Below, one piece after another: positions 1 through 64,000 of a stretch of DNA of 64,000 nt. Source of the stretch: an uncultured Acidobacteriota bacterium. GTDB taxonomy: Bacteria > Acidobacteriota > UBA6911. The DNA lies in the NCBI GenBank assembly GCA_964474425.1, contig CAYYTC010000006.1, positions 20,503 to 84,502 on the forward strand, in the 5' to 3' direction. The notes under the pieces were generated by a model. The model was not told where the DNA came from. It did no database searches and saw only the letters and a list, made by a program, of their open reading frames with translations. A program made the translations under genes and the position numbers. Position 1 is the stretch's first letter. Each line of letters starts with the position of its first letter.

Positions 1-254
1 AGCGTCTGCCAAAATCTCCAACGGAAGGCATGCGCAACACAAAGCCGTACCGGTTACATTTTTTAAAAATCTTCTTCTGGTACGATTCTCTTGTCCCAAT
101 AAAGTCATGGCGCCTCCCGTTTTCAATAGGGATTATAGGGTATTAAGGGTATCGAAAATCAGAATTTCTGGAAATCCCGTTCCCGGAGTGGATAAATTCA
201 TGACGGGCTTGCGCGATCCCGGCATATCGAATAAGATATAAACTCTTTATCCGA

Positions 255-330
255 GGCGCCGTACCCAAGTGGCTAAGGGGGAGGTCTGCAAAACCTTTAT
301 GCAACGGTTCGAGTCCGTTCGGCGCCTCCA
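255..330 (+). tRNA. tRNA-Cys (anticodon GCA)
   Basis: Cloverleaf readable by eye: acceptor stem GGCGCCG/CGGCGCC, anticodon stem GAGGT/ACCTT with loop CTGCAAA (U33, anticodon GCA, A37), T-arm AACGG-TTCGAGT-CCGTT, discriminator U73 (a Cys identity element), encoded CCA. Confidence 0.85.
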
Positions 331-513
331 TAGGTACTCCCGTCGGGGATGGATGAAACTCCTCAACTTTCAATGACGAAGGAATGCGAATCCGGCGCAT
401 ATCGATAAACCAAGCCTGATTGGCCTGATCCTTCAGACTTATATGCATTGAGGTTGTGTTCCCTTAGCTGCCGGGATCCCGGGTCCCGAAGAGTCCCCAA
501 AGGGAAAATGTGA

Positions 514-1599
514 ATGGTCTGGCTCTATTCCGGCTTTTTGGCGCTTGTCCTGGTGCTGTTGGCCCTTGACCTGGGAGTCTTTCACAGAAAGGCGCATGTC
601 ATTTCGGTCAGGGAAGCCCTGGGCTGGTCCGCCTTCTGGATTTGCCTCGGGCTCATGTTCAGCGGCTTTATCTACCTGGGCTACGAAAACCATTGGCTTG
701 GCCTTGGCTTGACCCCGGACATGATGGGCTCGGTCGCTGTGGACGTCCCGGGTGTTGGGACCGTCTATAACGATGGCTCCTCGGCCGTGATGAAGTATCT
801 CACGGGTTACCTGGTCGAGAAATCGCTCTCCGTCGACAACATCTTCGTCATCAGCATGATTTTCTCATTCCTTGCGGTGCCTCCGATATACCAGCACCGG
901 GTGCTGTTCTGGGGCATCCTCGGGGCGCTCCTGATGCGAGGCCTGATGATTGCCGTCGGCGCCGCGATGATCCAGCGTTTTTCGTGGATCATCTATGTTT
1001 TCGGGGCCTTCCTAATCCTTACGGGCATCAAAATGCTGCTGCTGAAAGACCAGCATACAGATCCCCATTCGAATATCGTCGTGCGCCTGACGCGCAGGCT
1101 TTTCCCCATAACGCAGCGTTTCCACGGGCAGCACTTTTTCGTCCGCGCGGGATCGGGAGCGTCTCTGGAAGCGCCGGCGCCGGGGATGGAAATACTCCGG
1201 GACGAAGTTGTGGATGCGGCAAGCCGCGGAGCCCTTCTGGCCACTCCGCTGTTTCTCGGTCTGGTGATGGTCGAATTCACGGACCTTATTTTTGCGGTAG
1301 ATTCTATCCCCGCGATTTTTGCGATCACGTCCGATCCTTTCCTGGTTTTCACCAGCAACGTGTTTGCGCTCCTCGGCCTCAGGAGCCTCTATTTTGCGCT
1401 GGCCGGAATGATCGGGAAATTCCGCTATCTGAAAGTCTCGCTGGCTCTTGTCCTCGTGCTCGTAGGAATCAAGATGATGGCCCACACGTGGCTGAAGGAG
1501 ATGCTGGGCGGCGGCTTCAATCTGTTTGTGCTGGCGGCAGTCGTGCTGATCCTTGCCGGAGGTGTTGTGGCTTCGCTCGTGGCGGCCAGGAGGAGATAA
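514..1599 (+). CDS. TerC/Alx-family integral membrane protein
   Basis: 361 aa, multiple TM helices, duplicated TerC signature (LSVDNIFVI... and ...FAVDSIPAIFAITSDPFLVFTSNVFALLGLRSLYF). Confidence 0.85.
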   Translation: MVWLYSGFLALVLVLLALDLGVFHRKAHVISVREALGWSAFWICLGLMFSGFIYLGYENHWLGLGLTPDMMGSVAVDVPGVGTVYNDGSSAVMKYLTGYLVEKSLSVDNIFVISMIFSFLAVPPIYQHRVLFWGILGALLMRGLMIAVGAAMIQRFSWIIYVFGAFLILTGIKMLLLKDQHTDPHSNIVVRLTRRLFPITQRFHGQHFFVRAGSGASLEAPAPGMEILRDEVVDAASRGALLATPLFLGLVMVEFTDLIFAVDSIPAIFAITSDPFLVFTSNVFALLGLRSLYFALAGMIGKFRYLKVSLALVLVLVGIKMMAHTWLKEMLGGGFNLFVLAAVVLILAGGVVASLVAARRR

Positions 1600-1654
1600 C
1601 GCCGACATACGCTGAAAAGGGCGCTGACGAGCGTCTGATCGCTGGCGTGGGTTT

Positions 1655-2272
1655 TCAGGGCACTATGTTCATGGCTGAAATAATCAGCCGGGCTGCCTTC
1701 TCCGGCTGGTTTTTCGAGTCGATCATGATGTCGTAGAGCAGCGGATTGAACCTGTCCTCTCCATAATGAAGGCGGACATAGTCCAGGCGGATGGCATCGA
1801 TTTTGCGGATCTGTGCTTCCACGTTTTTGCCCGGCGGAACGCGCGTTTGGATCCTGCGAACCCGGTCTTCCCAGCGCGCATAGATGAGGGCATGGTACAC
1901 GTCTTCTTTTCCCCGCAGGACGCACTGCGCGCCGCGTCCGACGATTACGCAATTTCCCATTTTGTATACTTCTTCAATAATCTGCCTGGCGAGTTTGGCC
2001 GCCTTCTGGGCGTCAAACAAATCCACCGGCGCAACGGGGGAAATCCCGTCGGCTCCCAGGCCCCAGATCGATCGCGTCAGGCGGTGCATCCACGGATCCA
2101 CCATTTCGTCGAAAGCCGCCACCTCACTGGCCGGGACCTGCTCCTTGCGGCTGATCTCGGCAATCAGCTCTCGGTCCATGAGCCTCCAGCCCAGTTCATG
2201 CGCAATGATTCCGGCAATTTCCGCGCCGCCGCTCCCGTACTCCCTGGATACCGTTAAAATTCTGTATCTCAT
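1655..2272 (-). CDS. cytidylate kinase-like family protein (P-loop NMP kinase-like)
   Basis: 205 aa; N-terminal Walker-A-like SREYGSGGAEIAGIIAHELGW followed by a CMK-like helical core. Motif-level assignment only. Confidence 0.6.
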   Translation of the reverse strand: MRYRILTVSREYGSGGAEIAGIIAHELGWRLMDRELIAEISRKEQVPASEVAAFDEMVDPWMHRLTRSIWGLGADGISPVAPVDLFDAQKAAKLARQIIEEVYKMGNCVIVGRGAQCVLRGKEDVYHALIYARWEDRVRRIQTRVPPGKNVEAQIRKIDAIRLDYVRLHYGEDRFNPLLYDIMIDSKNQPEKAARLIISAMNIVP

Positions 2273-2585
2273 TTTCCCCCTCGCCCAATCCGCTTTTTAG
2301 AGACGCGCAAAAGCCGTACGCCGGGCTATGACTGCGGCTTTTGCACATTCCATTCAGGCCGACATTGAAGAATTCACTCCATGCACATTTTACACGAAAC
2401 CGCCTGGTTTCACGCCGCAACGTGCCCCACCACCAATTATAGACAAGCCGCGGCCGGACCCGGAGAATATTTGCAGCGAGGAGCAGCAGGCGCCCGGAAA
2501 CAGCCGGCTGCATATATGAAGGGCGGGGAGGCAAGCTCAACGAGCATCCCTATTTTTGCGCAGCTGCGGCTCCCCGTCAGCCCTG

Positions 2586-3992
2586 TCACGCGCCTCCGCC
2601 CAGGACTTTATACAGCGCTACGAGACTGGCCAGCCTTGCCAGGCGGATGCTGACGAGCTGCTGTTGGGCAACATACAAAGAACGCTGGGCTACGAGGACG
2701 CTCAGGTAGCTGTCGATTCCTCCCTTGAAGCGCGCTTCGGAAAGACGATGGGTTTCCGCAAGCGCATTCACGAGAGATTGGAGAGCATTCTGCTGGGCCA
2801 CCAGAGTGCTTCGCAGGTTCAGTGCGTCGCTAACCTCGCGGAAGGCTGTTTGTATCGCTTTTTCGTAATCCGCGACCAGGATGTCGCGGTCCAGCCGGGC
2901 CGCCTCGTAATTGGCCTGCCGCGCCCCGTAGTCAAAAATCGGCAGGGTCACACTGGGTGCGAAGTTCCAGGTTCCCGCCGCAGGCTTAAAAAGGTTTCCA
3001 AGGTCGCCGCTGGTGATGCCGGCAGCTGCGGTCAATGCAATGCGGGGGAAGAACGCCGCACGCGCGGCCCCGATATTGGCCTCCGCGGCTTTTAGCTGAT
3101 GCTCCGCCGTGAGAATATCGGGCCGGCGCAGCAGCACTTCGGATGACATTCCGGCTGAAATGTCCCTCATGGCCGTGATGCCGTCCAGGCTGTCCGGCAG
3201 CACATCCTTCGCAACCGGCGCGCCGACCAGAAGGTCCAAAGCGTTTTCGTCGAGCGCTGTCTGGCCGGTGTATTTCGCGATATCCACCTTGGCGGCCTCC
3301 ACCTGGCTTCGAGACTGACTCACTTCAAGGTCGGAGGTCATCCCGTGATCTCTGGTTTGTACGATCAGCTCGTAAGTAGCCTGCTGGGTATTGAAGGTCG
3401 CCAGTGCAAGGCGAAAGTTCTCCCGGTCGGCTGCAAGATTCAGATAAGCGGCGGCCACGGCGGCCACCAGCGATATCTGAGTGGCGGAACGGGCCTGCTC
3501 CGTTGCCAGGTATTGCTCCAGCGCGCGGCTTTTCAGGTTCCGGATGCGCCCGAAGAAGTCCAGTTCCCAGGAGACTGTGCCCAGCCCAACCGTGAACTGC
3601 GCAACCGTTTCCGGATGGCCGGAACCGGACAGATTTTCGGGTATCCGATAGGCGTCGGCGCCGGCTGAAGCGGTGATGGCCGGATAGAGCTCAGCGCTCT
3701 GAATGCGATACAAAGCCCGGACTTTCTCGATATTCAGAGTGGCCATCCGGAGATCGCGGTTGTTGGCCAGCGCCATTTCGATGACAGCCTGGATCTGCCG
3801 GTCGGTAAAGAATTCATGCCATCTTACATCGAGAGTTTCGGGAGCGCCGCCAGCGACCGGATCGCTGGCGGCGCTTTCCGGCCACGTGGCAGGAACCGGC
3901 AGGTTGGGCTGATGATACTGCGTCGATTTTGGACAGCCGCAAAGGAAAATGGACATGCCGAAAAGCATCAGCAAAACAAATTTACGCTTCAT
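2586..3992 (-). CDS. RND efflux outer-membrane factor lipoprotein (TolC/OprM family)
   Basis: Lipoprotein signal (LLMLFGMSIFLCGC), two long OEP/TolC-like coiled-coil repeats. Last gene of the MFP-RND-OMF operon. The supplied ORF start at 4022 is an upstream extension; the likely start is MKRKFV, overlapping the RND pump stop. Confidence 0.8.
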   Translation of the reverse strand: MKRKFVLLMLFGMSIFLCGCPKSTQYHQPNLPVPATWPESAASDPVAGGAPETLDVRWHEFFTDRQIQAVIEMALANNRDLRMATLNIEKVRALYRIQSAELYPAITASAGADAYRIPENLSGSGHPETVAQFTVGLGTVSWELDFFGRIRNLKSRALEQYLATEQARSATQISLVAAVAAAYLNLAADRENFRLALATFNTQQATYELIVQTRDHGMTSDLEVSQSRSQVEAAKVDIAKYTGQTALDENALDLLVGAPVAKDVLPDSLDGITAMRDISAGMSSEVLLRRPDILTAEHQLKAAEANIGAARAAFFPRIALTAAAGITSGDLGNLFKPAAGTWNFAPSVTLPIFDYGARQANYEAARLDRDILVADYEKAIQTAFREVSDALNLRSTLVAQQNALQSLVNALAETHRLSEARFKGGIDSYLSVLVAQRSLYVAQQQLVSIRLARLASLVALYKVLGGGA

Positions 3993-6900
3993 GGTGCGCC
4001 CCTCCCTGCAGAGTCCCTGCATCCGGGCCGGGAACCCCGGGCCGCCTTCTGATCTTGTTGCCGAACAGCCTGCTGACGGTTACGAAAAACAGGGGAATAA
4101 AGAAAATGGCCAGGAACGTGGCTGTGATCATTCCGCCCAGCACGCTGGTGCCTATGGCTTTCTGTGCGCCGGCTCCTGCGCCCGTTGCAATCGCCAGCGG
4201 CAAAACGCCGAAACCAAAAGCCAGGGAAGTCATCACTATGGGCCGAAGTCTCAACTTCGCGCCTTCCAGCGTTGCTTCGATCAGGCCCATCCCCTGTTCG
4301 ACGCGGATCTTGGCGAACTGAACGATCAGAATGGCATTCTTGGTTGTCAATCCCAGGACGGTCAGGAGCCCGATCTGAAAGTAGACATCATTGGGCAGAT
4401 TGCGCCAGGTGGTGGCCATGACGCCGCCCACAACTCCGAGCGGCAAAGCAAGCAGAATCGAGATGGGGATCGTCCAACTCTCGTACAAGGCAGCCAGGAC
4501 CAGAAAAATGGCGAGGACGGAAAAAGCATACAGGATGCCCGTCTGCCGTGAGGCCATCCGCTCCTGATAGGAGAGGCCGGTCCATTCATGTCCGATGCCC
4601 TTGGGCAGCTTCGCCGTAAGCTCCTCCATGGCCTTCATCGCCTCGCCGGAACTTTCCCCGGGGGCGGGTTCGCCTTGGAAATTCAATGCCGGGAAGCCGT
4701 TGAAGCGCTCGAGTTGAGGGGAGTCGTAGAACCAGTGTCCCGATACAAGGGCGTTGATGGGGACCATTTTACCTGCGTTATTCCGCACATAAAAATTCGC
4801 CAGGTCTCCGGGCAGCATGCGGTAGGGAGCATCCGCCTGGACATAGACACGCTTGACACGGCCGCCCTGGATGAAATCATTTACATAGGCGCTGCCAAAG
4901 GCTGCCGAGATTGTATTCTGAACGGCGCTGACCGGCACGCCGAGGGCGCCGGACTTGTCCCAGTCTATATCGATTTTGTACTGAGGCACGTCGTCCATCC
5001 CGTTGGGCCGTACTCTCGACAACCGCGGATCGCCGGCCGCCGCCATCAGCAGCTGAAGCCGCGCCTCCATTAGCCTTTGGTGGCCGAGTCCGCCGCGGTC
5101 CTGCAACATATAGTCGAATCCCTTCGCCATTCCGAGCTCCGTAACCGCCGGAGGCATAATTACATAAATCCGGGCGTTTCGAATCCTGGCAAAGGCCAGA
5201 TTCGCTCTTCTGACAACAGCATCTGCTCTCAAGTCGGTGGAATCGCGCAAATCCCAGTCTCGGAGTTTTATATAAACCATTCCCTGGTCCTGACCTGAGC
5301 CTGCCGAGCTGAAACCGCCGATAACCAGGCATGCCTCCACGGCTTGCTTTTCATCCTCCATAAAATGGCGGCGAATTTTGGTCAGAACCTCAACGGTCTG
5401 TTCCTGCGTGGCGCCGGGGGGTGTTTGCACAAGCGTCATAAGCACGCCCTGGTCCTCATCCGGCAGGTATGCCGTGGGCATTTTCATGAAAAAGATGCCC
5501 ATCAGCACCACGATCATGATGAACAGGGCGAAATAGGGAATTTTATATCCGAGTATATGTCCTACGGCGGAGCGGTACGCGTCCCTCAGACCATAAAACA
5601 TACGGTCGAACCAAAGGAAAAAGGGCCTGAGAAGACGGGAGCCGGCCTCTGCGGCCTCGTGCCCCTTGGCCACAGGTTTAAGAAGATTGGCGCAAAGTAC
5701 AGGCGTCAGAATCAAAGCGACCAGAACCGACAAAAGCATCGAGGAGATGAGGGTTATGGAGAATTGACGGTATATGATGCCGGTGGACCCTCCGAAAAAC
5801 ATCATGGGAACAAAGACTGCGGAAAGCACCAGGCCAATGCCCACAAGGGCGCTGGTGATCTCGTCCATGGACTTCCGGGTGGCCTCAAGCGGAGAGAGAC
5901 CCTCCTCCGTCATAATCCGCTCCACATTTTCCACGACCACGATCGCGTCATCTACCAGGAGGCCGATGGCCACAATCATGGCAAACATCGTCAGCATATT
6001 GATGGAGTAGCCGAAGGCTGCCAGCACACCAAATGTACCCAGAATGACCACAGGCACGGCGATGGTCGGGATGAGTGTGGCGCGCATGTTCCCGAGAAAA
6101 AGGTACATGACCAGGAACACCAGGATTATGGCCTCAATCAGCGTTCTCACGACTTCGGCAATGGCCGCCCTAACGAACGGGGTCGTGTCGTATGGGTAAA
6201 CGACCTTCATCCCGGCCGGGAAGTAGCGGGACATTTCCTCCATCGCTGCTTTAACCGCGTCGGCCGTTTCCAGGGCATTGGCCCCGGCCATTTGACGCAC
6301 AGCGAGAGCGGCGGCCGGGTACCCGTGGTTATAGGCGAGCCTGAAGATTGTAAACTCGGTTCCCAGCTCGGGACGGGCCACGTCCTTCACCCGGACCACG
6401 GAGCCGTCCGGATTATTGCGCAGCGGGATGGAGCCGAACTCCTCCGGAGTCTTCAAAAGATTCTGCACGGTAATGGTTACGTTAAGCTTCTGGCCCGGAA
6501 CCGCCGGCGTCCCGCCGAACTGGCCGGCGGATACCTGAACATTGTGCGCCCGGATCGCCGCGATGACATCGCCGGGCGTCATATTGAAATTTGTCATCTT
6601 GGCGGGATCCAGCCATACTCGCATGGCGTACTGAGAAGCCAGGGATTCCACTTCTCCCACACCGGGTACCCGCGCAAGCGATGTCTGGACCTGCGAGATG
6701 GCGTAGTCCATCAGATCGGCCTGATCCAGGCTGCCGTCTTCGCAAGTAAGCGTGACGATGAGGAGAAAATTGCGCGTGGACTTGCTGACCGAGAGGCCCT
6801 GGCGCTGCACTGTCTCGGGCAGCGTCGGCATGGCGAGCTGAAGCTTGTTTTGCACTTTCGCCCAGGCCAGATCCGGGTCGGTGCCGGGCGCAAAAGTGAG

Positions 6901-7173
6901 TTCGATGCTCCCCTGTCCTGAGGATGCGCTCTTGGATTGCATATAAAGCATCTGGTCCAGACCCGTCATTTTCTGCTCGATGATCTGGACGACTGTGTCT
7001 TCGACGGTCTTTGCCGAAGCGCCGGGGTACACGCCTCGAATACTGATCGACGGCGGTGCGATAGGAGGGTACTGAGCAACCGGCAGGTTGAAGATGGCCA
7101 ATACTCCAGCCAGCATCATGCCGATGGCGACAACCCATGCGAAAACAGGACGATTCAGGAAAAATCTGGCCAT
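3982..7173 (-). CDS. RND multidrug efflux permease, AcrB/MexB (HAE1) family
   Basis: 1063 aa, canonical N-terminus MARFFLNRPVFAWVVAIGMMLAGVLAIFNLPVAQYPPIAPP, 12-TM architecture with two large periplasmic loops. Confidence 0.95.
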   Translation of the reverse strand: MARFFLNRPVFAWVVAIGMMLAGVLAIFNLPVAQYPPIAPPSISIRGVYPGASAKTVEDTVVQIIEQKMTGLDQMLYMQSKSASSGQGSIELTFAPGTDPDLAWAKVQNKLQLAMPTLPETVQRQGLSVSKSTRNFLLIVTLTCEDGSLDQADLMDYAISQVQTSLARVPGVGEVESLASQYAMRVWLDPAKMTNFNMTPGDVIAAIRAHNVQVSAGQFGGTPAVPGQKLNVTITVQNLLKTPEEFGSIPLRNNPDGSVVRVKDVARPELGTEFTIFRLAYNHGYPAAALAVRQMAGANALETADAVKAAMEEMSRYFPAGMKVVYPYDTTPFVRAAIAEVVRTLIEAIILVFLVMYLFLGNMRATLIPTIAVPVVILGTFGVLAAFGYSINMLTMFAMIVAIGLLVDDAIVVVENVERIMTEEGLSPLEATRKSMDEITSALVGIGLVLSAVFVPMMFFGGSTGIIYRQFSITLISSMLLSVLVALILTPVLCANLLKPVAKGHEAAEAGSRLLRPFFLWFDRMFYGLRDAYRSAVGHILGYKIPYFALFIMIVVLMGIFFMKMPTAYLPDEDQGVLMTLVQTPPGATQEQTVEVLTKIRRHFMEDEKQAVEACLVIGGFSSAGSGQDQGMVYIKLRDWDLRDSTDLRADAVVRRANLAFARIRNARIYVIMPPAVTELGMAKGFDYMLQDRGGLGHQRLMEARLQLLMAAAGDPRLSRVRPNGMDDVPQYKIDIDWDKSGALGVPVSAVQNTISAAFGSAYVNDFIQGGRVKRVYVQADAPYRMLPGDLANFYVRNNAGKMVPINALVSGHWFYDSPQLERFNGFPALNFQGEPAPGESSGEAMKAMEELTAKLPKGIGHEWTGLSYQERMASRQTGILYAFSVLAIFLVLAALYESWTIPISILLALPLGVVGGVMATTWRNLPNDVYFQIGLLTVLGLTTKNAILIVQFAKIRVEQGMGLIEATLEGAKLRLRPIVMTSLAFGFGVLPLAIATGAGAGAQKAIGTSVLGGMITATFLAIFFIPLFFVTVSRLFGNKIRRRPGVPGPDAGTLQGGAHHEA

Positions 7174-7185
7174 CGATCGTCCCTC

Positions 7186-8409
7186 CTACCTTGATTCCAT
7201 TGAAGGCTGAGCGTTTGCCTCGGGCTCTTCATAGGGAACGGCCCTGACCGTGTTGCCGGCGCGCACGTTCTGGACTCCTTCAACGATCACGCTGTCGCCG
7301 GGGGTCAATCCACTCGTGACGATCCACCGATCTTCAATAGCGCGGTCCAGCGTCAGCATGCGCTGTTCCACTTTGTTGTCCTTGCCGACCAGGAGCGCGA
7401 TCGCATTCCCTTTCGTATCGCGAGTCACCGCCTGCTGGGAGACGAGCAGCGCCTGCTCGTTGACTCCTTCTTCCACGACCGCCCGGACGAACATGCCCGG
7501 GAGGAGAATCTGCCTGGGATTGGAGAACACGAGCCTCAATGTGACCGAACCCGTGGTCGGGTCCACGGTGACATCGCGGAATTGCAGGGTGCCTGCCGCC
7601 GGGTATTGGGTCCCGTCTTCCAGCAGCAGCCGGACCTTGCGCTGACTTGCTCCGGATCGTTTAAGCTCTCCCCCCTCGAGGCTTCGCCTCAAGCGCAACA
7701 ACTCCGCGCTGGCCTGAGTTACGTCCACATAGATGGGATCCAGTTGTTGAATCACGGCCAGCGGCGAAGGCTGATAAGCCGTTACCATCGCTCCCACGGT
7801 AATATTGGATTTGCCGATGCGTCCGGAAATTGGAGCTTTGATGGGTGTGTAGGAAAGGTTTATTGCGGCGCTTTCCATGGCGGCGCGGTTTACGTCGACA
7901 GCCGTCTTGCGTACGGCCAGATTGGCCTCGGCCTGCCGCAGAGCGGCGTCTGCGTCATCGGAATCCTGCTGCCCGACCGCGCGGATGTTTACCAGCCCTT
8001 TGAGACGTTCGGCGCGGGACCGGATGGCAGGCAGATTGGCCTCGGCCAGGGCGATTTGAGATTCGGCCATGGCAAGCGCGGCCTTGGCCTCGTTGTATGC
8101 CGCCTGGTACTGCGAGGGATCGATCTGATAAAGAATATCGCCTGCCTTTACATAGCTGCCTTCCTCGAAAAGGCGCTTCTGGAGAAGCCCGCTCACCTGC
8201 GGGCGGATCTCCGCGACAAGGAAGGCATTGATCCTGCCCGGCAATTCGGTTGTCAAAACGACCCGTTCCGACTTGACGGTCACGACTGCGACCTCCGCCG
8301 GACCTGCCGCGGGTGGAGCTTGCTTGGGCTTGCAGCCCGATAATAATAGTCCGGCAAGAACGCACGTTGCGGCGCCGACATATCTGGACCCATTTTTGAA
8401 CGGCATGTG
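7186..8409 (-). CDS. RND efflux periplasmic adaptor (membrane fusion protein, AcrA/MexA family) lipoprotein
   Basis: Lipobox LAGLLLSGCK, coiled-coil hairpin plus biotinyl/lipoyl-like and beta-barrel segments. Probable start MPFKNG, downstream of the ORF-track start. Confidence 0.8.
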   Translation of the reverse strand, partial: HMPFKNGSRYVGAATCVLAGLLLSGCKPKQAPPAAGPAEVAVVTVKSERVVLTTELPGRINAFLVAEIRPQVSGLLQKRLFEEGSYVKAGDILYQIDPSQYQAAYNEAKAALAMAESQIALAEANLPAIRSRAERLKGLVNIRAVGQQDSDDADAALRQAEANLAVRKTAVDVNRAAMESAAINLSYTPIKAPISGRIGKSNITVGAMVTAYQPSPLAVIQQLDPIYVDVTQASAELLRLRRSLEGGELKRSGASQRKVRLLLEDGTQYPAAGTLQFRDVTVDPTTGSVTLRLVFSNPRQILLPGMFVRAVVEEGVNEQALLVSQQAVTRDTKGNAIALLVGKDNKVEQRMLTLDRAIEDRWIVTSGLTPGDSVIVEGVQNVRAGNTVRAVPYEEPEANAQPSMESR

Positions 8410-9166
8410 AAAGCTCCTCAAGGCTACTACCGGCCGATAGCCCGGAACAGTATGAGATCCGGCTCTCGGACACAGCACATTCGAATTAGTTTCTGCTCCG
8501 AAAATAGCGGCCGCGATGGATCAATTACACCATTCGTTCACCCAACTGAGCGTCGGCGAAGCCGATTTTCATGCACTTGGGTGCGCCCCGGGCGCATGGA
8601 GGACTGTCGCGAAACTGGTTTGCGCTGCGCAGCGGCACCATGATTTTAGCCCGGCCTTTCATGGCAGGGAGCCGTGGTATTGGGAACAGCGCGTCGCGTA
8701 GGTCCTGAGATTCAGCGGTCCCTGCGCGACGGGAAACCGAATCCGTTTAGATCCATGCCTTAAAAGGCCTGGCTCAACTCAGCTGGCCGCGACGCGGCCC
8801 GGCTCTCATTTGCGGCTTTTATATAATATCAAATATCCTATCACCTGCTATAAAATCCGGTCTCTTCGCAAAACCCGAGTTTCGCGACAGAAGCGAATTA
8901 GCAATTTTTAATACTAAACCGCCGCGGTTCAGGAGGCAAGCACTGCCGGTCGCTGTTCGCTGTGCCTTGTTGCCGGTAGCCGGAAAAGGAACAAGACGCA
9001 GTTGCAGCAAGATTTATGCCATTCGGGCCGGGGACCCGGCATCGCGATAAATTCCGGAGGGTGCTGGTTTCCAAAAACCCTGCAGCCCTGTCCATGAAAT
9101 TCGGGGGATCCGCCGCACGCTTTTTGAATTACAATCAGGTTATTCCGGTGATGCATCGTTGAAGGG

Positions 9167-10306
9167 TTGGCGGACTCAATGGAGGCGGGTATGGCGCGCA
9201 GGAGTCGAAAGAGCAGGATACGAAGGGTGCATGCATCGATATTTTCCCGGCGCTCTCTCCCCGGCAGCGCACCCGGGACCCTGATCGTGGATCCGCATGC
9301 TCCGAAACCGGCCATACGCCTCGTATCCTTCAGCCCCGACAAGGTGATTGAAAAGCAGATCGATGATGTGCAGGATGCACGGTCCTTCGTAGGCATTGGG
9401 CCGGTTACTTGGATCAACGTGGCGGGACTCGGAGACCTGTCGGTAATCACAAAACTGGGCGAAATCTTCAACCTTCACCGGCTGGCCCTGGAAGATGTCC
9501 TCAACGTGCACCAGCGTCCCAAGGTGGAGCAGTACAAGGACTATATCTACATCGTGGTCCGGCTGGTGAAAGACGCGGAGAAATACGATTCCGAGCAGAT
9601 CAGCATTTTTCTCGGAAGAAACTTCGTGTTGAGTTTTCAGGAGCAGGCCGGCAAATATTTCGATCCCGTAATCGATCGTATCCGCGCCGGGACCGGCCGC
9701 ATGCGCACCGCCGGCACCGATCATCTGACCTATGCCCTGATCGATGCGGTCATCGACTGTCATTTCCCGATTCTGGAGCGTTTTGGAGAAACGGTGCAGT
9801 CTCTGGAGGACTCCATTGTCGCACAGCCCGACAGCCAGCTTATCGGACAGATACACGAACTGCGGCAGGGGCTGCTGACCCTGCGCCGCGTTGCCTGGCC
9901 CATGCGGGAAGCCATGGGGGTTCTATATCGCGATCCAATCCCGCTCATCGACGAGGAGGAGCGCTTCTACTTGCGGGACTGCTATGACCACATGGTGCAG
10001 ATCATAGATTTGATCGAGAATTACCGGGATGTAACCTCGGGACTGATGGAGGTGTACCTTTCAAGCATCGGCAACCGCACCAACGAAATCATGAAGGTTT
10101 TAACCATCATTTCGGCGGTGTTCATCCCTCTCACGCTCATCGCCGGAATCTACGGGATGAACTTCAACACCAAAGTCTCGCCCTGGAACATGCCGGAGCT
10201 GGAATGGATCTGGGGATATCCGTTTGCTTTGGGCCTGATGGCGCTGGTCGGGCTCATCCTCCTGCTGCTCTTCCGGTGGAAGGGCTGGCTCGGCAAGGCG
10301 AAATAG
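9167..10306 (+). CDS. corA: CorA-family Mg2+/Co2+ transporter
   Basis: 379 aa, cytoplasmic N-domain, two C-terminal TM helices with the YGMNF signature (IYGMNFNTKVSPW). An alternative start at about 9191 is possible. Confidence 0.85.
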   Translation: MADSMEAGMARRSRKSRIRRVHASIFSRRSLPGSAPGTLIVDPHAPKPAIRLVSFSPDKVIEKQIDDVQDARSFVGIGPVTWINVAGLGDLSVITKLGEIFNLHRLALEDVLNVHQRPKVEQYKDYIYIVVRLVKDAEKYDSEQISIFLGRNFVLSFQEQAGKYFDPVIDRIRAGTGRMRTAGTDHLTYALIDAVIDCHFPILERFGETVQSLEDSIVAQPDSQLIGQIHELRQGLLTLRRVAWPMREAMGVLYRDPIPLIDEEERFYLRDCYDHMVQIIDLIENYRDVTSGLMEVYLSSIGNRTNEIMKVLTIISAVFIPLTLIAGIYGMNFNTKVSPWNMPELEWIWGYPFALGLMALVGLILLLLFRWKGWLGKAK

Positions 10307-10322
10307 TTGAAACCGGGAATGC

Positions 10323-11081
10323 TCAGGATCGCGAGAACATCCTGGAAATAAACTGGAGAATGGGATCGCCGCCCTCCGGATACCCGAAAAGCCGGCCCAT
10401 GCCGGCATCCGTTTCGACCGGATGCGCGGCATATTCAATCTGCTTCATCCTTAATTGCTCTTCCTGCTCCCGGAGCCTGGCCTGCTCCCGCTCGCGCGCC
10501 TTGCGGAGCCCGCCGTTTCGTATGAAGGACACGATCCGCTGAAGCTCCAGCCTGTCGAACCAGCTCCCGTGATCCCGGCACCAGTCCAGAACGACTCCGG
10601 AGCATCCGGAAAAGTTTTTATGATTCATCAGCTTCCCGCATTCCGGGCAAGGGATATAGGCGCGTTGCGGTTTGCTTGACGGCGTCGCCGGAGAATCATC
10701 TGTTCTGGATTGGAATCCGAGAACGGCTTCCTGGTCTTCCTCCTGCGTGCAGATTACCTGAAAGCTGTCTTTGTCCACCCAAATACCGCCGCACCGGGTG
10801 CATATCTGCAGGGAATGTCGTCCGACGGTTGCCGGCGCCAGGCCGGTTTTGCAGCGAGGGCACTTCAGGGAGCCGGATTTTTGCGGAACGGCGGGATCCA
10901 TTTTGGCGCCGCAAAAGGGACAATGTTTCATCCCAATGGCAACCGCGCCGAAACAGGAAGCACATACGCGGACAGCCAGTGCGGACCTGCAATATGGACA
11001 GGATGGGCTGTCGGGGGCGACGGCAGCTCCACAGTTCGGGCAATGGAACGCCCCAAGCCTGGTTTTTCCGGTTCCATCCAT
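10323..11081 (-). CDS. zinc-ribbon protein with N-terminal double zinc ribbon and two zf-TFIIB-like (CPxC...CxxCGGxWxD) modules
   Basis: 252 aa, at least 8 CxxC pairs, including CPRCKTGLAPATVGRHSLQICTRCGGIWVDKDSF and CPECGKLMNHKNFSGCSGVVLDWCRDHGSWFDRLELQRI. Charged helical C-terminus. Confidence 0.6.
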   Translation of the reverse strand: MDGTGKTRLGAFHCPNCGAAVAPDSPSCPYCRSALAVRVCASCFGAVAIGMKHCPFCGAKMDPAVPQKSGSLKCPRCKTGLAPATVGRHSLQICTRCGGIWVDKDSFQVICTQEEDQEAVLGFQSRTDDSPATPSSKPQRAYIPCPECGKLMNHKNFSGCSGVVLDWCRDHGSWFDRLELQRIVSFIRNGGLRKAREREQARLREQEEQLRMKQIEYAAHPVETDAGMGRLFGYPEGGDPILQFISRMFSRS

Positions 11082-11448
11082 TCAAAGCCCTCCGAAATCT
11101 TTATCCTCCATCCATTGCCGTCCTGTGTATCCATCGGATCAATCTTCAGGCACCATTAGCCCGTGCTTCCTATGGATGTTTGCGGGCTGTTGGCGGTGCC
11201 GTCGTCAATAAATGTCTTCATTGCCGGGTCCTGACGCAGACGAAGACCATGAATCGCCAACAAAATTCCGGCTTTGCCGATGAATCTCGGTGCGGCGGTA
11301 TCCCGTGGAATTGTGATCTGCATCACAGAACCGATCGCAAAGTCGCCATAAACTGGTAAACCTCAGATATCAATACGCTTCAGGCAGTATTGACACGGAG
11401 CGCTTCCCCTCGCATTCCGGCCGTGAACCTGTTTCCAGGAGAAGGCAA

Positions 11449-13200
11449 ATGTATCGAAAAAGGGGATTACTGTCGGTTCTGGCAATAGTTTTCGTTCTTC
11501 TAGTCGGATCAGCATCTTTTGGTCAGTCGCTGTCGGATATACGGCACAACATCAAAGCTAAGGGACAGAAGTGGATTGCAGGCGATACATCGATTTCCAT
11601 GCTGCCGGACAACGAGAAAAAGCGGCGCCTGGGATTGATCAGGCAGGCCGCAAACGGTAAGGAAAAAATTGTCCAGCTGCAGGAACCGGAGACGGGCCTG
11701 GCACCATCCGTCGATTGGACGAATTTCACCACCCCGGTGAGAAATCAGGGAAGCTGCGGGAGTTGCTGGGCTTTTGCCGTCACGGGCGCCCTGGAGGCCA
11801 ACATTCTGATCCGTGAAAACATGCCCCTCGGGGAGGATAACCGGGCGGAGCAGATCCTTGTTTCGTGCAGCGGGGCAGGAAGCTGTGGCGGCGGGAGTGT
11901 CGGTTCGGCGTCGATCTACGTTCAGTCCGTCGGCCTGCCGCCGGAATCGGATTTCCCCTACACAGCCACAGACAACACCTGCTCGAATGCCGAGCCAGGG
12001 TGGCAGGACAACACCAGTAAAGTCGGCTCGTGGTCCTATGTGAATACCACTCCGGCCAACCTTACGGCCATAAAAAATGCCCTTTCAACCTATGGCCCCT
12101 TGGTTACAACGATGGATGTCTATTACGATTTCTACTCATACAAGGGCGGAATCTACGAGTACTCTACAGGATCCCTTCAGGGAGGACACGCAGTTCTGAT
12201 CGTGGGATACACCGATGATCCGTCGCGCCCGGATGGGGGCTATTTCAAAGTTAAAAACAGCTGGGGAACCGGTTGGGGCAGCGGCGGCTATTTCCTGATC
12301 GGCTATTCGCAACTTAATAAACCGGTCTATTTTGGTGAATGGACCCTTGCGTACACGGCGCCGGCTTTAGTCTCGCCTCCGGCGGCGCCGGGCGGTTTGA
12401 CTGCATCCGCAGTTTCTTCCAGCCGTATCGATCTTGCCTGGACCGATAACTCAAACGATGAAGAGGGATTTAGAATTGAGCGCTGCACCGGCTCCGGTTG
12501 CAGCAATTTTTCGCAGCTGGCCACGGTCGGAATCGGTGTTACCTCCTACTCCAATACCGGCCTGACCGGAGGCGCAAGTTATTCCTACCGGGTGCGCGCG
12601 TACAACAACGGCGGCAACTCAGCCTATTCCGGCGCCGCAACCGCGACGACTCCGGCCGTGCAACCTCCTGCCGCCCCTACCGGTTTGACCCCTACCTCGG
12701 CTTCCACCAGCCAGATAAACCTAACGTGGACGGACAACTCCAGCAACGAAGCCGGTTTTAAAATTGAGCGCTGCACCGGTTCCGGGTGCACCGGCTTTGC
12801 GCAGATCGCCACAGTCGGTGCAGGCGTCCGGTCGTATAGCAACACGGGTCTTTCTGCAAATACCACATACGGATACAGGGTACGCGCCTATAATGCCGAT
12901 GCGAACTCGGCGTATTCGGGCGAAGCAAGCGCCAAAACGCTTTGCAGCTGCACAATTTCACCCACCAGCAAAAGCTTCCCGGCTTCCGGGGGCACCCTCA
13001 GCGTGACCGTTACTGCGGCCGCAGGCTGCAACTGGACGGTGAATGAAAGCCTGTCATGGGTGGAGAGCGTGAGTGCGGCAAGCGGCACAGGCAACGGCTC
13101 GTACACTTACAGAGTTGCCACAAACGCCAATCGCGCCCGGCGCGCCGGGACCATCAATATCGGGGGCAAGACCCACACGATCACACAGGCTAAGAAATAG
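11449..13200 (+). CDS. secreted papain-family (C1) cysteine peptidase with two tandem FN3 domains and a C-terminal BACON-like beta domain
   Basis: Signal peptide. Catalytic Gln/Cys (NQGSCGSCWAF), His (GGHAVLIVGY) and Asn-Ser-Trp (NSWGTGWG) motifs. Two about-94-aa repeats with ERCTGSGC...YRVRAYN...NSAYSG. C-terminal CSCTISP...CNWTV... domain. Confidence 0.8.
   Translation: MYRKRGLLSVLAIVFVLLVGSASFGQSLSDIRHNIKAKGQKWIAGDTSISMLPDNEKKRRLGLIRQAANGKEKIVQLQEPETGLAPSVDWTNFTTPVRNQGSCGSCWAFAVTGALEANILIRENMPLGEDNRAEQILVSCSGAGSCGGGSVGSASIYVQSVGLPPESDFPYTATDNTCSNAEPGWQDNTSKVGSWSYVNTTPANLTAIKNALSTYGPLVTTMDVYYDFYSYKGGIYEYSTGSLQGGHAVLIVGYTDDPSRPDGGYFKVKNSWGTGWGSGGYFLIGYSQLNKPVYFGEWTLAYTAPALVSPPAAPGGLTASAVSSSRIDLAWTDNSNDEEGFRIERCTGSGCSNFSQLATVGIGVTSYSNTGLTGGASYSYRVRAYNNGGNSAYSGAATATTPAVQPPAAPTGLTPTSASTSQINLTWTDNSSNEAGFKIERCTGSGCTGFAQIATVGAGVRSYSNTGLSANTTYGYRVRAYNADANSAYSGEASAKTLCSCTISPTSKSFPASGGTLSVTVTAAAGCNWTVNESLSWVESVSAASGTGNGSYTYRVATNANRARRAGTINIGGKTHTITQAKK
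12367..12931 (+). repeat. tandem direct repeat (2 x ~282 nt) encoding the two FN3 modules of the protease
   Basis: The two protein repeats are nearly co-linear (WTDNSN/SDEEGF-R/KIERCTGSGC...SYSNTGL...Y-YRVRAYN...NSAYSG), implying a recent intragenic duplication. Confidence 0.6.
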
Positions 13201-13253
13201 CGACAGCAGGGGTGTGCCAAAGCTACTTCTGTCCATAACGCCACTTGGGGAAA

Positions 13254-13278
13254 GGGGGCGGCCGGAAGGCCGCTCCCC
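13254..13278 (+). terminator. GC-rich stem-loop (10-bp stem, GGAA tetraloop) downstream of the protease gene; candidate intrinsic terminator without a U-tract
   Basis: GGGGGCGGCC-GGAA-GGCCGCTCCCC, one G-U wobble, 54 nt after the stop codon. Confidence 0.35.
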
Positions 13279-13738
13279 AAGCCGTCTGCTCCCCACATCC
13301 AGCCGGTCCTGCATTCTTCAACGAATTCCACCTTCCACCTTCTACCTTCCACCTTTTTCATCTCCCGACCTCCGTCTTCCATGTCCCGCCGTCCTTTTGC
13401 GGCCTATCATGAGCACAGCCCTTTGTCGGGTATTGATCCAATAATCCCTGATTTTTGCCTAACTTTATATGCCGCAACTATGCTAATATTGCATGGCTAT
13501 TTCAAAATGATAGGGCAACGAGGTTTTTGTTGAAAATACTGACGGGATTGAGCGTCTGGTGCATCCAATGGAACGATATTTGGCTGCGGCCAGGTAAGCG
13601 TTTAAACGGACAGAATTGAGGCGGCCGCAGCAAGCACTGGTGAATTCCGCAGTAAAGCTTGTGTAGTCACTACCGCAGATAAAAATCGGCATAGCCAGAC
13701 TGCAGCGGGTGTTCGACTCTGTCATCGGAGCATGAACC

Positions 13739-14317
13739 TTGACAGTGGAAAAGTTCAGCCCCTTTGTTCAAAGTGATGCTGAAAAGTGCATCGGCTGCAG
13801 GACTTGCGAGATTGCCTGTTCACTTGCCCATTCCCCGGATCCTGTGAAGACCGCCGGTGCGGCCGTCGGAGCATTCGTTCCCCGGCTGTTCGTGATGGTT
13901 ACGGCCGAAGTGGCGGCTCCTGTGCAATGCCATCACTGCGAAAACGCGCCCTGCCGCAATATTTGCCAGATGTCGGCTATCTCCCGGGTGGACGGCAGGA
14001 CGGTTGTCGATACCGGACGGTGCGTCGGCTGCAAGCTCTGTTTTATGGCGTGCCCCTTTGGGGCCATTGAATTTGTCCCCCAGCCCGACGGCACAAGGCC
14101 GATACATCTCGGAGCCTATTCCAGTCCGGAGGAATGGGCGAGCCGGCGCTGTCACCGCGCCAACAACTGCGACTTGTGCGTGAACCGCAAGGGTGGACCG
14201 GCCTGCGTCGAAACCTGTCCTCAAAAAGCGCTTGACCTTGTCAATCCGGCGGCGGAAAAAAACCGGCGCAATACTGAAGCGGCGCTGGACTTGCTGCTGC
14301 AGATGGGCGGAGATTAG
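13739..14317 (+). CDS. HycB/HydN-type 4x[4Fe-4S] ferredoxin
   Basis: 192 aa with four CxxCxxCxxxCP-type motifs (CIGCRTCEIAC, CHHCENAPCRNIC, CVGCKLCFMACP, CDLCVNRKGGPACVETCP). Confidence 0.8.
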   Translation: MTVEKFSPFVQSDAEKCIGCRTCEIACSLAHSPDPVKTAGAAVGAFVPRLFVMVTAEVAAPVQCHHCENAPCRNICQMSAISRVDGRTVVDTGRCVGCKLCFMACPFGAIEFVPQPDGTRPIHLGAYSSPEEWASRRCHRANNCDLCVNRKGGPACVETCPQKALDLVNPAAEKNRRNTEAALDLLLQMGGD

Positions 14318-14335
14318 CAAAAGCAAAAAGGAGTA

Positions 14336-15724
14336 GTGCGGGTGACTGAAGGATTTAGCCGGATTGATCAGGAGCTGTGCACCGGGTGCGACAACTGCAC
14401 CGCGACATGCCCCGCCGATGCCATCAGCGGTCAAAAGTATCAACCTCACGCGATTTCCGAGGAGCGTTGCGTGAGCTGCGGGCGATGCGTTCAAATCTGC
14501 AACGCTTACGACTCGATTTTCCAGAAATACCCGACACCGCGGGACCTGAGGCTGAAGCAACGGGACCTTCCGCCCGGATTCCCTGAGCCCCTGTTTGCGG
14601 CTTATGACCGGCGCTTTACCTCGAGTGTCAAGGCGGCCCTGGCCGATCCCGGCCTTGTGGTGATGGCTCAACTGGGACCGGCCGTATGCGGGCCCCTGGC
14701 CGAGGATTTCGGTTTGCCCGCGGGATCCCTGACGGAAGGGCGGGTCGTGGCAGCGCTGAAAAAGGCCGGCTTTCGGAAGGTATATAGCTTTTCGCTTCCG
14801 GCGGCGATGGCGGTGCTCGAAGAAGCGCATGAACTTGTCGAGCGGCTGCGGGAGGGCAGAATTTTGCCCGTTATCAACTCCTCGTGTCCGGCGGGAGTCA
14901 AGTTTATCGAGCAGTCCCACCCGGAGCTGATCCACTATATTGCGGGAAATAAATCCCCGCACCAGATAGCGGGCACGCTTGTCAAGTCGCGCGCTGCAAA
15001 AATGCTCCAGCTTTCTCCGGAAAGGATTTACAGCGTTTCCATCGGCCCCTGCAATTCCCGGAAATTTGAGGCAAGCCGGCCGGAGATGGCCTCCGGAGGA
15101 CGCCGGGACATCGATGCGGTATTGACGTCCCGGGATCTGGCTCATCTGATCAAGGACCTCGGAATCGACCTGTCTTCAATGGGTGAAGAAAGCCACGACC
15201 ATGAACTCCCCCCCCTGGTCGGGATGGATAGGGTCTACGGCATCCCGGGAGACATTACCGAAGCGGTCCTGAAGGCCGGTTACGGGCTTCTCGCGCCCTC
15301 GGCGGGACAGGCGCTGGAAGTGCAGTTTACCGAAACGGAAACCGAGGGAGTCCGCGCCGCCTCCGTAAAACTGGATGCATTCAGCGTAAAGGCAGTCGCC
15401 CTTACCGGGCTGCCGAATGCGGTCCCATTTCTCGATGCGATAAAGGCCGGCAAAAGCGACATCGCGTTTCTGGAAATCCTGGCATGCCCGATGGGCTGTG
15501 TCAGCGGCGGGGGACAGCCCAAGATCCTGCTGCCCCAGGATAAAACAGCCGCCTACCTGGAACGGGCGCGGCTCAACGGTGTCCCGGATGCCCGGGCCCT
15601 GCACAGTCTCGCGCGCAACGCTGAAGTGCAGAGGATCTATCGCGAGTGTTTTGGCAGACCCTGCGGCAACAAATCGAATCACGGCATTTATACGCAGTAT
15701 GTGGAGCGAAAACTGAGCCAATGA
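14336..15724 (+). CDS. [FeFe]-hydrogenase H-domain protein (M2-type: two N-terminal ferredoxin clusters) with non-canonical L1 motif
   Basis: L2 GPCNSRKFEA and L3 EILACPMGCVSGGGQP match the H-cluster signatures MPCxxKxxE and ExMACxxGCxxGGGQP. L1 reads NSSCPAG instead of TSCCPGW. N-terminus CTGCDNCTATCP and CVSCGRCVQIC. Confidence 0.8.
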   Translation: MRVTEGFSRIDQELCTGCDNCTATCPADAISGQKYQPHAISEERCVSCGRCVQICNAYDSIFQKYPTPRDLRLKQRDLPPGFPEPLFAAYDRRFTSSVKAALADPGLVVMAQLGPAVCGPLAEDFGLPAGSLTEGRVVAALKKAGFRKVYSFSLPAAMAVLEEAHELVERLREGRILPVINSSCPAGVKFIEQSHPELIHYIAGNKSPHQIAGTLVKSRAAKMLQLSPERIYSVSIGPCNSRKFEASRPEMASGGRRDIDAVLTSRDLAHLIKDLGIDLSSMGEESHDHELPPLVGMDRVYGIPGDITEAVLKAGYGLLAPSAGQALEVQFTETETEGVRAASVKLDAFSVKAVALTGLPNAVPFLDAIKAGKSDIAFLEILACPMGCVSGGGQPKILLPQDKTAAYLERARLNGVPDARALHSLARNAEVQRIYRECFGRPCGNKSNHGIYTQYVERKLSQ

Positions 15725-15770
15725 GGAATCGGGCGGTCCTTTTCGGAAGCGGATCGCCGCGGGGCGAAAC

Positions 15771-16250
15771 ATGGGATTTTTGCTGATAACACCGGAAGAC
15801 TGCACCAGTTGCCATTCGTGCGAACTGGCCTGTTCTCTGTTTCACGAAGAGGAGTTTAACCCTGCCCGCGCCCGCGTCGAGGTTCGGACGTGGGACGACA
15901 ACACGCACTCCGCCTCCGTAATGTGCCTGCAATGTGAAGAAGCCGGATGCATGGCCATCTGCCCGGCGGGAGCCATTACTGAAGACAAAACCACAGGGGC
16001 GCGCCTGGTCAACGGGTCGAAGTGCATCAAGTGCCGGATGTGCATCCAGATCTGTCCGTTCGGCAGCAATTTCTTCGACCTCAAGGGCCGCAAAATACTC
16101 AAATGCGACCTTTGCGACGGGGACCCGCAGTGCGCGAGGGTCTGCCCCTCGGGCGCCATCGTGTACGGGGAGCGGAATACGGCGAACACGGCGAAGCGGC
16201 AGCAGGCGGCCGCCAAGCTGAAAGTAATTTCCCGGGGAGCGAGAAGGTAA
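15771..16250 (+). CDS. 4x[4Fe-4S] ferredoxin (HycB-like)
   Basis: 159 aa, four Cys clusters (CTSCHSCELAC, CLQCEEAGCMAICP, CIKCRMCIQICP, CDLCDGDPQCARVCP). Confidence 0.75.
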   Translation: MGFLLITPEDCTSCHSCELACSLFHEEEFNPARARVEVRTWDDNTHSASVMCLQCEEAGCMAICPAGAITEDKTTGARLVNGSKCIKCRMCIQICPFGSNFFDLKGRKILKCDLCDGDPQCARVCPSGAIVYGERNTANTAKRQQAAAKLKVISRGARR

Positions 16251-17563
16251 TGTTCGGTTGGTGTGGACGATTGTTGCGGGTGAATCTGACGGACGGCGCC
16301 ATCGCCAGGGAATCCCTGGACCCTGAAGCCGCCAGAACCTTTCTTGGCGGGCGCGGGCTCGGGACCCGGCTGCATGCAAAAGAGGTCTCTTCCTCCTGCG
16401 AACCGCTGGGCGCCGCAAACCATCTGGTGTTTATCACCGGCCCTCTGACGGGCACCGTCGCGCCTAACGGCGGCCGCTACACGGTTGTCACCCGCGTGCC
16501 GCCCGAAGGCTCCATTGCCGCGGCCAGCATCAGCGGGAAATGGGGTTCGGAGCTCAAATTCGCCGGATTCGACGGGATCATCGTCGAGGGCAGAGCGGCT
16601 GAACCGTCCTATCTCTGGATTAAGGACGGCCATGCGGAATTGCGCTCCGCCGCGCGCGTTTGGGGCAAGCCGGTGAGGGAAACGACCGACCTGCTGGTCG
16701 CGGAAACGCACGAGAGATCGGTCGTTTCCTGTATCGGCCCCGCGGGCGAGAACGGCGTGAAAGGGTCGGTAATCGTCAGCGATTATTTTTCGGCTGCAGG
16801 CGGAGCGGGCGCGGGCCGGGTCATGGGCTCGAAGAATCTAAAGGCCATCGTCGTCTGCGGCACAATCGGGTTCCGTGCAGCCGATCACAGGCGGTTTCTC
16901 AAGCTGGCCACGGAATTCCGGACCTGGATGAAGACCAAACCGATTGCCGCAAGGGGCGTGCGTCTGCATGATTGCTTTCTCCGGGCGGACAGTGTCGCGT
17001 GGGATGCTGCGGCGCCCGAATCCAGGCCGGCCCGAACCAGGGGCTGCTTCGGTTGCGCAACTTCTTTTTCGTCTTTTACATTCGATGACAAAGTCAGGGC
17101 CCTGCCGCTGCTTGCGGGATCGCCGCCCGCCGAACTGGGCGAGAGGCTGAGGGAATACCGGCATTTTGCCGACCTGGGGCTGGATTTTGTCGCAGCCAAG
17201 ACCTCCCTGGCTTCTCTCGGCAAAGAGGCCGAAGCGGATCCGGCCGGGTTTGCCCGAAAGCTGGCCGCCGGCGAAATGGAAGGAACCGGAAGCATAAACG
17301 GCAATCGCGCGATGGACCGGGGAGCCTGTTTTGCTTCCGGTTACGCGGTTGCCCCGAATATCTCCCAGGGCAACGGACAGGACAGGGCGCTGAGCTGCCT
17401 GGTAAGCATTCTTGATTCCGCGGGATTGTGTCCGTTCCTTGCCGCCGGGATAGAAACAGGCACGATCGCCGGGCTGCTGAATGCGGCCACGGGAATCGAT
17501 TTTTCGCAGGAAGAAATCCTGCAGGCGGGGCAGCGCATCAGCCTGCCCGGCAACACCGACTGA
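16250..17563 (+). CDS. aldehyde:ferredoxin oxidoreductase (AOR) family protein, truncated (N-terminal AOR domain plus shortened C-terminal region)
   Basis: Start is TAATG-coupled to the preceding ferredoxin. N-domain MFGWCGRLLRVNLTDG...GGRGLG...LVFITGPLTG...KNLKAIVVCGT is typical AOR. C-terminus keeps CFGC and the DSAGLCPF (DSxGLCxF) cluster-ligand motif, but the protein is about 437 aa versus about 600 for canonical AORs. Confidence 0.65.
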   Translation: MFGWCGRLLRVNLTDGAIARESLDPEAARTFLGGRGLGTRLHAKEVSSSCEPLGAANHLVFITGPLTGTVAPNGGRYTVVTRVPPEGSIAAASISGKWGSELKFAGFDGIIVEGRAAEPSYLWIKDGHAELRSAARVWGKPVRETTDLLVAETHERSVVSCIGPAGENGVKGSVIVSDYFSAAGGAGAGRVMGSKNLKAIVVCGTIGFRAADHRRFLKLATEFRTWMKTKPIAARGVRLHDCFLRADSVAWDAAAPESRPARTRGCFGCATSFSSFTFDDKVRALPLLAGSPPAELGERLREYRHFADLGLDFVAAKTSLASLGKEAEADPAGFARKLAAGEMEGTGSINGNRAMDRGACFASGYAVAPNISQGNGQDRALSCLVSILDSAGLCPFLAAGIETGTIAGLLNAATGIDFSQEEILQAGQRISLPGNTD

Positions 17564-17628
17564 AGGCGTTGCCGAAGGGACTATGAAGAACACGTGCGCA
17601 ATGATACGCCGGTCGTTGATCTCCGCGC

Positions 17629-19038
17629 TTGGCATTCACAGGGGGTGAAGACTTGTTCCTGTTGCCTGTACTGTTAGCTGCGGCAGCAATGCTGGGTACC
17701 CTGGCCGTAGTGGTTCGCAGCTATGGCGCTGTCTGGTCCTTTGACCTGGGCACCGTGCCCTGGCTGGCCGGCCGGGAGGCCTTATTCGGCATCCGTATCG
17801 ACGGATTGAGTTCCCTGATGCTGCTGGCTATCACCGTAGTCGGCTTTCTGATCATCCTTTACTCCGGCGGATACGTGAGCGCCCGCAACCGCGAGCACCC
17901 GTCCAACGAAGGACAGGGACGGTACTATTTCTTCATGCTGCTCTTCGTTGCCGCGATGATCGGCCTGGTGATTTCGCCCAATTTCTTTCAGTTGTTCATT
18001 TTTTGGGAACTGACGACGCTCTGCTCCTGGGGTCTGATAGCCTTCTACCGCGACAGGGAAGCGCTGGGTTCCGCTTATAAGGCGCTGTTGATCACCCATG
18101 CCATGGGGCTCTTCCTCGAAGCTGGCATCATTCTCGTTTACGTCAACACCGGTTCATTCGCCTTTCCCGCCATCGAGCAGCTTTCCCCCGCGCTGAAGAC
18201 ACTGGCCGTGGTTTTCTTTGTGATCGCGGCGCTGGCGAAGGCCGCGCAGTTTCCGTTCTTCACGTGGCTTCCTACGGCCATGGCGGCCCCGACTCCGGCC
18301 AGCGCCTATCTTCATGCCGCGGCAATGGTCAAGGCCGGCATCTATCTGATAGCCCGGCTGCTGATCAGTATGAGCGTGTTCCCGCCCAAGGTCGGTGTTG
18401 TTCTCGGCGCCCTGGCGATGGTGACCATGCTGACCGCCGTGCTGCTCTACTTCGTTCAGGACGACTTGAAAAGGCTTCTTGCCTACTCCACCATTGCAAA
18501 TCTGGGCTACATGGTCCTGGGTCTTTCGCTCGGCAGCCTGGGATCCAGCCTGGCTTTGCGTGGCGGCCTGCTTCATCTCATCGGGCACTCATTCACCAAA
18601 AGCCTGCTTTTCCTGGCGGTCGGCGCGATATCGTTCGCGACCGGGACGCGCAGGATCTCAACGCTGAGCGGCCTCAACAAGAGAATGCCGCTGACTTCTT
18701 TGGCCTTCGTCCTCGGGGCTCTCGCCATCAGCGGCGTCCCTCCCTTCAACATGTTCTGGAGCAAGTTTTTCATAATTGCCGGCGCTTTTCAGCTGCATAC
18801 GGGTTGGGGGTGGACGCTCGGGCTGCTGGCACTGGTGGAAAGCGTCGCGGGATTTGCATGGTTTCTGCATGTCGTGCACAAGGTTGTTTTCGGCGCCCCG
18901 GCCCCGGCAGCCGAAGGAGCGCAGGATCCGCCCGCCGTTATGGCGATACCCTTGCTGGCGCTGATGGGCCTAATCCTGCTTTCGACCGTTTTCGCCTTGC
19001 CGATTATTGACCGGCTGGTCGGAGGATTGGGACGATGA
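17629..19038 (+). CDS. hydrogenase-4 antiporter-like membrane subunit (HyfD/NuoM/MnhD-like)
   Basis: 469 aa polytopic protein of the NuoL/M/N fold. Start codon uncertain. Confidence 0.8.
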   Translation: MAFTGGEDLFLLPVLLAAAAMLGTLAVVVRSYGAVWSFDLGTVPWLAGREALFGIRIDGLSSLMLLAITVVGFLIILYSGGYVSARNREHPSNEGQGRYYFFMLLFVAAMIGLVISPNFFQLFIFWELTTLCSWGLIAFYRDREALGSAYKALLITHAMGLFLEAGIILVYVNTGSFAFPAIEQLSPALKTLAVVFFVIAALAKAAQFPFFTWLPTAMAAPTPASAYLHAAAMVKAGIYLIARLLISMSVFPPKVGVVLGALAMVTMLTAVLLYFVQDDLKRLLAYSTIANLGYMVLGLSLGSLGSSLALRGGLLHLIGHSFTKSLLFLAVGAISFATGTRRISTLSGLNKRMPLTSLAFVLGALAISGVPPFNMFWSKFFIIAGAFQLHTGWGWTLGLLALVESVAGFAWFLHVVHKVVFGAPAPAAEGAQDPPAVMAIPLLALMGLILLSTVFALPIIDRLVGGLGR

Positions 19039-21062
19039 CCGCAATGCAAGTATTCGCCGGCTCCATGGCTGTTCTGGCCGCGACCTCCGTTCTTACGCTG
19101 CTGACGGCAGATCGCCGAAAAGTGGCCGGCGGGATTAATTTTGCCGGCACCGCCTGTGCGGCTCTGGGGATGCTGTGGCTCGCGGCCAGGGCGCTGTTTG
19201 CGGGCCCGCTGGAATTCGGGTATGGAAGCGTCCGTGTTCTGGGCCTGAGCGCACAGCTGGATTTTCGCATTGACGGCCTGAGCGCCCTTTTTCTCTCGAT
19301 TATCGCAATCCTTGTCACGGGCTCCGCTCTCTACAGCATCGGCTATCTCGATCACTACCGCCACGAAGGGCTGCGAAGGTACTATTTCCCCTTTCCGTTG
19401 TTCATGGCCGGCATGCTGGCGGTGGTGACCGCTGCCGACTGGTTCTGGTTCCTGGTTTTCTGGGAGGTCATGACGCTGACGTCCTATTTCCTGGTGGTCT
19501 TCGAAAACGACAACAAGGAAAACCTTTCGGCCGGATTCCTATATTTTTTCATGACGCATCTCACGTCGGCCGGGCTGATGGTCGCGGTGATGTTCCTGGC
19601 GAACAGGTCCGGCTCATTTGCCTTTGCGGCGCTTCCGGACCTGTTTAACAACCTTGCCTACACGAACCCGGCCGGCCTTCACCTCCTCCTGCTCCTCTTC
19701 TTCATCGCATTCGGGACCAAGGCGGGGATGTATCCCCTCGGTGTCTGGCTGCCCGCCGCGCATCCCGCGGCTCCGGCCAGCGTCAGCGCACTGCTCTCGG
19801 GCGTCATGATCAAAATCGGGGTCTACGGAATGCTGCGGGTCTTCGTCTGGATGCTCCCGGTAGTTTCGGCGGCCGTCCTCTGGGGAACCGTTATCGCCAC
19901 CTTCGGGATTATTTCCATGGCGGTCGGGACACTGCGCGCGCTGGGTGAACACGACTGCAAAAGGCTGCTGGCCCAGAGCAGCATCGGCCAGATGGGATAC
20001 ATCCTGCTCGGTCTGGGGCTCGGCATGGTTTTCATGTCCCGCAGCCCGGTTTTCGGCGTGATCGCGCTGATCGGCTGCCTCTACCACATTGTCAATCATG
20101 CCTGCTTCAAATCCCTGCTCTTTTTCAATACCGGTTCACTGTTGTTCCGGACAGGCACGCGGAACCTGGATAAGATGGGCGGCATGATACAGCTGATGCC
20201 GGTGGCCGGGGCATGCGCCATCGTTGGAGCGCTTTCCATCGCCGGAGTCCCCCCTTTCAACGGCTTCGTCAGCAAATGGCTTCTCTACCAGAGCGCCATC
20301 TTTGGGAAGCCTGCATCCGTTTTCATCGTGTACGCCGTCATCGCAATTTTCATGAGCACGGTTACCCTGGCCTATTTCATCAAGTACCTGGGCACCGCCT
20401 ATCTCGGCACGATGCCGGAACGTTTTGCCGGCAGCCCCCACGGATCTCCCCGGTCGATGGAAATCGTGCAGCTCGTGCTCGCGGCCGGATGCCTGATGCT
20501 TGGGATCTACCCGGCGACCGTGGTTCTGGTCCTGCTGGGAGTCCTGGAACCTGCCCTGAGCATAGCCAATTCCCGTCTGGCCCAGGGGGCGCTCGGCGCT
20601 TTGCCGTGGCTCGGGATGAAGCTGGACCTGAATTCTGTAAGCACGGCCGCTGCGGGCCCCGCCATCATACTGGCGGCGCTCGCCGCCTGTGCAGGTATTG
20701 CGTATCTGATATATCGCAGCGTCCAGGTGGAGAGCCGGCCCGCATCCATCTGGAATTGCGGGGAAGTTGTTTCCGACGAAGCGGTGCGCTATCGCGCCAG
20801 CAGTTTTTACAAGCCGTTCCGGAACCTGATCAGCCCTGTGTACCGGAAAATCCGGTGGCCCCGGATTTCTCCGCCTCAATCCTTCGCGCGCAGCCTGGAC
20901 CTGGACCGCTGGTTGTACTTTCCAATAGGTTCTGCCTTTGTCCGCATCGGCAGGGCTTTCAGCAGGATTCATAACGGCGTGCCTCAGTTCTACCTCCTAT
21001 GGCAGGTGGTGGGGCTCGTCCTTTCCGTTATGTTTGTTTTCTGGTTGATGGGAGGAAAATAA
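19035..21062 (+). CDS. hydrogenase-4/formate hydrogenlyase antiporter-like membrane subunit (HyfB/HycC, NuoL-like)
   Basis: 675 aa, about 16 TM, conserved WLPxAHxAPxPVSALL motif. ATGA overlap with the upstream gene. Confidence 0.85.
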   Translation: MTAMQVFAGSMAVLAATSVLTLLTADRRKVAGGINFAGTACAALGMLWLAARALFAGPLEFGYGSVRVLGLSAQLDFRIDGLSALFLSIIAILVTGSALYSIGYLDHYRHEGLRRYYFPFPLFMAGMLAVVTAADWFWFLVFWEVMTLTSYFLVVFENDNKENLSAGFLYFFMTHLTSAGLMVAVMFLANRSGSFAFAALPDLFNNLAYTNPAGLHLLLLLFFIAFGTKAGMYPLGVWLPAAHPAAPASVSALLSGVMIKIGVYGMLRVFVWMLPVVSAAVLWGTVIATFGIISMAVGTLRALGEHDCKRLLAQSSIGQMGYILLGLGLGMVFMSRSPVFGVIALIGCLYHIVNHACFKSLLFFNTGSLLFRTGTRNLDKMGGMIQLMPVAGACAIVGALSIAGVPPFNGFVSKWLLYQSAIFGKPASVFIVYAVIAIFMSTVTLAYFIKYLGTAYLGTMPERFAGSPHGSPRSMEIVQLVLAAGCLMLGIYPATVVLVLLGVLEPALSIANSRLAQGALGALPWLGMKLDLNSVSTAAAGPAIILAALAACAGIAYLIYRSVQVESRPASIWNCGEVVSDEAVRYRASSFYKPFRNLISPVYRKIRWPRISPPQSFARSLDLDRWLYFPIGSAFVRIGRAFSRIHNGVPQFYLLWQVVGLVLSVMFVFWLMGGK

Positions 21063-22760
21063 ATGACGACTTCGGCGGATCTGATTGCAGCGGTACAGGA
21101 ACGGTTTCCCGGAGCCCTGGTATCCAGCGAGCAGCCGAGCCGGGACCGGCTGTTTTTGACGGTAACACGGGAAAGCATGCCGCGGGTTGCGGACTACCTG
21201 TTCAATTCTGCGGGGGCAAGACTCATCCTGTCCTCGGGGACGGACAAGAGTCCGATCAACGGGACTTACGAGGTGACCTACATTTTCTGCCTGGATCAGG
21301 ACAATCTGATCCTCGCCGTCAAGGAAATCGTGGACCCCGCCGACCCGCGCATACCATCGCTGACCAACATCATTCCGGGGGCGGACTGGCACGAGCGCGA
21401 GATGTACGACATGATGGGCATCGTTCCCCAGGGGCATCCGGATCCGCGGCGCCTGGTGGTTTCCGACGACTGGCCTGAAGATGTCTACCCGCTGCGCAAG
21501 GAGGTTCCGTACAACTTCAAGCCGCCGCGCGTTGCGGAAGTCAAGCCGCCGATGCGTGAGCCCAGGGAGGGTGAGAAGCAGGCTACGATCCTGAATGTCG
21601 GTCCTTTTTTCCCGACGCTGGAAGAGCCGGCCTATTTCCGCCTGTACGTGGAGGGGGAGAAGATTGTCGGCAGCGATTATAGGGGCTTTTTCGCCCACCG
21701 CGGCATTGAAAAGCTGACCGAAACCGTGATGGACTACAACCAGGTGCCCTTTATCGCGGAGCGCATCTGCGGAATCTGCGGTTTTGTTCACAGCGCCACT
21801 TACTGCATGGCGGTGGAGCAGGCGGCCGGGATTGAAACCCCGCCGCGCGCAAAGTATATCCGCTCCATCATGCTGGAGCTGGAGCGCGTGCACAGCCATC
21901 TGCTATGGCTGGGCCTGGCCGCGCACTATCTCGGCTTCGATACCGTTCTGATGCAGGCCTGGAGAATCCGCGAACCGATCATGTGGCTGACCGAGGAAAT
22001 TACCGGCAACCGCAAAACCTTCGGAATGAACCTGCCGGGCGGAGTGCGCCGCGATATTGATGCCGCCACGGCGGAAAAAATACTCAAGACGCTCGAAAAG
22101 GTGGACTCGGAGACCCGGGAGTTGATCGAAGCCGCGGTCGAGGACAACTCGCTGAAAATGCGCCTGGAACATGTGGGCGTTCTCAGCAAGGAGGATGCCC
22201 GCAAGGTTTGCGTGGTGGGGCCCACCGCCCGGGCTTCCGGCGTGGCGATCGATGTCCGGAAGGACCGCCCCTATCTGGCCTATCCCGACCTGGATTTCAA
22301 AGTCGCGGTTCAGGAAGGCTGCGACATATGGGCCCGGACGCTGGTGCGCGCCGAAGAGGTCTTCAGCGCAATTTCCCTGATGCGGCAGATGATCGAAAAG
22401 ATGCCCTCCGGGGAAATCATGGCTGATGTCGGTCCGATTGCGCCGTGGCGCGAGGGTATCGCGACCGTTGAAGCCCCGCGCGGCGAGTGTTGCCACTACG
22501 TGATAACGGGGCCGGACAACCGGCCGTACCGCTGGCGCGTCCGCGCCTCGACCTATCCCCAGCTCCAGTCCATTCCCAGGATGCTGGACAACATGAGCGT
22601 GGCCGATTTCCCCATCATCGTGGGCAGCATCGATCCCTGCTTTTCCTGCACGGAGAGGGTTATCACGGTGGATGCAAGAAGCCGGAAGATCCGGACCTAT
22701 TCCGGGGAAGAGCTTTTGGCCTTGAGCCGAAGAAACAGCGGACAAGGGAGACGTTCGTGA
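21063..22760 (+). CDS. group-4 [NiFe]-hydrogenase large subunit (HycE/HyfG type, NuoC-NuoD fusion)
   Basis: N-terminal Ni-Fe ligand motif RICGICGFVHS and C-terminal DPCFSCTERV. 565 aa with a NuoC-like N-terminal segment. Confidence 0.9.
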   Translation: MTTSADLIAAVQERFPGALVSSEQPSRDRLFLTVTRESMPRVADYLFNSAGARLILSSGTDKSPINGTYEVTYIFCLDQDNLILAVKEIVDPADPRIPSLTNIIPGADWHEREMYDMMGIVPQGHPDPRRLVVSDDWPEDVYPLRKEVPYNFKPPRVAEVKPPMREPREGEKQATILNVGPFFPTLEEPAYFRLYVEGEKIVGSDYRGFFAHRGIEKLTETVMDYNQVPFIAERICGICGFVHSATYCMAVEQAAGIETPPRAKYIRSIMLELERVHSHLLWLGLAAHYLGFDTVLMQAWRIREPIMWLTEEITGNRKTFGMNLPGGVRRDIDAATAEKILKTLEKVDSETRELIEAAVEDNSLKMRLEHVGVLSKEDARKVCVVGPTARASGVAIDVRKDRPYLAYPDLDFKVAVQEGCDIWARTLVRAEEVFSAISLMRQMIEKMPSGEIMADVGPIAPWREGIATVEAPRGECCHYVITGPDNRPYRWRVRASTYPQLQSIPRMLDNMSVADFPIIVGSIDPCFSCTERVITVDARSRKIRTYSGEELLALSRRNSGQGRRS

Positions 22761-23659
22761 CAAACATCGCTATCGGCGTCTTCAATATACTGCTGGTCCT
22801 CCTTGCCGCGCCTCTGCTGGACGGCGTTTTGCGAAAGGTGCGGGCTTTGATTCATTCGCGGCAGGGGCCTCCCGTGTTGCAGACCTATTACGACCTGGCC
22901 AAGTTGATGGTGAAAGAGGACCAGAGCGCGGTCAACAATTTCCTGTTTAATGCCGCGCCGATTGTTTGCCTGGCTTCCGTCCTGCTGGCCGCCCTTTTTA
23001 TTCCCATGGGCGGGGTGGTTCCGCTGGGATTTGCCGGGGACGCGCTGGTGCTGATGTACATCCTGACGCTGGCCCCGATCTTCCTGTGCCTGGGCGGTAT
23101 GGCTTCGGGCAGCCCTTACGCATATGTCGGCGCGAGCCGGGAAATAATGATGCTGATGGTGGTCGAGCCGGTTCTTGCGATCACGCTGATTGCCACGGCG
23201 GTCAAGGCCAACTCGCTGCTGCTTGCGAACTGCATCGAACGGTACGTGTCCGGCCCCCCGGATATTTCTCTGATTATCTGCGCCATTGCCTTCTTTCTCG
23301 CCCTCCAGCCGGAAGTCGCCAAGGTTCCTTTCGACCTGGCCGAAGCCGAACAGGAAATCATGGAGGGCCCGCTGGTCGAATATTCGGGCCGCAAGCTGGC
23401 GCTGCTCAAGTGGTCGATGTATTCCAAGCAGATTGTATTTATCGCCCTGCTGGCCGGAGTCTTCCTCCCCTGGCCCAGGACGGGATTTTTGCCGTTGAGC
23501 GTCGTATTCACGCTTTTGAAGGTCCTGGGGATCGCCGTGCTGGTGGAGGTGATCGCCCTGGTGTTCCCGCGGCTTAAGATCAACCAGGCGATCCGCTATT
23601 TCGCCATAGTGATCGCCGTCGCCTTGACGGGTTTGATACTTGCCGTCATGGGTCTATAA
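22757..23659 (+). CDS. formate hydrogenlyase membrane subunit HycD/HyfC (NuoH-like)
   Basis: GTG start overlapping the hycE stop (GTGA). N-terminus ...LLDGVLRKVRALIHSRQGPPVLQTYYDLAKL is a classic NuoH/HycD signature. Confidence 0.85.
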   Translation: MTNIAIGVFNILLVLLAAPLLDGVLRKVRALIHSRQGPPVLQTYYDLAKLMVKEDQSAVNNFLFNAAPIVCLASVLLAALFIPMGGVVPLGFAGDALVLMYILTLAPIFLCLGGMASGSPYAYVGASREIMMLMVVEPVLAITLIATAVKANSLLLANCIERYVSGPPDISLIICAIAFFLALQPEVAKVPFDLAEAEQEIMEGPLVEYSGRKLALLKWSMYSKQIVFIALLAGVFLPWPRTGFLPLSVVFTLLKVLGIAVLVEVIALVFPRLKINQAIRYFAIVIAVALTGLILAVMGL

Positions 23660-23677
23660 GGGATTCGGGAAACAACG

Positions 23678-24205
23678 ATGATACCGCTTTTGAAAGAAGC
23701 CTGGATTTGCCTGCGGGCCGGCCGCGTGACGCTGCCGTATCCGCTGAAACCGACGAAAGCTCCGCCTCGATTCCGCGGGCGCCCGAGCATCGATGGAGAC
23801 AAATGCATCGGGTGCGGCGCCTGCGCGGAAGTGTGTCCTCCACGGTTGATTACGGTCACCGATGAGGGCGCTACCCGTCGCATTTCCATGGATTATTCCC
23901 GGTGCACCTACTGCGCGCGCTGTCAGGAAATATGTCCGGTCCAGAGCGCCAGGCTCACCGAGGATTTTGAGGACGCCACAGCCGACCGCGCCGACTTGAC
24001 GGTCGCAGTGGAATTGGAACTCGCTCCGTGCAGGAACTGCGGCACGCCGTTCATCACCCGGCGAATGCTGGCCAAGCTGTCCGATGAATTCTCCCCTCCC
24101 TGGATGAAGGAAAAGCTTGAAGCTCCGGACTGGTTCCAGCTGTGCCCGGATTGCCGGCTCGAAAAAACAGGGGCCGCCATAGACAGGAGCGTCAAACATG
24201 AGTAG
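23678..24205 (+). CDS. formate hydrogenlyase 2x[4Fe-4S] subunit HycF/HyfH (NuoI-like)
   Basis: CIGCGACAEVCP and CTYCARCQEICP motifs, 175 aa. Confidence 0.85.
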   Translation: MIPLLKEAWICLRAGRVTLPYPLKPTKAPPRFRGRPSIDGDKCIGCGACAEVCPPRLITVTDEGATRRISMDYSRCTYCARCQEICPVQSARLTEDFEDATADRADLTVAVELELAPCRNCGTPFITRRMLAKLSDEFSPPWMKEKLEAPDWFQLCPDCRLEKTGAAIDRSVKHE

Positions 24206-24863
24206 CTATGCGATCATGTACATCAGCCTGCTCATGATTGTGACTTCGCTGGTGGCGATGGAGTGGCGCAGGCTTCCGGAAGCCGTTCACACATACCAGG
24301 TCCAATCGGTGCTGATTGCGCTGATCTTCGCCATTTATGCCTATTCGCTCAAAAATCCCGCGTTGTACTACTGGAGCGCCACCGCGCTGGTCAGCAAGGG
24401 GATCGTGGTTCCGTGGCTGCTTCGACGCTACGTTTTGAAAGTGCACGCAAAGGAAACCCCGCCGCTGCTGAGCCTGCTGCCGTCCCAGGCTTTCGCGATC
24501 CTGGTTTCGCTGCTGGCATTCGGCTGGGCCTTTAAGCATCACGCGGACCTGGTGCTCCTGCCCGGACTGGCCGGGGAGCCCTACCGCATGAATTCCGCGG
24601 TGGCCGCGACGGTGCTCGCCATCGGCTTTTTCGCCTTGTTGACGAGGAAGGACGCCTTCAAGATCGTCATCGGCCTGTGCCTGCTGGAGAACGGCGTTCA
24701 TATGAGCCTGATCAGCCTGGCTCCGTCCATCCCGGAAACAGCCCTGATCGGCGTGGTGACCGACGTGGTTGTCTCGGTCCTTATGCTTCTTTATATCGTC
24801 ACCGGGGTTTATCGATCGGCGGGTTCCCTCGACACATCCAACATGGCGAAGTTGCGTGGCTGA
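24198..24863 (+). CDS. hydrogenase-4 membrane subunit HyfE-like
   Basis: 221 aa, about 6 TM, position and size equivalent to HyfE between HycF and HyfF. Confidence 0.7.
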   Translation: MSSYAIMYISLLMIVTSLVAMEWRRLPEAVHTYQVQSVLIALIFAIYAYSLKNPALYYWSATALVSKGIVVPWLLRRYVLKVHAKETPPLLSLLPSQAFAILVSLLAFGWAFKHHADLVLLPGLAGEPYRMNSAVAATVLAIGFFALLTRKDAFKIVIGLCLLENGVHMSLISLAPSIPETALIGVVTDVVVSVLMLLYIVTGVYRSAGSLDTSNMAKLRG

Positions 24864-24878
24864 AAGAGGATTCTCAAA

Positions 24879-26483
24879 GTGACAGAATCGATGCTATTAA
24901 TCTGGCTGTTCCTGATACCCGCAATAGCGGCGCTAGCGGAATATGCCCTGGGCAGAAAATATCCGGCTTCGGCCGGCAGGATCGCGATCCTGGGATCGAC
25001 GGCGGCATTCGGCGTTTCCGTGGCGATGGTCTGCCGGCTGCTGGGCGGCGATCGCCTGGTCGCAATGGGACACCAGCTGCACGCCGACGCTTTCGCGGGC
25101 TTTGTGGCCTTGGTCGTTTCCTTCGTGGGGTGGGCCACGACGATCTTCGCCTATCCATACCTGCGCCATGAAGTGAAGGAAGGGAAAGTCGCCGTCGAGC
25201 GCCTGCCGCTTTACTATGTCTGGAGCATGGTGTTCCTCAGCACGATGACGGCGGTGACCGTCAACAACAACATCATCATGATGTATGTGCTCGTCGAGGC
25301 AACGACCCTGGCATCCGCTCTCCTGGTGACCTTTTACTGGAAGCCTGAATCCCTGGAGGCCGGCTACAAATACCTGCTGCTGTGTTCGGTAGGCATTACG
25401 ATCGGCCTGTTGGGCTGCGTGATCATTTACGCTTCGGCCGTCCCCCTGGTTGGCGGCGCCAATGCGATGCTGATAACCGAAATCGCCAAGGTCGCCGGAA
25501 AGTTCCCGCCTATGGTCGTGCTCGTGGCGGGAGTCCTCCTGATCATCGGTTTTGGATCCAAGGCGGGTTTTGTACCCTTCCATGCGTGGCTGCCCGACGC
25601 TCATTCGCAATCCCCCAGCCCGGTCAGCGCCCTGCTGTCCGGTGTGACCATAAAGGTTGCGATTTACGCCATCGCACGGATAGCAACGCTTTTTTACCCG
25701 GGTCACAGCGCGCTGGGAACCTTCGGGATTATCCTGGGGGCGGTCACGATGCTGGCGGGGATAGTGATTGCCTATCAGCAGACCGACCTGAAGCGCATGC
25801 TGGCCTACAGCAGCGTCAGCCAGATGGGCTATATAATACTCGGGCTCAGCATCGGCACCTACCTCGGCTTCTACGGCGCCATCTATCACCTGCTCAACCA
25901 CGCGGTCAACAAGGCGATGCTCTTCCTGTGCAGCGGCATACTGCTGTATTCCTTCGGCACAACAGACATGCAGCTATTGGGCGCGAAGAAGCACCGCCGT
26001 CTGACGGCGGTCTGTTTTTTCATCGGTGCGCTCGGGATCGGGGGCATGCCGCCCCTGAATGGGTTCTGGAGCAAATTCGGAATTTACGTGGCGGCGGCCC
26101 AGGCGCACCTGTGGTGGGCCTTTGGCATCGCCCTATTCACCAGCCTGCTGACGCTCGCGGTTTTGATCCGGGCCGGCGCCCGCATGTTTCTGCAGGACAG
26201 CCACGCCGTCCACGCCTACGAATTGCCTTTTCAGCCTGCGGCAATTGCCGCCCCAACCGCGGCCGGCGCGATAACGGCCATGCAGGATGCTCACGCGTCG
26301 GGCGGGGCAGGGCCCGAAAGAGCGCATCCCTGCCCGGTGGCCATGAATGCCGTGATTGTGGCCATGACGCTGCTGATCCTCGCTACGGGCCTGAATCTGG
26401 GATTCGTGAACCGGCTGATCGATTTATCAGTCAAAGCTCTGCTGCAGCAGATGGCGGGAGGTTCGGTCGATGTCACTCTATAA
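24879..26483 (+). CDS. hydrogenase-4 antiporter-like membrane subunit HyfF (NuoN/L-like)
   Basis: 534 aa, GTG start, conserved HAWLPDAHSQSPSPVSALLSG motif. Confidence 0.8.
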   Translation: MTESMLLIWLFLIPAIAALAEYALGRKYPASAGRIAILGSTAAFGVSVAMVCRLLGGDRLVAMGHQLHADAFAGFVALVVSFVGWATTIFAYPYLRHEVKEGKVAVERLPLYYVWSMVFLSTMTAVTVNNNIIMMYVLVEATTLASALLVTFYWKPESLEAGYKYLLLCSVGITIGLLGCVIIYASAVPLVGGANAMLITEIAKVAGKFPPMVVLVAGVLLIIGFGSKAGFVPFHAWLPDAHSQSPSPVSALLSGVTIKVAIYAIARIATLFYPGHSALGTFGIILGAVTMLAGIVIAYQQTDLKRMLAYSSVSQMGYIILGLSIGTYLGFYGAIYHLLNHAVNKAMLFLCSGILLYSFGTTDMQLLGAKKHRRLTAVCFFIGALGIGGMPPLNGFWSKFGIYVAAAQAHLWWAFGIALFTSLLTLAVLIRAGARMFLQDSHAVHAYELPFQPAAIAAPTAAGAITAMQDAHASGGAGPERAHPCPVAMNAVIVAMTLLILATGLNLGFVNRLIDLSVKALLQQMAGGSVDVTL

Positions 26484-26967
26484 AACGCTGGTCGAGAAAT
26501 TTTTCAGGCGCTCCTTATGGGTCTACCATGCGAATGCAGGCGGATGCAACGGGTGCGACATCGAGGAGATCAACGCATTCACTCCTTACTACGATGCGGA
26601 GCGGTTCGGGCTGAAGCTGGTGGGCTCGCCGCGGCATGCCGATATCCTGCTGGTTTCAGGGCCTGTGACGCGCAACGTGGAATCACGGCTGAAGCTTCTT
26701 TATGAAGCGGTGCCGAATCCGAAGGTGGTGATCGCGTGCGGGTCTTGTGCCGTGGGCGGCGGGCTGTGGTTTGATTCGTATCACGTGCTCGGGGGGTGCG
26801 ATAAAGTCATCCCGGTGGATTTCTATATCCCGGGGTGCCCTCCCAGGCCGGAAGCGATCCTTTGGGGCGCAGCCGTTGCCATGGGCCTGGTCAAGGGGAA
26901 GGCGCAGCCTTACCGCTACCGCCAGGAGGATGCGGAGGCCGAGGCGAAGGCGAAGCTGGCTTCATGA
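26470..26967 (+). CDS. group-4 [NiFe]-hydrogenase small subunit HycG/HyfI (NuoB-like)
   Basis: Proximal-cluster ligands CNGCDIE, GSCAVGGG, PGCPP. 165 aa. Confidence 0.9.
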   Translation: MSLYKTLVEKFFRRSLWVYHANAGGCNGCDIEEINAFTPYYDAERFGLKLVGSPRHADILLVSGPVTRNVESRLKLLYEAVPNPKVVIACGSCAVGGGLWFDSYHVLGGCDKVIPVDFYIPGCPPRPEAILWGAAVAMGLVKGKAQPYRYRQEDAEAEAKAKLAS

Positions 26968-27446
26968 TGCGCGAAGCGGCGGAGTTGGAAAAGGGACTGA
27001 AGCAGCGGCTGAAAGGCAGGGTGCTGCTGGTAGGCGCCGGCAACACGCTTCGCGGCGACGATGGGGCAGGTCCGGCGGTTGTGTCCCTGTTGGAAGGCAG
27101 AGTGACGGCGAGCCTGCTCGATGCCGGGGAAGCGCCGGAAAACTATTCGGGCAGGATCCTGGCTGAACAGCCGGATACGGTTGTCCTGATTGATGCGGCC
27201 GATTTTGGGGCGGCGCCGGGGGATCTGGCCATTCTGGAAGCGGAAGATATGGCGAAGGTGGGCGTGTCCACGCATCGGATCCCTTTGGAGGTTTTGTTCC
27301 GCTACATAAGGGAAAATAGCGGAGCGGACATGTTTGCGCTCGGGATACAGCCGGCCGGGATCGGATTTGGAGAATCCCTGAGCCCCGCCGTATCAAATTC
27401 GGTAAAGGCGCTGGCGGAGATCTTGCGGCGGCTGCTCCCGGCCTAA
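26964..27446 (+). CDS. hydrogenase maturation endopeptidase HycI-type
   Basis: LLVGAGNTLRGDDGAGP motif. ATGA overlap with hycG. Confidence 0.8.
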   Translation: MMREAAELEKGLKQRLKGRVLLVGAGNTLRGDDGAGPAVVSLLEGRVTASLLDAGEAPENYSGRILAEQPDTVVLIDAADFGAAPGDLAILEAEDMAKVGVSTHRIPLEVLFRYIRENSGADMFALGIQPAGIGFGESLSPAVSNSVKALAEILRRLLPA

Positions 27447-27476
27447 GAAAAAACTAGGAACGCAGATTTTTATTTT

Positions 27477-27508
27477 CAGCGTTCAACGTTCAAACGTTCA
27501 ACGTTTTT
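27477..27508 (+). repeat. tandem heptamer repeat (CGTTCAA)x3 followed by a T-run, in the hycI-hycB intergenic gap
   Basis: cagCGTTCAACGTTCAAACGTTCAACGTTTTTat. Contains self-complementary AACGTT cores, so small hairpins followed by TTTTT are possible. Confidence 0.5.
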
Positions 27509-27521
27509 ATCGGCAGGTGTA

Positions 27522-28049
27522 ATGATGAACACACTGGTTATCGCGGATCCGGGAAAATGTATCGGCTGCCGCACCTGTGAGGTGGCCTGTGTGCTGGCCC
27601 ATTCCGCACCGGATGCATTGTCAAAACTGGCTCCCGCATTCTTTATTCCCCGCATGAAGGTGGTCAAAACATCCAGGGTGAGCACTCCGGTCCAGTGCCG
27701 GCAATGCGAGGATGCTCCCTGCGCCAAGGTTTGCGCTACGGGCGCGCTGATCCACAGCCACGACTCGATACAGGTGATCCAGTCGCGCTGTATCGGCTGC
27801 AAGAGCTGTGTCATGGCCTGTCCCTACGGCGCCATGGAAGTGGTGACGCACGAATCGTTCGCCGACCGGCGTCCCCCGGCAGGCGCCAACGTTGTGGAAG
27901 CTTATAAGTGCGACCTCTGCGTCCACCGCTCCCAGGGCCCGGCCTGCATTGAAGTGTGCCCGACCAAAGCGCTCTACACCATCGACGCCAAGGTGCTCGA
28001 AGACAAGGCGCGCAAGCGGCGGGAGCAGGCGGCGCTTGCCCAATTGTAA
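27522..28049 (+). CDS. formate hydrogenlyase ferredoxin subunit HycB/HyfA-type (4x[4Fe-4S])
   Basis: 175 aa with CIGCRTCEVAC, CRQCEDAPCAKVC, CIGCKSCVMACP, CDLCVHRSQGPACIEVCP. Confidence 0.8.
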   Translation: MMNTLVIADPGKCIGCRTCEVACVLAHSAPDALSKLAPAFFIPRMKVVKTSRVSTPVQCRQCEDAPCAKVCATGALIHSHDSIQVIQSRCIGCKSCVMACPYGAMEVVTHESFADRRPPAGANVVEAYKCDLCVHRSQGPACIEVCPTKALYTIDAKVLEDKARKRREQAALAQL

Positions 28050-28119
28050 AAGGAAGAAGCCGGGAGCCGGAATTTGAAAGCTGTTTTTTCCCGGCTTCTC
28101 AATCATTCACACGAAGAGG

Positions 28120-30264
28120 ATGGAAGTGATGTCGGAAAAAGTGCTGACCGTATGTCCCTATTGCGGCGCCGGGTGCATGCTCAACCTGCTGGTTGACAAC
28201 GGCACGATTGTGGGAGCTGAACCTGCGCCCGGACGGACCAATCAAAGCGAGCTCTGCCTGAAGGGCTACTATGGCTGGGATTTTCTCAACGATACCAACC
28301 GTCTCACGCCGCGATTGAAGAAGCCCCTGATCCGCCGCCGCCGGGACGGCAAATTCGAGGAAGCCTCGTGGTTTGAGGCCATCGATTTTGCGGCCGGCAA
28401 GCTGCAGGAGATCAAGCACAAATACGGGCCGGATGCGATCATGCTCACCGGATCTGCCCGTGGACCGGGGAACGAAGCCAACTACGTCATGCAGAAGTTC
28501 GCCCGCGCGGTGATCGGCACAAACAATATCGATCACTGCGCCCGCGTCTGACATGCCCCTTCCGTGGCCGGGCTGGCCGCGACGCTGGGTAACGGGGCGA
28601 TGAGCAACTCCATCCCTGAAATCGAGGACACGCGGTGTGTCTTTATCTTCGGATATAACGCCGCCGATTCTCATCCGATTGTGGCGCGCCGCATCGTCAA
28701 TGCGAAACAGAAGGGCGCCAAGATCGTTGTGGTCGACCCGCGCATGACGGAGTCGGCGCGGATCGCTGACCTGTGGCTGCCGATACGCAACGGTACCAAC
28801 ATGGTCCTGGTGAATGCGTTCGGATATGTGCTGATCGAGGAAGGTCTGTATAACAGGGACTATGTCGCCAGCTATACCCAGGGCTTTGAGCAGTACAAGG
28901 CCATTGTTTCCAAATACACTCCCGAGTACGCGGAACAGGTTACGGGGATCCCCGCCAAAGATATACGCGAGGCGATGAGGATTTACGCGGCGGCTCCGAG
29001 CGCCTTCATCCTGTACGGCATGGGCGTGACGCACTATGGACAGGCGGTCGATGTCGTCAAGGGCCTGTCCGGCCTGGCGCTGCTTACGGGCAACTTCGGC
29101 CGGCCCAATGTCGGGATCGGCCCCGTGCGCGGCCAGAACAACGTCCAGGGAGCCTGCGATCACGGCGCGCTTCCCAACGTTTTCCCCGGATACCAGCCTG
29201 TTACGGACGAAGCCATACGCGCCAAGTTCGAAAAAGCCTGGGGCGTCTCCAGGCTGCCGGACAAGGTGGGTTGCACGCTGACGGATGTCCCCCACCTGGT
29301 TAAGGAAGGCAAGCTGAGGGCCTACTACATTTTCGGCGAGGACCTGGTTCAGACCGATCCCGATTCCGCTTCCCTCAGGGAAACCCTGAAGAGCATGGAG
29401 TTTGTTATTGTGCAGGATATCTTCATGAACAAGACCGCCCTGCATGCCGACGTGATTTTCCCCGCGACATCGTGGGGGGAGCACGAAGGGACCTATTCCA
29501 CGGCCGACCGGGGCTTCCAGCGCTTCCGCAAAGCCCTGGAGCCCAAGGGGGATGTGAAGACGGACTGGGAGATTATCTCCATGATGGCTACGGCCATGGG
29601 CTATCCCATGAAATACAGCAACACCGAGGAGATCTGGAACGAAATGCGTTCCCTGTGCCCGTCTTTTGCGGGTGTTACCTACGAAAGACTCGATAAGCTG
29701 GGCACCCTGCAATGGCCGTGCCCCAGCGAGGATCATCCCGGCACTCCCTATCTTTACGCGGGCAACAAATTCAATACGCCCGACGGCAAAGGACTGCTTT
29801 TTGCCGCGGAGTGGCGGCCGCCGCTCGAGCAGCCCGATAAGGACTACCCTCTGGTTTTATCGACCGTCCGCGAGGTCGGGCATTATTCCGCGCGCACCAT
29901 GACCGGCAACTGCGCCGCTCTGCAGGTCCTGGCGGATGAGCCGGGATATCTGCAGATCAGCGGCAAGGACGCCGAACGCCTGGGAATCCGGGACCAGGAA
30001 CTGGTCTGGATTTCGTCGCGCCGCGGCAAAGTGATCAGCCGGGCTCAGGTGACCGATCGCGTCAATATTGGCGCGGTATACATGACGTATCAGTGGTGGG
30101 TGGGCGCCTGCAACGAGCTGACCATTCATCACGTGGATCCGATATCCAAAACCCCGGAATACAAGTATTGCGCCGTGGCGGTGGAAAAGATAGACGACCA
30201 GGAGCAGGCCGAACGCTACGTTCAGGAGGAATACAGTCGTTTCAAAACCGCCATGAACATATAG
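28120..30264 (+). CDS. fdhF: formate dehydrogenase H (FdhF-type, molybdopterin), selenocysteine-containing; UGA at 28549-28551 is read as Sec
   Basis: N-terminal CPYCGAGC [4Fe-4S] motif. The two supplied ORFs (28120..28551 and 28564..30264) are in the same frame and separated only by TGA. Context NIDHCARV-U-HAPSVAGL matches the E. coli FdhF Sec140 region (...HCARV-U-HGPSVAGL...). Confidence 0.9.
28563..28581 (+). promoter_or_regulatory. candidate bacterial SECIS hairpin 11 nt downstream of the fdhF UGA
   Basis: CGUGGCC-GGGCU-GGCCGCG (7-bp stem including one G-U, 5-nt loop), placed as in known bacterial SECIS elements. Confidence 0.5.
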
Positions 30265-30331
30265 GGTTCTTTCGGCCGCCACCCTGGATTGTAGCTTTTC
30301 TTTGGTTGCGCAGCGGCGGCCGAAAGAATCC
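30264..30331 (+). terminator. long perfect hairpin (17-bp stem, 34-nt loop) immediately after the fdhF stop; candidate terminator or structured RNA element between convergent genes
   Basis: GGGTTCTTTCGGCCGCC ... GGCGGCCGAAAGAATCC. All 17 positions pair (one G-U). Confidence 0.45.
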
Positions 30332-30458
30332 TGTGCGATTCGCGACAGGAACCATCTATCGAAAAAGGGGAGTCGCAGGCATTACCAGACTCAGAGTGGC
30401 CGATCGCCAATATAAATGGCGGAGATTGCATGCATTCACGGATTCTATGGGTAGTGCA

Positions 30459-31892
30459 TTAATGTTCCGCTGCACGGGCAATGCCGCGCAGCATCCCGGA
30501 AAACACAAACTGGTGGACCAGGTAAAGGGAATACCAATATAAAAGCCCCCCTAAACCTACGGGATCGAAGATTGCGGTTTGCCGGATAACGGAGCCGCCC
30601 CCATCCTCAGTTACTTCAAATTCCAGCCATGCGCGTCCTGGCAGTTTCATTTCCGCCGTCAGAAGCAGCCTACGTTCCGGCTCAAACGATTGCACGCGCC
30701 AGAAGTCGAGAGAATCCCCGACTTTCAGATGAATCCTGTCGCGCCGTCCGCGGCGCATCCCTACCCCTCCCGCAAGCAAATCGATCCAGCCGCGGAGAAT
30801 CCACAGCCAGTTGCCATAATACCAGCCTGTCGAACCGCCAATCCGCTGAATGGGCATGAAAGCAGTTCGAGGAGGGACGGAAACATGGACCGTTCGCGAA
30901 TCGATAAGCCGGTTGCCGAAACGCACACCTCCCCAACGGGAAACCACTCCGGCGGACGATAGCGCATCCGCCCAATGGGTTTCGGAATACTCATGGTCTT
31001 CATGGCGCAGCGCGCGCGCAATAGCTTCCTTCACGCCAATCGGCCTAACGGAGAATGCGCGCATTGCGGCATCATCCTGCACAATTGTGGTATGACGAAT
31101 GCTGTCGATGAGCTTTCGGCCGACACGGGCATATAGGGGCGTAACCAGACCCAGCCACAGGCTTGACAGGCGGGGCGTTAAAATCGGAACCGGTAGCATG
31201 AAACGGCGAAGGCCGCGTTGGCTTGCATATTCGCGCATCAAACCGCCATAGGACACCCGGTCCGGGCCGCCGATCTCGAAAATTGGAGATCCCTGGACGG
31301 GCAAATCCAGGGCGCAGCGCAAATACCGAATCACATCGTCAACCGCAATGGGTTGGGCGAGCGCTTTGGCCCAGCGCGGTGTGATCATGATCGGGAGACG
31401 TTCGACCAGGGCCCGAATCATTTCAAATGAAAGGCTGCCCGATCCCAGGATGATCGAAGCCCGAAACTCGATGATCGGCACTCCAGACCGGCGAAAGATG
31501 GCGCCGACCTCCTGGCGGCTTCGCAGGTGAGGAGATAGCCTGAGGTCGTTCCCCAAACCTCCAAGGTAGATGATTCTTTCAATCCCCGCAGCCCGCGCAG
31601 CGCCGGCGAAATTTTCGGCTGCTTTGCGGTCCATTTCCTCAAATCCATGGGCCGTCCCCATGGAGTGAACCAGATAATAAGCCGTGCGGACGCCTGCCAT
31701 GGCGCTATTGAGCGAGTCCGGATTCAAAAGGTCGCCGGCAAAAACCTCGGTTTCGGTTCCCGCATGATCCCGCAGCATTTCAGGTCGCCGGACAATACAA
31801 CGCACGGGATGCTGTTCGGCCTCGAACCGTTTCAGAAGACGGCCGCCGATATAGCCCGTGGCGCCAGTCAGGAGAATCAGGGGGCCCATCAT
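30459..31892 (-). CDS. NAD(P)H-binding SDR/NmrA-like protein fused to a C-terminal DUF2867-like domain
   Basis: N-terminal Rossmann motif LLTGATGYIGGRL. Total 477 aa. Confidence 0.7.
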   Translation of the reverse strand: MMGPLILLTGATGYIGGRLLKRFEAEQHPVRCIVRRPEMLRDHAGTETEVFAGDLLNPDSLNSAMAGVRTAYYLVHSMGTAHGFEEMDRKAAENFAGAARAAGIERIIYLGGLGNDLRLSPHLRSRQEVGAIFRRSGVPIIEFRASIILGSGSLSFEMIRALVERLPIMITPRWAKALAQPIAVDDVIRYLRCALDLPVQGSPIFEIGGPDRVSYGGLMREYASQRGLRRFMLPVPILTPRLSSLWLGLVTPLYARVGRKLIDSIRHTTIVQDDAAMRAFSVRPIGVKEAIARALRHEDHEYSETHWADALSSAGVVSRWGGVRFGNRLIDSRTVHVSVPPRTAFMPIQRIGGSTGWYYGNWLWILRGWIDLLAGGVGMRRGRRDRIHLKVGDSLDFWRVQSFEPERRLLLTAEMKLPGRAWLEFEVTEDGGGSVIRQTAIFDPVGLGGLLYWYSLYLVHQFVFSGMLRGIARAAEH

Positions 31893-31993
31893 CCATTCCT
31901 TTCATCCTGTTCAATATCCGGTTTCAACCGGCACCAAACTCGGCTCGTATGAAATCCTCGAATGCATGGGCGCGGGCGGTATGGGGATGTCGG

Positions 31994-32524
31994 CTATTCC
32001 GGTAGCAATTCTTCCAGCCTGGGTCGGAGGCTTTCGGGGCAAAACCGCCTGATGAGGCTCCAATCCAGCTTATGTCGCTGCATTTCCACGATGGTTTGGG
32101 CGTCTTCGAGGTCCCGAGCCGAACCTGCCAGCAATTTTAACAGGATCACATCCTCGGGCGATGCGACCGGAATGGAGACATCCTCGATAGTGAGGATTCG
32201 AACCCGGGTCAACACGTCGGCAGGGGCGTTCCGGATTCCGATCAGGATGTCCACTTCGAACGGATCCGCGGTGGAGCCCATATCAATCCGGATCACCTCT
32301 GAAACCGGATCATCCCAATCACCGATCCGATGTTCAAATTGCATTCCCTCTTCATGCAACGCCTCTATCAGACGCCGGGAGTCGCCGGCGCAAAAGAGAT
32401 CCAGGTCGCGCGTAGCCCGTTCTTCTCCCCATGCCGCCACCGCATATCCCCCGATGACGGCATAGGGGATCTGACGTTTTACAAAAACCCTGTTGATTTG
32501 TCTAAATAGGCCGGAGAGGTTCAC
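31994..32524 (-). CDS. minimal nucleotidyltransferase-fold protein (Pol-beta superfamily)
   Basis: GGYAVAAWGEERATRDLDLF fits the hG[GS]x9-13DhD motif. 176 aa. Confidence 0.65.
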   Translation of the reverse strand: MNLSGLFRQINRVFVKRQIPYAVIGGYAVAAWGEERATRDLDLFCAGDSRRLIEALHEEGMQFEHRIGDWDDPVSEVIRIDMGSTADPFEVDILIGIRNAPADVLTRVRILTIEDVSIPVASPEDVILLKLLAGSARDLEDAQTIVEMQRHKLDWSLIRRFCPESLRPRLEELLPE

Positions 32525-32715
32525 TTTCGCCCTTTTTTAAGGATTTGCAGAATTTCCGTCTCGCCGAGGCCCTGGCTGCGCAAAGCCGCAATCCGCAGTT
32601 TGCGTGCTTCCGAGCTCAGCGTGAAGGCTGCCATCATTTTCTGGCCGGGGGACAATGTGTTTCGCGCCAGTCGCCGCTTTATTTTCGCTTCCAGCAGAAG
32701 TCCAGATCTGCCCAT
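32521..32715 (-). CDS. small hypothetical protein (64 aa), translationally coupled upstream partner of the nucleotidyltransferase
   Basis: 4-nt overlap (32521-32524) with the nucleotidyltransferase gene. Basic, helical. Confidence 0.4.
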   Translation of the reverse strand: MGRSGLLLEAKIKRRLARNTLSPGQKMMAAFTLSSEARKLRIAALRSQGLGETEILQILKKGRK

Positions 32716-33587
32716 CGGATGGAATCCTCTCCCGATATAAATAACAGGAATTGCGCAGCCTGTCTCTATATTTGTTGCAGGCTAATACGGCTGACATAGG
32801 GCTGCTTCATAGCTATAAAATTGATAGTAGTTTGCTTTTTCCGAAGGGGGAAGGAAAGAGCTTATCGGACAACTCCCGGAATTCTCGTGAACTGCATATA
32901 ATAAGGGGAAATATTCCGTCATCCAGGACTGCCATTTGCATCTTCCATTTGAGAAGTTCCGTGATCTGCCTCCTGCCTTCGGCTCATTTTTGTGCCCTGG
33001 CTTGCGCATACTTCTGCATTGGCGCAGATGCATGCCGAACTGCGTTCACGGCCGACAGCAACATCCTGACCATGGGCCGTGGCCGCCAGATTTAGTTCTA
33101 TTGGTAAATCCACGGCTCTGCCGGGAGACTCATAGAGTTTGACATCTCCGTATTTGGAAACGCTGAGATACGCTGACAAAAGCGCTGACAACCGATTTGT
33201 TCGGCGAGGGTCGGCGTTCAAGACCAGCGTAAATCCTCCAACCGCTTTGAGCGGTTCCAATCCTTCAAGCCTCCGGCTTTGCCGTAGGTGCCTGACATCT
33301 GTCTCTGATAAATCGGAGAAAAGTCTGCCCTATAAAAAGGCATGGAGTAAAATACATGAGCTGGCGGCGTGGCATGGCGTGTTGGATGGCCGTTCTCCCC
33401 ATAAAGATCCCTCCTAATGCAAATGCCGCGAGGAGGCCAGAAATATCGCTCGATCGCAGCCGTCGTCCATAGGCCGAACTATTGCGGATAGGGATTGTGG
33501 CGCGGCAACAGAAGTGTCCGAACGGTTTACTCATTGAAAAGCTGATGCGTGAAGCAGTGATGGAACTTACATAGAACGGAAATAAAC

Positions 33588-34463
33588 ATGTCAAATGTCA
33601 AATATTTCGCGCTTGCGGGGCAGGGAAATCCTGTCCATAAATCTATTGAACCTGAAAACGCGAGAGTCAACGCGGTATGGATGGACGGCAGCGTGGTGCA
33701 AGGCTGCATGTTTAATGAGATGTCCTGGTACATAAAGAGCTGCAGCGAACCCGGACTGATAAAACACAATTCCGACAAAGTAATGTTCTTTCTCGGAAGC
33801 AACGTTGAGGATCCTGAGAACCTGAACGCTACCGTAGAACTATGGATAGAGAACGACAAACTTACTCTCACAAAGACCTGCGCCGTTTTTGTCCCCGAAG
33901 GCGCCGCCCATGGAAATATTCAGGTTGGAAATCTAAAAAAGCCCTTTTTGAACTACGCCTGCCATCTCCGCACCAGCAATTATGAGGCCCTTCCAGCGAA
34001 GGCAAAGGCGGTTCCAGGAACTTATGCCGGCTACTATGTTGAAAGATATGAGCGTCCGGACGGGACATTGCCTTTGGCGCCTGAAGGCTTCCTCAAGTTT
34101 CTGGTATTTCTGGACGGCAAAAGGCTGAAAGGCGCGCCCTATGCCGAGGCGGTCTGGTTCCTTACCACGAATGACACGGGTCCCGCGCCGCACACTCATG
34201 AAAAATTTGACGAGTTTATAGGATTCATAGGATCGGATCCGGAACATCCTGACGCATTGAACGCTGAGATTGGTTTTTATGTAGAGGATGAAAAAATAAC
34301 CGTAACAAAGAGCTGTCTTGTCTATATCCCCAGAGGCCTCACCCACAGCCCGATATCTGTCCCGAAGCTTCAACGCCCAATAATCCATTTCTCCGGGGGC
34401 AACGGCGGAGACTATGCCAGAGGGGGCGGCAAGCACCGTGACGACAATTTGTTCAGGAAGTAG
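33588..34463 (+). CDS. bicupin-fold protein of unknown function
   Basis: Internal duplication, each half with cupin-like motifs. Half 1: H-NSD...PEGAAHGN. Half 2: HTHEKFDEFIGFIG (HxHxxxE) ...PRGLTHSP (PxGxxH). Lower GC than neighbours. Confidence 0.55.
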   Translation: MSNVKYFALAGQGNPVHKSIEPENARVNAVWMDGSVVQGCMFNEMSWYIKSCSEPGLIKHNSDKVMFFLGSNVEDPENLNATVELWIENDKLTLTKTCAVFVPEGAAHGNIQVGNLKKPFLNYACHLRTSNYEALPAKAKAVPGTYAGYYVERYERPDGTLPLAPEGFLKFLVFLDGKRLKGAPYAEAVWFLTTNDTGPAPHTHEKFDEFIGFIGSDPEHPDALNAEIGFYVEDEKITVTKSCLVYIPRGLTHSPISVPKLQRPIIHFSGGNGGDYARGGGKHRDDNLFRK

Positions 34464-34538
34464 CGGGATATCGGACCGCGGATGCCGGCAGCCGGAAATC
34501 AGGCTGAAGAAATCCGGATCGCCGTCTCCGCAGTTGCC

Positions 34539-36497
34539 CTAAGCAGGCTTGAAAAAGGTGACGGCCAGAGGCGGCAGCGTCAGGCTCAAGGAAAAGCTGC
34601 GGCCATGGGAGGGTATCGGCTCCGCGCTGACTCCGCCCAGGTTGCCCATCCCGCTGCCCCAATATTCTTTCCCGTCGCTGTTCAGGAGTTCCTTCCAGTA
34701 GCCTTCTTCCGGCACACCGAGACGGTATTGCAGGCGGGGGACCGGTGTGAAATTGCATACGACCAGGATTGTCTGACGGGGGCCGGTTCCCTTGCGCATG
34801 AAGGAGATCACACTGTTGTCCGAATCATTGCCGTCCACCCACTCGAATCCGGCAGGTTCGGTATCCAGGTGCATGGCGGCTTCGTCTTGGTAGAGCCGGT
34901 TGATGCTCTCAATCCAACTGCTGAGCCCTCGGTGGCGATCGTACTCCAGCAGGTTCCAATCCAGGCTGGAATTGTGGTCCCATTCCCGCCACTGCCCGAT
35001 CTCGGCCCCCATGAACAGCAGTTTTTTGCCCGGTTGCGCATACATGTATCCGATCAGCAGCCGCAGGTTGGCAAACTTCTGCCAGTTGTCGCCGGGCATT
35101 TTGGACAAGAGCGACCTTTTTCCATGAACGACCTCATCGTGGGAAAGAGGCAGTATGAAGTTCTCGGTGAAGGTATAGAGCGACCGGAAGGTAAGCTCAT
35201 TATGGCGATACTTGCGGTGGACAGGGTCGTGGCTGACATATTTAAGCGTATCGTGCATCCAGCCCATATCCCACTTTAGTCCGAAACCGAGGCCGCCCAC
35301 ATAGGGAGGTCTTGTCGCCATGGGCCAGGCAGTCGATTCCTCCGCAATCGTCTGAATATCCGGATGGGATTGGTACGCCTCCTGGTTGAACCGGCGGATA
35401 AAATCGACGGCTTCCAGGTTTTCTCTCCCTCCGTATCGGTTAGGAATCCATTCTCCTTCCTTGCGCGAATAGTCGAGGTACAGCATGGAAGCTACGGCGT
35501 CCACCCGCAAGCCGTCGATATGATATTTGTCCAGCCAGAACAGGCCGCTGCTGACAAGAAAGCTCCGGACCTCATTCCGTCCATAATTGAAAATGCACGT
35601 GTTCCAGTCCGGATGCATTCCCTGCTGCGGATCGGCATGCTCGTAAAGGTACGTTCCGTCGAAAAATGCAAGCCCATGCTCATCGTTGGGGAAATGCGAG
35701 GGGACCCAGTCCAGAATGACCCCGATGCCATGCTGATGCAGGCAATCGATGAGATACATGAAATCCTGTGGAGTGCCGTAGCGGCTGGTAGGCGCGAAAA
35801 AGGCTGTAACCTGGTACCCCCACGAGCCGAAAAACGGATGCTCCATGACGGGCAGGATTTCCACATGGGTGAAGCCCATCCGAGCCAGGTATTCGGGAAG
35901 GGCGGATGCCAGTTCCCGATAGGTCATGGAGCGGTGCTCTTCCCCGGGGATACGCCTCCAGGAACCCAGGTGCACTTCGTAAATGGCCATGGGAGCATGC
36001 AGCGAATTGCGGGCGCGCCTTTCGCGCATCCAGTCCTGGTCTCTCCATGAGTAGTCCAGATCCCAAACAATCGAGGCTGTCTCGGGCGGGACCTGGGAAT
36101 AGGACGCAAGCGGGTCGGCTTTGTCCACGACGTATCCGTGATGTTTGGTCGAAATGCGGAATTTGTACCGGGCACCGCGATCCACGCCGACCAGGAACCC
36201 TTCCCAGATCCCGGAGTCCTTCCTGGACCGGAGGGGGTGCCGCATACCGTTCCACTGGTTGAAATCCCCGATGGCGCTGACTCTTTCAGCGTTGGGCGCC
36301 CAGACCGCGAAATAAGTCCCGCGTTTTCCGGACAGGGTCGCGGGATGAGCCCCGAGCTTTTCATAAAGGCGGAAGTGCGATCCTTCGTTAAATAGATACA
36401 GATCGTCGTCGGTGATCAGGCTCACGCCATATTCCGGCCCGATGATGGTTTCAGCCATAAAACCCCCGATAGAATGACGAATGACGAAGTTAAGCAT
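34539..36497 (-). CDS. glgB: 1,4-alpha-glucan (glycogen) branching enzyme
   Basis: N-terminus LITDDDLYLFNEGSHFRLYEKLGAHP, GH13 catalytic core (DAVASMLY, GFGLKWDMGWMHD). Start may be at MAETII. Confidence 0.9.
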   Translation of the reverse strand: MLNFVIRHSIGGFMAETIIGPEYGVSLITDDDLYLFNEGSHFRLYEKLGAHPATLSGKRGTYFAVWAPNAERVSAIGDFNQWNGMRHPLRSRKDSGIWEGFLVGVDRGARYKFRISTKHHGYVVDKADPLASYSQVPPETASIVWDLDYSWRDQDWMRERRARNSLHAPMAIYEVHLGSWRRIPGEEHRSMTYRELASALPEYLARMGFTHVEILPVMEHPFFGSWGYQVTAFFAPTSRYGTPQDFMYLIDCLHQHGIGVILDWVPSHFPNDEHGLAFFDGTYLYEHADPQQGMHPDWNTCIFNYGRNEVRSFLVSSGLFWLDKYHIDGLRVDAVASMLYLDYSRKEGEWIPNRYGGRENLEAVDFIRRFNQEAYQSHPDIQTIAEESTAWPMATRPPYVGGLGFGLKWDMGWMHDTLKYVSHDPVHRKYRHNELTFRSLYTFTENFILPLSHDEVVHGKRSLLSKMPGDNWQKFANLRLLIGYMYAQPGKKLLFMGAEIGQWREWDHNSSLDWNLLEYDRHRGLSSWIESINRLYQDEAAMHLDTEPAGFEWVDGNDSDNSVISFMRKGTGPRQTILVVCNFTPVPRLQYRLGVPEEGYWKELLNSDGKEYWGSGMGNLGGVSAEPIPSHGRSFSLSLTLPPLAVTFFKPA

Positions 36498-36569
36498 ACC
36501 GCCCGCTTACCGGGAAGGCTGTTCCTATTTCGGATTCGCCCGTTCTCTGTCATTCGCAATTCGTAATTC

Positions 36570-37427
36570 TCAAGCCGCTCCCTGCTTCCGGAACCAGGCG
36601 AGCAGTCTTTTCCATCCGTCCGCTGCGTCTTCCTTGCGGTAGCTTGGGCGGATATCGGCAAAGAATCCATGGCCTGCCTCCGGATAGACATGGATCTCAG
36701 AGGGATTCCCGGCCTTCTTCAGCGCATCCCGCATACGTTCTACCGTGTCGAGCGGGATGCCCTGGTCTTTCCCGCCGTATAAGCCCAGGACCGGAGCCTT
36801 GAGCGATGCAACAATGTCGATTGGGTGCTTCGGCTGCAGCGGCGATGAATCGCCGACCAGACGCCCATACCATGCGACACCGGCTTTGACCTTCGGATTG
36901 TGGGCGGCATATAACCATGTGACCCGGCCGCCCCAGCAAAAGCCGGTCACACCCATCTTCGCGGTGTCCCCCTGGTTTTTGGATGCCCATTCGACAGCGG
37001 CATCCAGATCGGAAAGGACCTGCGCGTCCGGGGTCTGGGATACGATTTTAAAAACCTCGTCCATCTTTTCGATCTTCGAAACATCCCCGTGGCGGAAGAA
37101 GAAGTCCGGAGCAATGGCCAGATAGCCTTCCTTGGCAAAACGCCGGCAGATATCTTTGATGTGCTCCTGCAGCCCGAATATTTCACAGACAACCAGGGCC
37201 ACCGGAAAGGGGCCGTTGGAAGCCGGCCTCGAGCGGTAGGACGGAATTTCCCCGTTCGACACGGGAATTTTAACATCTCCGGATGTCAGTCCCTTTGCAT
37301 CCGTCGTGATATTCTGGCCGGCCACAGGCGCTGCGGCCAATGCGATTCCCGCGGATACCGTGGCGGCAACAAATTCCCTTCGAGTCAGTTCGGTTTCAGA
37401 CGATTGATCCCTTAGATTCTCGTGCAT
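36570..37427 (-). CDS. dienelactone hydrolase-family alpha/beta hydrolase with twin-arginine signal
   Basis: TAT motif [20 protein letters not shown]. The ORF-track start at 37493 is an upstream extension. Confidence 0.7.
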
Positions 37428-37628
37428 GCCTTTTCCCTCCTTAGATCTGTGGCGCTGCCCCAATGTTAACGGAAATCGGGTGGTATTCTGCAACTAATTA
37501 ATGGGGTCAGGTTGCTGACCCTTGAAGGGAATCAACTCGAATGGAGGATTTTCCGATTTCTTCGTGCCTTTTGACGGAAAATGATAATCTTGCATTCAGA
37601 GCCCCATTGCAGCGGGGGGAGAGAGCCC

Positions 37629-38387
37629 ATGGAACTTACGAAGGAAGAAATGCTTCGGTACAGCAGGCAAATACTGATTCCCGAAATTGGGATAGAAGGG
37701 CAACGGAAGCTCAAAGCGGCGAAGGTGTTTGTGGCCGGCGTTGGCGGCTTGGGCTCCATATCGTCCTACTATCTGACAGCAGCCGGGATCGGTCATCTGA
37801 GGATTGTGGACAGGGACAAGGTCGATTCCAGCAATCTGAACCGCCAGATCATTCACTGGACCGACGATGTCGGCTCGTACAAAGCGGATTCGGGCCGGCG
37901 CAAACTCGAACGCCTGAATCCCAACTGCACGATCGAGGCAATCCAGGCGGAAATCACGGAAAACAACTGCCGGGAACTCATCGGCGACTGCTCTCTGATC
38001 GTGGATGCAATGGATAACATGAAGGGAAGGAGGATATTGAATGCCGCCTCTGTCAGAAATGGGATCCCATATTTATACGGAGGCGTCCATCAGCTGGACG
38101 GTATGACAACCACCTTCATCCCGGGCCAGACTCCCTGTCTGGAATGTGTATTCCCCGGCGGGCATGAGGAATCTACGCAGGCACCCCCCGGAATCCTGGG
38201 CCCCGCGCCGGGGATTGTCTCATGCGTACAGTCCATTGAGGCCATAAAAATCCTATTGGGCATCAAGGGTCTGCTGACCGGCAGGCTGCTGTTCTTCTCC
38301 GGATTCGACATGACCTTCAGGGAGTACAAGATAACCGCCAATCCCCAATGCCGGGTCTGCGGGGCACAGGCACAGCAGCCGTCATAG
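37629..38387 (+). CDS. ThiF/MoeB/HesA-family E1-like adenylyltransferase
   Basis: LRYSRQIL...VFVAGVGGLGS Rossmann motif and C-terminal CLEC...CRVC zinc motif. Start taken at MELTKEEML. Confidence 0.8.
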   Translation: MELTKEEMLRYSRQILIPEIGIEGQRKLKAAKVFVAGVGGLGSISSYYLTAAGIGHLRIVDRDKVDSSNLNRQIIHWTDDVGSYKADSGRRKLERLNPNCTIEAIQAEITENNCRELIGDCSLIVDAMDNMKGRRILNAASVRNGIPYLYGGVHQLDGMTTTFIPGQTPCLECVFPGGHEESTQAPPGILGPAPGIVSCVQSIEAIKILLGIKGLLTGRLLFFSGFDMTFREYKITANPQCRVCGAQAQQPS

Positions 38388-38416
38388 CCTTGGGATGATC
38401 AACAAACCGGGGACGC

Positions 38417-39586
38417 TCATGAGCATTTCCGGAACGCGCGCGCGAAGCTCGGGAGCGAACGCACTATGGTTTCCCGAGGCACCGTCAGTGAGAGGCGGAT
38501 GTAAGGGCCGCGTCCAAAGCCTGTGCCGGGCACAGCGAGTACACCCTCTTCCTGAAGTATCCGCAAGAACGCCACATCATCCGGGATAGGTGTCTTCGGA
38601 AAGACATAGAAAGCCCCCTGGGGCTTGCAGACTTCGTATCCGATCTCGGCCAGCCCGTTGCACATCAGGTCCCGCTTCTCCTGGTAGGCAGCCACATCCG
38701 GAAGCTCTTCCGGCGCCTCGGCCGTGACCATCTGCCAGACCGCAGGAGCGTTGATAAATCCGAGGATGCGGTTGGCGAAAGTGCAGGCGTTGGCCAGATC
38801 TTCCGCTCCGGGCAGCCTGGGCGAGATGGCCAGGTACCCGATGCGCTCACCGGCCAATGCCCAGGTTTTGGACCATGAAGTGGCGATGATGCAATTGCTG
38901 ATGATCGATGCCGTTTCCGGGCACTTCACGCCATCGTAAACGATGGCTTTATAGGGCTCGTCGCTGATCACCGCGATGGTGTGATCCGCCTTCTGCAGCA
39001 CGGCCTCGAGGTCCCTTAACGATGCTTCAGAATATAGGACGCCGGTAGGGTTGTTCGGCGAGTTGATGATGATTGCCCGTGTGCGTGAGGTGATTTTCGA
39101 CTCAATGGCCGGCACATCCAGCGAAAAATCCTTGCAGGTTTCCACCGGCACGGTGCGTCCGCCGTGATTGAGGATGTAAAAATTGTAGTCGGGGAAGTAC
39201 GGATTGCATACGATGACCTCGTCTCCCGGGTCGAGAATGGCCTTCAACGCTGTATTCATGGCGCCCGCACAACCGACCGTCATGAGAACCAGGTCTTCGT
39301 TGAAGGGTACTCCCGTATCCCGCCGCAGGCGCTGGGCAACAGCCCGGCGCACGGCAGGGAATCCGGCGTTGGGCATATAGCCGTGTGCCGTGGGACGGTT
39401 TTCGCCCGCCAGCCGGCGAAAAGTTTTCAGCACGCCGGACGGCGGGTCTTCACTCGGATTCCCGAGCGTAAAATCGAATATGTTTTCCGCTCCCCGTTCT
39501 GCTTTCAATTGAATGCCTTCCTCAAACATCCTGCGGATCCATGAGGAGTTCTCCAGCTGCTTTTTAATCACATCCGCGACAATCAT
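38417..39586 (-). CDS. PLP-dependent aminotransferase, class I/II (AspAT-like)
   Basis: 389 aa. SWSKTWALAGERIGY contains the class-I PLP-lysine context. Confidence 0.8.
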   Translation of the reverse strand: MIVADVIKKQLENSSWIRRMFEEGIQLKAERGAENIFDFTLGNPSEDPPSGVLKTFRRLAGENRPTAHGYMPNAGFPAVRRAVAQRLRRDTGVPFNEDLVLMTVGCAGAMNTALKAILDPGDEVIVCNPYFPDYNFYILNHGGRTVPVETCKDFSLDVPAIESKITSRTRAIIINSPNNPTGVLYSEASLRDLEAVLQKADHTIAVISDEPYKAIVYDGVKCPETASIISNCIIATSWSKTWALAGERIGYLAISPRLPGAEDLANACTFANRILGFINAPAVWQMVTAEAPEELPDVAAYQEKRDLMCNGLAEIGYEVCKPQGAFYVFPKTPIPDDVAFLRILQEEGVLAVPGTGFGRGPYIRLSLTVPRETIVRSLPSFARAFRKCS

Positions 39587-39766
39587 TTTTGGCTCCCATA
39601 GTAATTATTGCATCCATACGGCCTGCCGGGCGCCTTGCAGGGCCCCACAGACAATGAGTTCAAATTCTAACTTCCGTTGCGGCAGCATGCAAGTCGGTTG
39701 CTGCACCGCAGGAGGCCGGGAGTCAGGGACGCATTCCGGCCTCTCTCTTCGGGATTTTTGTCTTTT

Positions 39767-41044
39767 TCAGGGAATGTATTCGGGGAAAAAGGAGCGGACG
39801 ACCATGGTCAGCGTCAACACGATGATCACGATGCAGGTAGTCCAGGCAATGGCATTGAACGCCCGGCTGTTGCGGTGCGCACCCATGAGATCTTCCCGGT
39901 TGCACAGCCTCAGCATAAATATCAAAACGAAGGGCAGCAGGACGCCGTTGGCGACCTGGGTGAACAGGATTATGGGAACCTGTTTCCTCTCGCTGAGAAC
40001 CAGTACGGCGAGGCCGCCCAGGATGATCAGCCCCGTGTAGAGCGAATAAAACACGGGAGCTTCGTGGGGCCGTTTATCAATGCCGGATTCAAAACCCAGG
40101 CCTTCGCAGACGGTGTAGGCCGTTGCAAGCGGCAGGATGCTGGCTGCGAACAATGAGGCATTGCACAGTCCCAGCGCGAAGAGGGCACTGGCGGCTCTCC
40201 CGGCGAGAGGCTCCAGCGCGAGGGCGGCGTCGGCCGCGCCGTTAATCTGCTGATGGCCTCCCATAAAAATCGTGGCCGCGCAGGCCACAATAATGAAGTA
40301 GGCGACCACGCTGACCAGGATGCAGCCGATAATGACATCCAGCCGTGACTGCCTGTAATTCTCAACCTTGATGCCCTTCTCGACGACGGCTGCCTGCAGG
40401 TAAAACTGCATCCAGGGGGCAATGGTAGTCCCTACCAGGCCGAGGATCATATAGAGCTCGCCGGTGCTGAGGCTCATCCGGGGGACAACCGTTCCCAATA
40501 GGGCCGACTCCCAATCCGGATCGGCCAAAAAGCCCGAAATCACATAGGCGACATAGAATACGCATGCCGCAAGGAACACCCTTTCCACGGTTTTGTGGCT
40601 TCCCCGGAAAACCAGAAGCCAGACCAGAACCGCTCCCAGGGGGACGGACAGGAATCTGCTGACATGAAAAATGGACATTCCCGATGCCAGGCCGGCGAAT
40701 TCCGATACGGTATTGCCCCAGTTGGTCAGCAGCAGCAGGGCCATAAGAATAAAGGTCATGCGGAAGCCATATTCCTCCCGAATGAGATCTGCCAGCCCCT
40801 TGCCGGTGACAACGCCCATGCGCGCCGCCATTTCCTGGACGATTATGAGAGCTGCCGTTATGGGGATCAGGGTCCATAGAAGGGCATAACCATAGCGGGC
40901 GCCGGCTGCCGAATAGGTGTAGATGCCCCCGGCATCGTTGTCCACATTGGCGGTGATGATGCCCGGACCGACTACGCTCAGAAAGATAAGCAGGCTGGTC
41001 TTCCAGCGCCGGAGTCTTGCGAGATTCATTGGCAGCGTGAGCAT
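39767..41044 (-). CDS. SLC11/NRAMP-family transporter with non-canonical metal site (NRMT-like, putative Mg2+ transporter)
   Basis: TM1 reads DAGG where canonical NRAMP has DPGN. TM6 reads TTIAPW where canonical has AxxMPH. Gap-free alignment to the MntH TM1 block. Confidence 0.8.
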   Translation of the reverse strand: MLTLPMNLARLRRWKTSLLIFLSVVGPGIITANVDNDAGGIYTYSAAGARYGYALLWTLIPITAALIIVQEMAARMGVVTGKGLADLIREEYGFRMTFILMALLLLTNWGNTVSEFAGLASGMSIFHVSRFLSVPLGAVLVWLLVFRGSHKTVERVFLAACVFYVAYVISGFLADPDWESALLGTVVPRMSLSTGELYMILGLVGTTIAPWMQFYLQAAVVEKGIKVENYRQSRLDVIIGCILVSVVAYFIIVACAATIFMGGHQQINGAADAALALEPLAGRAASALFALGLCNASLFAASILPLATAYTVCEGLGFESGIDKRPHEAPVFYSLYTGLIILGGLAVLVLSERKQVPIILFTQVANGVLLPFVLIFMLRLCNREDLMGAHRNSRAFNAIAWTTCIVIIVLTLTMVVRSFFPEYIP

Positions 41045-41050
41045 GATCCG

Positions 41051-42325
41051 TCACTTTTCCTTAACGACCAGTTCCAGAACGTCGTCGGCTGTTACCACTC
41101 CCAGAAGCCGGCCGTTATCGTCGACCACCGGCAGAGTAAGAAGGTTGTATTTATGAAAAGTGCTGATGACGGTTTTTTTGTCCGCATGGAAGGGTACCGA
41201 AATCGGCGGGTCCGCGACCAGATCGCAAAGCCGGGAATTCTTGCCCGCAAGGAGCAGGAGCGCCAGGGGCACCGTCCGTGTCAGTTCCAGGTTTTCCGAT
41301 ATCAAATAGACGGAATGAACAGTCTCGACCGGTCCGTTGAAATTCCTTAGGGCTTCGACGGCCGCTTCCACGGTCGCCGTTTCCGCCAGCACTATGAATT
41401 CCGTTGTCATGAAGCCGCCGGCCGTGTTTTCCTCGAACCCGAGCAGTTCGCGCACTTCTTCGGCTTCAGCTTCCTCCATGTTCGCAAGAACCTCCGCTGA
41501 GGTTTCCGGCGGGAGTTCCTGCAGCACATCGGCCGCCTCATCCGGAGCCATCTCCTCGACAATGTCGGCAGCCTTTCCGGCAGAGAGGCTGTTCAATAGC
41601 GCCACCTGCATGCGCGTCGGAATTTCGGAAACGGCTTCGGCTGCCGTTTCGTCATCCAGCGACTCGATAACGGACCTTTGCTCGTCGCGGCTCAATTCCT
41701 CGAGAATATCGGCCAGGTCCGCCGGATGAAGCTGGGCCAGCCGGTTGTAGGAAATCCTTAGCTTGACGCGCCTTGCCGGGTCCGGCTCGATCAGGTTGAC
41801 AAATTCCCAGGGGATGGTCTGCGTGGACAGAACGGAGACTATCGTGCGGATCCGGTGTTTTGCGAACAGGCCTTGTAACAGGCGGCGGGCTGCGGCCGAC
41901 GTCCCGACGTTCACTGCGACGATGCGCAACTCCGTTTGTTTGTGGTCGGGCTGAATGTCAAAATCCACGTCGATGACACGGACCACTTTCCGGTCATTGA
42001 CGTCGATAATCTGCTGATCCAGGACGTCTTTTTTGATGCAGATCAATCCTTCGTCGGGAGTGGAGCTGCCGATTTCGTTCGCCGGGACACTGGTCTGCAC
42101 GGCGCGCACCGAAATCGTGGAAATCCATCCATGCTCGATGCACAGAAGCTTCTTCTGAGGCGTCATGACATAGAAATAGGCCACCAGAAAGGAATTCTGG
42201 CTCGGGTTGATCGCCAGTTCCACCAGGCGTCCGAGATATTCACCCTTTGCGTCATAAGTCGGCAGATTTTCGAGTTCGGTGAAGTAGATCATAGGAGCCT
42301 CGCTGACTGAGGATTCAGAAATCAT
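41051..42325 (-). CDS. soluble PRC-barrel / MgtE-N-domain / CBS-pair protein (MgtE cytoplasmic regulatory module without transmembrane pore)
   Basis: Acidic helical MgtE_N repeats (LHPADLADILEELSRDEQ..., ADIVEEMAPDEAADVLQELPPETSAEVLANMEEAEAEEVRELLGFEENTAGGFMTTEF) followed by two CBS motifs. The ORF-track N-terminal extension to 43000 overlaps cbiM and is rejected; start taken at MISESSVS. 6-nt gap to the NRAMP-like gene. Confidence 0.75.
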   Translation of the reverse strand: MISESSVSEAPMIYFTELENLPTYDAKGEYLGRLVELAINPSQNSFLVAYFYVMTPQKKLLCIEHGWISTISVRAVQTSVPANEIGSSTPDEGLICIKKDVLDQQIIDVNDRKVVRVIDVDFDIQPDHKQTELRIVAVNVGTSAAARRLLQGLFAKHRIRTIVSVLSTQTIPWEFVNLIEPDPARRVKLRISYNRLAQLHPADLADILEELSRDEQRSVIESLDDETAAEAVSEIPTRMQVALLNSLSAGKAADIVEEMAPDEAADVLQELPPETSAEVLANMEEAEAEEVRELLGFEENTAGGFMTTEFIVLAETATVEAAVEALRNFNGPVETVHSVYLISENLELTRTVPLALLLLAGKNSRLCDLVADPPISVPFHADKKTVISTFHKYNLLTLPVVDDNGRLLGVVTADDVLELVVKEK

Positions 42326-42470
42326 AGTACACCAAGTTCCTGGAAGATGAGGGACGTAAACACTGCCGGATGGCGCCAATGGCGCGGGCCGCCTGTCCCG
42401 CCTGCGGCCGCCTGTCGCAGATCGGGTTCTTTGTCGCTGTTTTTCAGCGCCGGCTTGGTCTAGAATCTCG

Positions 42471-43388
42471 ATGATGCATATGCCAGATGGATTTTTGTCC
42501 AACCCGATGGCAATTTCCCTGAACGTGGTATCTGCGGCAAACGTATGGTATGCGGCCCGGCGCACGAAGATTGATCTTTCGGGACGCATGGTCCCCATGA
42601 TGGGGATGCTCGCGGCATTCGTTTTCGCGGCCCAGATGCTCAATTTCCCCGTGCTCGGCGGCACCTCGGGCCACCTGATAGGGGGCAGCCTCCTGGCCAT
42701 CCTGCTTGGGCCGATGGCAGGATCCCTGGCCATGACGACGGTGATTGTTGCCCAGGCGTTGTTCCTCCAGGACGGAGGCCTGGTCGCCCTCGGGGCCAAT
42801 ATATTCAACATCGGTGTCGTTACCAGCATGAGCGGGTATGCCATATTCCGGCTCCTCGGAGGGGATGTGCGCGGCGGCAGACGCCTGTTCCTGGCCGGAT
42901 TTCTTGCCGGATGGTCCTCTTTGGTCATTTCGGCTGCTTTTTGCGCGCTTGAACTGGGCCTATCGGGCGCCATCCCCTTGCGCATCGCCCTGATGACCAT
43001 GGTTGGGTATCATGCCGCCGTGGGGATTCTGGAGGGCATGCTGACGGCGGGAGTCCTGAATTTCCTGCATAGGGTGAGGCCGGATCTCATGGCCATCGAC
43101 GGCCTGAGCAAATTCAGGATGCCGGATTGGATCGGGGCTGTTCTGTTTGTAGCGATTCCCGGCGCGATCCTGGTCATGGCCGGCAGTTCCAGTCTCCCGG
43201 ACCCTCTTGAAAAGCTGCTGGAAGCAAGCCCGCTGAAGGCCGAATCCGGGGCCGACATCAGTCCGGAAGGGCTTGTGTCCACAGGGCGCCTTGCCGAGTA
43301 CCTGTTGCGAACCGCGATCTTCCTTGTGTTGATCGGTCTCGGATTGCTCGCGATGCGCATGGCGAAGCGAAGGAGAGGCCGGTCATGA
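42471..43388 (+). CDS. ECF transporter substrate-capture component CbiM/NikM fused to an N-like C-terminal two-TM segment (Co2+/Ni2+)
   Basis: N-terminal MHMPDGFLSNP (essential His2). 305 aa with extra C-terminal TM pair. Confidence 0.8.
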   Translation: MMHMPDGFLSNPMAISLNVVSAANVWYAARRTKIDLSGRMVPMMGMLAAFVFAAQMLNFPVLGGTSGHLIGGSLLAILLGPMAGSLAMTTVIVAQALFLQDGGLVALGANIFNIGVVTSMSGYAIFRLLGGDVRGGRRLFLAGFLAGWSSLVISAAFCALELGLSGAIPLRIALMTMVGYHAAVGILEGMLTAGVLNFLHRVRPDLMAIDGLSKFRMPDWIGAVLFVAIPGAILVMAGSSSLPDPLEKLLEASPLKAESGADISPEGLVSTGRLAEYLLRTAIFLVLIGLGLLAMRMAKRRRGRS

Positions 43389-44095
43389 GACACAGCTTCA
43401 TAGACCGCTATGCTTCGCTGGATTCGCCCCTGCATGTTCTGGAAGCCCGCTCCAAGCTTATCGCTTTTACCGCCCTGATGGTGGGCGTTCTATGCATCCC
43501 GGCGGAACGGGGATCGATGTTCTTCATCTATTTTTTTGCCACGGCGATCCTGATGGGCATCTCGCAGATCCCGCTGACCTACATCGTGGGGCGGACTTTT
43601 CTGATCCTGCCGTTCATAGTGCTGGCCGGTCTGGCGGCGCCCTGGAAGGGGGGGTATTGGGGTTTGGGCATCCTTTTTATCCGCGCCGTTCTGTGCCTGT
43701 TCCTGCTGGTTCTCCTGACCAACACCACACGCTTTGTCGAGCTGCTGCGCGGCATGCGGAGGCTGGGATGTCCCCAAATCCTGGTTATGAACCTTGGTTT
43801 CCTCTACCGGTATCTTTTTGTCCTCACGGAGGAGGCGATGAGAATGAAGCAGGCGCGCGACTGCCGCCGCGTCGGACGGGCCGGGTTCGGGGAAGAAATA
43901 AAAATACTGAGTTCGATGCTTGGAACTCTTCTGATACGCTCTTTCGAGCGGGCGGAACGTATGCATTCGGCCATGCTTTCCCGCGCCTATGCAGGCGATT
44001 TTCCCGTCGTGTCGCCGCGGAAATTTACGCTGCGCGATGCCGCATTTCTTTCGGGCGTGGTAATTTTTATCACTTTGTCGTTTTGGATAGGATGA
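43385..44095 (+). CDS. ECF transporter transmembrane T component (CbiQ/NikQ)
   Basis: ATGA overlap with the M component. 236 aa, 5-6 TM. Confidence 0.8.
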   Translation: MRHSFIDRYASLDSPLHVLEARSKLIAFTALMVGVLCIPAERGSMFFIYFFATAILMGISQIPLTYIVGRTFLILPFIVLAGLAAPWKGGYWGLGILFIRAVLCLFLLVLLTNTTRFVELLRGMRRLGCPQILVMNLGFLYRYLFVLTEEAMRMKQARDCRRVGRAGFGEEIKILSSMLGTLLIRSFERAERMHSAMLSRAYAGDFPVVSPRKFTLRDAAFLSGVVIFITLSFWIG

Positions 44096-44149
44096 AACCC
44101 GGCGGGCAGCAAAAACGCCTGGATCGGACGCCCGCCGAACAGGACTGAC

Positions 44150-44893
44150 ATGACCGGCTATGCGGTTCGGATAACCCGGCTGAACTACACATACCCCGAT
44201 GGCACAAAGGCGCTGGAGGGGATCGATCTCGATGTGCGGTCGGGAGAGCGGGTGGCAATCGTGGGCCCGAGCGGGGCCGGAAAATCCACTCTGCTCCTTC
44301 ACCTGAACGGCATCCTGCCGGCCAGCGCGGCCGTGCGGATCAAGGGCCAAAGCCTGGATACGGCCGATTTAAAGCGAATCCGCAAGCAGGTCGGGTTGCT
44401 CTTTCAGGATCCCAATGACCAGCTTTTTTGTCCGACCGTATTCGAGGATGTGGCTTTCGGCCCGTTGAATCTTGGAGTGCCTGCGGACGAAATTCCCCGC
44501 CGGGTGGAGAAGGCGCTGCTGGACTCGGGGTTGGAGTATGCCATCCGGTCCCGTTCGTCGCATCATCTGAGCCTGGGCGAAAGAAGGCGGGTTTCTCTGG
44601 CAGCCGTTCTTGTGATGGAGCCGGAAATCCTGGGAATGGACGAACCGACGAGCAACCTCGATCCGAGGAACCGCCGCCATTTGATTGAAGTGGTCGCCGG
44701 GCTCGAGGCAACCCTGATCATCGCCACGCACGACCTGGAGCTTGTTCTGGACGTGTGTCCGCGAACGGTCCTGATGGATCGCGGCAGGATCTGGGCGGAC
44801 GGCGAGACGCGCGCCATGCTGGCCGATGCCCGGCTGATGGATCTCCACGGTCTGGAAGTGCCGTTGAGCCTGAGGTCCGGGACCCGGCCATAA
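44150..44893 (+). CDS. ECF transporter ATPase A component (CbiO/NikO)
   Basis: Walker A GPSGAGKST, signature LSLGERRRV, Walker B LVMDEPTSNLD. Confidence 0.9.
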   Translation: MTGYAVRITRLNYTYPDGTKALEGIDLDVRSGERVAIVGPSGAGKSTLLLHLNGILPASAAVRIKGQSLDTADLKRIRKQVGLLFQDPNDQLFCPTVFEDVAFGPLNLGVPADEIPRRVEKALLDSGLEYAIRSRSSHHLSLGERRRVSLAAVLVMEPEILGMDEPTSNLDPRNRRHLIEVVAGLEATLIIATHDLELVLDVCPRTVLMDRGRIWADGETRAMLADARLMDLHGLEVPLSLRSGTRP

Positions 44894-45032
44894 GATTTCG
44901 AAAAAACCGAAGCTTCCGGTTGTCTCAAAACCCGATGGATAGATAAGGATCGCGGGCCGCGGATCGAAAATCGGTGACCGGATGGTTCCGGGCCGCTGGC
45001 TCAAAGGATTTTATCAGAAAACTGGAGTGAGT

Positions 45033-45668
45033 ATGCCGTTCATGATTCCGGCCGGACCGCTGCAGCTGGAGGCGCATCTGCGGGAGCCCCGGGAAACGCT
45101 CCGGGGGGCCGCGCTATTCTGCCATCCGCACCCGGTCTACGGCGGCACGATGGATAACCGGGTTGTTTACCGCGCGGCCAAGTCTGCGGCCGCAGCCGGC
45201 TTTGCGGCTTTGCGTTTCAACTTCCGCGGCGCAGGCAACAGCACAGGTTCCTTTGACCAGGGGATCGGTGAGAAAGATGATGTCCTGGCGGCGCTGGATT
45301 GGCTGGAGGGAAAATACCCCGGGCGTTTTCTGGCGCTCGGGGGATACTCCTTCGGCGCCTGGGTAGGTCTTCAGATCGGGTGCGGGGACCGGCGCGTCCG
45401 GGCGCTGCTGGGCCTGGGATTGCCCCTGAATCTTTACAGCATGGATTTCCTGGCCGATTGTTCCAAGCCGGCGCTTTACATCGTCGGAAGCCGGGATGAA
45501 TTCTGCTCCCCGGAAAACCTGGACCGGTTGTCGCAACGGCTTCCCGCGACTTCAAGGGTGCACCGTATAGCCGGCGCCGATCATTTTTTTAATGGACACA
45601 TAGAATTCGTCGAAAGACTAATGGCCGGATTTTTCGAGGGAATGCATACCGGTCAGGGTGCGGCATGA
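45033..45668 (+). CDS. alpha/beta hydrolase-fold protein
   Basis: GGYSFGAW nucleophile-elbow motif. An alternative upstream start at 44982 is possible. Confidence 0.65.
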   Translation: MPFMIPAGPLQLEAHLREPRETLRGAALFCHPHPVYGGTMDNRVVYRAAKSAAAAGFAALRFNFRGAGNSTGSFDQGIGEKDDVLAALDWLEGKYPGRFLALGGYSFGAWVGLQIGCGDRRVRALLGLGLPLNLYSMDFLADCSKPALYIVGSRDEFCSPENLDRLSQRLPATSRVHRIAGADHFFNGHIEFVERLMAGFFEGMHTGQGAA

Positions 45669-46696
45669 GAAAAGTTTTATTGACGGCGGCTCTCGTTTTG
45701 GCATCGGCTCAAGGCCCGGGATCCTCATTTGCCGCGGCGCGCTTTGAAAAGGTGAGCGATCACTGCTATTGCCTTCAGTCGGCTGAGAGCGGAGGGAACG
45801 TCGGAGCCGTCGCAACGGAAGAAGGCGTCTTAATGATTGATCCCCCTCCGGAACCGGCTCTGTCCGCTGCGGTGGAGGCCCTGAAAAAGCTGACCTCGAA
45901 AGCCGTACGGTGGGTAGTCTTCACCGATCCGGCCCGTATCAGAACTGAGAATGCCCGTTATTATGCCGGCCAGGGGGCTGTCCTTGTAGCAAGCTCACAG
46001 ATGTACAGCCTTTATGCATCCGCCAATGGCGATCCGAATGCTCCGGGAACCGAAGCCCGCGCAGGAGGTCCGGCCAAGCCCCCGGACTCATCCTGGTTCA
46101 TTTTCGACCGGCAGATGCGCCTGTTTCCCGCAAATCTGGAGGTGCGCATTGTCGCCTTGCAGTCGAAATCCCGGACCGGCGGGGATGTTTTTGTATTTGT
46201 CCCCGCGGAAAAAGTTCTGTTTGTGGGGGGACTCTACGAATACGCGAGATATCCGGATATCGATGAGGCGCTGGGGGGAAGTGCCGATGGCTGGATTGAG
46301 GGATTGAGCCAGGTAGTCGATACGGTGCCGCTTTTGAAAGCCGCAATCCCCGCAGCAAAGCCTTTGCCCAAATCCGCGCCGAAGCCGGCGGCGAAGCCTG
46401 AGACAAAGCCGTCCCCAAAGGCTGCCGCAAAACAGGAAGAGCTCGAAGACGAAGAGGAGAAGACCCTGGAAGAGGGAATCGCCATCATCTCCGCCTCGGG
46501 CAGCGCCTCCAATCTTCGGGAAATGAAGGAAATGCTGCAAACCTCGCGAAGGCTCCGGAATGATATTTCAAGGGCTGCCAGGACAGGAGGGGGCTGTGAG
46601 AATTTCCTCGCTTCCTCCCGGTCCGGCGCATACCGGAATTTTGCCAATTTGGATGCCTTTGCCTGCCGTCTCTTCGAAGCCCTTCAGCGGAAGTAA
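45665..46696 (+). CDS. secreted protein with a degenerate metallo-beta-lactamase-like N-domain, a Pro/Ala/Lys-rich linker and a C-terminal domain
   Basis: Signal peptide. MBL-like blocks (GVLMIDPP..., GGDVFVFVPAEKVLFVGGLY) but no HxHxDH motif. Linker PAAKPLPKSAPKPAAKPETKPSPKAAAK. Confidence 0.45.
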   Translation: MRKVLLTAALVLASAQGPGSSFAAARFEKVSDHCYCLQSAESGGNVGAVATEEGVLMIDPPPEPALSAAVEALKKLTSKAVRWVVFTDPARIRTENARYYAGQGAVLVASSQMYSLYASANGDPNAPGTEARAGGPAKPPDSSWFIFDRQMRLFPANLEVRIVALQSKSRTGGDVFVFVPAEKVLFVGGLYEYARYPDIDEALGGSADGWIEGLSQVVDTVPLLKAAIPAAKPLPKSAPKPAAKPETKPSPKAAAKQEELEDEEEKTLEEGIAIISASGSASNLREMKEMLQTSRRLRNDISRAARTGGGCENFLASSRSGAYRNFANLDAFACRLFEALQRK

Positions 46697-46789
46697 ACTG
46701 CGGAAATCAGCGCAATAACGCGGCCCGCGAATCAGCCATGCTCCGCCGAAATAACCGGTACCGCTTTTCTTTCAAGACCCGCTTCCCCG

Positions 46790-47542
46790 TCACCGTTCCA
46801 GATGCGCGACGACAGGGGCGTGGTCGCTCGTGCCGAACTGGGCGAGTACGGAGCACCGCTTAATGCGGTTTGCAGCAGGCCGGCTCGCCAACACATAGTC
46901 GAGCCGCCAGCCTATGTTTCTCTGCCGCATGTTGCGCCAGGGCGGCCACCATGTGAAAAGCTGATCGTTGTCGGGATCGAGGGTTCGCCCGACGTCGACC
47001 ATTTCTCCACCGGCGAGGACGCGCTCAAAGAGCTCCCGCTCTTCGGGCCTCTGGCCTATGGCATCCGGTTTGCGTTCCTTGGGATGAACGTCCTGGTCGG
47101 TCCGGGTGACGTTCATGTCGCCGCAGAGAATCAGGTCCAGACCAACGGACCTGCAGTTTACGGCGTAGCGCTCCAGAGCTTCGAGAAAATGCAGCTTGGC
47201 CGCGAAATCCTTCCCCCCGTTCGGCACATAAACGGACCCGATGATGAGGTTTTCGATGCGGGCTGTCACGATCCGTGTCTCGAAGTCGAATTCAGGATGC
47301 TCAAACCGGGGTTCCTCGGGGGACACGCTGCGGCGGATGTGCAGACCAACGCCGGAATAAGCGCGCTCGCCATGCCAGCAGCACCAATAGCCGGCCAGAT
47401 TGCGGAGCGGTTCGGGAACCTGCTCGCGCGCGGCCTTGATTTCCTGTAGGCAAACGACATCCGGCTGGTCGCGCTCCATCCACTCCAGGACCTGCTGCTG
47501 GCGTGCGCGAATTCCATTCACGTTCCAGGTTGCGATTTCCAC
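46790..47542 (-). CDS. xth: exodeoxyribonuclease III
   Basis: EEP-fold motifs (IATWNVNGIR, CLQEIK, GDMNV, WWPPW, SDHAPV). GTG start. Confidence 0.9.
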   Translation of the reverse strand: MEIATWNVNGIRARQQQVLEWMERDQPDVVCLQEIKAAREQVPEPLRNLAGYWCCWHGERAYSGVGLHIRRSVSPEEPRFEHPEFDFETRIVTARIENLIIGSVYVPNGGKDFAAKLHFLEALERYAVNCRSVGLDLILCGDMNVTRTDQDVHPKERKPDAIGQRPEERELFERVLAGGEMVDVGRTLDPDNDQLFTWWPPWRNMRQRNIGWRLDYVLASRPAANRIKRCSVLAQFGTSDHAPVVAHLER

Positions 47543-47551
47543 GTGTGCACC

Positions 47552-48748
47552 TCAAGGATTCGTGAGGTAAATTCGGGGTACCCGCGCGGCGATCGCGCAA
47601 AGGATTTCGTAGGGAATGGTATCCAGAGCTTCCGCCCAATCCTGGGCCGTGGTGCGGCAGTGGTCGCTCGATCCCAGCAGAATCACCTCGTCCCCTTCCC
47701 GGGCGTCGGGGAGGTCTGTCAGGTCCACCGCGATCATGTCCATGGAGACTGCGCCGATAACCTCGGCGCATCGGTCACGGACAATGATGCGGGTCCGGCC
47801 GCTGAGGCGCCGATGGAATCCATCCGCATACCCGACCGGCAATATGCCGACCCTCGTTTGCCTGGACGCGGTGAACCTTCTTCCATATCCCAGGGATTCT
47901 CCCGCCGCAATCGAGCGAATGGGGCCGATCGCGGTTTTAAGGGTCAATACGGGGCGCAGTGTAACGGGAGAGCGGCGCGAGTCCGGCGAGTAACCATAGA
48001 GAGCGATTCCGGAACGCGCGTTCCACTGCCGGAAGCACTCGTGATATAGAATACCTGCGCTGTTCGCAAAATGAATGGTCCCCGGATTCAGATGGGCGTC
48101 CCTGACTGCGGAGAGGGCGCGGTCGAACCGGCGCTTCTGCTCCATGGTGAAAGACGTATCCGTCTCATCCGCGCTGGACAGGTGGGAAAAGACTCCTTCG
48201 ATGCGGATGCGGCGCGCGCGCTGCACCGCGGTCAGCAAAGGATCCAATGCATCCCATCGGGCTCCCAGACGAGCCATTCCGGTGTCCACTTTAATATGGA
48301 CGGCAATGGAAACGGCCATCTCGGCGCCCATGGAGTCCAGGCAGCACACGCTTTCGGGTGTATCGACGGAAAGGGTGAGGCGGTTCTGCACGGCCGGTTT
48401 CTCCAGCCCCTGCCAGGATGTCCCGAGCACCAGGACCTCTTGAGTAATTCCTGCCTGGCGCAATGCTACGCCTTCATCGACCACGCCCACCGCAAACGCC
48501 GTGGCTCCTGCGGATGCCAGCGCCCGCGCGACAGGAATCATCCCATGACCGTAGGCGTCGGCCTTGACGACCGGAAAAATTCTCGGGTTGCCGCCGCCGG
48601 AAGGCGATAAAAGGGAAGAGAGCGCCTTGAAATTTTCCGCCAGGGCATTCAGATCAACCTCCGCCCATGTCGGCCTCCCTTCAGGTCTCATCCCGAAGTT
48701 GCTGCCAGCCCTTTCGCACTTCATCGTCTTACCGATCGCCTCTTTCAT
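47552..48748 (-). CDS. alr: alanine racemase
   Basis: PLP-lysine context VVKADAYGHG, C-terminal racemase domain. True start may be the internal MRPEGRPTWAEVDL. Confidence 0.85.
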   Translation of the reverse strand: MKEAIGKTMKCERAGSNFGMRPEGRPTWAEVDLNALAENFKALSSLLSPSGGGNPRIFPVVKADAYGHGMIPVARALASAGATAFAVGVVDEGVALRQAGITQEVLVLGTSWQGLEKPAVQNRLTLSVDTPESVCCLDSMGAEMAVSIAVHIKVDTGMARLGARWDALDPLLTAVQRARRIRIEGVFSHLSSADETDTSFTMEQKRRFDRALSAVRDAHLNPGTIHFANSAGILYHECFRQWNARSGIALYGYSPDSRRSPVTLRPVLTLKTAIGPIRSIAAGESLGYGRRFTASRQTRVGILPVGYADGFHRRLSGRTRIIVRDRCAEVIGAVSMDMIAVDLTDLPDAREGDEVILLGSSDHCRTTAQDWAEALDTIPYEILCAIAARVPRIYLTNP

Positions 48749-48763
48749 GTTCGGCCTGTCCCT

Positions 48764-48805
48764 GACCGCTAACCGCTAACCGCTAACCGCTAACCACTAA
48801 CCACT
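48764..48805 (+). repeat. tandem heptamer repeat (CCGCTAA)x4 (CCACTAA)x2 in the alr-dnaB intergenic gap
   Basis: gaCCGCTAACCGCTAACCGCTAACCGCTAACCACTAACCACTAAg. Confidence 0.6.
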
Positions 48806-50150
48806 AAGTTCCTTCCTGGTACAGGCTGTCGAATTTCGTAAACTGTTTGCTGAAGGCAAGCTGTATGGATCCCGTGGGCCCGTTTCTCTGTTTTCCTATG
48901 ATCAGTTCGGCGAGCCCGTTGTTTTCCTCCGTGGGATTGAACATATCCTCGCGATAAATGAACAATACAACATCGGCGTCCTGCTCGATGGAACCGGATT
49001 CCCGGAGATCCGAAAGCTGCGGACGGCGGTGCTCGCCGGTCCTGGATTCGACGGCGCGGCTGAGCTGGGAGACCGCGATGACGGGAACGTTGAGGTCTTT
49101 GGCAATTGCCTTCAAGCCCCTGGAAATCTGGGAAATTTCCTGCGTGCGGTTTTCGTAGCGCTGATTGGAGCCCGACATGAGCTGCAGGTAATCGACAATT
49201 AAAAGGTCCATTCCGTGTTCCAGGCTCAAACGCCGGGCTTTCGTGCGCAGTTCGGATACGGTAACACTGGCGGTATCGTCGATAAAAATTTTGGTGTCGG
49301 ACAGGTCGCCGGAAGCGTGGCTCAGCCTGTTCCAGTCCTCCTTGTTCAGGAAGCCGGTGTTGACCCGGTGGGCGTCAATCCTCGCCTCGCTGCACAGAAG
49401 CCGCTTGACCAGCTGTTCCTTGCTCATCTCCAGGCTGAAGATCCCGACGGTTTTGTGCTTTCTGATGGCGACATGTTCGGCGATATTGAGACAGAGACTG
49501 GTTTTTCCCAGTCCGGGCCGTGCGGCAACGATGATGAGGTCCGACGGGTGTAAGCCGGCGGTCATGCGGTCCAGGTCGACAAATCCGGTTTCCAGGCCCG
49601 TTACGGGGGCTTTGCGATTGGACAACTCCTCGATCTGCTTGAAGACGTCGCTGACGATGGGCGTGATGGAGGAAAAGCCCGTGTGGAACTGCTGGCTGGC
49701 TATGTCGAAGATCGTCTTTTCGATGTGCTGGAGGATATCTTCGGCAGGCTCCTCGTCCTGATAGCTGCGGGCCATGATCTCGCCCGAGATCTGGATCAGT
49801 CGGCGCAGAGTGGACTTGGATCTGACAATCTGCGCGTAGTACTCGATATTGAGCGCCCGGGGCAGATAGTCGGTAAGGCTTGCCAGGTAGGCGGCTCCGC
49901 CGATGCTTTCGAGCTCGTTCGCGCGCTGGAGCTCCTCTTTGAGAGTGATAAGGTCGATCGGCCGCGAATTGTTCATGAGCTGGAGCATTCGATCGAAGAT
50001 TCTCCGATGACTCTCCAGGTAAAAGTCCTGCGACTTGATTATTTCAAAGACGGGAATCGCGGCCTTATCGTCCAGCAGGATGGCCCCCAGTATAGAGCGC
50101 TCCGCTTCCAGGTTGTGGGGAAGCGTTTTTTCCAGGCTGATATCGGCCAT
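48804..50150 (-). CDS. dnaB: replicative DNA helicase
   Basis: Walker A GARPGLGKTS and DnaB N-terminus MADISLEKTLPHNLEAERSILGAI. The ORF-track start at 50222 (TTG) translates the heptamer repeats (SIVNRQSSIVNRQ) and is rejected. Confidence 0.9.
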   Translation of the reverse strand: MADISLEKTLPHNLEAERSILGAILLDDKAAIPVFEIIKSQDFYLESHRRIFDRMLQLMNNSRPIDLITLKEELQRANELESIGGAAYLASLTDYLPRALNIEYYAQIVRSKSTLRRLIQISGEIMARSYQDEEPAEDILQHIEKTIFDIASQQFHTGFSSITPIVSDVFKQIEELSNRKAPVTGLETGFVDLDRMTAGLHPSDLIIVAARPGLGKTSLCLNIAEHVAIRKHKTVGIFSLEMSKEQLVKRLLCSEARIDAHRVNTGFLNKEDWNRLSHASGDLSDTKIFIDDTASVTVSELRTKARRLSLEHGMDLLIVDYLQLMSGSNQRYENRTQEISQISRGLKAIAKDLNVPVIAVSQLSRAVESRTGEHRRPQLSDLRESGSIEQDADVVLFIYREDMFNPTEENNGLAELIIGKQRNGPTGSIQLAFSKQFTKFDSLYQEGT

Positions 50151-50151
50151 T

Positions 50152-50240
50152 TTGATTGACGATTGACGATTGACGATTGACGATTTAGGACTGGCGGAAT
50201 CATTTTTAATCGTCAATCGCAAAACGTCAATCGCAAATCA
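50152..50240 (+). repeat. palindromic tandem-heptamer element: (GATTGAC)x4, spacer, then inverted AATCGTC/AATCGCA units
   Basis: tGATTGACGATTGACGATTGACGATTGACGATTt ... aATCGTCAATCGCAAAACGTCAATCGCAAATCa. The arms are reverse complements and can form a long stem-loop. Confidence 0.65.
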
Positions 50241-50348
50241 CAGGGTGTTTTCGGTTCCACATGAACCTTGTCGGCTAGAAGGACCACTCCAGGCCCGTCG
50301 GTAAGCGCTAATTGCCGGGCTGACCTATGCGCTTCAGCATGGAGATTT

Positions 50349-50400
50349 TCGATTGCATTAGCATCCTTCAAATCGTCAATCGAAAATCGCAAATCGTCAA
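50349..50400 (+). repeat. second copy of the AATCGNN heptamer array directly after the rplI stop
   Basis: tcGATTGCattagcatccttcaAATCGTCAATCGAAAATCGCAAATCGTCAAT. Confidence 0.6.
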
Positions 50401-50859
50401 TTAGGTGGCGGCTTCCGGTTCCGGTTCCACGATGACTCTGATGGGCACCGTGACTTCGCGGTGCAGCCGGATCGGCACCTGGTATTCTCCGAGCGTCTTT
50501 ATGGGCTCTTCCAGCTGTATCTTGCGCTTATCGATATCGATCTTGTGGTTGACCAGGAAGTCCGCGATATCCAGCGCAGTCACGGACCCGTAAAGCGATC
50601 CCTCTTCTCCGGATTTCTTCTGGATTGTCACCGTAAGCTTAACGATGTCGCGGGCCAGAAGAGTGGCGGATTCCTTCTCCCGGTGGTCGCGGCGCGCCTG
50701 GGAGATCTTTTCCACCTCGGCTATCTTAATGTTGCCCGGAGTGGCCTCAATCGCGAGATTTCTGGGGATCAGATAATTGCGCCCGTAGCCGGGGGCAACC
50801 TTTACGACATCGCCGGTTTTGCCCAGTTTCTCTACGTCCTGCTTTAAAATGACCTTCAT
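50401..50859 (-). CDS. rplI: 50S ribosomal protein L9
   Basis: MKVILKQDVEKLGKTGDVVKVAPGYGRNYLIPRNLA. Confidence 0.9.
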   Translation of the reverse strand: MKVILKQDVEKLGKTGDVVKVAPGYGRNYLIPRNLAIEATPGNIKIAEVEKISQARRDHREKESATLLARDIVKLTVTIQKKSGEEGSLYGSVTALDIADFLVNHKIDIDKRKIQLEEPIKTLGEYQVPIRLHREVTVPIRVIVEPEPEAAT

Positions 50860-50883
50860 GTCTCACCCTCTGGGAAAAAAGTC

Positions 50884-51117
50884 TCAATCCGCTACGAATG
50901 GGAGAATCGCCATGTGTCTGGCGCGCTTTATGGCTTCCGCGAGCAACCGCTGATGCGTCGAGCAGACGCCGCTGATTCTCCGCGGCAGTATCTTCCCTCT
51001 TTCTGGAATAAAATGGCCGAGGAGTTTCCCGTCTTTAAAGTCGATATATGTAATTTTTTCCGCGCAAAACTTGCACACTCTCTTGCGCCGCACACTGAAT
51101 CGTCTTGGACCTGGCAT
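50884..51117 (-). CDS. rpsR: 30S ribosomal protein S18
   Basis: [43 protein letters not shown]. Confidence 0.9.
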
Positions 51118-51177
51118 AGTTCTTAGCCTTTCTACTTTGTGGGACCGGATTTTCGAATGCGGTCCCCGATGAAGACC

Positions 51178-51576
51178 CTACAGATCGGATAAGGACGCCT
51201 CTTCCGCGTCGGTACCCCGGGAGATATCCGGCGCCTGTTTGGGCACCTTTTTTTGTCTTGTCGCTTTGATCTTTTCGGAACGTTTGAGATCCTCGTCGAT
51301 TCGAACCGAAATAAAGCGGATGATATAATCGGTCACCCGGAAGCGGCGCTCCAGTTCCGCGATGGCGCTGCCATCCCCCTCAATGGATAGCACCACGTAA
51401 TAGCCCTCTCGGAATCTCTTGATCTTGTAAGCCAGGGATTTTTTCCCCCAGTTGTCGACCTTGACCACCTTGCCGTTCTTGCTCTCAACCACTGTCTGGA
51501 TATGGTTGATAAAGCCGTCCAGCTCTTCACTGGTTAGCGTGGGGGCGGCAACAAAGACCACTTCGTAATTTCTCAC
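51178..51576 (-). CDS. rpsF: 30S ribosomal protein S6
   Basis: MRNYEVVFVAAPTL...RFREGYYVVL. Confidence 0.9.
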   Translation of the reverse strand: MRNYEVVFVAAPTLTSEELDGFINHIQTVVESKNGKVVKVDNWGKKSLAYKIKRFREGYYVVLSIEGDGSAIAELERRFRVTDYIIRFISVRIDEDLKRSEKIKATRQKKVPKQAPDISRGTDAEEASLSDL

Positions 51577-51594
51577 GGCCTTCTCCTTACAGCT

Positions 51595-52164
51595 TCATGC
51601 GTTAAAAATCGCCATTGTTTTGGAAACGCCGTCGCGCAGTATCGATTTCACGGCATTCCCGGTCTGAAAAATTATTTCGTTGACCCCGGTCCATTTTTCC
51701 GGCGGAAAATCCGATAGAACGAAAGCAGCCTTGTCTTCGGGCATCTGCTCTTCGCCGATTCCAACCCGCACGCGCAGGACCTCATCCGTCCCCAGCATCG
51801 TGAGGACGGATTCGAGGCCATGATGCCCGCCGCCGGATCCTCGCTCCCTGACTCGTATGCGGCCGAACGGGAGATTCAGGTCGTCGACCACCAGCACAAG
51901 GTCCTCCGGACCCTTTTTAAGGTTGGAAAGCAGCGCGTGGACAGCCTTTCCGCTCTGGTTCATAAAAGTCGACGGTTTCACCAGCAATACAATATGCCCG
52001 GCAATTGACGCCCGGCATGTGGCGGAAAGCAGGTCCGCCGACCAGGTCCCTGGCGCTTCCCGGGCGAGGGCGTCCAAAACCATGAATCCGACATTGTGCC
52101 GGTTCCCGGAATACGCCGCTCCGGGATTGCCCAATCCGACGATAACCCTGGCCAGTGTCTCCAT
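51595..52164 (-). CDS. pth: peptidyl-tRNA hydrolase
   Basis: VGLGNPGAAYSGNRHNVGF signature. Confidence 0.9.
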   Translation of the reverse strand: METLARVIVGLGNPGAAYSGNRHNVGFMVLDALAREAPGTWSADLLSATCRASIAGHIVLLVKPSTFMNQSGKAVHALLSNLKKGPEDLVLVVDDLNLPFGRIRVRERGSGGGHHGLESVLTMLGTDEVLRVRVGIGEEQMPEDKAAFVLSDFPPEKWTGVNEIIFQTGNAVKSILRDGVSKTMAIFNA

Positions 52165-52227
52165 TGGTGCTGAAGCGCCTGCATCACACTCCGCCCGAAC
52201 ATCGCGAAGGGTTCAGCCGGATAGCCT

Positions 52228-52923
52228 TTATTGCTTGGGCTCAGGCTTTGGGGCCTTGGATTTCTGCTCCTCCTCCGCGCCTTCCTCTGCAACCTTGCCC
52301 TTCTTGATCACTTCCGGTTCAGCAGTCTCGGGCACCGCCTCGACCGGGACCTCCTCCTTGATCGGAGGAACGATGGTTACGATAACGACTTCGGGATCGG
52401 TGAGAATTCTGACTTTTGCATCCGTCTGAATGTTCTTCACCCGTATATAGTCGTTGATCTTCAGGTGGCTGACATCCACCCGGATCGATTCGGGAATATC
52501 CGAAGGCAGGCACTCGACCTGGATCGAACGCGTGACGATATCCATGATGCCGCCGTCGAGCTTTACGCCTTCGGCTTCGCCGACGGTCTCGATATTGACC
52601 GTCAATTCGAGCAGGCGGTCCATCGCGATTTCGAGAAAATCCGCATGTATCAGGGCCCCCTGGACGGGATCCAACTGGTAGTCCTTGACCATGGCGTTGC
52701 TTTGCTCAGAACCGTCCACGCTGACGCCGAAGATGCTGTTGCGCCCGGTTTCCGAATGGAGGATGGCCTGCACCTCGCCCGGATCAACCGAAACCACGAT
52801 CGGCTGCTTCCCGGGGCCATAGATAACGGCCGGAATTCTTCCCGCTTTCCGGAGCCGCCTGTTGGCATTTTTGCCGCCCGGGGTCCGTACCTGAGCTTCG
52901 ATTACTGTTGGCATGAAACCCAA
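52228..52923 (-). CDS. 50S ribosomal protein L25 / general stress protein Ctc
   Basis: N-terminal L25 domain with an acidic/Lys-rich C-terminal extension. Confidence 0.85.
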   Translation of the reverse strand: MGFMPTVIEAQVRTPGGKNANRRLRKAGRIPAVIYGPGKQPIVVSVDPGEVQAILHSETGRNSIFGVSVDGSEQSNAMVKDYQLDPVQGALIHADFLEIAMDRLLELTVNIETVGEAEGVKLDGGIMDIVTRSIQVECLPSDIPESIRVDVSHLKINDYIRVKNIQTDAKVRILTDPEVVIVTIVPPIKEEVPVEAVPETAEPEVIKKGKVAEEGAEEEQKSKAPKPEPKQ

Positions 52924-53002
52924 CTCCTTCCTAAGAATCTCAGAATTTTGAAGCCTGCCGGTTTTTTATCCCGTCAGGGCTCCAAGGCTCGAAGACTCGA
53001 CT

Positions 53003-53965
53003 CTAAACAAAAAGATTACTGACGCTCGTTTCCTCATGAATGCTCTGAATGGCGGTGCCCAACAGGCCGGCAACACTCAGGATGGTCATATTGGGCAGTT
53101 TCCTGGAATCGGGCACCGGAACGGTGTTGGTAAGAATGATCTGCTCGATCGGGGTTTTGCGCAGCCTCTCGATCGCGGGGCCGCTCAGGATTCCGTGGGT
53201 CGCGCAGGCGATGATGCGCCCCGCCTTTTTTTTATGGAGTGCGAGGACCGTATTGACCAACGTGCCCGCCGTGTCGATCATGTCGTCGCAGATAACGATA
53301 TTCCTCCCGCTCACGTGGCCGATGATGTGAAGCAGCTCGGCCTCGTTGGGCCCGGTGCGGCGTTTGTCGACGATGGCCAGATCCGCGTCGAGCCTCTTGG
53401 CGAATGCCCGGGCGCGCTCCACTCCTCCTGCGTCGGGCGAGACTATCGTGAGGTCGGGGATTTTCATATTCTTCAAATACTCGATCAAAACAGGCGCCGC
53501 GAACAGATGATCAACCGGGATGTCGAAAAATCCCTGGATCTGTCCCGCATGGAGGTCCATCGACAGGATACGGTCCGTACCGGCGGCCGTGAGCAGGTCC
53601 GCCACCAGCTTGGACGAAATCGGAACGCGGGGCTTGTCTTTTCGATCCTGCCGCCCATACCCGTAATAAGGCATTACGGCCGTAATCCGCGTGGCGGAAG
53701 AGCGCTTGAACGCATCGATCATGACCAGCAGCTCAACCAGGTTGTCGTTCACCGGGGAAGAGGTGGGCTGGATCAAAAAGACGTCCTTGCCGCGGACGTT
53801 TTCCAGGATCTGGCAGTAAATTTCGCCGTCGCTGAACCGTGTCAGGTTAATCTTTCCCATGGGAATTTGCAGATGATCGCAGATCTCCTGCGTCAAAGCC
53901 ATGTTGGCATTTCCCGAAAAGACCTTCAGTTCTCTGTTCACTCGCTTGTATCCAGTGTTAATCAT
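53003..53965 (-). CDS. prs: ribose-phosphate pyrophosphokinase
   Basis: MALTQEICDHLQIPMGKINLTRFSDGE... and PRPP-binding loop DDMIDTAGT. Confidence 0.9.
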   Translation of the reverse strand: MINTGYKRVNRELKVFSGNANMALTQEICDHLQIPMGKINLTRFSDGEIYCQILENVRGKDVFLIQPTSSPVNDNLVELLVMIDAFKRSSATRITAVMPYYGYGRQDRKDKPRVPISSKLVADLLTAAGTDRILSMDLHAGQIQGFFDIPVDHLFAAPVLIEYLKNMKIPDLTIVSPDAGGVERARAFAKRLDADLAIVDKRRTGPNEAELLHIIGHVSGRNIVICDDMIDTAGTLVNTVLALHKKKAGRIIACATHGILSGPAIERLRKTPIEQIILTNTVPVPDSRKLPNMTILSVAGLLGTAIQSIHEETSVSNLFV

Positions 53966-53992
53966 GAGCGCGCTCCTGGAGGCGATGCGAGA

Positions 53993-54067
53993 TGGCTGGG
54001 GCGGGAGGATTCGAACCTCCGAATGCAGGTTCCAAAGACCTGTGTCTTACCGCTTGACGACGCCCCA
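53993..54067 (-). tRNA. tRNA-Gln (anticodon UUG)
   Basis: Minus-strand cloverleaf: acceptor UGGGGCG/CGCCCCA (U1-A72), anticodon stem CAGGU/ACCUG with loop CUUUGGA (anticodon UUG), T-arm GGAGG-UUCGAAU-CCUCC, discriminator G73, encoded CCA. Typical position upstream of prs. Confidence 0.85.
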
Positions 54068-54204
54068 GCAGTACGCAAAATGAAAAGCGGCGCAACCCCC
54101 GCGATCCGCAAACAGACCCGCGCCTGCCTCAAGCTGCCCCGGACGGCAGTTCCGTTGCCGTTCCAGGGCGAAACCTTTTGAGAAATGCGGGCCTGAACCG
54201 GCGT

Positions 54205-55089
54205 CTACCCGAACATGTTTTGGAAATACTCAGCCCGAGAAAGGGTCTTCGCCGGAAACACTCGCCAGGCTTCCCGGGTGTTTTCCCGGGCTACCGCGAA
54301 CGCTGATTCCTCATCAGGGAAGAATCCGAAGACAGAGGATCCGCTGCCGGACAGCAGGGTCGCCGTCGAGCCCCGTTCCTCCAGGAAACTCTTGGCTTCC
54401 CGGATGGGCGGGTAGGCAGGCAGGATCGAAGCCTCGAAATCATTAAAGATCCCGGCCAGGCAGCTCTTGCCCTCTTTCGCCTGACCATAAAAACGTTGAA
54501 TTCTATGGTCCTCGCGGCAGGAAGTCAATCCCAAATTGAGAGACCGGTAGGCCTCGGCGGTGGATACGCTGATCCCGGGGAAGATCACCACCAGATGTCC
54601 GGAGGGCAGATCGGGCCAGGGCAAAACCTTTTCTCCCCTCTCCATGCCCAGGGCAGTACCGCCGCTGAGGAAAAAAGGAACGTCGGAACCGAGGGTTGAG
54701 GCCGCCGCAGGCAGGTCCACGCTCTCTTCGACATTCCAGAGGCGGCAAAGGCTCAGCAGCGTCACGGCCGCATTGCTGCTCCCTCCGCCCAGGCCCGCCC
54801 CCGCAGGGATCCTTTTCCGGAGCACAATGGATGCGCCGCGCTTCTCCGGCAGCCTGGCTGCAAGAGCTTCGGCCGCTTTCCAGACCAGATTCTCTTCCCG
54901 GGGGACGCCGCGGAGGTTTTCGCAGCTCAGTTCCAGCCTCGAAGATAGCCGGAACTCGATTTCGTCGTGCAGGCTGATGCTCTGAAAGACGGTCTGGATG
55001 TCATGGTAGCCGTCCGTTCTCCGGCCCAGAACAGACAGCGCCATGTTTATCTTTGCGAAGGAACGTGCCCGAAGCAGCGGAGTTGTCAC
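54205..55089 (-). CDS. ispE: 4-diphosphocytidyl-2-C-methyl-D-erythritol kinase
   Basis: GHMP-kinase motifs (KINMALSV, PAGAGLGGGSSNAA). GTG start overlapping the TPR gene stop (GTGA). The ORF-track start at 55194 would overlap the upstream gene by about 100 nt. Confidence 0.85.
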   Translation of the reverse strand: MTTPLLRARSFAKINMALSVLGRRTDGYHDIQTVFQSISLHDEIEFRLSSRLELSCENLRGVPREENLVWKAAEALAARLPEKRGASIVLRKRIPAGAGLGGGSSNAAVTLLSLCRLWNVEESVDLPAAASTLGSDVPFFLSGGTALGMERGEKVLPWPDLPSGHLVVIFPGISVSTAEAYRSLNLGLTSCREDHRIQRFYGQAKEGKSCLAGIFNDFEASILPAYPPIREAKSFLEERGSTATLLSGSGSSVFGFFPDEESAFAVARENTREAWRVFPAKTLSRAEYFQNMFG

Positions 55090-57110
55090 TTTGCCGATTT
55101 TTGTTTTCGCATCATTTGCTGAAGCATTTCCAGCTTTTGGCGAACCCTTTGGATGTCTTCCGGTTCTGTTCCGATGCTGACGGATCTCATCCAATAGCTC
55201 TGGGCTTTGGAAAAATCGCCGGTTTTATAATAGAGGTCTCCGAGATGGTCATCGATGACGGGATCGTTTTTGACCAGTTCGTCGGCCTGCAGCAGGTACT
55301 TTTCGGCATTCTCCAGGTCGTTCAGCTTGAAAAACGCCCAGCCGAGGGAATCGAGATAAGCCCCGTTATGGGGATCGATGGCCAGCGCGCCCTGGACGTA
55401 TTTGAGAGCTTCCTCGAGCCGGACTCCCCGGTCGGCCAGCATGTATCCGATGTAGTTCAGTGCGACGGCATTGTCCGGGTTGGCCTGCAAAATTTCCCGG
55501 AAAAGCGATTCCGCGCGATCGAAATCCCTCTGCTTCTCATAGACGGTTGCCCGCTGGAACTTCAATCTTTCCTTGTCCGATTCGTTTTCCAGCTTTTTCT
55601 CTTCGGCCCGGAGAAGTATTTTTTCCGCATCGCCGTATTTTTTGTCCTGCAGGTACACCTGGCTGAGATTTACGTAGATGTCGACGTTCATCGGATTGGA
55701 TTGCAGCAGCCGGGAGAGAATTTCAGCGCCTTCCCTGGTTTTGTTGGCGTCGGCCAGGGTCCGAGCGTATATGACGGCCGTATGGATGTCGCCGGGATCC
55801 TTTTCGTACAGCTGTTTTCCCAAGGACAGAGCCTTGTCGAACTGCCGGTCAATCCGGTAGGCATTCGCAAGCTGCGGATTGAATTTGGGATCGGACTTTG
55901 CCAGCTCCTGATAGATCGCGATGGCTTTTTCATTTTCTCCCATTTCCTGGTAGTCCGCAGCCAGATGCTGCTGGAATACAACCCGGTTGGCCTGGCCTTC
56001 CTCGTTGGCGTCCGTGGTTATTTCCAGCAGCCGGGAGAAGATTTTCGCAGCCTGCGCCGGTCTGCCGCTCTGCTCGTAAGCCGTGGCAAGATAAAACTGG
56101 GCTTCGATATCTTCGGGATTGACCGCAATTATTGATTGCAGGGTTTCGATTGCCCCGGGGTATTCCCGGCGGGCGATCTGCGATCGGCCCAGAAGCAGCT
56201 GAGCGTCCCTGTCTTTGGGCGCTGCCTTGACAAGATCCTCAAGGATGCGGGATGCCTCGTCGTACTCGCCCGCTTCGACGAGCGACGCGGCGAGCCGCCG
56301 GCTCACACTCGGGTTGTTTCCCGCAACTTTCAGGAATTTTTTGAAAATAGGGATTGCTTCCTTGTGCTTTCCCTGTCTTGCATAAATCGAGCCCAGCATG
56401 TAGAGGCTTTCGGCCGAATCCGGCCAGGCTTTCAAACCCCTGTCGAGGTATTCGATGGCCTTTTCGTAGTTGCCCTCGCGGTCATAGTACTTGGCAATTT
56501 CCCTGTAGCCGCTGTCCCCCTCAGGAGACAGACTCTGGTATTTCTCATACGACTGGATCGCCTTTTCCGGCTCGTCCATTTGGAAATAAGCCCAGCCCAG
56601 GGCAGAGAAGACCCGCTCGTCGTCAGGGGTCAGACTTTTCAGCAGTTCCAGTTCCTGGATCGCCTTTTTCATGTTATCGGCTGCGGCTGCACCCGGTTCC
56701 TGGGACTTGAAATAGATATTGGCCAAGAGCCAATGCGGATCCGGATCCTTGGGGTCAAGCCGGACTGCCTCCTGGGCATATTCAATCGCTTCGCGCAAGT
56801 TTCCGGATTTTTCCAGCAGGGATGCCAACTCTAGACGGATCGCAGGGCTATCGGGATTGTACTTCAGCGCCGTGTGCATCTCCGAAAGAGCTTTCGGCAA
56901 ATCTCCCCTGTCTTCACTCCATTTTGCAAGAGAGTAATGGTAATAGCTCGCGGCCCTATCCGCTGGAACCTGTTCTTCCAGGGCCTTATCCAGGTTAATC
57001 GGCTGCGAGGGACGAGGCATTTTCTCCTGGGCGGACGCCGCTACAAAAAAGAGCATTAAAGCCAGACACAGAATCCCGCATCTTAGATAAAGCAAGGAGC
57101 TGCATTTCAT
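55086..57110 (-). CDS. tetratricopeptide-repeat lipoprotein/secreted protein
   Basis: Signal peptide, then more than 15 TPR units. Confidence 0.8.
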   Translation of the reverse strand: MKCSSLLYLRCGILCLALMLFFVAASAQEKMPRPSQPINLDKALEEQVPADRAASYYHYSLAKWSEDRGDLPKALSEMHTALKYNPDSPAIRLELASLLEKSGNLREAIEYAQEAVRLDPKDPDPHWLLANIYFKSQEPGAAAADNMKKAIQELELLKSLTPDDERVFSALGWAYFQMDEPEKAIQSYEKYQSLSPEGDSGYREIAKYYDREGNYEKAIEYLDRGLKAWPDSAESLYMLGSIYARQGKHKEAIPIFKKFLKVAGNNPSVSRRLAASLVEAGEYDEASRILEDLVKAAPKDRDAQLLLGRSQIARREYPGAIETLQSIIAVNPEDIEAQFYLATAYEQSGRPAQAAKIFSRLLEITTDANEEGQANRVVFQQHLAADYQEMGENEKAIAIYQELAKSDPKFNPQLANAYRIDRQFDKALSLGKQLYEKDPGDIHTAVIYARTLADANKTREGAEILSRLLQSNPMNVDIYVNLSQVYLQDKKYGDAEKILLRAEEKKLENESDKERLKFQRATVYEKQRDFDRAESLFREILQANPDNAVALNYIGYMLADRGVRLEEALKYVQGALAIDPHNGAYLDSLGWAFFKLNDLENAEKYLLQADELVKNDPVIDDHLGDLYYKTGDFSKAQSYWMRSVSIGTEPEDIQRVRQKLEMLQQMMRKQKSAK

Positions 57111-57524
57111 AGGCGATCTGTTCCTTTATATCCAGGAATCCATTGCGTTAACAATTATGGCACATGAGGTTCATGGTTTCCACATTTCGTGCCGTCCCCG
57201 CGCCTGAGTTTACAAAGAACAGCAACTTCAGGCTTTCCCATGGGCGTTTTGTGGGTTCCTATTCCACGTATAGGATTGAGCCGCGGAGTACGCCTGTTTC
57301 AGCAACGGATTGGGTGTGCAGGTCAGGCAGAGCTTGCGGCTTCCGACCTTCCACTTCGGATTGTTGCACAATGGTGCGTCTATCTTGCCCCCAATCCAGC
57401 ATTTAAGGCGGGGCATTGCGGGACAAGGCGTCGGGGAAACAGTCGTCTGCTTTTATTTTTGGCTCAAAAGACCGGCTGCCCATTAGATATCGGTAAGCAT
57501 ATAAATCTCACAAAGGAGGTTTCC

Positions 57525-57821
57525 ATGATATTCAAAAAGGTTAAGGCGGCTTGCCTGGTGATGCTGTTGTTGAGCATGGCTATGGGGCCTGTTTTAGCGC
57601 TGGCTCAAAAATCCAGCCCGGCATCGACGGAGAAGATAAATCTGAATACAGCAACCGTCGAGCAGCTTCAATCTCTTCCCGGGATCGGGCCCTCGATTGC
57701 CAAAAGCATTTTGGATCACCGGGCCAAAGTGGGGAAATTCAATCGCATTGAAGAAGTCATCAATGTGAAAGGGGTCGGGGAGAAGAAGTTTCAGAAAATA
57801 AAAGACCGCCTGGTGGTTTAG
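57525..57821 (+). CDS. ComEA-like secreted helix-hairpin-helix DNA-binding protein
   Basis: Signal peptide plus LNTATVEQLQSLPGIGPSIAKSILDHR...VKGVGEKKFQKIKD (tandem HhH). RBS AAAGGAGG upstream. Confidence 0.75.
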   Translation: MIFKKVKAACLVMLLLSMAMGPVLALAQKSSPASTEKINLNTATVEQLQSLPGIGPSIAKSILDHRAKVGKFNRIEEVINVKGVGEKKFQKIKDRLVV

Positions 57822-57835
57822 GCGCCCGCATCTTC

Positions 57836-57887
57836 GAGTCTTCGAGTCCCAGAGGCCCGCGACCTGCCTTAAAAGCTCGAAGACTCG
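57836..57887. terminator. bidirectional inverted repeat between the convergent comEA-like gene and truB
   Basis: TCTTCGAGTCTTCGAGTC ... GCTCGAAGACTCGAAGG (about 16-bp stem, about 30-nt loop). Confidence 0.5.
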
Positions 57888-57901
57888 AAGGTTTCGCCGA
57901 T

Positions 57902-58816
57902 TCAATTGCTGAAAATCAGATGGGGATGGATCCGGATCCATTGGGCCGGTTGCGCGACGGGAGGAGAGAACGATTGAATGCGTCGGGCAAGGGCAATGAG
58001 TTCGCCCGATTCATCGAGCATGCGGAATTCCTCCGATTCCCAATCGGCGCTGATGAGGTTCAGGTCCATTCCGTGAATCAGCTTTTTCCTGTCTCCCTCG
58101 GAAATCACTATAGCGGGAATCTCGTGGAGAAGATCGCGCATCGGCATAATCCGGCTCAGGAAAAACTCCCTGGATGGGAAATCCGAACCCTCATTCAGGG
58201 CAACGGCCGCCTCAATCGAAAATTCGCCGCTGCGAGTCCGCCTCAGACGGACGAGATGGGCGCCGCATCCATAATCCCTGCCGATGTCATGGGCCAGACT
58301 CCGCGCGTAGGTCCCCGTGGTGCAGGCGAGTTCGAATTCGGCCTCGCAACCATCCACCGCAAGCAGTTTCAGAGATTTGATGGTAACGGCCTTGGTCGCC
58401 TGGCCCATATCGATGCCTTTTCGGGCGTAGGAATACATGGGCCTGCCCTGTATTTTCTTGGCTGAATAGGGAGGCAGCGTCTGATGGATCGGGCCGAGGT
58501 ACGCGGCGAAAATTTCCTGAAGCCGGGGCATGTCCAGCTGGGGACGGCAGTCATCCCCGAGCGGCTCGCCGTCCACGTCATAGGTGGTGGTCGCGAAGCC
58601 GAAACGCATGACTCCGTGATAGGTCTTGTCGGAGGCAAGAAAATAATTCGTCAGCCGGGTGGCATGGCCGAGAGTGAGAGGAAGGACGCCGGTGGCAAAA
58701 GGGTCGAGGGTACCGGTGTGCCCCACTTTCCTGATCTTGGTCAGATTCCGGATTTTGGCCACAACGTCGTGTGAGGTCCATCCGGAAGGTTTGTCAATGA
58801 TCAACACCCCATCCAT
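57902..58816 (-). CDS. truB: tRNA pseudouridine-55 synthase
   Basis: GVLIIDKPSGWTSHDVV...VGHTGTLDPFATGVLPL (catalytic Asp). Confidence 0.9.
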   Translation of the reverse strand: MDGVLIIDKPSGWTSHDVVAKIRNLTKIRKVGHTGTLDPFATGVLPLTLGHATRLTNYFLASDKTYHGVMRFGFATTTYDVDGEPLGDDCRPQLDMPRLQEIFAAYLGPIHQTLPPYSAKKIQGRPMYSYARKGIDMGQATKAVTIKSLKLLAVDGCEAEFELACTTGTYARSLAHDIGRDYGCGAHLVRLRRTRSGEFSIEAAVALNEGSDFPSREFFLSRIMPMRDLLHEIPAIVISEGDRKKLIHGMDLNLISADWESEEFRMLDESGELIALARRIQSFSPPVAQPAQWIRIHPHLIFSN

Positions 58817-58817
58817 G

Positions 58818-59174
58818 TCAGCTTTCCTCATGCTCCCGGATTTCGTCTATGAGCCGGTCGATATGTTCCCCGTAATCCTGCGAGGTATCGGCCAGAAACA
58901 CCAGGTCGGGCAAAAATTTCATGCGGATCCTTTGCCCAAGCTCGTGCCGAATCCAGCCGGATGCATGGTTGAGTGTTTCCAGGCTTTCTTTTTTTTCGCT
59001 CTCGGATCCCATCTGTGAGACGTATATCTTTGCGTGCCTCAGGTCCGGAGTCATCTGCACTCCCGTGACGGTCACAAAGCCGATTCTTCTATCTTTCATG
59101 TCGCGGGAGATCATCAGGCTAACTTCGTGCTGAATCTGAAGCGCGATTCTTTGGGGCCTTCGGGATGGCTGCAT
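58818..59174 (-). CDS. rbfA: ribosome-binding factor A
   Basis: RIALQIQHEVSLMISRDMKDRRIGFVTVTGVQMTPDLRHAKIYVS. Confidence 0.85.
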   Translation of the reverse strand: MQPSRRPQRIALQIQHEVSLMISRDMKDRRIGFVTVTGVQMTPDLRHAKIYVSQMGSESEKKESLETLNHASGWIRHELGQRIRMKFLPDLVFLADTSQDYGEHIDRLIDEIREHEES

Positions 59175-59182
59175 AAGGGGCT

Positions 59183-59470
59183 CTATGGATCAATAAATGA
59201 GACCTGGCAATCGATCAGGATGCCTTCGAGAATATTTTCGGCCTCACGGACGAATTGCTGGGTGACGCGTTCCAGGACCGTATGGTCGGCGCCCACCGTG
59301 ACCGCGGCCAGCTTCGCGCGCTGCCACAAGTCCTGGTAATCGACTTCCGCGATCGAGAAATTCGATCTCGCGCGCAGACGGTCCTGAGCCTTCCGCAGCA
59401 CCATCCGCTTTTCTTTAAGCGACTGGGAATAGGGCAGGAAAAGCTCCAAGGTGCAGTAGGCTATCGGCAT
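59183..59470 (-). CDS. DUF503 (YlxP-like) protein
   Basis: Conserved position between infB and rbfA. The ORF-track N-terminal extension translates the heptamer repeats and is rejected; start taken at MPIAYC. Confidence 0.7.
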   Translation of the reverse strand: MPIAYCTLELFLPYSQSLKEKRMVLRKAQDRLRARSNFSIAEVDYQDLWQRAKLAAVTVGADHTVLERVTQQFVREAENILEGILIDCQVSFIDP

Positions 59471-59542
59471 TTCACATTTACGATTTACGATTGACGATTG
59501 CAGCCTGATTCCAATCGTCAATCGTAAATTGTCAATCGTCAA
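59471..59542 (+). repeat. palindromic tandem-heptamer element between infB and the DUF503 gene
   Basis: TTTACGATTTACGATTGACGATTG-cagcctgattc-CAATCGTCAATCGTAAATTGTCAATCGTCAAT. About 22-bp near-perfect stem built from ACGATTG/CAATCGT units. Confidence 0.65.
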
Positions 59543-62305
59543 TTAGAGAGAGGTGGGCTGGACTTTTTCAATGACATAAGCCTCGATGATGTCGCCCACC
59601 TTCACATCGGAAAAATGCTCGAACCCGATGCCGCACTCGAATCCCGATTTCACTTCGGAGACATCGTCCTTGAAACGGCGCAGCGAGCCGATTTTGCCTT
59701 CGTGGATTACGGCATTATCCCGGAGCAGCCGGGCTTCGGAGTTGCGTCGAATAACGCCATCGAGCACATAGGAGCCCGCGATAAATCCGAACTTGGGTAC
59801 TTTGAACGTGTCGCGGACTTCGGCACGGCCCACATATTTCTCGTGGGTTGTGTATTCCAGCATGCCGATCATCGCCGCGCGGATATCGTTGGACAGGTTG
59901 TATATGATGGTATAAAGCCTGATTTCGACGCCTTCCGCGTCCGCCAGTTCCTGGGCTTTGCGCTCGGGCCTGACGTTGAACCCGATGATGATGGCATTCG
60001 AGGCGGATGCAAGCAGGACATCGGTCTCGGTTACTGCGCCTGCTCCGCTGTGCAGTATCTTTACCTTGGCTTTTTCGGTGCTGAGCTTGTTCAGCATGTC
60101 GGTGATGACTTCCACCGAACCCTGTACGTCGCCTTTGACGATGAGCGGAAGCTCTTTGACCGTTCCTTCCTTCATCTGCTCGTAGAGAGCCTGCAGGGAA
60201 AGCCGCGATGTCTTGCGCAGCGATTGCTCCCGTTCCTTCGCCTGGCGGTATTCGGCCACCTGCCGGGCCTTGTTGGCGTCCTCGAACACCTGGAGGGTGT
60301 CTCCCGCAAAAGGCAGGTCCTGAAGCCCCTGTATTTCCACGGGCATCGAAGGTCCTGCGGTGATTACGTTGCTGCCGCGGTCGTTGATAAGAGCGCGCAC
60401 GCGCCCGTGCACCGATCCGGCGACGAAAGAATCTCCCAGCTCCAGCGTCCCGTTTTGAACAAGGACGGTCGCTACGCATCCGCGCCCCTTATCCACCTTG
60501 GCTTCCAGAACGACGCCGGAGGCCAGCCGCCGCGGATTTGCTTTGAGGTCTTTCATGTCCGCCACCAGGAGAATCATCTCGAGCAGCAGATCGATATTGG
60601 AGCGCTGTTTAGCAGAAACCGGGACGGTCACTATGTCTCCGCCCCAGTCTTCGGCCAGGAGACCCTGGTCCGAGAGCGCCTGTTTGACCCGATCGATCTG
60701 GGCTCCGGCCTTATCGATCTTGTTGATGGCCGCGATGATGGGCACGTTGGCCGCTTTGGCATGGTGTATGGCTTCGATGGTCTGCGGCATCACCCCGTCA
60801 TCGGCGGCGACCACCAGCACAACGATATCGGTGGCCTGGGCGCCGCGGGCGCGCATCATCGTGAAAGCTTCATGGCCCGGAGTATCCAGGAAAACGATGC
60901 TCCGGCCGCGGATATCTACCTGATAGGCGCCGATGTGCTGGGTGATTCCCCCTTCTTCGGTCGCCGTGACGTTTGTTTCGCGAATCGCGTCCAGCAGGGA
61001 TGTCTTGCCGTGATCCACGTGGCCCATGATAGTAACGACGGGCGGTCTGGCTACATGATCTTCGGGATTGTCTGCCACTTCCTGTTTAGCCTCGGCTTCC
61101 TGTTCAAAACTGATGACATCAGCCCGGAATCCGAACTCGGCGCAGACTTCCTTCGCCGCATCCAGATCGAGTGCCTGATTGATGGAAGCGAGAACTCCTT
61201 TTGAAATTAGCTTTTGAATGATGTATTTGGACTTGATATCCATCTTCTCCGCCAGTTCCTTGATTGTGACCCCCTCCGTGATGGATATCGGTCTGAAATC
61301 TTCCGGGGATGCCGGCGGCCGCGGCAGGTCGACCACTTTGGGCGCCCTTTCAATAATTTCGGGCTTCCCAGTCTTTTTCCTCCGGACAAGTCTCGACGGG
61401 GCAAAAGCCCTCTGCGCAGTCGGCCTGTCCTGAAGCCCCCTCAGGATGCGGTCTGTGATTTCAGGGGTCACGACTCTTTCCGTGCTTGTCCGCATTAGGA
61501 TTTTCGTCTTCGCTTTGGGAACGACTATTTTCTTGGAGACGATTCCAGGATGCGCCGCCGGCTCCGCTGCCTTCGCGGGAGGCTGTTGTGCCGCCTCAGC
61601 CGGTCGGGCTGCTTCAGGCGCCGGCTTCGCAATTTGCGGAGGTTCGAGTATCGGGGCTGCCGGAGGCGTTTCAGGCTCAGCCGCAGGACCCGAAATTTCG
61701 GGCGGAGCCTCGATCTCGACCGCCGCTTCCTCTGCCGGCGGCAGGACGGCGGGCGGAACAGCAGGCTCCGCCTCGACGGGTTCTGCGGGCAGGATTTCAG
61801 CCAGGGCCGGCACCTCCGCCGGTTTTTCAGCCGCTTTGGCTGCAACCTGATCTACAAGCCCGGCAGACTCGCGGTCATAATGTTTGCGTCCCTTGCGAGG
61901 CGCGAGGGAGATTTTCGGGGCAGGTTCCTCGGGCTTTACCTCTACGACCTTCTCGACCTTGACCTTGGCCGCCTTTTTCGCCTTTTGAGGGACGGCGGGG
62001 GCGACGGGTTGGGGTTCGGCAGCCTTTGCGGCGGCCTTCTTCGGGGGTTTCTTATCCGCCTTCTTGTTTGCCTCGGCTTCCTTTTTCTTTTCCGCTTCCA
62101 GCGCCTTGGCTTCTTCGGCTTCCCTTTGCGAGAGGATTTTTTTGCGGATGGTCTCGGCGAAATTCACGTCAATCGTCGCAGCGGGCGATACCACATACAG
62201 ACCCAGGCGCTTCAGTTCAGCGAGCACTACCTGGTTCTTTACTGAACATTCTGTCGCCAGTTCCGCGACCGTAATCTTATCCATTTGCGCAAAGACCTCT
62301 GCCAA
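59543..62305 (-). CDS. infB: translation initiation factor IF-2
   Basis: 920 aa. Low-complexity Ala/Pro/Glu/Lys N-region, G-domain (GHVDHGKTSLLD, DTPGH, NKIDK). Confidence 0.95.
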   Translation of the reverse strand: MAEVFAQMDKITVAELATECSVKNQVVLAELKRLGLYVVSPAATIDVNFAETIRKKILSQREAEEAKALEAEKKKEAEANKKADKKPPKKAAAKAAEPQPVAPAVPQKAKKAAKVKVEKVVEVKPEEPAPKISLAPRKGRKHYDRESAGLVDQVAAKAAEKPAEVPALAEILPAEPVEAEPAVPPAVLPPAEEAAVEIEAPPEISGPAAEPETPPAAPILEPPQIAKPAPEAARPAEAAQQPPAKAAEPAAHPGIVSKKIVVPKAKTKILMRTSTERVVTPEITDRILRGLQDRPTAQRAFAPSRLVRRKKTGKPEIIERAPKVVDLPRPPASPEDFRPISITEGVTIKELAEKMDIKSKYIIQKLISKGVLASINQALDLDAAKEVCAEFGFRADVISFEQEAEAKQEVADNPEDHVARPPVVTIMGHVDHGKTSLLDAIRETNVTATEEGGITQHIGAYQVDIRGRSIVFLDTPGHEAFTMMRARGAQATDIVVLVVAADDGVMPQTIEAIHHAKAANVPIIAAINKIDKAGAQIDRVKQALSDQGLLAEDWGGDIVTVPVSAKQRSNIDLLLEMILLVADMKDLKANPRRLASGVVLEAKVDKGRGCVATVLVQNGTLELGDSFVAGSVHGRVRALINDRGSNVITAGPSMPVEIQGLQDLPFAGDTLQVFEDANKARQVAEYRQAKEREQSLRKTSRLSLQALYEQMKEGTVKELPLIVKGDVQGSVEVITDMLNKLSTEKAKVKILHSGAGAVTETDVLLASASNAIIIGFNVRPERKAQELADAEGVEIRLYTIIYNLSNDIRAAMIGMLEYTTHEKYVGRAEVRDTFKVPKFGFIAGSYVLDGVIRRNSEARLLRDNAVIHEGKIGSLRRFKDDVSEVKSGFECGIGFEHFSDVKVGDIIEAYVIEKVQPTSL

Positions 62306-62423
62306 GTTTATCTTCGGGCCTGGCTTATAAGAGTCAAATTACAAATCTTAAATCAAAACTGCTATCGTTTGCAACCGCCGGATTTTGCTCAGAAGGATTT
62401 CAGGAAGGCGCCACCAATCCCGG

Positions 62424-63908
<1,485 letters not shown>

Positions 63909-63911
63909 ATT

Positions 63912-64000
63912 TCAGGACCCCTGAGGCCTCATGCTCAAATCCCCTATCAAGCTGGCCTTTTCGATGTCCGCCAGCGCGATTTCAACCTGTTTGCCCGGGG
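63912..64000 (-). CDS. rimP: ribosome maturation factor RimP, 3' partial (continues beyond the window)
   Basis: Open frame ending ...MRPQGS-stop immediately upstream of nusA, the conserved rimP-nusA-infB order. Only about 29 codons visible. Confidence 0.45.
   Translation of the reverse strand, partial: PGKQVEIALADIEKASLIGDLSMRPQGS

Follow-up and report, generated by a model that had tools for sequence, protein, structure and literature searches.

A Hyf-type formate hydrogenlyase locus with a conserved module of HDCR- and AOR-related proteins in an Acidobacteriota genome

Introduction

The FHL-2/hydrogenase-4 systems of Escherichia coli and Pectobacterium atrosepticum share with the locus analysed here the subunits HyfB, C, D, E, F, G, H and I (three of them antiporter-like), a HycI-type protease, a HycB/HyfA-type ferredoxin and a selenocysteine-containing FdhF as donor. 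The present locus differs in its order, D-B-G-C-H-E-F-I, in having fdhF and hycI inside the operon and in carrying four extra genes 5' of hyfD; HyfJ, HyfR and FocB are absent within the window, the 64 000-nucleotide stretch of DNA that was analysed. Respiratory complex I is related to the group 4 hydrogenases. In NuoG/Nqo3 and in Nar1/NARF, hydrogenase-like or molybdo/tungsto-enzyme-like folds have been kept only as Fe-S carriers or scaffolds; the relic domains of NuoG go back to a formate-dehydrogenase fold and to the N-terminal, F-cluster part of [FeFe] hydrogenases. The present locus, unlike NuoG, keeps the H-domain itself together with an AOR fold, each as a subunit of its own.

The extra genes recall two further systems. 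The HDCR of Acetobacterium woodii and Thermoanaerobacter kivui (FdhF-HycB3-HycB4-HydA2; 7QV7) shares full-length HydA2 homology, HycB3/HycB4-like ferredoxins and a Sec-FdhF in one operon. Here the HDCR-like genes are joined to a membrane [NiFe] hydrogenase operon, whereas the canonical HydA2 of Acetonema lies beside ACS/CODH in a classical HDCR cluster that lacks both hyf and AOR genes. The tungsten AORs (Aromatoleum aromaticum AorABC, 8C0Z; the electron-bifurcating WOR, 9MQX) have in common with the locus an AorA-type ferredoxin gene placed immediately 5' of, and translationally coupled to, that of an AOR-fold protein; AorC or any other flavoprotein is missing here. Both hydrogenase types are also co-encoded in one conserved cluster in the archaeal [FeFe]-[NiFe] hybrids (Greening et al., 2024; PMC11216029), which combine group F/G [FeFe] with group 3f/3g [NiFe] enzymes; there, a soluble group 3 enzyme with diaphorase subunits carries HydA as a fusion to its small subunit, and activity of the H-cluster has been demonstrated. 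By comparison, the proteins described here are separate and bacterial, with a membrane-bound group 4a partner, no NAD(P) module and a non-canonical pocket.

Materials and methods

Families were assigned with Pfam, NCBIfam and sequence searches of the PDB. The active-site pocket of the [FeFe] protein was compared between 68 Hyf-linked sequences and 45 sequences of the canonical HydA2 clade. The AOR-like protein (mini-AOR) was modelled with AF2, searched with Foldseek and compared with 59 canonical AORs, in which 240 positions are at least 90% conserved. RNA folds were compared with those of shuffled sequences.

Results

Positions 13739-30264 of the window (+ strand), from an Acidobacteriota genome, hold 15 tightly packed genes. 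The sequence-only reading had described a 15-gene Hyf-type locus on one strand, and all of the genes were confirmed at the coordinates it gave. Family matches identify the core as a formate hydrogenlyase of the Hyf type (FHL-2, group 4a [NiFe]). The features are as follows.

13201-13738, +, non-coding leader 5' of the operon, 538 nt, after a peptidase gene; presumed promoter/regulatory region
13739-14317, +, Fdx1, HycB/HydN-type polyferredoxin (Pfam Fer4 families; NCBIfam HydN, 135 bits)
14336-15724, +, HydA2-like [FeFe]-hydrogenase homologue (PF02906, Fe_hyd_lg_C, 224 bits)
15771-16250, +, Fdx2, AorA-type polyferredoxin (PDB AorA 8c0z_C, E 2e-34; 9mqx_E, 1e-31)
16250-17563, +, mini-AOR, AorB/AOR homologue, 437 aa (AFOR_N complete, 233 bits)
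17564-17628, +, junction, 65-nt gap separating the accessory module from hyfD
17629-19038, +, HyfD, antiporter-like membrane subunit (NCBIfam hydrogenase 4 subunit D, 554.7 bits, cutoff 430)
19035-21062, +, HyfB, antiporter-like membrane subunit with C-terminal extension (NCBIfam hydrogenase 4 subunit B, 499 bits)
21063-22760, +, HyfG/HycE, [NiFe] large subunit, NuoC-NuoD fusion (Pfam Complex1_30kDa, NiFeSe_Hases, Complex1_49kDa)
22757-23659, +, HyfC/HycD, NuoH-like membrane subunit (PF00146, 200 bits)
23678-24205, +, HyfH/HycF, 2x[4Fe-4S], NuoI-like (NCBIfam FHL iron-sulfur subunit, 133 bits; HyfH, 116 bits)
24198-24863, +, HyfE, membrane subunit (NCBIfam hydrogenase 4 membrane subunit, 123.7 bits, full length)
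24879-26483, +, HyfF, antiporter-like membrane subunit (NCBIfam hydrogenase 4 subunit F, 328 bits)
26470-26967, +, HyfI/HycG, NuoB-like small subunit (NCBIfam NuoB family, 142 bits)
26964-27446, +, HycI-type maturation endopeptidase (TIGR00072, 110.7 bits; TIGR00142 hycI, 101.9 bits)
27522-28049, +, Fdx3, HydN/HycB-type polyferredoxin directly 5' of fdhF (NCBIfam HydN, 206.7 bits)
28120-30264, +, FdhF, formate dehydrogenase H, 714-residue selenoprotein (TIGR01591)
30263-30335, +, long perfect hairpin directly 3' of fdhF (fold against shuffles)

The TAATG, ATGA and GTGA couplings that had been reported were seen at 16248-16252 (where the stop codon of Fdx2 overlaps the mini-AOR start codon), at 19035 and 26964, and at 22757, respectively. 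The widest intergenic gaps are 65, 75 and 70 nt. The subunit B match of HyfB is full length (1-667). HyfG/HycE matches E. coli HycE (7z0s_E) with E 1e-139 and has the nickel-binding motifs CGIC and CFSC as well as a C-terminal extension for proteolytic maturation. In fdhF the in-frame TGA lies at 28549-28551 within the motif CARV-U-HAPSVAG, and TIGR01591 matches both halves in register (169 and 712 bits, model positions 1-128 and 135-672); a hairpin starting about 11 nt past the UGA is not statistically distinctive.

The leader contains a tandem repeat, TTCCACC x4, at 13326-13355; it showed no convincing ORF or sigma-70-like site on the + strand, nor a sigma-54 consensus. The hairpin at 30263-30335 has a fold energy of -46 kcal/mol (z -6.8; matched by 0 of 200 shuffles) and is followed by a gene on the opposite strand; it is likely to be the end of the transcription unit.

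The cluster ligands of the three ferredoxins are intact: of the 17 Cys of Fdx1, 16 fall in four [4Fe-4S] motifs, and Fdx2 and Fdx3 each have 16 Cys in four such motifs. The best PDB matches were HDCR HycB4 (E 4e-43), HycB3 (4e-33) and E. coli HycB (7e-32) for Fdx1, the WOR5 Fe-S subunit besides AorA for Fdx2, and HycB4 (3e-35), HycB3 and E. coli HycB for Fdx3. AorA and HycB3/4 build conductive filaments through C-terminal helices (PMC10413684).

The four genes 5' of hyfD (Fdx1, HydA2-like, Fdx2 and mini-AOR) form a conserved module. The order Fdx1-[FeFe]-(FocA)-Fdx2-miniAOR-hyfDBGCHEFI-hycI is identical in 30 of 30 loci (about 20 non-redundant), including Rhodospirillum rubrum, and the flanking genes differ among these loci. 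The earlier placing of the ferredoxin-[FeFe]-ferredoxin-AOR set with hyf is borne out: wherever a related locus extends far enough, the module lies directly 5' of hyfD; among the roughly 20 non-redundant related loci recovered, none had the module without hyf. Across relatives the gap between mini-AOR and hyfD ranges from 0 to about 120 nt; it is 2-3 nt in loci L003 and L005 (called genes) and gives way to an overlap in L089. At the junction of the present locus neither a terminator-like nor a promoter-like site was seen on the + strand, and the RNA fold was no better than that of shuffles (z +1.1). Protein similarity of the relatives' HyfD begins at query residues 1-6, which confirms a start at or close to 17629. 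Judged by this linkage, the module is part of the hyf unit and no chance neighbour.

The architecture had been thought undescribed. A full-text literature search indeed found no description of the module together with hyf, but the same package occurs beyond this genome, in soil Acidobacteriota and in R. rubrum, where it was already present in the long-sequenced chromosome. Mean identity is 57.6% and 55.5% for the two large proteins of the module (the heads), 68.8% and 76.7% for their ferredoxins and 68-87% for the Hyf core; no other proteins of the operon are as weakly conserved as the heads.

The HydA2-like protein aligns over its full length (residues 5-459) with T. kivui HDCR HydA2 (7qv7_D; E 1e-124). 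Its start is probably the GTG at 14342, because a database copy (P0121) has 460 aa. Two N-terminal [4Fe-4S] motifs precede an H-domain with the motifs NSSCPAG, GPCNSRKFE and EILACPMGCVSGGGQP, the active-site pocket of which is remodelled relative to HDCR (C299S, K358R, M353G, G418C, G422D, M497L). In the canonical clade the H-cluster pocket positions vary little or not at all (residue shared by at least 39 of 45). The 68 Hyf-linked sequences show the systematic changes C299S, W303A, M353G/A, K358R/H, G418C, G422D and M424A/T/S, with M497L in the Acidobacteria type; the four H-cluster ligand Cys, E282, R286, S319, E361 and GGGQP are invariant in all of them. The replacing residues are themselves strongly conserved (Ser299, Arg/His358, Cys418, Asp422), which, together with the invariant E282, R286 and S319, argues that the pocket has kept a specific function and has not simply decayed. 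No hydE, hydF or hydG was found within the 64-kb window. Absence of the Hyd maturases (HydEFG) is documented for R. rubrum only, in a second-hand statement of PMC4967309; on that ground earlier studies, as related there, judged the R. rubrum [FeFe] protein to be probably inactive or otherwise employed.

The AF2 model of the mini-AOR (pLDDT 87.8, pTM 0.91) returned only AORs in Foldseek, with query-normalised TM-scores of 0.65-0.76 (top three 0.73-0.76). At 437 aa it is shorter than the tungsten AORs (about 600-616 aa), with deletions of ~75 residues at the C-terminus and of several internal segments. The description 'truncated' holds in that AFOR_C is present only as a fragment (profile positions 228-315); a broken gene was rejected, the protein belonging to a conserved family with 54 full-length members of about 390-480 aa (typically 435-440 aa) among the matches. 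Domain 1 is intact, with 71 of 88 conserved AOR positions retained; domains 2 and 3 are eroded and shortened, with 23 of 152 retained and 57 deleted. The third cluster Cys, C295, part of a motif found in 99% of the AOR family (PMC10413684), is Phe in 53 of the 54 members. R181 is replaced by Ser, and the sites matching the catalytic Glu313 and His448 of Pyrococcus furiosus AOR are changed or deleted. Arg76 and both pterin-binding D-x-x-G-L-[C/D] loops are retained as in the tungsten AORs, and a pterin cofactor is therefore possible.

Discussion

By homology with the E. coli FHL, the selenocysteine FdhF would oxidize formate and electrons would pass through a HycB/HydN-type four-cluster ferredoxin, HyfH and HyfI to the [NiFe] site of HyfG, where H2 would be made. 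The membrane arm HyfB/C/D/E/F, with its three antiporter-like subunits, could couple H2 formation to ion translocation. The accessory module consists of two pairs, each a four-cluster ferredoxin with a large head: one is homologous to the hydrogenase arm of HDCR (HycB and HydA2), the other to AorA-AorB of the nanowire-forming tungsten AORs. The module is tied to the FHL by gene order, and the two are presumably physically associated. The 'soluble [FeFe] hydrogenase' and 'AOR' of the sequence-only reading both lack defining catalytic features, so that a catalytic supercomplex, whether confurcating or of three enzymes, is not the interpretation with the most support. Confurcation finds no flavin or NAD(P)-binding module encoded, and the suggested syntroph is a member of the Acidobacteriota and no known syntroph. 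Our preferred reading, which we hold with about even confidence, is an FHL-2 extended by an HDCR-/AOR-derived Fe-S wire, the heads of which are no longer conventional catalysts.

A true multi-catalytic hybrid would instead combine an unusual but active [FeFe] hydrogenase, using a Ser proton relay and Arg or His in place of Lys358, with an active minimal pterin mini-AOR. Formate electrons would then reach either an uncoupled, HDCR-like soluble H2 site or the ion-pumping [NiFe] site, and a third substrate (aldehyde, acid, or H2 at a tungsten site) might feed the same wire. The HydA2-like substitutions are conserved and not drifting, the H-cluster ligands and the other residues invariant in the 68 sequences are in place, and the mini-AOR still has its pterin loops and Arg76. 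By their titles, papers of Kim et al. 2008 (Int J Hydrogen Energy 33:1516 and 33:5131) ascribe the H2 produced to the 'Fe-only hydrogenase of R. rubrum'; this protein may be active if it is the one meant. The homologous A. aromaticum AOR is reported to oxidize H2 (PMC9295118), and the archaeal hybrids provide an example of both hydrogenase types together (PMC11216029). Against this, Cys299, Lys358, Met353 and the TGGVME loop, invariant or almost so in the canonical HydA2 clade, are all changed here, and the mini-AOR has lost 57 conserved positions, the third cluster Cys and the catalytic Glu/His residues. Model [FeFe] hydrogenases altered by C299S or at K358 are nearly inactive. With maturases reported absent in R. 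rubrum, heads that evolve faster than the remaining operon and no obvious energetic logic in two H2-producing sites on one wire, we consider such a hybrid unlikely.

The heads might also build or tune FHL-2 rather than carry catalytic electron flux, the HydA2-like protein as an H2 or redox sensor or a Nar1-like Fe-S carrier and the mini-AOR as a chaperone or scaffold. Lower conservation would fit accessory factors; the changes at C299, M353 and M497 presumably resemble those of putative sensory [FeFe] hydrogenases, and Nar1 is a HydA homologue without H-cluster that acts in Fe-S protein biogenesis. The family searches, however, found no signalling domain for the proposed H2-sensing appendage (all four module proteins are devoid of PAS, kinase, phosphatase and DNA-binding domains), a dedicated 16-Cys ferredoxin per head, homologous to HDCR/AOR wire subunits, is more than a sensor or chaperone needs, and the operon already encodes the dedicated maturation protease HycI; this role seems improbable to us. 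That the four genes are a separate soluble HDCR-/AOR-like enzyme, independently transcribed beside hyf, is the account to which we give very little weight: the 65-nt gap and the likeness of the two pairs (HycB-like with HydA2-like, AorA-like with AOR-like) to self-sufficient soluble enzymes speak for it, but linkage is 100%, in the same order, across Acidobacteriota-type and R. rubrum-type loci with different flanks, the gap shrinks or closes in L003, L005 and L089, the junction bears no terminator or promoter signal, and the only formate dehydrogenase, which an HDCR-like enzyme would need, is encoded on the other side of the hyf genes.

In the extended-wire reading, the three homologous ferredoxins would chain together, as their relatives do in HDCR and AorAB filaments, and would extend or branch the Fe-S wire of the FHL peripheral arm. 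Complex I offers a precedent in NuoG, with its cofactor-less hydrogenase-like and molybdoenzyme-like domains. Remodelling would have taken both heads away from the chemistry of their ancestors, and they would probably be non-catalytic, serving mainly as cluster-bearing caps, docking or entry points for other redox partners such as ferredoxin rather than as an additional hydrogenase and an aldehyde oxidoreductase.

Gene organization and flanking regions

The sequence-only reading had described a single-strand Hyf-type formate hydrogenlyase (FHL) locus of 15 genes at 13739-30264, and this was borne out, all 15 genes being co-directional. The couplings that it named are real (TAATG at 16248-16252, ATGA at 19035 and 26964, GTGA at 22757), and the widest intergenic gaps in the operon are 65, 75 and 70 nt. 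The first four genes (13739-17563) are referred to as the accessory module, and the two proteins in it that are not polyferredoxins (Fdx) as the heads.

Genes of the operon (window coordinates, strand, assignment)
13739-14317, +, Fdx1, 4×[4Fe-4S]; nearest solved relatives HycB4 and HycB3 of hydrogen-dependent CO2 reductase (HDCR) and E. coli HycB
14336-15724, +, HydA2-like [FeFe] homologue with two N-terminal cluster motifs; full-length match to T. kivui HDCR HydA2, E = 1e-124
15771-16250, +, Fdx2, 4×[4Fe-4S]; nearest solved relatives AorA (8C0Z) and the Fe-S subunit of 9MQX
16250-17563, +, mini-AOR, a 437-residue aldehyde oxidoreductase (AOR) homologue; AFOR_N complete, AFOR_C a fragment only
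between mini-AOR and Fdx3, +, HyfD, HyfB, HyfG, HyfC, HyfH, HyfE, HyfF and HyfI, then HycI, assigned by profile searches
27522-28049, +, Fdx3, HydN/HycB type, directly upstream of fdhF
28120-30264, +, FdhF; in-frame TGA at 28549-28551 in CARV-U-HAPSVAG

The operon is preceded by a non-coding leader of 538 nt containing a tandem TTCCACC repeat (4.3 copies, 13326-13355). The + strand of this leader was searched for sigma-70 and sigma-54 promoters, and no recognizable site scored above chance. A second tandem repeat, TTCAACG (4.3 copies, 27475-27505), which contains repeated AACGTT palindromes, occupies part of the 75-nt spacer that separates hycI from Fdx3. A regulator might bind to this array, or it might be a point of internal control over the Fdx3 gene and fdhF. 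The Fdx3-fdhF gap contains a hairpin with an internal T-run (28055-28098; z = -2.05, 9 of 200 shuffles as stable), which may be an attenuator or a processing site. The perfect hairpin found 3' of fdhF at 30263-30335 (-46 kcal/mol, z = -6.8, with no clear U-tract) is probably the operon terminator or an mRNA-stabilizing element; the first gene beyond it is on the opposite strand.

A secreted papain-like cysteine peptidase with two fibronectin-III-like repeats and a C-terminal domain is encoded at 11449-13200 (+), abutting the leader. At 10323-11081 (-), a few kilobases upstream of the module, lies the gene for a zinc-ribbon protein of ~252 residues (DZR, Zn_ribbon_TFIIB, Zn_ribbon_3); the same type of protein is encoded at 3850-4611 (-) of locus L001, from a 6.9-Mb relative, again a few kilobases upstream of the module, so this neighbourhood may be conserved. 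The gene at 31994-32524 (-), some 1.7 kb past the operon, codes for a nucleotidyltransferase of AbiEii type, the toxin component of type IV toxin-antitoxin or abortive-infection systems. A search of the 64-kb window gave no hydE/F/G, hyp, selA/B/D or fhlA-like gene, its other genes being housekeeping or unrelated ones.

The NusA protein of the window clusters with Acidobacteriota NusA at an identity of at least 90%, and the syntroph context that had been suggested for the locus was therefore rejected. A mini-AOR relative with 64% identity is also annotated as Acidobacteriota.

The Hyf/FHL-2 core

Three antiporter-like subunits (HyfB, HyfD and HyfF) together with HyfC and HyfE set Hyf apart from Hyc. 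The identification of the core as hydrogenase-4/FHL-2 was upheld, all sequence-testable defining features of the family being present. The large subunit HyfG has the Pfam architecture of a NuoC-NuoD fusion, matches E. coli HycE (7z0s_E, E = 1e-139) and carries the nickel-binding motifs C236GIC and C526FSC, the ~30 residues beyond DPCFSCTER constituting a cleavable C-terminal extension. In the membrane arm, NCBIfam scores were 554.7 bits for HyfD (above cutoff), 499 for HyfB, 328 for HyfF and 123.7 for HyfE, and HyfC matched the NADHdh profile. FdhF scored 712 bits against TIGR01591, above cutoff, with the in-frame UGA in CARVUHAPS. No SECIS family of Rfam matched downstream of this UGA at gathering thresholds (two tRNAs were the only matches), and the local hairpin that follows it was not statistically distinctive. 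By homology, the core would be an ordinary FHL-2, expected to evolve H2 from formate with or without ion translocation.

Two CxxC pairs (C118/C121 and C156/C159) occur in HyfH (23678-24205) in addition to its two 4Fe-4S motifs and could bind an additional metal site.

Linkage of the accessory module to hyf

Genomic contexts were fetched by exact-protein look-up and from metagenomes, where scanning with a family-specific alignment of the mini-AOR C terminus yielded 19 loci. When the full mini-AOR alignment was used (pattern M[GA][SAF]K[NK]LK), canonical AORs of ~600 residues, the best 45% identical, were among the matches listed. The 15 window proteins were mapped by tblastn onto 30 loci, ~20 of them non-redundant.

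The mini-AOR and [FeFe] homologues share contigs. On every contig that extends far enough, the mini-AOR gene is preceded by Fdx2, then the [FeFe] homologue, then Fdx1, and is followed by HyfD, HyfB, HyfG and onward in unchanged order. In the loci mapped by tblastn the module always lies ahead of a complete membrane-bound [NiFe] Hyf operon, the hyf genes being fragmented in one distant relative (L091). The flanks vary by lineage (LigD, GalK, a LysR regulator, hypFCDE), and the mini-AOR-hyfD spacing ranges from an overlap to ~120 nt. The synteny that had been proposed as a check, fdx-[FeFe]-fdx-AOR upstream of hyf, thus recurs in other genomes, including that of Rhodospirillum rubrum, which carries the identical architecture. 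Complete genomes with the module include R. rubrum ATCC 11170, in which the four homologues occupy 9345-14257 of L089, and the 6.9-Mb contig ena:ERZ21831019:ctg34094c. The canonical HydA2 gene of Acetonema longum is found next to ACS/CODH, in a classical HDCR cluster that has neither hyf nor AOR genes. At the junction between the mini-AOR gene and hyfD in the window (17564-17628), no terminator-like or promoter-like site above chance and no significant fold were detected. In the loci recovered, linkage is 100%; neither a terminator belonging to the module nor its occurrence apart from hyf was found, and the proposal that the module belongs with hyf therefore stands.

In several relatives, R. 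rubrum among them, a gene for the formate channel FocA is inserted between the [FeFe]-like gene and Fdx2, and one lineage has an FhlA-like activator gene just upstream. Neither gene is present in the window. Their occurrence in these relatives ties the module to formate metabolism.

Formate-related genes in relatives (locus, coordinates, assignment)
L003/L004, 8534-9403, FocA formate channel
L089 (R. rubrum), 11468-12400, FocA formate channel
L090, 11467-12447, FocA formate channel
L003, 3934-5874, FhlA-like activator of sigma-54 type (GAF and PAS domains), just upstream, one lineage

In the distant relative L091 (13732-21249) the four-gene module is intact and the hyf genes are present as many short fragments, explained either by degeneration of the hydrogenase or by indels introduced in error during long-read assembly.

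The HydA2-like head

Cys299 relays protons in model [FeFe] enzymes, Lys358 holds a cyanide ligand, and Met353 and Met497 lie in the second sphere. Pfam searches of the window protein matched Fer4 families, Fe_hyd_lg_C and, weakly, Fe_hyd_SSU. A total of 113 full-length HydA2-like homologues were aligned and the H-cluster pocket was read in CpI numbering. They form a canonical HDCR clade (45 sequences), an Acidobacteria-type clade (56) and an R. rubrum-type clade (12), the latter two being Hyf-linked in the sampled members.

The H-cluster ligands C300, C355, C499 and C503 are invariant in all 68 Hyf-linked sequences, and E282, R286, S319, E361 and GGGQP are also retained in both of their clades. 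The window motifs NSSCPAG, GPCNSRKFE and EILACPMGCVSGGGQP stand where canonical enzymes have TSCCPxW, MPCxxKxxE and ExMxCPxGCxxGGGQP, and the same deviations recur in the 56 and the 12 Hyf-linked homologues. The canonical HDCR clade shows little or no variation in TSCCPxW, MPCxxKxxE, FGxTGGVME and ExMxCP, each pocket position being shared by at least 39 of its 45 sequences. In the Hyf-linked sequences position 299, canonically Cys, is Ser in 65 of 68 and otherwise Ala; Lys358 is replaced by Arg (56) or His (12); and Met353 is replaced by Gly, Ala or Val. M497L occurs in the Acidobacteria-type clade. Other systematic changes are A230G/D, W303A, G418C, G422D and M424A/T/S, with E279Q in part of the sequences. 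Judged from its sequence, the window protein is of HydA2 type and is not canonical; its pocket is best described as remodelled rather than decaying, because the replacement residues are themselves well conserved.

The mini-AOR head

The mini-AOR family comprises 54 full-length members of ~390-480 residues with ~44-68% identity to the window protein; beyond it, matches are canonical AORs of ~600 residues that align over the N-terminal ~240 residues only. AFOR_N scored 233 bits over profile positions 1-199 of 199. An AlphaFold2 model was obtained with a pLDDT of 87.8 and a pTM of 0.91, and its only significant Foldseek neighbours were AORs (probability 1.00, TMq 0.65-0.76). The description of the protein as a truncated AOR holds in that AFOR_N is complete and AFOR_C a fragment; it is a conserved short family and not a broken gene. 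A pseudogene or an assembly artefact was rejected on account of its full length, its conservation in 54 members and the confident model.

Comparison was made with 59 canonical AORs at 240 positions conserved at 90% or above. Domain 1 keeps 71 of 88 such positions, domain 2 keeps 10 of 71 (22 deleted) and domain 3 keeps 13 of 81 (35 deleted, the C-terminal ~75 residues among them), so that domains 2 and 3 together have 57 conserved positions deleted and 72 changed. Nearly all members of the AOR family (99%) have a four-Cys [4Fe-4S] motif (PMC10413684). Of this motif (C-x2-C-x3-C...C), C288, C291 and C494 are kept and C295 is Phe in 53 of the 54 mini-AORs; a further Cys, C360, is invariant and corresponds to one that canonical AORs conserve but do not use as a ligand. 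The tungsten-cofactor contacts compared were those of AorB Arg75, Gly94, Arg181, Asp361, Asp504, Cys509 and their neighbours. Arg76, Asp346 (loop 1), and Asp489 and Cys494 (loop 2) are kept, and Gly95 and Arg181 are changed to Ser, Leu495 to Pro and Asn93 to Ser. Both D-x-x-G-L-[C/D] pterin loops are retained. The catalytic Glu313 and His448 are not: the GEGPEYE segment has been altered or lost, Met or another residue takes the place of H449, and Ala that of R451. These replacements indicate that the mini-AOR is not a conventional aldehyde oxidoreductase. With Arg76 and the pterin loops kept but other tungsten contacts and the catalytic segments lost, it may or may not carry a cofactor.

Electron-transfer model and alternatives

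In HDCR (HycB3/4 with HydA2) and in AorA-AorB, the ferredoxins build conductive filaments by stacking through their C-terminal helices, and the heads are arrayed along these filaments (PMC10413684). Fdx1, Fdx2 and Fdx3 each have 16 cysteines in four cluster motifs, and their alignments to PDB entries reach near the C termini. Over ten non-redundant loci, mean identity is lowest in the operon for the heads (HydA2-like 57.6%, mini-AOR 55.5%), with 68.8 and 76.7% for their partner ferredoxins and 68-87% for the Hyf core. Complex I offers a precedent: its subunit NuoG has relic domains that resemble hydrogenases and molybdoenzymes.

In the model that we favour, electrons would pass from FdhF through the HycB-type ferredoxin to HyfH, HyfI and the [NiFe] site in HyfG, with HyfBCDEF forming a membrane arm apparently built for ion translocation. 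The module would contribute two pairs of a four-cluster ferredoxin plus a head, both with solved homologues (HycB3/4-HydA2 and AorA-AorB), and would thereby lengthen or branch the FHL electron wire. Instead of being a second hydrogenase and an aldehyde oxidoreductase, the heads would be cluster-bearing caps, or points of docking or entry for other redox partners. This model is preferred because of the ferredoxin-head pairs, the intact Cys motifs and the low conservation of the heads, and we give it about an even chance of being right. What the sequences show directly is the gene content, its linkage, the preserved cluster ligands of the ferredoxins and the loss of hallmark residues from the heads; physical association is inferred from gene order, and wire formation and non-catalytic heads are likewise predicted.

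The conserved remodelled pocket and pterin loops could instead belong to a genuine hybrid with several catalytic sites, in which the [FeFe] site is unusual yet active and the mini-AOR is a minimal pterin enzyme; titles of Kim et al. 2008 reportedly point towards this reading. The AOR of A. aromaticum, which reportedly has H2 activity (PMC9295118), also speaks for it. Cys299, Lys358, Met353, the catalytic Glu and His and one cluster ligand are lost, however, and R. rubrum is reported to be without Hyd maturases; a review of alpha-proteobacterial hydrogenases relates that its [FeFe] enzyme had for this reason been concluded to be 'probably inactive or play[s] a different role' (PMC4967309). We regard such a hybrid as unlikely, though worth keeping in mind. 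Slightly less probable still is its most far-reaching form, a first bacterial membrane-bound [FeFe]-[NiFe] hybrid in which an active H-domain and a minimal pterin AOR head are wired to an ion-pumping Hyf. The H-domain, of a new class, would then carry out chemistry on H2 or hydride or house some other metal site, and the pocket of Ser299, Arg/His358, Cys418 and Asp422 might be independent of HydEFG; joined by the stacked polyferredoxins, the whole would be an energy-converting supercomplex acting on several substrates (formate, H2, aldehyde or ferredoxin).

That the heads act as sensors or assembly factors is improbable: each has a dedicated 16-Cys ferredoxin, and the H2-sensing appendage once proposed was set aside, since Pfam searches gave no PAS, kinase or phosphatase domain and the neighbours are structural genes. 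That the module is an independent neighbouring operon is contradicted by its complete linkage to hyf and seems very improbable indeed.

Comparison with known systems

The window cluster resembles HDCR in having a HydA2-type subunit (2×[4Fe-4S] plus H-domain), HycB3/HycB4-type ferredoxins and FdhF. It differs in that the canonical H-cluster motifs are not kept and in its linkage to a membrane [NiFe] Hyf, whereas the [FeFe] subunit is the sole hydrogenase of HDCR, which is soluble or filamentous. Unlike AorAB, the mini-AOR lacks the four-Cys motif and the catalytic residues. Because defining features of both systems are lacking, the locus should be filed under neither. In the archaeal hybrids (group F/G with 3f/3g), HydA is fused to or partnered with a group 3 small subunit together with an HydB/C diaphorase, and an active H-cluster has been demonstrated (PMC11216029). 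In contrast, the window has separate genes, a group 4a [NiFe] enzyme and no flavoprotein or NAD(P) module in the operon; this last feature also speaks against the confurcating supercomplex suggested previously.

In the full-text literature searched, which covers few subscription journals, no ferredoxin-[FeFe]-ferredoxin-AOR module on hyf was found described; the module may have been mentioned before, for example in Meyer 2007 or Kim et al. 2008. The claim that the architecture is undescribed holds to that extent; it is not unique to the window, as R. rubrum has it. A study of peatland Acidobacteria mentions only 'fdhF, hyf operon', and none of the 18 HDCR-type clusters in an HDCR review is linked to hyf. 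Greening et al. (2024, Cell) called the archaeal case remarkable because hydrogenases of these two classes 'are not known to associate' (PMC11216029).

Biological implications

No living systems model the origin of respiratory complex I more closely than FHL and its relatives, which are also targets in efforts to produce H2 biologically and to capture CO2. The locus represents a conserved FHL-2 variant in at least two distant lineages, Acidobacteriota and Rhodospirillum, that has recruited modules from two conductive-nanowire systems (HDCR and AOR) with remodelled heads. It suggests a route by which large redox complexes acquire cofactor-poor 'relic' subunits, as in NuoG of complex I. If the heads were active, it would be a second, quite different [FeFe]-[NiFe] association. 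The R. rubrum [FeFe] homologue, dismissed for want of maturases, gains a function-linked context, and the genetic tractability of R. rubrum opens the question to direct test.

Follow-up and report, generated by a model that had tools for sequence, protein, structure and literature searches.

A HydA2-like protein with a remodelled H-cluster pocket, encoded in a predicted acidobacterial formate hydrogenlyase operon

NuoG in complex I and eukaryotic Nar1 are fossil cases of hydrogenase-derived, non-catalytic Fe-S proteins. Two described systems are especially close to the locus of interest here. The first is the HDCR of T. kivui (7QV7) and A. woodii: a soluble, four-subunit enzyme whose [FeFe] group A4 hydrogenase subunit, HydA2, carries the motifs TSCCPAW, MPCTCK and EVMTCP. 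The second is E. coli formate hydrogenlyase (FHL-1/FHL-2, Hyc/Hyf; 7Z0S), which contains FdhF(Sec), a HycB-type ferredoxin, HycE/G/F/D and the HycI protease. We analysed a 64,000-nucleotide stretch of DNA from an uncultured Acidobacteriota bacterium (hereafter the window, meaning this whole stretch), in which an operon shares all of these components with E. coli FHL and also encodes HyfB/D/E/F homologues, a further likeness. It differs in that it additionally encodes HydA-like, AorA-like and AOR-like subunits, all three of which E. coli FHL lacks.

The HydA-like gene (14336–15724, + strand) is a GTG-initiated open reading frame of 462 aa; the start of a database copy (P0001) lies two codons downstream. 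Motifs, Pfam, alignment, tree and AF2 fold together identify it as a HydA2-like homologue of [FeFe] hydrogenases whose H-cluster pocket has been remodelled. A Pfam scan finds (i) the H-domain of the [FeFe] hydrogenase superfamily (Fe_hyd_lg_C, PF02906; E = 3e-66; 223.9 bits, gathering cutoff 22.1), (ii) an N-terminal 2x[4Fe-4S] domain, giving an M2 architecture, and (iii) no PAS or other sensor domain, all as a preliminary description of this DNA had proposed. The AF2 model (pLDDT 90.9) gives TM scores of 0.8–0.9 against hydrogenase structures, with T. kivui HydA2 (7qv7_D, TM 0.89) as the best match. All 12 Fe-S cysteines are retained: the H-cluster cubane ligands C300, C355, C499 and C503 (CpI numbering) correspond to Cys184, Cys239, Cys384 and Cys388, and the bridging Cys503 is present both here and across the clade described below. 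An identical protein was obtained from two independent read sets. Against the group A model TIGR02512 (FeFe_hydrog_A), the protein scores 283.4 bits, below the trusted cutoff of 405.95; a canonical HydA2 (P0061) lies above this threshold at 454 bits, and the Rhodospirillum rubrum homologue (P0102) scores 241 bits.

Examination of the three H-cluster motifs revealed departures in each. Firstly, L1 reads VINSSCPAGVK (residues 179–189), rather than the TSCCPxW with Cys299 that is typical of catalytic group A enzymes. The loss of both the proton-relay Cys and the Trp, claimed earlier, is borne out by alignments with HydA2 and CpI (Cys299 to Ser, Trp303 to Gly). The possibility that a mis-registered L1 conceals a canonical CC pair is ruled out by two independent alignments: phmmer places NSSCPAG beneath TSCCPAW when the protein is aligned over its full length with HydA2 of T. 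kivui HDCR (7qv7_D, E = 1e-124), and a MAFFT alignment that includes CpI (its sequence checked against the PDB) places Ser183 at Cys299 and Cys184 at Cys300. Secondly, L2 (SIGPCNSRKFEA, residues 235–246) and L3 (EILACPMGCVSGGGQP, residues 380–395) had been said to match the H-cluster signatures. This holds for the cysteine ligands C355, C499 and C503, but not for the second sphere, where the group A patterns MPCxxKxxE and ExMxCxxGC are broken by Gly237 (Met353), Arg242 (Lys358) and Leu382 (Met497).

The Cys-to-Ser change is one of about 15 coordinated pocket changes, Lys358 among them, of which the preliminary description was unaware. Beyond Met353, Lys358 and Met497, at least ten other H-cluster-pocket or proton-path positions are altered; the window protein carries C299S, W303G, S319A, Q325H, M353G, K358R, F417Y, T420P, G422D, M424T and M497L. 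To place these in context, 122 aligned sequences were compared in CpI numbering: 76 members of a variant clade that the pocket changes mark out, and 46 canonical HydA2 proteins. Within the clade, position 299 is Ser (73) or Ala (3) in 76/76 members, Lys358 becomes Arg or His in 75/76, Met353 becomes Gly, Ala, Val or Ser in 75/76, Met497 becomes Leu or Arg in 58/76, and Ser319 becomes Ala in 48/76. Five residues of the 417–424 loop are altered, namely G422 to Asp (67/76) and G418 to Cys (64/76), together with F417 to Tyr, T420 to Pro and M424 to Ala or Thr; W303 to Ala or Gly, Q325 to His or Arg, I268 to Phe and T297 to Asn are also seen. Since all 76 members carry Ser or Ala at position 299, the substitution there is neither chance nor sequencing error, and conservation across 76 sequences and 15 loci excludes a singleton mutation, a sequencing error or a pseudogene more generally.

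Other parts of the site are conserved. The Fe-S cysteines, including the four of the H-cluster (76/76), and the GGGQP loop are invariant in the clade, and the outer proton-path residues E282 (73/76) and R286 (75/76) are retained. Lys358 is essential for [2Fe] binding, and Knoerzer reportedly found in 2012 that K358N abolishes it. The proton path E282-S319-E279-C299 is incomplete in the window protein, which keeps E166 (E282) and E163 (E279) and has Ala203 at S319 and Ser183 at C299; in CpI, S319A alone leaves 6% activity (PMC6226526).

The tree recovers the variant sequences (70/70) as a single monophyletic group, with HDCR HydA2 as its sister. The window protein lies inside group A beside HydA2, and not in groups C or D; the 76 database sequences span 43–100% identity. 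Kinship with HDCR is also apparent in the protein itself: it matches HydA2 in length and in architecture (two N-terminal [4Fe-4S] clusters, H-domain, small-subunit-like tail), at about 41–47% identity and TM 0.89–0.92. As in HDCR, a HycB4-like polyferredoxin is its partner, and FdhF and a second HycB-like protein are encoded in the same operon. The two differ in that the HydA2 motifs have been replaced and in that the window protein sits in a membrane-bound [NiFe] Hyf operon. None of the 14 variant loci with enough flank is a soluble fdhF-hycB-hydA2 cluster lacking a membrane hydrogenase.

The operon lies on the + strand throughout. Its first gene (13739–14317) encodes a HycB4-like polyferredoxin of 4x[4Fe-4S] type (Pfam Fer4 families), with PDB matches, in order, to HycB4 of T. 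kivui HDCR (7qv7_B, E = 4e-43), HycB3 and HycB of E. coli FHL. The HydA-like gene is followed by that of an AorA-like polyferredoxin (15771–16250), whose best PDB matches are 8c0z_C, an Fe-S subunit from Aromatoleum AOR (E = 2e-34), and 9mqx_E, and by that of a truncated, 437-aa AOR-like protein (16250–17563; Pfam AFOR_N strong, AFOR_C weak). The latter aligns only to residues 1–239 and 483–530 of P. furiosus AOR, about 140 non-aligning residues standing in place of a middle region of roughly 230, and among seven orthologues only two cluster Cys positions are invariant. Next come a HyfD-like antiporter-type membrane subunit (17629–19038; NF005097, hydrogenase 4 subunit D, 554.7 bits, cutoff 430), a HyfB-like membrane subunit (19035–21062; NF005086, hydrogenase 4 subunit B, E = 1.6e-149) and a group 4 [NiFe]-hydrogenase large subunit (21063–22760; HycE/HyfG type, a NuoC-NuoD fusion; Pfam Complex1_30kDa, NiFeSe_Hases, Complex1_49kDa), in which both Ni-Fe ligand motifs (RICGICGFVH and DPCFSCTER) precede a C-terminal extension. 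They are followed by HycD/HyfC (22757–23659; NuoH-like, membrane; Pfam NADHdh), a 2x[4Fe-4S] HycF/HyfH subunit (23678–24205), HyfE (24198–24863; NuoK-like, membrane; Pfam Oxidored_q2), a HyfF-like antiporter-type membrane subunit (24879–26483; Pfam Proton_antipo_M), the [NiFe] small subunit HycG/HyfI (26470–26967; NuoB-like; Pfam Oxidored_q6, NCBIfam NuoB family) and a HycI-type large-subunit maturation protease (26964–27446; Pfam HycI; TIGR00072, 110.7 bits, cutoff 47.45). A second HycB3/HycB4-like polyferredoxin (27522–28049; 7qv7_B, E = 3e-35; also 7qv7_A and 7z0s_B) brings the HycB/AorA-type polyferredoxins to three. The last gene encodes the selenocysteine formate dehydrogenase FdhF (28120–30264), with an in-frame TGA at 28549–28551 (translation HCARV*HAPSV); with U read as C, its TIGR01591 score is 915 bits against a cutoff of 666, and it is 82–83% identical to the split FdhF of another locus (L011).

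Judged on its sequence, this operon is a formate hydrogenlyase of the Hyf/FHL-2 type (group 4a [NiFe]): FdhF, HycB, a group 4 large subunit with its Cys motifs, the small subunit, HyfB/D/F and HycI are all present. More fully, two additional modules of degenerate appearance, HydA-like and AOR-like, are joined to this formate hydrogenlyase. An Ehr-type complex without a [NiFe] site, in which the [FeFe] protein would serve as the H2 site, is excluded by the two Cys motifs and the HycI protease; the AOR-like protein as the substrate-oxidising module in place of FdhF is likewise excluded, given that it lacks the central domain and that a Sec FdhF ends the operon. Within the 64-kb window we found no hydEFG, hyp or focA genes, no regulator fused or adjacent to the HydA-like gene, and no sigma-54 promoter above chance upstream of the operon.

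The same arrangement recurs elsewhere. The HycB4-like, HydA-like, AorA-like and AOR-like genes occur together in 15/15 distinct variant loci, which range from Acidobacteriota MAGs to R. rubrum, and this is the only operon type that hosts the clade. The gene order is HycB4-like ferredoxin (upstream of the HydA-like gene wherever upstream sequence is available), HydA-like, AorA-like ferredoxin and truncated AOR-like, followed by a complete Hyf-type group 4 [NiFe] hydrogenase: hyf genes lie downstream in 14/14 variant loci with enough flank, versus 0/11 canonical HydA2 loci. Orthologues of the 300-aa HycD/HyfC are present at all loci, and FocA and FhlA-like regulators, a further likeness to E. 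coli FHL, are found in sister loci. In one locus (L009) the hyf genes are fragmented. Between the window and locus L003, the HydA-like and AOR-like proteins are the least conserved subunits (63–64% identity, versus 73–82% for the others).

We give a probability of roughly one half to the reading that the HydA-like protein, though derived from a hydrogenase, has no functional [2Fe] site and serves as an Fe-S relay or scaffold subunit. On this view, a Hyf-type (FHL-2-like), membrane-bound [NiFe] formate hydrogenlyase would have recruited a descendant of HDCR HydA2 as a fixed component, and its HycB4-like polyferredoxin with it. Formate would be oxidized at FdhF, and the polyferredoxins would act as a wire carrying electrons to the [NiFe] site, which would make H2 and drive ion translocation. 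The HydA-like protein would retain three [4Fe-4S] clusters—two N-terminal ones and the former H-cluster cubane—having lost a functional [2Fe] subcluster, and its role would be one of Fe-S relay, docking or scaffolding, not that of a second, uncoupled H2 site. The complex already has an H2 site, because the [NiFe] large subunit carries both Cys motifs and has a dedicated HycI protease; without [FeFe] activity, electrons would not be wasted on H2 formation at a site where no energy is conserved. We count in favour of this reading the pocket remodelling, the HDCR-sister clade, the synteny, the failure to reach the group A cutoff, the fast evolution of the HydA-like and AOR-like proteins, the degenerate AOR-like partner and the presence of FdhF(Sec) in the operon. 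Both HydA-like and AOR-like proteins are remodelled or truncated forms of catalytic prototypes. In addition, R. rubrum, a cultured carrier of the clade with ABC21115 as its orthologue and Rru_A0310 as its hydA-like gene, reportedly lacks the HydEFG maturases (PMC4967309).

The best-surviving alternative, to which we lend tentative credence only, is that a complete H-cluster is still bound, so that the protein, by analogy with HydS of groups C and D, would be an [FeFe] hydrogenase that is slow, biased or H2-sensing. In the complex, it might adjust FHL to the partial pressure of H2 or act as an additional H2 site that is not coupled. The invariant H-cluster cysteines and GGGQP loop and the retained E282 and R286 look like those expected of an enzyme with a tuned H-cluster, Ser at 299 could still hydrogen-bond, and Lys-to-Arg preserves the positive charge. 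AF2 confidently models the protein with a hydrogenase fold, and the pocket changes are so strongly conserved that the site is under selection; a pure dead-end Fe-S side branch would have no obvious selective value. The combination of non-Cys 299, small 353 and Leu 497 also resembles TamHydS, which, with C299A, M353S and M497L, binds the H-cluster and turns over slowly (PMC11803613). According to the passage of PMC8541310 that cites them, Kim et al. 2008 count the R. rubrum protein among the Fe-only hydrogenases; mentions of the variant clade or the R. rubrum locus tags in the literature were otherwise passing remarks. Speaking against a bound H-cluster are the replacement of Lys358 in 75/76 members, the five altered loop residues (Asp at 422 included), the reported absence of HydEFG from R. 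rubrum, and the lack of a signalling domain or neighbouring regulator. Moreover, were the [FeFe] site active and uncoupled, the energy-converting [NiFe] module would be short-circuited. Both options offered by the preliminary description, slow catalytic variant and sensor, are possible, but neither is best supported, and an Fe-S subunit fits more of the evidence; its suggestion of a role through partners in the complex is probably correct.

A related and rather doubtful possibility is that the operon encodes an equivalent, in bacteria, of the archaeal hybrid hydrogenases: HDCR-derived [FeFe], AOR-derived and energy-converting [NiFe] parts would form a single membrane-bound supercomplex with a functional, not fossil, H-domain. 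That domain might hold a di-iron site served by a Ser proton relay, with Arg and Asp in the second sphere, which would make a new hydrogenase subclass whose maturation needs either no maturases or unknown ones; alternatively, it might hold a new catalytic or cofactor site by the cubane. The latter idea can be taken further: the remodelled pocket beside the [4Fe-4S] cubane may have become an active or binding site for a non-H2 ligand, such as another cofactor, a small anion or a C1 compound (formate/CO2, aldehyde), and the truncated AOR-like protein may work with it. We consider this improbable. The hydrophobic cofactor nest has given way to conserved polar or charged residues (Ser183, His209, Arg242, Tyr301, Asp306 and Asn181 in the window protein) plus Cys at 418 in most members, the tree indicates an old clade under purifying selection, and the HydA-like and AOR-like genes are strictly co-inherited across 15 loci; yet we know of no precedent, FdhF already supplies formate oxidation, and the AOR-like protein lacks most of its pterin/[4Fe-4S] domain. 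Finally, a decaying pseudogene or assembly artefact of a normal HydA2, suggested by the HydA-like protein evolving faster than neighbouring subunits and by the fragmented hyf genes of L009, is effectively refuted by an intact reading frame in 15 distinct loci and 76 database sequences, by the invariance of the substituted residues within the clade and by the identical protein from two read sets.

If the HydA-like protein is indeed a hydrogenase-derived Fe-S subunit, annotation is affected. JGI names such genes 'NADP-reducing hydrogenase HndD' or 'iron-only hydrogenase', and surveys of Acidobacteriota-rich soils and peat would add them to the tally of [FeFe] hydrogenases; the clade proteins probably neither make nor consume H2, and we attribute the H2 chemistry at this locus to the [NiFe] Hyf module. 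The operon seems to preserve a step at which modules from two filament-forming 'nanowire' enzymes, HDCR (HycB3/4 + HydA2 + FdhF) and AOR (AorA + AorB), were attached to an energy-converting hydrogenase and subsequently ceased to be catalytic themselves. The same process has been invoked for NuoG and complex I; here, a catalytic sister clade is still extant for comparison. The clade is also a natural, strongly conserved multi-site H-cluster pocket variant (C299S, K358R, M353G, M497L, G422D), and so a ready-made test of which second-sphere residues [2Fe] insertion needs.

Comparison with other hydrogenase-derived systems sets the locus apart from each. The putatively sensory TamHydS (group D) and TmHydS (group C) have, like the window protein, lost the proton-relay Cys and exchanged Met353 and Met497 for small residues or Leu (PMC11803613). 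The window protein differs in having no PAS, extra Fe-S domain or other C-terminal extension, in the additional alteration of Lys358 and the 417–424 loop, in its placement outside groups C and D, and in its context of FHL structural genes rather than a regulator or kinase neighbourhood. Nar1/NARFL and the N-terminal domain of NuoG kept the hydrogenase fold and Fe-S cysteines after loss of function, as proposed for the HydA-like protein; lineage, partners and cellular role are different, and [2Fe] loss is in the HydA-like case a proposal. Nar1 has been found to cluster with the R. rubrum protein (PMC4967309). The archaeal hybrids (groups F/G with group 3f/3g; Greening et al. 2024, PMC11216029) likewise combine an [FeFe] homologue and a [NiFe] enzyme in one predicted complex. 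They comprise HydA-HyhS fusions together with soluble [NiFe] enzymes of group 3 and modules of the NuoEFG type; their identity to model enzymes is about 25%, and one of them, Th1, is active (PMC11216029). As fusions to group 3 small subunits from a different lineage, they are excluded as the identity of the window protein, which is bacterial, unfused, of HDCR ancestry, remodelled in its pocket and encoded with a membrane-bound group 4 [NiFe] hydrogenase.

The HydA-like gene (14336..15724, + strand) encodes a 462 aa protein consisting of (i) a 2x[4Fe-4S] ferredoxin domain at the N-terminus, (ii) an Fe_hyd_lg_C H-domain (Pfam, E = 3e-66), and (iii) a small-subunit-like tail that matches below the Pfam threshold. 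A Pfam scan detects no PAS or other sensor domain, as the preliminary description had stated. The nearest solved structure is the HydA2 subunit of the Thermoanaerobacter kivui HDCR (TkHydA2; 7qv7_D, E = 1e-124), to which the protein aligns end to end (residues 5–459 on 5–459); DdH (258 bits), bifurcating HydA1 (253 bits) and Clostridium pasteurianum hydrogenase I (CpI; 196 bits) follow far behind. An AlphaFold2 model made from 54 homologues is confident (pLDDT 90.9, pTM 0.92), and 7qv7_D is again its top fold match (TM 0.89/0.92).

Pocket residues were compared in an alignment of 122 sequences (the query, TkHydA2 and 120 database homologues), numbered by a CpI sequence verified against PDB 1C4A/3C8Y. 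The three motifs (L1, L2 and L3) noted in the preliminary description occur as quoted, and the proposed Cys-to-Ser change in L1 is real: NSSCPAG sits under the TSCCPAW of HydA2. The protein retains every Fe–S cysteine, eight of them N-terminal and the others at C300, C355, C499 and C503, but most other residues characteristic of a working H-cluster pocket are replaced; the claim that L2 and L3 match the H-cluster signatures is therefore true for their cysteines only. The replacements, by CpI position, are A230 to Gly, I268 to Phe, T297 to Asn, C299 to Ser183, W303 to Gly, S319 to Ala203, Q325 to His209, M353 to Gly237, K358 to Arg242, F417 to Tyr301, T420 to Pro, G422 to Asp306, M424 to Thr, and M497 to Leu382. 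C299, M353, K358 and M497 were reportedly mutated as key second-sphere residues by Knoerzer et al. in 2012, and the K358N change is said to abolish [2Fe] binding. The proton path formed by C299, S319, E279 and E282 has been described as strictly conserved, and S319A alone leaves CpI with 6% activity (PMC6226526).

The favoured reading, with a probability of roughly 0.5, is that the HydA-like subunit no longer has a functional [2Fe] site and acts as an Fe–S relay, docking or scaffold element. The main rival, that the protein keeps a tuned H-cluster, is possible though less probable; it would fit the invariant bridging Cys, GGGQP loop, E282 and R286, the conservative nature of the Lys-to-Arg change, and the precedent of TamHydS. 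That the now-polar pocket (Ser, His, Arg, Tyr, Asp) has acquired a new function is improbable. A pseudogene or artefact is excluded.

The altered residue set is present in 76 of the 122 aligned sequences, while 46 are canonical (TSCCPAW / MPCTCK / EVMTCP). A neighbour-joining tree of 117 full-length sequences, with CpI as outgroup, places the altered sequences in a monophyletic clade (70/70) whose sister group comprises the canonical HydA2 sequences of HDCR type (46/46, TkHydA2 among them). The pocket changes look stepwise: at positions 299/353/358/497/422, basal R. rubrum-like members carry S, V/A, H, M/A and D, intermediate members S, V, R (or K), M and D, and the crown group, including the query, S, G, R, L and D. 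The closest genomic relatives of the query are from Acidobacteriota MAGs (61–64% identity), which points to a probable acidobacterial origin of the window. Lys358 is retained by one clade member alone (P0058; L011 97-2238), whose locus also contains a divergent sigma-54 activator and, adjacent, a split (Sec) FdhF; this member may be an evolutionary intermediate between the HDCR and Hyf-embedded forms. Two distant metagenome [FeFe]-hydrogenase homologues (L036 1608-3494 and L045 2414-4202; 30–33% identity) have TSSCPAF / TSSCPAW as L1, and so the Cys-to-Ser change is not confined to the lineage of the variant clade.

On the NCBIfam group A [FeFe] model, which has a cutoff of 405.95 bits, a canonical HydA2 passes with 454 bits; the query, at 283 bits, does not, and neither does the R. 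rubrum member, at 241 bits. In agreement with these scores, NCBI names the R. rubrum protein only a 'large subunit C-terminal domain-containing protein'. This protein, ABC21115, is encoded in the same operon type with hypFCDE next door; it is the one treated in PMC4967309, which reports that R. rubrum lacks HydEFG and that Nar1 groups with this protein. Neighbouring genes in its locus are reported to be expressed or induced (PMC11268599). No hydE, hydF or hydG lies within the 64-kb window, which says little about the genome as a whole.

The HydA-like gene is the second in a 15-gene, + strand operon (13739-30264). It is preceded by a HycB4-like polyferredoxin gene (best match 7qv7_B) and followed by genes for an AorA-like polyferredoxin (best match 8c0z_C), a 437 aa AOR-like protein (16250-17563; recognized by alignment to P. 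furiosus AOR), HyfD and HyfB (genes 5–6), a NuoCD-type [NiFe] large subunit with intact RICGICGFVH and DPCFSCTER motifs (gene 7), HycD, HycF, HyfE, HyfF and the HycG small subunit (genes 8–12), the HycI protease, a second HycB-like polyferredoxin, and a selenocysteine FdhF (28120-30264; 915 bits on TIGR01591, cutoff 666) with an in-frame TGA at 28549-28551 ('HCARV*HAPSV'). ORF finders report the last of these as two ORFs of 143 and 566 aa; on the other strand, an antisense shadow ORF of 545 aa (28099-29736) has no family matches. The operon encodes a Hyf/FHL-2-type formate hydrogenlyase and amounts to a full HDCR gene set (FdhF, two HycB, HydA2-like) surrounding a group 4 [NiFe] hydrogenase, to which an AOR-derived pair has been added. 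On the favoured reading, the HydA-like subunit would be a relay, docking or scaffold part of a polyferredoxin wire from FdhF to the [NiFe] module, and silencing it would prevent an uncoupled leak of H2.

Directly upstream of the operon lies the gene for a presumably secreted fusion protein (11449-13200, +) that joins a papain-family cysteine protease with fibronectin-III and BACON-like domains; this gene holds the same position in Logan contigs L001 and L002. Elsewhere, the window encodes an RND efflux system (2586-8478, −; outer-membrane factor, 1063-aa AcrB-type pump and membrane-fusion protein), CorA (9167-10306), and a 649-aa protein of unusual make-up (41051-43000, −), which matches PRC-barrel, MgtE_N and CBS domains but not the MgtE channel domain and is adjoined by an Nramp transporter (39767-41044, −).

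Scans of genomes and metagenomes, added to look-ups of six diverse clade members, yielded 15 distinct variant loci. AorA-like and AOR-like genes lie directly downstream of the HydA-like gene in 15/15, and the run continues into HyfD-HyfB-HycE-HycD-HycF-HyfE(-HyfF) in all 14 with enough flank; within the sampled loci, the association is universal. Five carry a FocA formate channel gene after the HydA-like gene, and FhlA-like sigma-54 activators occur in L010 and L011. The 11 distinct canonical HydA2 loci have the HDCR arrangement HycB-HydA2-HycB, accompanied in some by FdhF, and contain no AOR-like or hyf genes. HydA-like and AOR-like are the least conserved subunits, at 63–64% identity between the window and L003 (73–82% for the others), and at 46% and 40% between the window and R. 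rubrum (51–68% for the others). In one 240-kb contig (L009 13732-21249, the locus of clade member P0060) the hyf genes are split into many short ORFs while HydA-like and AOR-like are intact, reflecting either long-read indel errors or true decay of the [NiFe] module.

The AOR-like protein looks degenerate too: its alignment to P. furiosus AOR is confined to residues 1–239 and 483–530, and only two of the cluster cysteine positions are invariant among seven orthologues. These orthologues (window and L006-L011) are conserved, shortened AOR-family proteins of about 430–480 aa. They retain AOR domain 1 and, near the C-terminus, a short segment (DSAGLC), lack most of the pterin/[4Fe-4S] domain, and have the AorA-like polyferredoxin and HydA-like genes as constant companions.

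A full-text literature search found no description of the variant clade or its pocket signature, nor of its obligatory place, beside an AOR-like partner, within the Hyf operons of different phyla. The R. rubrum protein was already known as an anomaly, its gene occurring without maturases. HDCR, FHL-2, sensory HydS and the archaeal group F/G hybrids are likewise known systems, the last of which differ from the HydA-like/Hyf case.

What the first reader, a model, noticed from the sequence alone, without database searches (positions are those of the whole stretch)
16250..17563. Mini-AOR: an aldehyde:ferredoxin oxidoreductase-family protein about 160 residues shorter than canonical enzymes, embedded in the hydrogenase operon
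The N-terminal about 210 aa is an unmistakable AOR N-domain. The C-terminal part keeps a CFGC pair and the DSxGLCxF motif that carries the fourth [4Fe-4S] cysteine. But the spacing between them is about 140 aa instead of about 200, and the third Cys of the CxxCxxxC motif is missing. The tungsto/molybdopterin-binding domains therefore look incomplete. A cofactor-less or cluster-only AOR scaffold acting as a ferredoxin-docking or electron-transfer subunit would be new. No alternative reading frame continues the homology, so a recent frameshift seems unlikely but is not excluded.
Basis: partly seen in the sequence, partly recalled or inferred. Interest (0 to 1): 0.6.

Follow-up and report, generated by a model that had tools for sequence, protein, structure and literature searches.

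The report
Stripped-down AOR subunit in formate hydrogenlyase
The short "aldehyde oxidoreductase" is a real, conserved gene whose product has lost its catalytic half and probably serves as a non-catalytic iron-sulfur or scaffold partner of a wire-like ferredoxin inside an unusually elaborate formate-to-hydrogen enzyme complex.

Summary
Window 16250-17563 (+) encodes a 437-aa AOR/WOR-family protein with a complete N-domain and only fragments of domains 2 and 3. It is not a pseudogene: no other frame carries AOR homology. About 55 sequence clusters of 388-481 aa share the same architecture. All 8 orthologous loci examined have the same gene order.

Compared with full-length AORs, the family has lost the second-shell catalytic residues (E313 and Y427 deleted, H448 hydrophobic). 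It has also lost R182, K450 and the third cluster cysteine (C295 is Phe in 53/54). It keeps C288, C291, C494 and C447. In deeper branches, including Rhodospirillum rubrum, R76 and D489 are also lost. R. rubrum additionally lacks two of the cysteines.

The upstream, translationally coupled gene is an AorA/WorS-type four-cluster polyferredoxin. The two genes before that are orthologues of HDCR HycB4 and HydA2. Downstream lie a complete Hyf [NiFe]-hydrogenase, HycI, a HydN-like ferredoxin and a selenocysteine FdhF.

Best reading: a degenerate, probably pterin-free WorL subunit that partners a WorS wire in an FHL-2/HDCR hybrid complex. Cofactor content is inferred, not shown. I found no description of it in the searchable literature. 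I rate it a new variant of a known kind.

The parts
16250..17563 (+). mini-AOR (degenerate WorL), 437 aa
   Evidence: ORF and translation. Pfam AFOR_N complete plus a fragment of AFOR_C. AlphaFold2 pLDDT 89.4 and pTM 0.92. Foldseek TM 0.74 (query-normalised) to 9mqx_D and 1aor_A.
16265..16864 (+). AOR N-terminal beta-sandwich domain (residues 6-205)
   Evidence: PF02730 positions 1-199 of 199, E 2.5e-69. Aligns 1:1 with P. furiosus AOR residues 1-239.
17045..17068 (+). C266-F-G-C269-A-T-S-F273: remnant of CxxCxxxC with the third Cys replaced by Phe
   Evidence: C266 and C269 are invariant in 54/54. F273 is present in 53/54, against Cys in 18/18 full-length AORs.
17171..17185 (+). D308-L-G-L-D312, remnant of the first pterin motif DxxGLD
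   Evidence: Aligned to NELGMD of full-length AORs. The first position (Pf D338, Asn in the 18 bacterial full-length AORs used) is hydrophobic in the family.
17318..17344 (+). R357-G-A-C360-F-A-S-G-Y365, homologue of the P. furiosus R444-GG-C447-H448-I-K450-N-Y452 segment
   Evidence: Profile alignment to 1aor. C360 is present in 54/54. H448 is M/I/V/F/L in most members (never His) and K/R450 is A/G/S.
17414..17434 (+). D389-S-A-G-L-C394-P395, second pterin motif with the fourth cluster cysteine
   Evidence: Aligned to P. furiosus 489-495. C394 and P395 are present in 54/54; canonical AORs have Leu after the Cys.
15771..16250 (+). AorA/WorS-type polyferredoxin, 159 aa, 16 Cys (four [4Fe-4S] motifs), conserved C-terminal helix-like tail
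   Evidence: phmmer gives 8c0z_C (AorA) E 1.7e-34 end to end and 9mqx_E (WorS) E 1.1e-31. Cys count. The tail is conserved in 7 loci.
14336..15724 (+). HDCR HydA2-like [FeFe]-hydrogenase, 462 aa
   Evidence: 7qv7_D E 1.4e-124, residues 5-459 on 5-459. All four H-cluster Cys are present, but TSCCP reads SSCP.
13739..14317 (+). HDCR HycB4-like polyferredoxin
   Evidence: 7qv7_B E 3.8e-43. 17 Cys.
17629..19038 (+). HyfD-like antiporter subunit
   Evidence: NCBIfam 'hydrogenase 4 subunit D', 554.7 bits, above the curated cut-off.
19035..21062 (+). HyfB-like antiporter subunit
   Evidence: Best NCBIfam match is 'hydrogenase 4 subunit B', E 1.6e-149, 499 bits, below the 667-bit cut-off.
21063..22760 (+). 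HyfG/HycE-like [NiFe] large subunit (fused 30-kDa and 49-kDa domains)
   Evidence: Pfam. Ni ligand motifs RICGICGFVH and DPCFSC are present.
22757..23659 (+). HyfC/HycD (NuoH-like)
   Evidence: Pfam NADHdh. GTG start overlaps the hyfG stop; 300 aa as in the orthologues.
23678..24205 (+). HyfH/HycF 2x[4Fe-4S] subunit
   Evidence: Best NCBIfam matches are 'formate hydrogenlyase complex iron-sulfur subunit' (E 9.5e-39) and 'hydrogenase 4 subunit H'; both score below their curated cut-offs.
24198..24863 (+). HyfE (NuoK-like)
   Evidence: Pfam Oxidored_q2.
24879..26483 (+). HyfF
   Evidence: Best NCBIfam match is 'hydrogenase 4 subunit F', E 9.6e-98, 328 bits, below the 610-bit cut-off.
26470..26967 (+). 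HyfI/HycG small subunit
   Evidence: Pfam Oxidored_q6. NCBIfam NuoB family.
26964..27446 (+). HycI maturation protease
   Evidence: Pfam HycI. ATG overlaps the hyfI stop.
27522..28049 (+). HydN-like polyferredoxin
   Evidence: Best NCBIfam match is HydN, E 2e-61, 206.7 bits, below the 260-bit cut-off. 16 Cys.
28120..30264 (+). FdhF formate dehydrogenase with in-frame TGA (selenocysteine) at 28549-28551
   Evidence: Translation reads HCARV*HAPS. Pfam Molybdopterin and Molydop_binding on the C-terminal part.

Best explanation
The gene encodes a degenerate large subunit (WorL/AorB type) of the tungsten-oxidoreductase family. It keeps three things: the N-terminal beta-sandwich, the loop that carries the [4Fe-4S] cluster FS0, and the core helices of domains 2 and 3. 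It has lost the aldehyde-oxidising active site and, most probably, the tungsten-bis-pyranopterin cofactor.

It is made in a fixed ratio with an AorA/WorS-type four-cluster polyferredoxin encoded just upstream, and most likely forms a WorLS-like heterodimer with it. That pair belongs to a larger machine. The machine contains a membrane-bound Hyf [NiFe]-hydrogenase, a selenocysteine formate dehydrogenase with its HydN-like ferredoxin, and an HDCR-type HycB4/HydA2 module.

In this machine the mini-AOR does not turn over a substrate. It stabilises, caps or positions the WorS electron wire. In most lineages it also holds one side-branch Fe-S cluster.

Shown: the anatomy, the conservation, the synteny, and the identities of the partner and neighbours. 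Inferred: absence of pterin, presence of the cluster, heterodimer formation, and the scaffold or wire role.
For: 1. Real and constrained.
- Roughly 55 of the best 120 clusters listed (90% identity) are 388-481 aa and cover 96-100% of the query.
- About 10 clusters at 50% identity were found among 1.8 billion representatives.
- No homology appears in other frames.
- The AlphaFold2 model is compact and confident and superposes on AOR structures.

2. Active site gone. The review PMC12096430 names T243, E313, Y427 and H448 as the conserved second shell.
- The E311-E313 loop and the Y427 segment are deleted.
- H448 is hydrophobic in most members and never His.
- T243 is Ser or Cys.

3. Pterin ligands eroded. 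The AorB pterin contacts are R75, G94, R181, D361, D504, I508, C509 and V510 (PMC10413684).
- The family fixes S at R181/R182, a hydrophobic residue at D361/D338, and Pro at V510/L495.
- K/R450 becomes small.
- In the deeper branches P0139, P0140 and P0141, R76 becomes H/S/Q and D489 becomes E.

4. Cluster cysteines. C288, C291, C494 and C447 are invariant in 54/54, while C295 is Phe.

5. The R. rubrum member sits in the same operon but lacks C291, C447, R76 and D489. The protein is therefore kept even without a possible cubane.

6. The partner is AorA/WorS end to end, including the region of the C-terminal helix that drives AorA filament formation. The one-base stop/start overlap is found in the window and in 4 further loci; L086 has a 4-base overlap and L087 a longer called overlap. 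About 45 of 80 full-length AOR loci have the same worS-worL order.

7. Synteny is identical in 8/8 loci.

8. It is the fastest-evolving protein of the operon (35-41% identity against 47-83% for the others in L086 and L087), as expected for a subunit freed from catalytic constraint.

9. FdhF is present, so formate oxidation needs no other catalyst.
Against: - No metal or cofactor data exist.
- In the window's own subfamily R76, D389 (Pf D489), the G-L-C of the second motif and D308-x-G-L-D are all kept. One pyranopterin could therefore still bind.
- Four invariant cysteines would also fit a remodelled metal site with a function of its own.
- A side-branch cluster has no obvious role in through-conduction.
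- Heterodimer and filament formation are extrapolated from AaAOR and AmWOR1, not predicted or observed here.
- I could not obtain model coordinates, so the geometry of the four cysteines is unknown.
Confidence: 0.55

Rival explanations
1. It is still a metallo-pterin enzyme. A minimal AOR keeps at least the proximal pyranopterin (with W or Mo) and catalyses a new reaction on a small substrate. Candidates are H2, formate/CO2 or a small aldehyde. The electrons pass through WorS to Hyf.
For: The window subfamily retains R76, D389-S-A-G-L-C394, D308-L-G-L-D312 and Y365. The N-domain that carries the Mg/phosphate contacts is as conserved within the family (68%) as among full-length AORs. Full-length AaAOR is reported to oxidise H2 at its W cofactor (PMC12096430). 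A full-length WorLS sits directly next to a group-4 hydrogenase in L007, so AOR-to-hydrogenase coupling does exist.
Against: Three of the four conserved second-shell residues (E313, Y427, H448) are lost, and T243 is only conservatively replaced by Ser in most members. R182 and K/R450 are lost family-wide. R76 and D489 are not conserved in deeper branches. The R. rubrum member lacks nearly every cofactor ligand yet keeps the same operon position. About 165 residues that wall the cofactor and the substrate channel are missing.
Confidence: 0.15
2. It is an assembly or cofactor-handling factor rather than a permanent subunit. For example, it could be a pterin- or Fe-S-binding chaperone for FdhF or for the polyferredoxins.
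For: A partly preserved pterin pocket without catalytic residues. The operon has no dedicated FdhD/FdhE-like gene within the stretch examined.
Against: Translational coupling to a WorS-type subunit and the canonical worS-worL order point to a stable heterodimer. Chaperones of this family are unknown. R. rubrum lacks the putative pterin ligands.
Confidence: 0.1
3. It is a decaying remnant with no function: a pseudogene-like leftover of an ancestral AOR input module.
For: It is the most divergent protein of the operon. Cofactor ligands are lost progressively along the family. A plausible ancestor state, full-length WorLS next to a group-4 hydrogenase, exists in L007.
Against: An intact ORF of constant length in about 55 clusters, found in Acidobacteriota-labelled MAGs and in R. 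rubrum. No frameshifts. 58% mean column identity, with invariant Cys, Phe and Pro signature residues. Conserved translational coupling. A confident compact fold.
Confidence: 0.05
4. It is a redox- or metabolite-sensing regulatory subunit that gates electron flow between the FdhF, HydA2 and Hyf exits.
For: A side-branch cluster on a wire that connects two hydrogenases and a formate dehydrogenase. The HydA2-like partner also carries changes near its H-cluster (Cys to Ser at the proton-transfer position; M353 and K358 positions altered).
Against: No sensor domain and no precedent in the family. The R. rubrum variant has no cluster ligands left.
Confidence: 0.05

Closest known systems
AorB/WorL of nanowire-forming tungsten oxidoreductases (Aromatoleum aromaticum AorABC, PDB 8C0Z; Acetomicrobium mobile WOR1, PDB 9MQX)
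   Same: Best sequence and fold matches. The same worS-worL gene order with an AorA/WorS-type four-cluster partner that aligns end to end, including the C-terminal helix region. Three of the four FS0 cysteines are kept.
   Different: About 165 residues shorter. C295 is Phe. The second-shell catalytic residues are lost, as are R182 and K450. There is no AorC or WorABC partner. Instead the pair is embedded in an hyf/fdhF/hydA2 operon.
Pyrococcus furiosus AOR (PDB 1AOR), the archetype Class I WOR
   Same: The N-domain aligns 1-239, and residues 437-533 align to mini-AOR 351-434. The DSAGLC motif is shared.
   Different: PfAOR is a 605-aa stand-alone W enzyme that uses free ferredoxin. The mini-AOR lacks E313, Y427, H448, C295 and the C-terminal ~70 residues.
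C-terminal domain of NuoG/Nqo3 of respiratory complex I (my own knowledge, not tested here)
   Same: A conceptual parallel: a catalytic pterin-enzyme fold is kept as a non-catalytic, cofactor-free part of a complex-I-related machine, with at most an off-pathway Fe-S cluster.
   Different: A different fold family (Mo-bisPGD/FdhF-like, not AOR). NuoG is fused to Fe-S domains, whereas this is a separate subunit.
Hydrogen-dependent CO2 reductase (HDCR) of Thermoanaerobacter kivui (PDB 7QV7)
   Same: The two genes upstream of worS are HycB4-like (E 3.8e-43) and HydA2-like (E 1.4e-124), and FdhF is in the operon.
   Different: HDCR has no AOR-family subunit and no membrane hydrogenase genes. The HydA2-like protein here has Ser in place of the first Cys of the TSCCP motif.
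E. coli formate hydrogenlyase-2 (hyf operon) and FHL-1 (PDB 7Z0S)
   Same: HyfB, C, D, E, F, G, H and I homologues, HycI and Sec-FdhF are present. The orthologous loci also carry FocA and an FhlA/HyfR-like sigma-54 activator.
   Different: E. coli has no WorS/WorL and no HydA2/HycB4 genes in or near hyf (my own knowledge).
E. coli YdhV/YdhY (Class V WOR)
   Same: An AOR-family protein with a polyferredoxin partner, linked to membrane components. The only NCBIfam AOR model that hits the N-domain strongly is the 703-position aldehyde ferredoxin oxidoreductase model PRK09849; that this model represents YdhV is my assumption.
   Different: YdhV is full length (about 700 aa), its partner carries a Tat signal, and it faces the periplasm (PMC13328260). 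The mini-AOR is closest to the AOR sensu stricto clade instead.

Membership tests
AOR/WOR family large subunit (WorL) | N-terminal AFOR_N beta-sandwich domain | tested here: met
   PF02730 positions 1-199 of 199, E 2.5e-69.
AOR/WOR family large subunit (WorL) | Complete domains 2 and 3 (AFOR_C, 385 profile positions) | tested here: not met
   Only profile positions 228-315 match. Six deletions, including the C-terminal ~70 aa, map on the alignment with full-length AORs. 49 columns that are invariant in full-length AORs are deleted.
AOR/WOR family large subunit (WorL) | Four-cysteine FS0 motif CxxCxxxC...C (stated to occur in 99% of the family, PMC10413684) | tested here: not met
   C266, C269 and C394 are present. 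The third Cys is Phe in 53/54 members.
AOR/WOR family large subunit (WorL) | Pyranopterin-contact residues (AorB R75, G94, R181, D361, D504, I508, C509, V510) | tested here: inconclusive
   The window protein keeps R76, D389, L393 and C394. It changes S95, S181, A307 and P395. R76 and D489 are not conserved in the deeper branches.
AOR/WOR family large subunit (WorL) | Second-shell catalytic residues T243, E313, Y427, H448 | tested here: not met
   E313 and Y427 are deleted. H448 is Phe here and never His in the family. T243 is Cys here and Ser in most members.
AOR/WOR family large subunit (WorL) | Bound W (or Mo) bis-pyranopterin | not testable with these tools
   Needs metal and pterin analysis of the purified protein.
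AOR/WOR family large subunit (WorL) | Overall AOR fold | tested here: met
   Foldseek finds 9mqx_D, 1aor_A, 9g7j_A and 8c0z_A at E 1e-29 to 1e-34, query-normalised TM 0.73-0.75.
WorLS-type (Class II-IV) WOR | WorS/AorA four-[4Fe-4S] small subunit encoded directly upstream | tested here: met
   8c0z_C E 1.7e-34 and 9mqx_E E 1.1e-31. 16 Cys. Stop/start overlap.
WorLS-type (Class II-IV) WOR | Filament ('nanowire') formation through the WorS C-terminal helix | not testable with these tools
   The tail aligns to the AorA helix region and is conserved. Oligomerisation was not modelled.
Formate hydrogenlyase-2 (Hyf) complex | Group-4 [NiFe] large subunit with both CxxC Ni-binding motifs, plus the HycI protease | tested here: met
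   RICGICGFVH and DPCFSC are present. HycI by Pfam.
Formate hydrogenlyase-2 (Hyf) complex | HyfB/C/D/E/F membrane subunits and HyfH/HyfI | tested here: met
   NCBIfam and Pfam assignments. Only the HyfD match exceeds its curated cut-off; the others are best matches below cut-off.
Formate hydrogenlyase-2 (Hyf) complex | FdhH-type formate dehydrogenase; formate channel and FhlA-type regulator | tested here: met
   Sec-FdhF at 28120-30264. FocA and a GAF-sigma54 regulator occur in L002, L003, L086 and L087. Neither was detected among the window ORFs submitted to Pfam.
HDCR | HydA2 [FeFe]-hydrogenase and HycB3/HycB4 polyferredoxins together with FdhF | tested here: met
   7qv7_D E 1.4e-124 and 7qv7_B E 3.8e-43. 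HydA2-like carries SSCP instead of TSCCP.
Pseudogene | Frameshift or stop that interrupts a full-length homologue | tested here: not met
   tblastn with 6 full-length AORs. The short length is conserved in 54 family members.

The most novel reading that the evidence does not exclude
The mini-AOR/WorS pair is the adaptor that plugs a soluble HDCR-type nanowire (FdhF, HydA2 and HycB-type ferredoxins) onto a membrane-bound, ion-translocating Hyf hydrogenase. A tungsten-enzyme fold would thus have been recycled as a cofactor-free structural subunit. This mirrors how complex I kept a dead formate-dehydrogenase domain in NuoG. It would also give a genetic handle on how HDCR-like wires can be anchored to the membrane, testable in Rhodospirillum rubrum.
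Probability: 0.25. Interest if true: 0.8.

Novelty: new variant of a known kind. Interest (0 to 1): 0.6.

Why it matters
Every class in the 2026 classification of tungsten oxidoreductases is built on a full, cofactor-bearing large subunit (PMC13328260). A conserved, shortened and probably pterin-free member built into a formate hydrogenlyase would be a sixth kind of arrangement. It would also be a clear case of a catalytic metalloenzyme fold turned into a scaffold or electron-transfer part.

The operon itself joins three systems usually treated separately: Hyf/FHL-2, HDCR and WorLS wires. It does so in uncultured, apparently Acidobacteriota-affiliated organisms sampled in environmental metagenomes, and also in the genetically tractable Rhodospirillum rubrum. 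The questions below can therefore be tested at the bench:
- What does the subunit bind?
- Is the complex one supercomplex?
- Why does it have two hydrogenases?

Tried and rejected
1. Frameshifted pseudogene. Rejected by tblastn in all frames and by the conserved short family.

2. Mini-AOR as the formate- or aldehyde-oxidising input module of the hydrogenase. Set aside, because a Sec-FdhF with its own HydN-like ferredoxin is in the operon and the AOR catalytic residues are gone.

3. C360 as a newly acquired fourth cluster ligand. Not supported as 'new'. It is the homologue of P. furiosus C447, which is conserved in canonical AORs where it is not one of the four named cluster ligands. It may still have taken over that role. 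Its joint loss with C269 in R. rubrum is suggestive, but it is a single case.

4. The genome-contig scan with the single protein was swamped by the universal AOR motif VMGSKNLK. It returned only full-length AORs and no family member. It was still useful for worS-worL statistics and for L007.

5. Exact-sequence look-ups for the taxonomy of the window failed. Affiliation with Acidobacteriota rests on named homologues (P0010, P0139) and on shared flanking synteny with L001.

6. The afdb50 fold library was unavailable.

7. Ka/Ks was not attempted, because the orthologues are too diverged (35-68% amino-acid identity) for a meaningful Ks.

8. Model coordinates are not returned, so Cys-Cys distances and pocket volume could not be measured.

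9. Literature searches for AOR together with hyf, FHL, Acidobacteria or R. rubrum found nothing about this protein.
Full report
**The feature**

Window 16250-17563 (+) is an intact ORF of 437 codons plus stop. Its ATG shares one base with the TAA of the upstream gene (TAATG), and a GGAG-type ribosome-binding site precedes it. Pfam finds a complete AFOR_N domain at residues 6-205 (E 2.5e-69). Only a fragment of AFOR_C is found, at residues 356-430, corresponding to profile positions 228-315 of 385. Against solved structures, residues 1-241 align one-to-one with residues 1-239/241 of AORs. A second short stretch carrying DSAGLC aligns with P. furiosus 483-530. With a family profile the second stretch extends to Pf 437-533.

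**Not a pseudogene**

Six full-length AORs were searched by tblastn against 15501-18200. Significant matches appear only in the gene's own frame. Nothing in any frame or downstream matches the missing segments. A search of 5.8 billion proteins returned about 55 clusters of 388-481 aa that cover 96-100% of the query at 44-68% identity. After these there is a sharp step to 600-aa AORs that cover only 62%. A profile search of 1.8 billion representatives found about ten clusters at the 50% level. AlphaFold2 gives a compact, confident model (pLDDT 89.4, pTM 0.92). The model superposes on AOR structures with a query-normalised TM of 0.73-0.75.

**What is kept and what is lost**

I aligned 54 family members with 18 full-length AORs. 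P. furiosus numbering comes. The lists of functional residues come from two papers (PMC12096430; PMC10413684).

Kept:
- Almost the whole N-domain (68% mean identity within the family, the same as among the full-length enzymes).
- R76.
- C266, C269 and C394, equivalent to Pf C288, C291 and C494 (54/54).
- C360, equivalent to Pf C447 (54/54). This residue is also invariant in the canonical RGGCH motif.
- Y365, equivalent to Y452.
- D308-L-G-L-D and D389-S-A-G-L-C.

Fixed changes:
- C295 to Phe (53/54).
- N93 to Ser.
- R182 to Ser.
- R186 to small residues or Lys.
- D/N338 to hydrophobic.
- H448 to Met/Ile/Val/Phe/Leu in most members, never His.
- K/R450 to Ala/Gly/Ser.
- L495 to Pro (54/54).

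Deleted:
- About 22 residues before the CxxC.
- The E311-Y312-E313 loop.
- The ELPAYDPR segment that carries Y427.
- Further helices of domains 2 and 3.
- The last ~70 residues.

In all, 49 columns that are invariant in full-length AORs are absent. So three of the four second-shell catalytic residues, and about half of the listed pterin contacts, are gone.

In the deeper branches of the family, R76 (H/S/Q) and D489 (E) also vary. The signature Phe and Pro and the cysteines persist. One member, Rhodospirillum rubrum ABC21118.1, additionally lacks C291 and C447. It nonetheless occupies exactly the same place in the same operon.

**Neighbours**

- The gene immediately upstream (15771-16250) has 16 cysteines in four ferredoxin motifs. 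It aligns end to end with AorA of the A. aromaticum AOR (8c0z_C, E 1.7e-34) and with WorS of the A. mobile WOR1 (9mqx_E, E 1.1e-31). The alignment includes the region of the C-terminal helix that was shown to drive AorA filament formation. That tail is conserved in seven loci.
- About 45 of 80 full-length AOR loci fetched carry a WorS-like gene in the same position.
- The two genes before it are orthologues of the HDCR subunits HycB4 (7qv7_B, E 3.8e-43) and HydA2 (7qv7_D, E 1.4e-124, full length).
- Downstream come HyfD, HyfB, HyfG (both Ni-binding CxxC motifs present), HyfC, HyfH, HyfE, HyfF, HyfI and HycI. Then follow a HydN-like ferredoxin and an FdhF with an in-frame TGA at 28549-28551 in the motif HCARV-U-HAPS.

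**Conservation of context**

Eight loci that carry family members were examined: L001; L002/L003 (the same protein in two samples); the P0041 contig; L084; L085; L086; L087; and L089 (R. rubrum). All have the order HycB4-like, HydA2-like, (FocA), WorS-like, mini-AOR, Hyf genes. L084 is a fragmented assembly in which the first two genes appear only as partial tblastn matches. Several loci add an FhlA/HyfR-like GAF-sigma54 activator, a formate channel and a Sec-split FdhF. This is therefore a formate hydrogenlyase system, and FdhF supplies the formate-oxidising activity.

Between loci the mini-AOR is the most divergent protein of the operon. In L087 it is 35% identical, against 49-83% for the others.

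**Interpretation**

The simplest account is a WorL subunit that has been relieved of catalysis. The catalytic residues and the positively charged residues R182 and K450 are replaced in a fixed, family-wide manner. I take these to be phosphate contacts from my own knowledge of the P. furiosus structure. The walls of the substrate channel are deleted. Ligands that remain in the window's subfamily are lost in others. One lineage has lost even the cluster ligands without losing the gene.

What is never lost is the fold, the length, the N-domain and the coupling to WorS. I therefore propose a non-catalytic partner of the WorS wire. It would carry one side-branch [4Fe-4S] (or 3-Cys) cluster in most lineages, and it would stabilise, cap or position that wire within an FHL-2/HDCR hybrid complex.

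The identity of the fourth ligand is open. It could be C360, a neighbouring conserved Ser274/Ser275, or none. The absence of pterin is inferred, not shown. A retained proximal pyranopterin in the window's subfamily cannot be excluded.

**Evolutionary hint**

L007, from a Deltaproteobacteria MAG, carries worS plus a full-length 604-aa AOR. These are followed directly by NuoL/M-like, NuoB-like, ferredoxin and Ech-type [NiFe] large-subunit genes. An AOR input module wired to a group-4 hydrogenase therefore exists in full-length form. The mini-AOR may be what remains of such a module after FdhF and HDCR parts took over. This would parallel the dead molybdopterin domain of NuoG in complex I (my own knowledge).

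**Novelty**

Full-text searches found no description of an AOR-family protein in hyf/FHL operons, in Acidobacteria or in R. rubrum. The 2026 five-class scheme for the family has no truncated or hydrogenlyase-linked class, and it stresses conservation of the cofactor content of WorL. Databases label these proteins only as 'AOR N-terminal domain-containing protein'.

I rate it a new variant of a known kind, of moderate to high interest. The R. rubrum member makes it experimentally approachable. It was the only cultured-organism member named among the hits, and the only one found by a search seeded with it.

Noticed in passing
window 28120-30264 (TGA at 28549-28551): A formate dehydrogenase H gene is read through an in-frame TGA in the motif HCARV-U-HAPS, so it is a selenoprotein. 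A stable hairpin is predicted in the 60 nt that start at the TGA (-23.8 kcal/mol), a candidate SECIS element.
   Followed up: partly
window 14336-15724; L001 8101-9474, L003 7004-8500, L085 8036-9427, L086 7061-8458, L087 4456-5853: The HDCR HydA2 orthologue keeps all four H-cluster cysteines. However, the TSCCP motif, whose first Cys I take to be the proton-transfer Cys (CpI C299), reads SSCP/ASCP/SSCA in all six loci. The positions I map to CpI M353 and K358 are also mostly changed. Its activity or catalytic bias may be unusual.
   Followed up: partly
L007 9270-18540 (MAG Deltaproteobacteria, JARRRH010000041.1): worS plus a full-length 604-aa AOR lie directly upstream of NuoL/M-like, NuoB-like, ferredoxin and Ech-type [NiFe] large-subunit genes. 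This is a candidate aldehyde-driven, energy-converting hydrogenase.
   Followed up: partly
L089 10001-11284 (Rhodospirillum rubrum ATCC 11170, ABC21118.1): The only cultured-organism member found. It has the same operon, with hypF/C/D/E next to it. It lacks C269, C360, R76 and D389, so it cannot bind a normal cubane or pterin. Its nearest relatives are only 42% identical, which suggests horizontal acquisition.
   Followed up: partly
L088 726-2048 (P0144); also P0149, P0267: Other, unrelated short AOR-family proteins exist. P0144 (440 aa) lacks the whole CxxCxxxC region and the C-terminal ~70 residues, and it also has a WorS-like gene upstream. P0267 (465 aa) keeps CxxCxxxC. Truncation of this fold seems to have happened more than once.
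   Followed up: partly
L002/L003 8534-9403, L086 8508-9467, L087 5948-6814, L089 8495-9427: A FocA-type formate channel gene sits between the hydA2-like and worS-like genes in five loci. It is absent at that position in the window, L001, L085 and the P0041 contig.
   Followed up: no
window 13739-30264 compared with L086 and L087: Across loci the mini-AOR is the least conserved protein of the operon (35-41% identity). FdhF (83%) and HyfI (76-82%) are the most conserved.
   Followed up: yes
window 11449-13200: A 583-aa protein with a papain-like protease domain, fibronectin-III repeats and a BACON-like domain lies just upstream of the operon, on the same strand. It is probably unrelated.
   Followed up: no
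window 10323-11081 (-) and L001 3850-4611 (-): The same double-zinc-ribbon protein flanks the operon in the window and in a 6.9-Mb genome (L001). L001 has a LigD gene between the two. The shared flank suggests that the two organisms are related.
   Followed up: no
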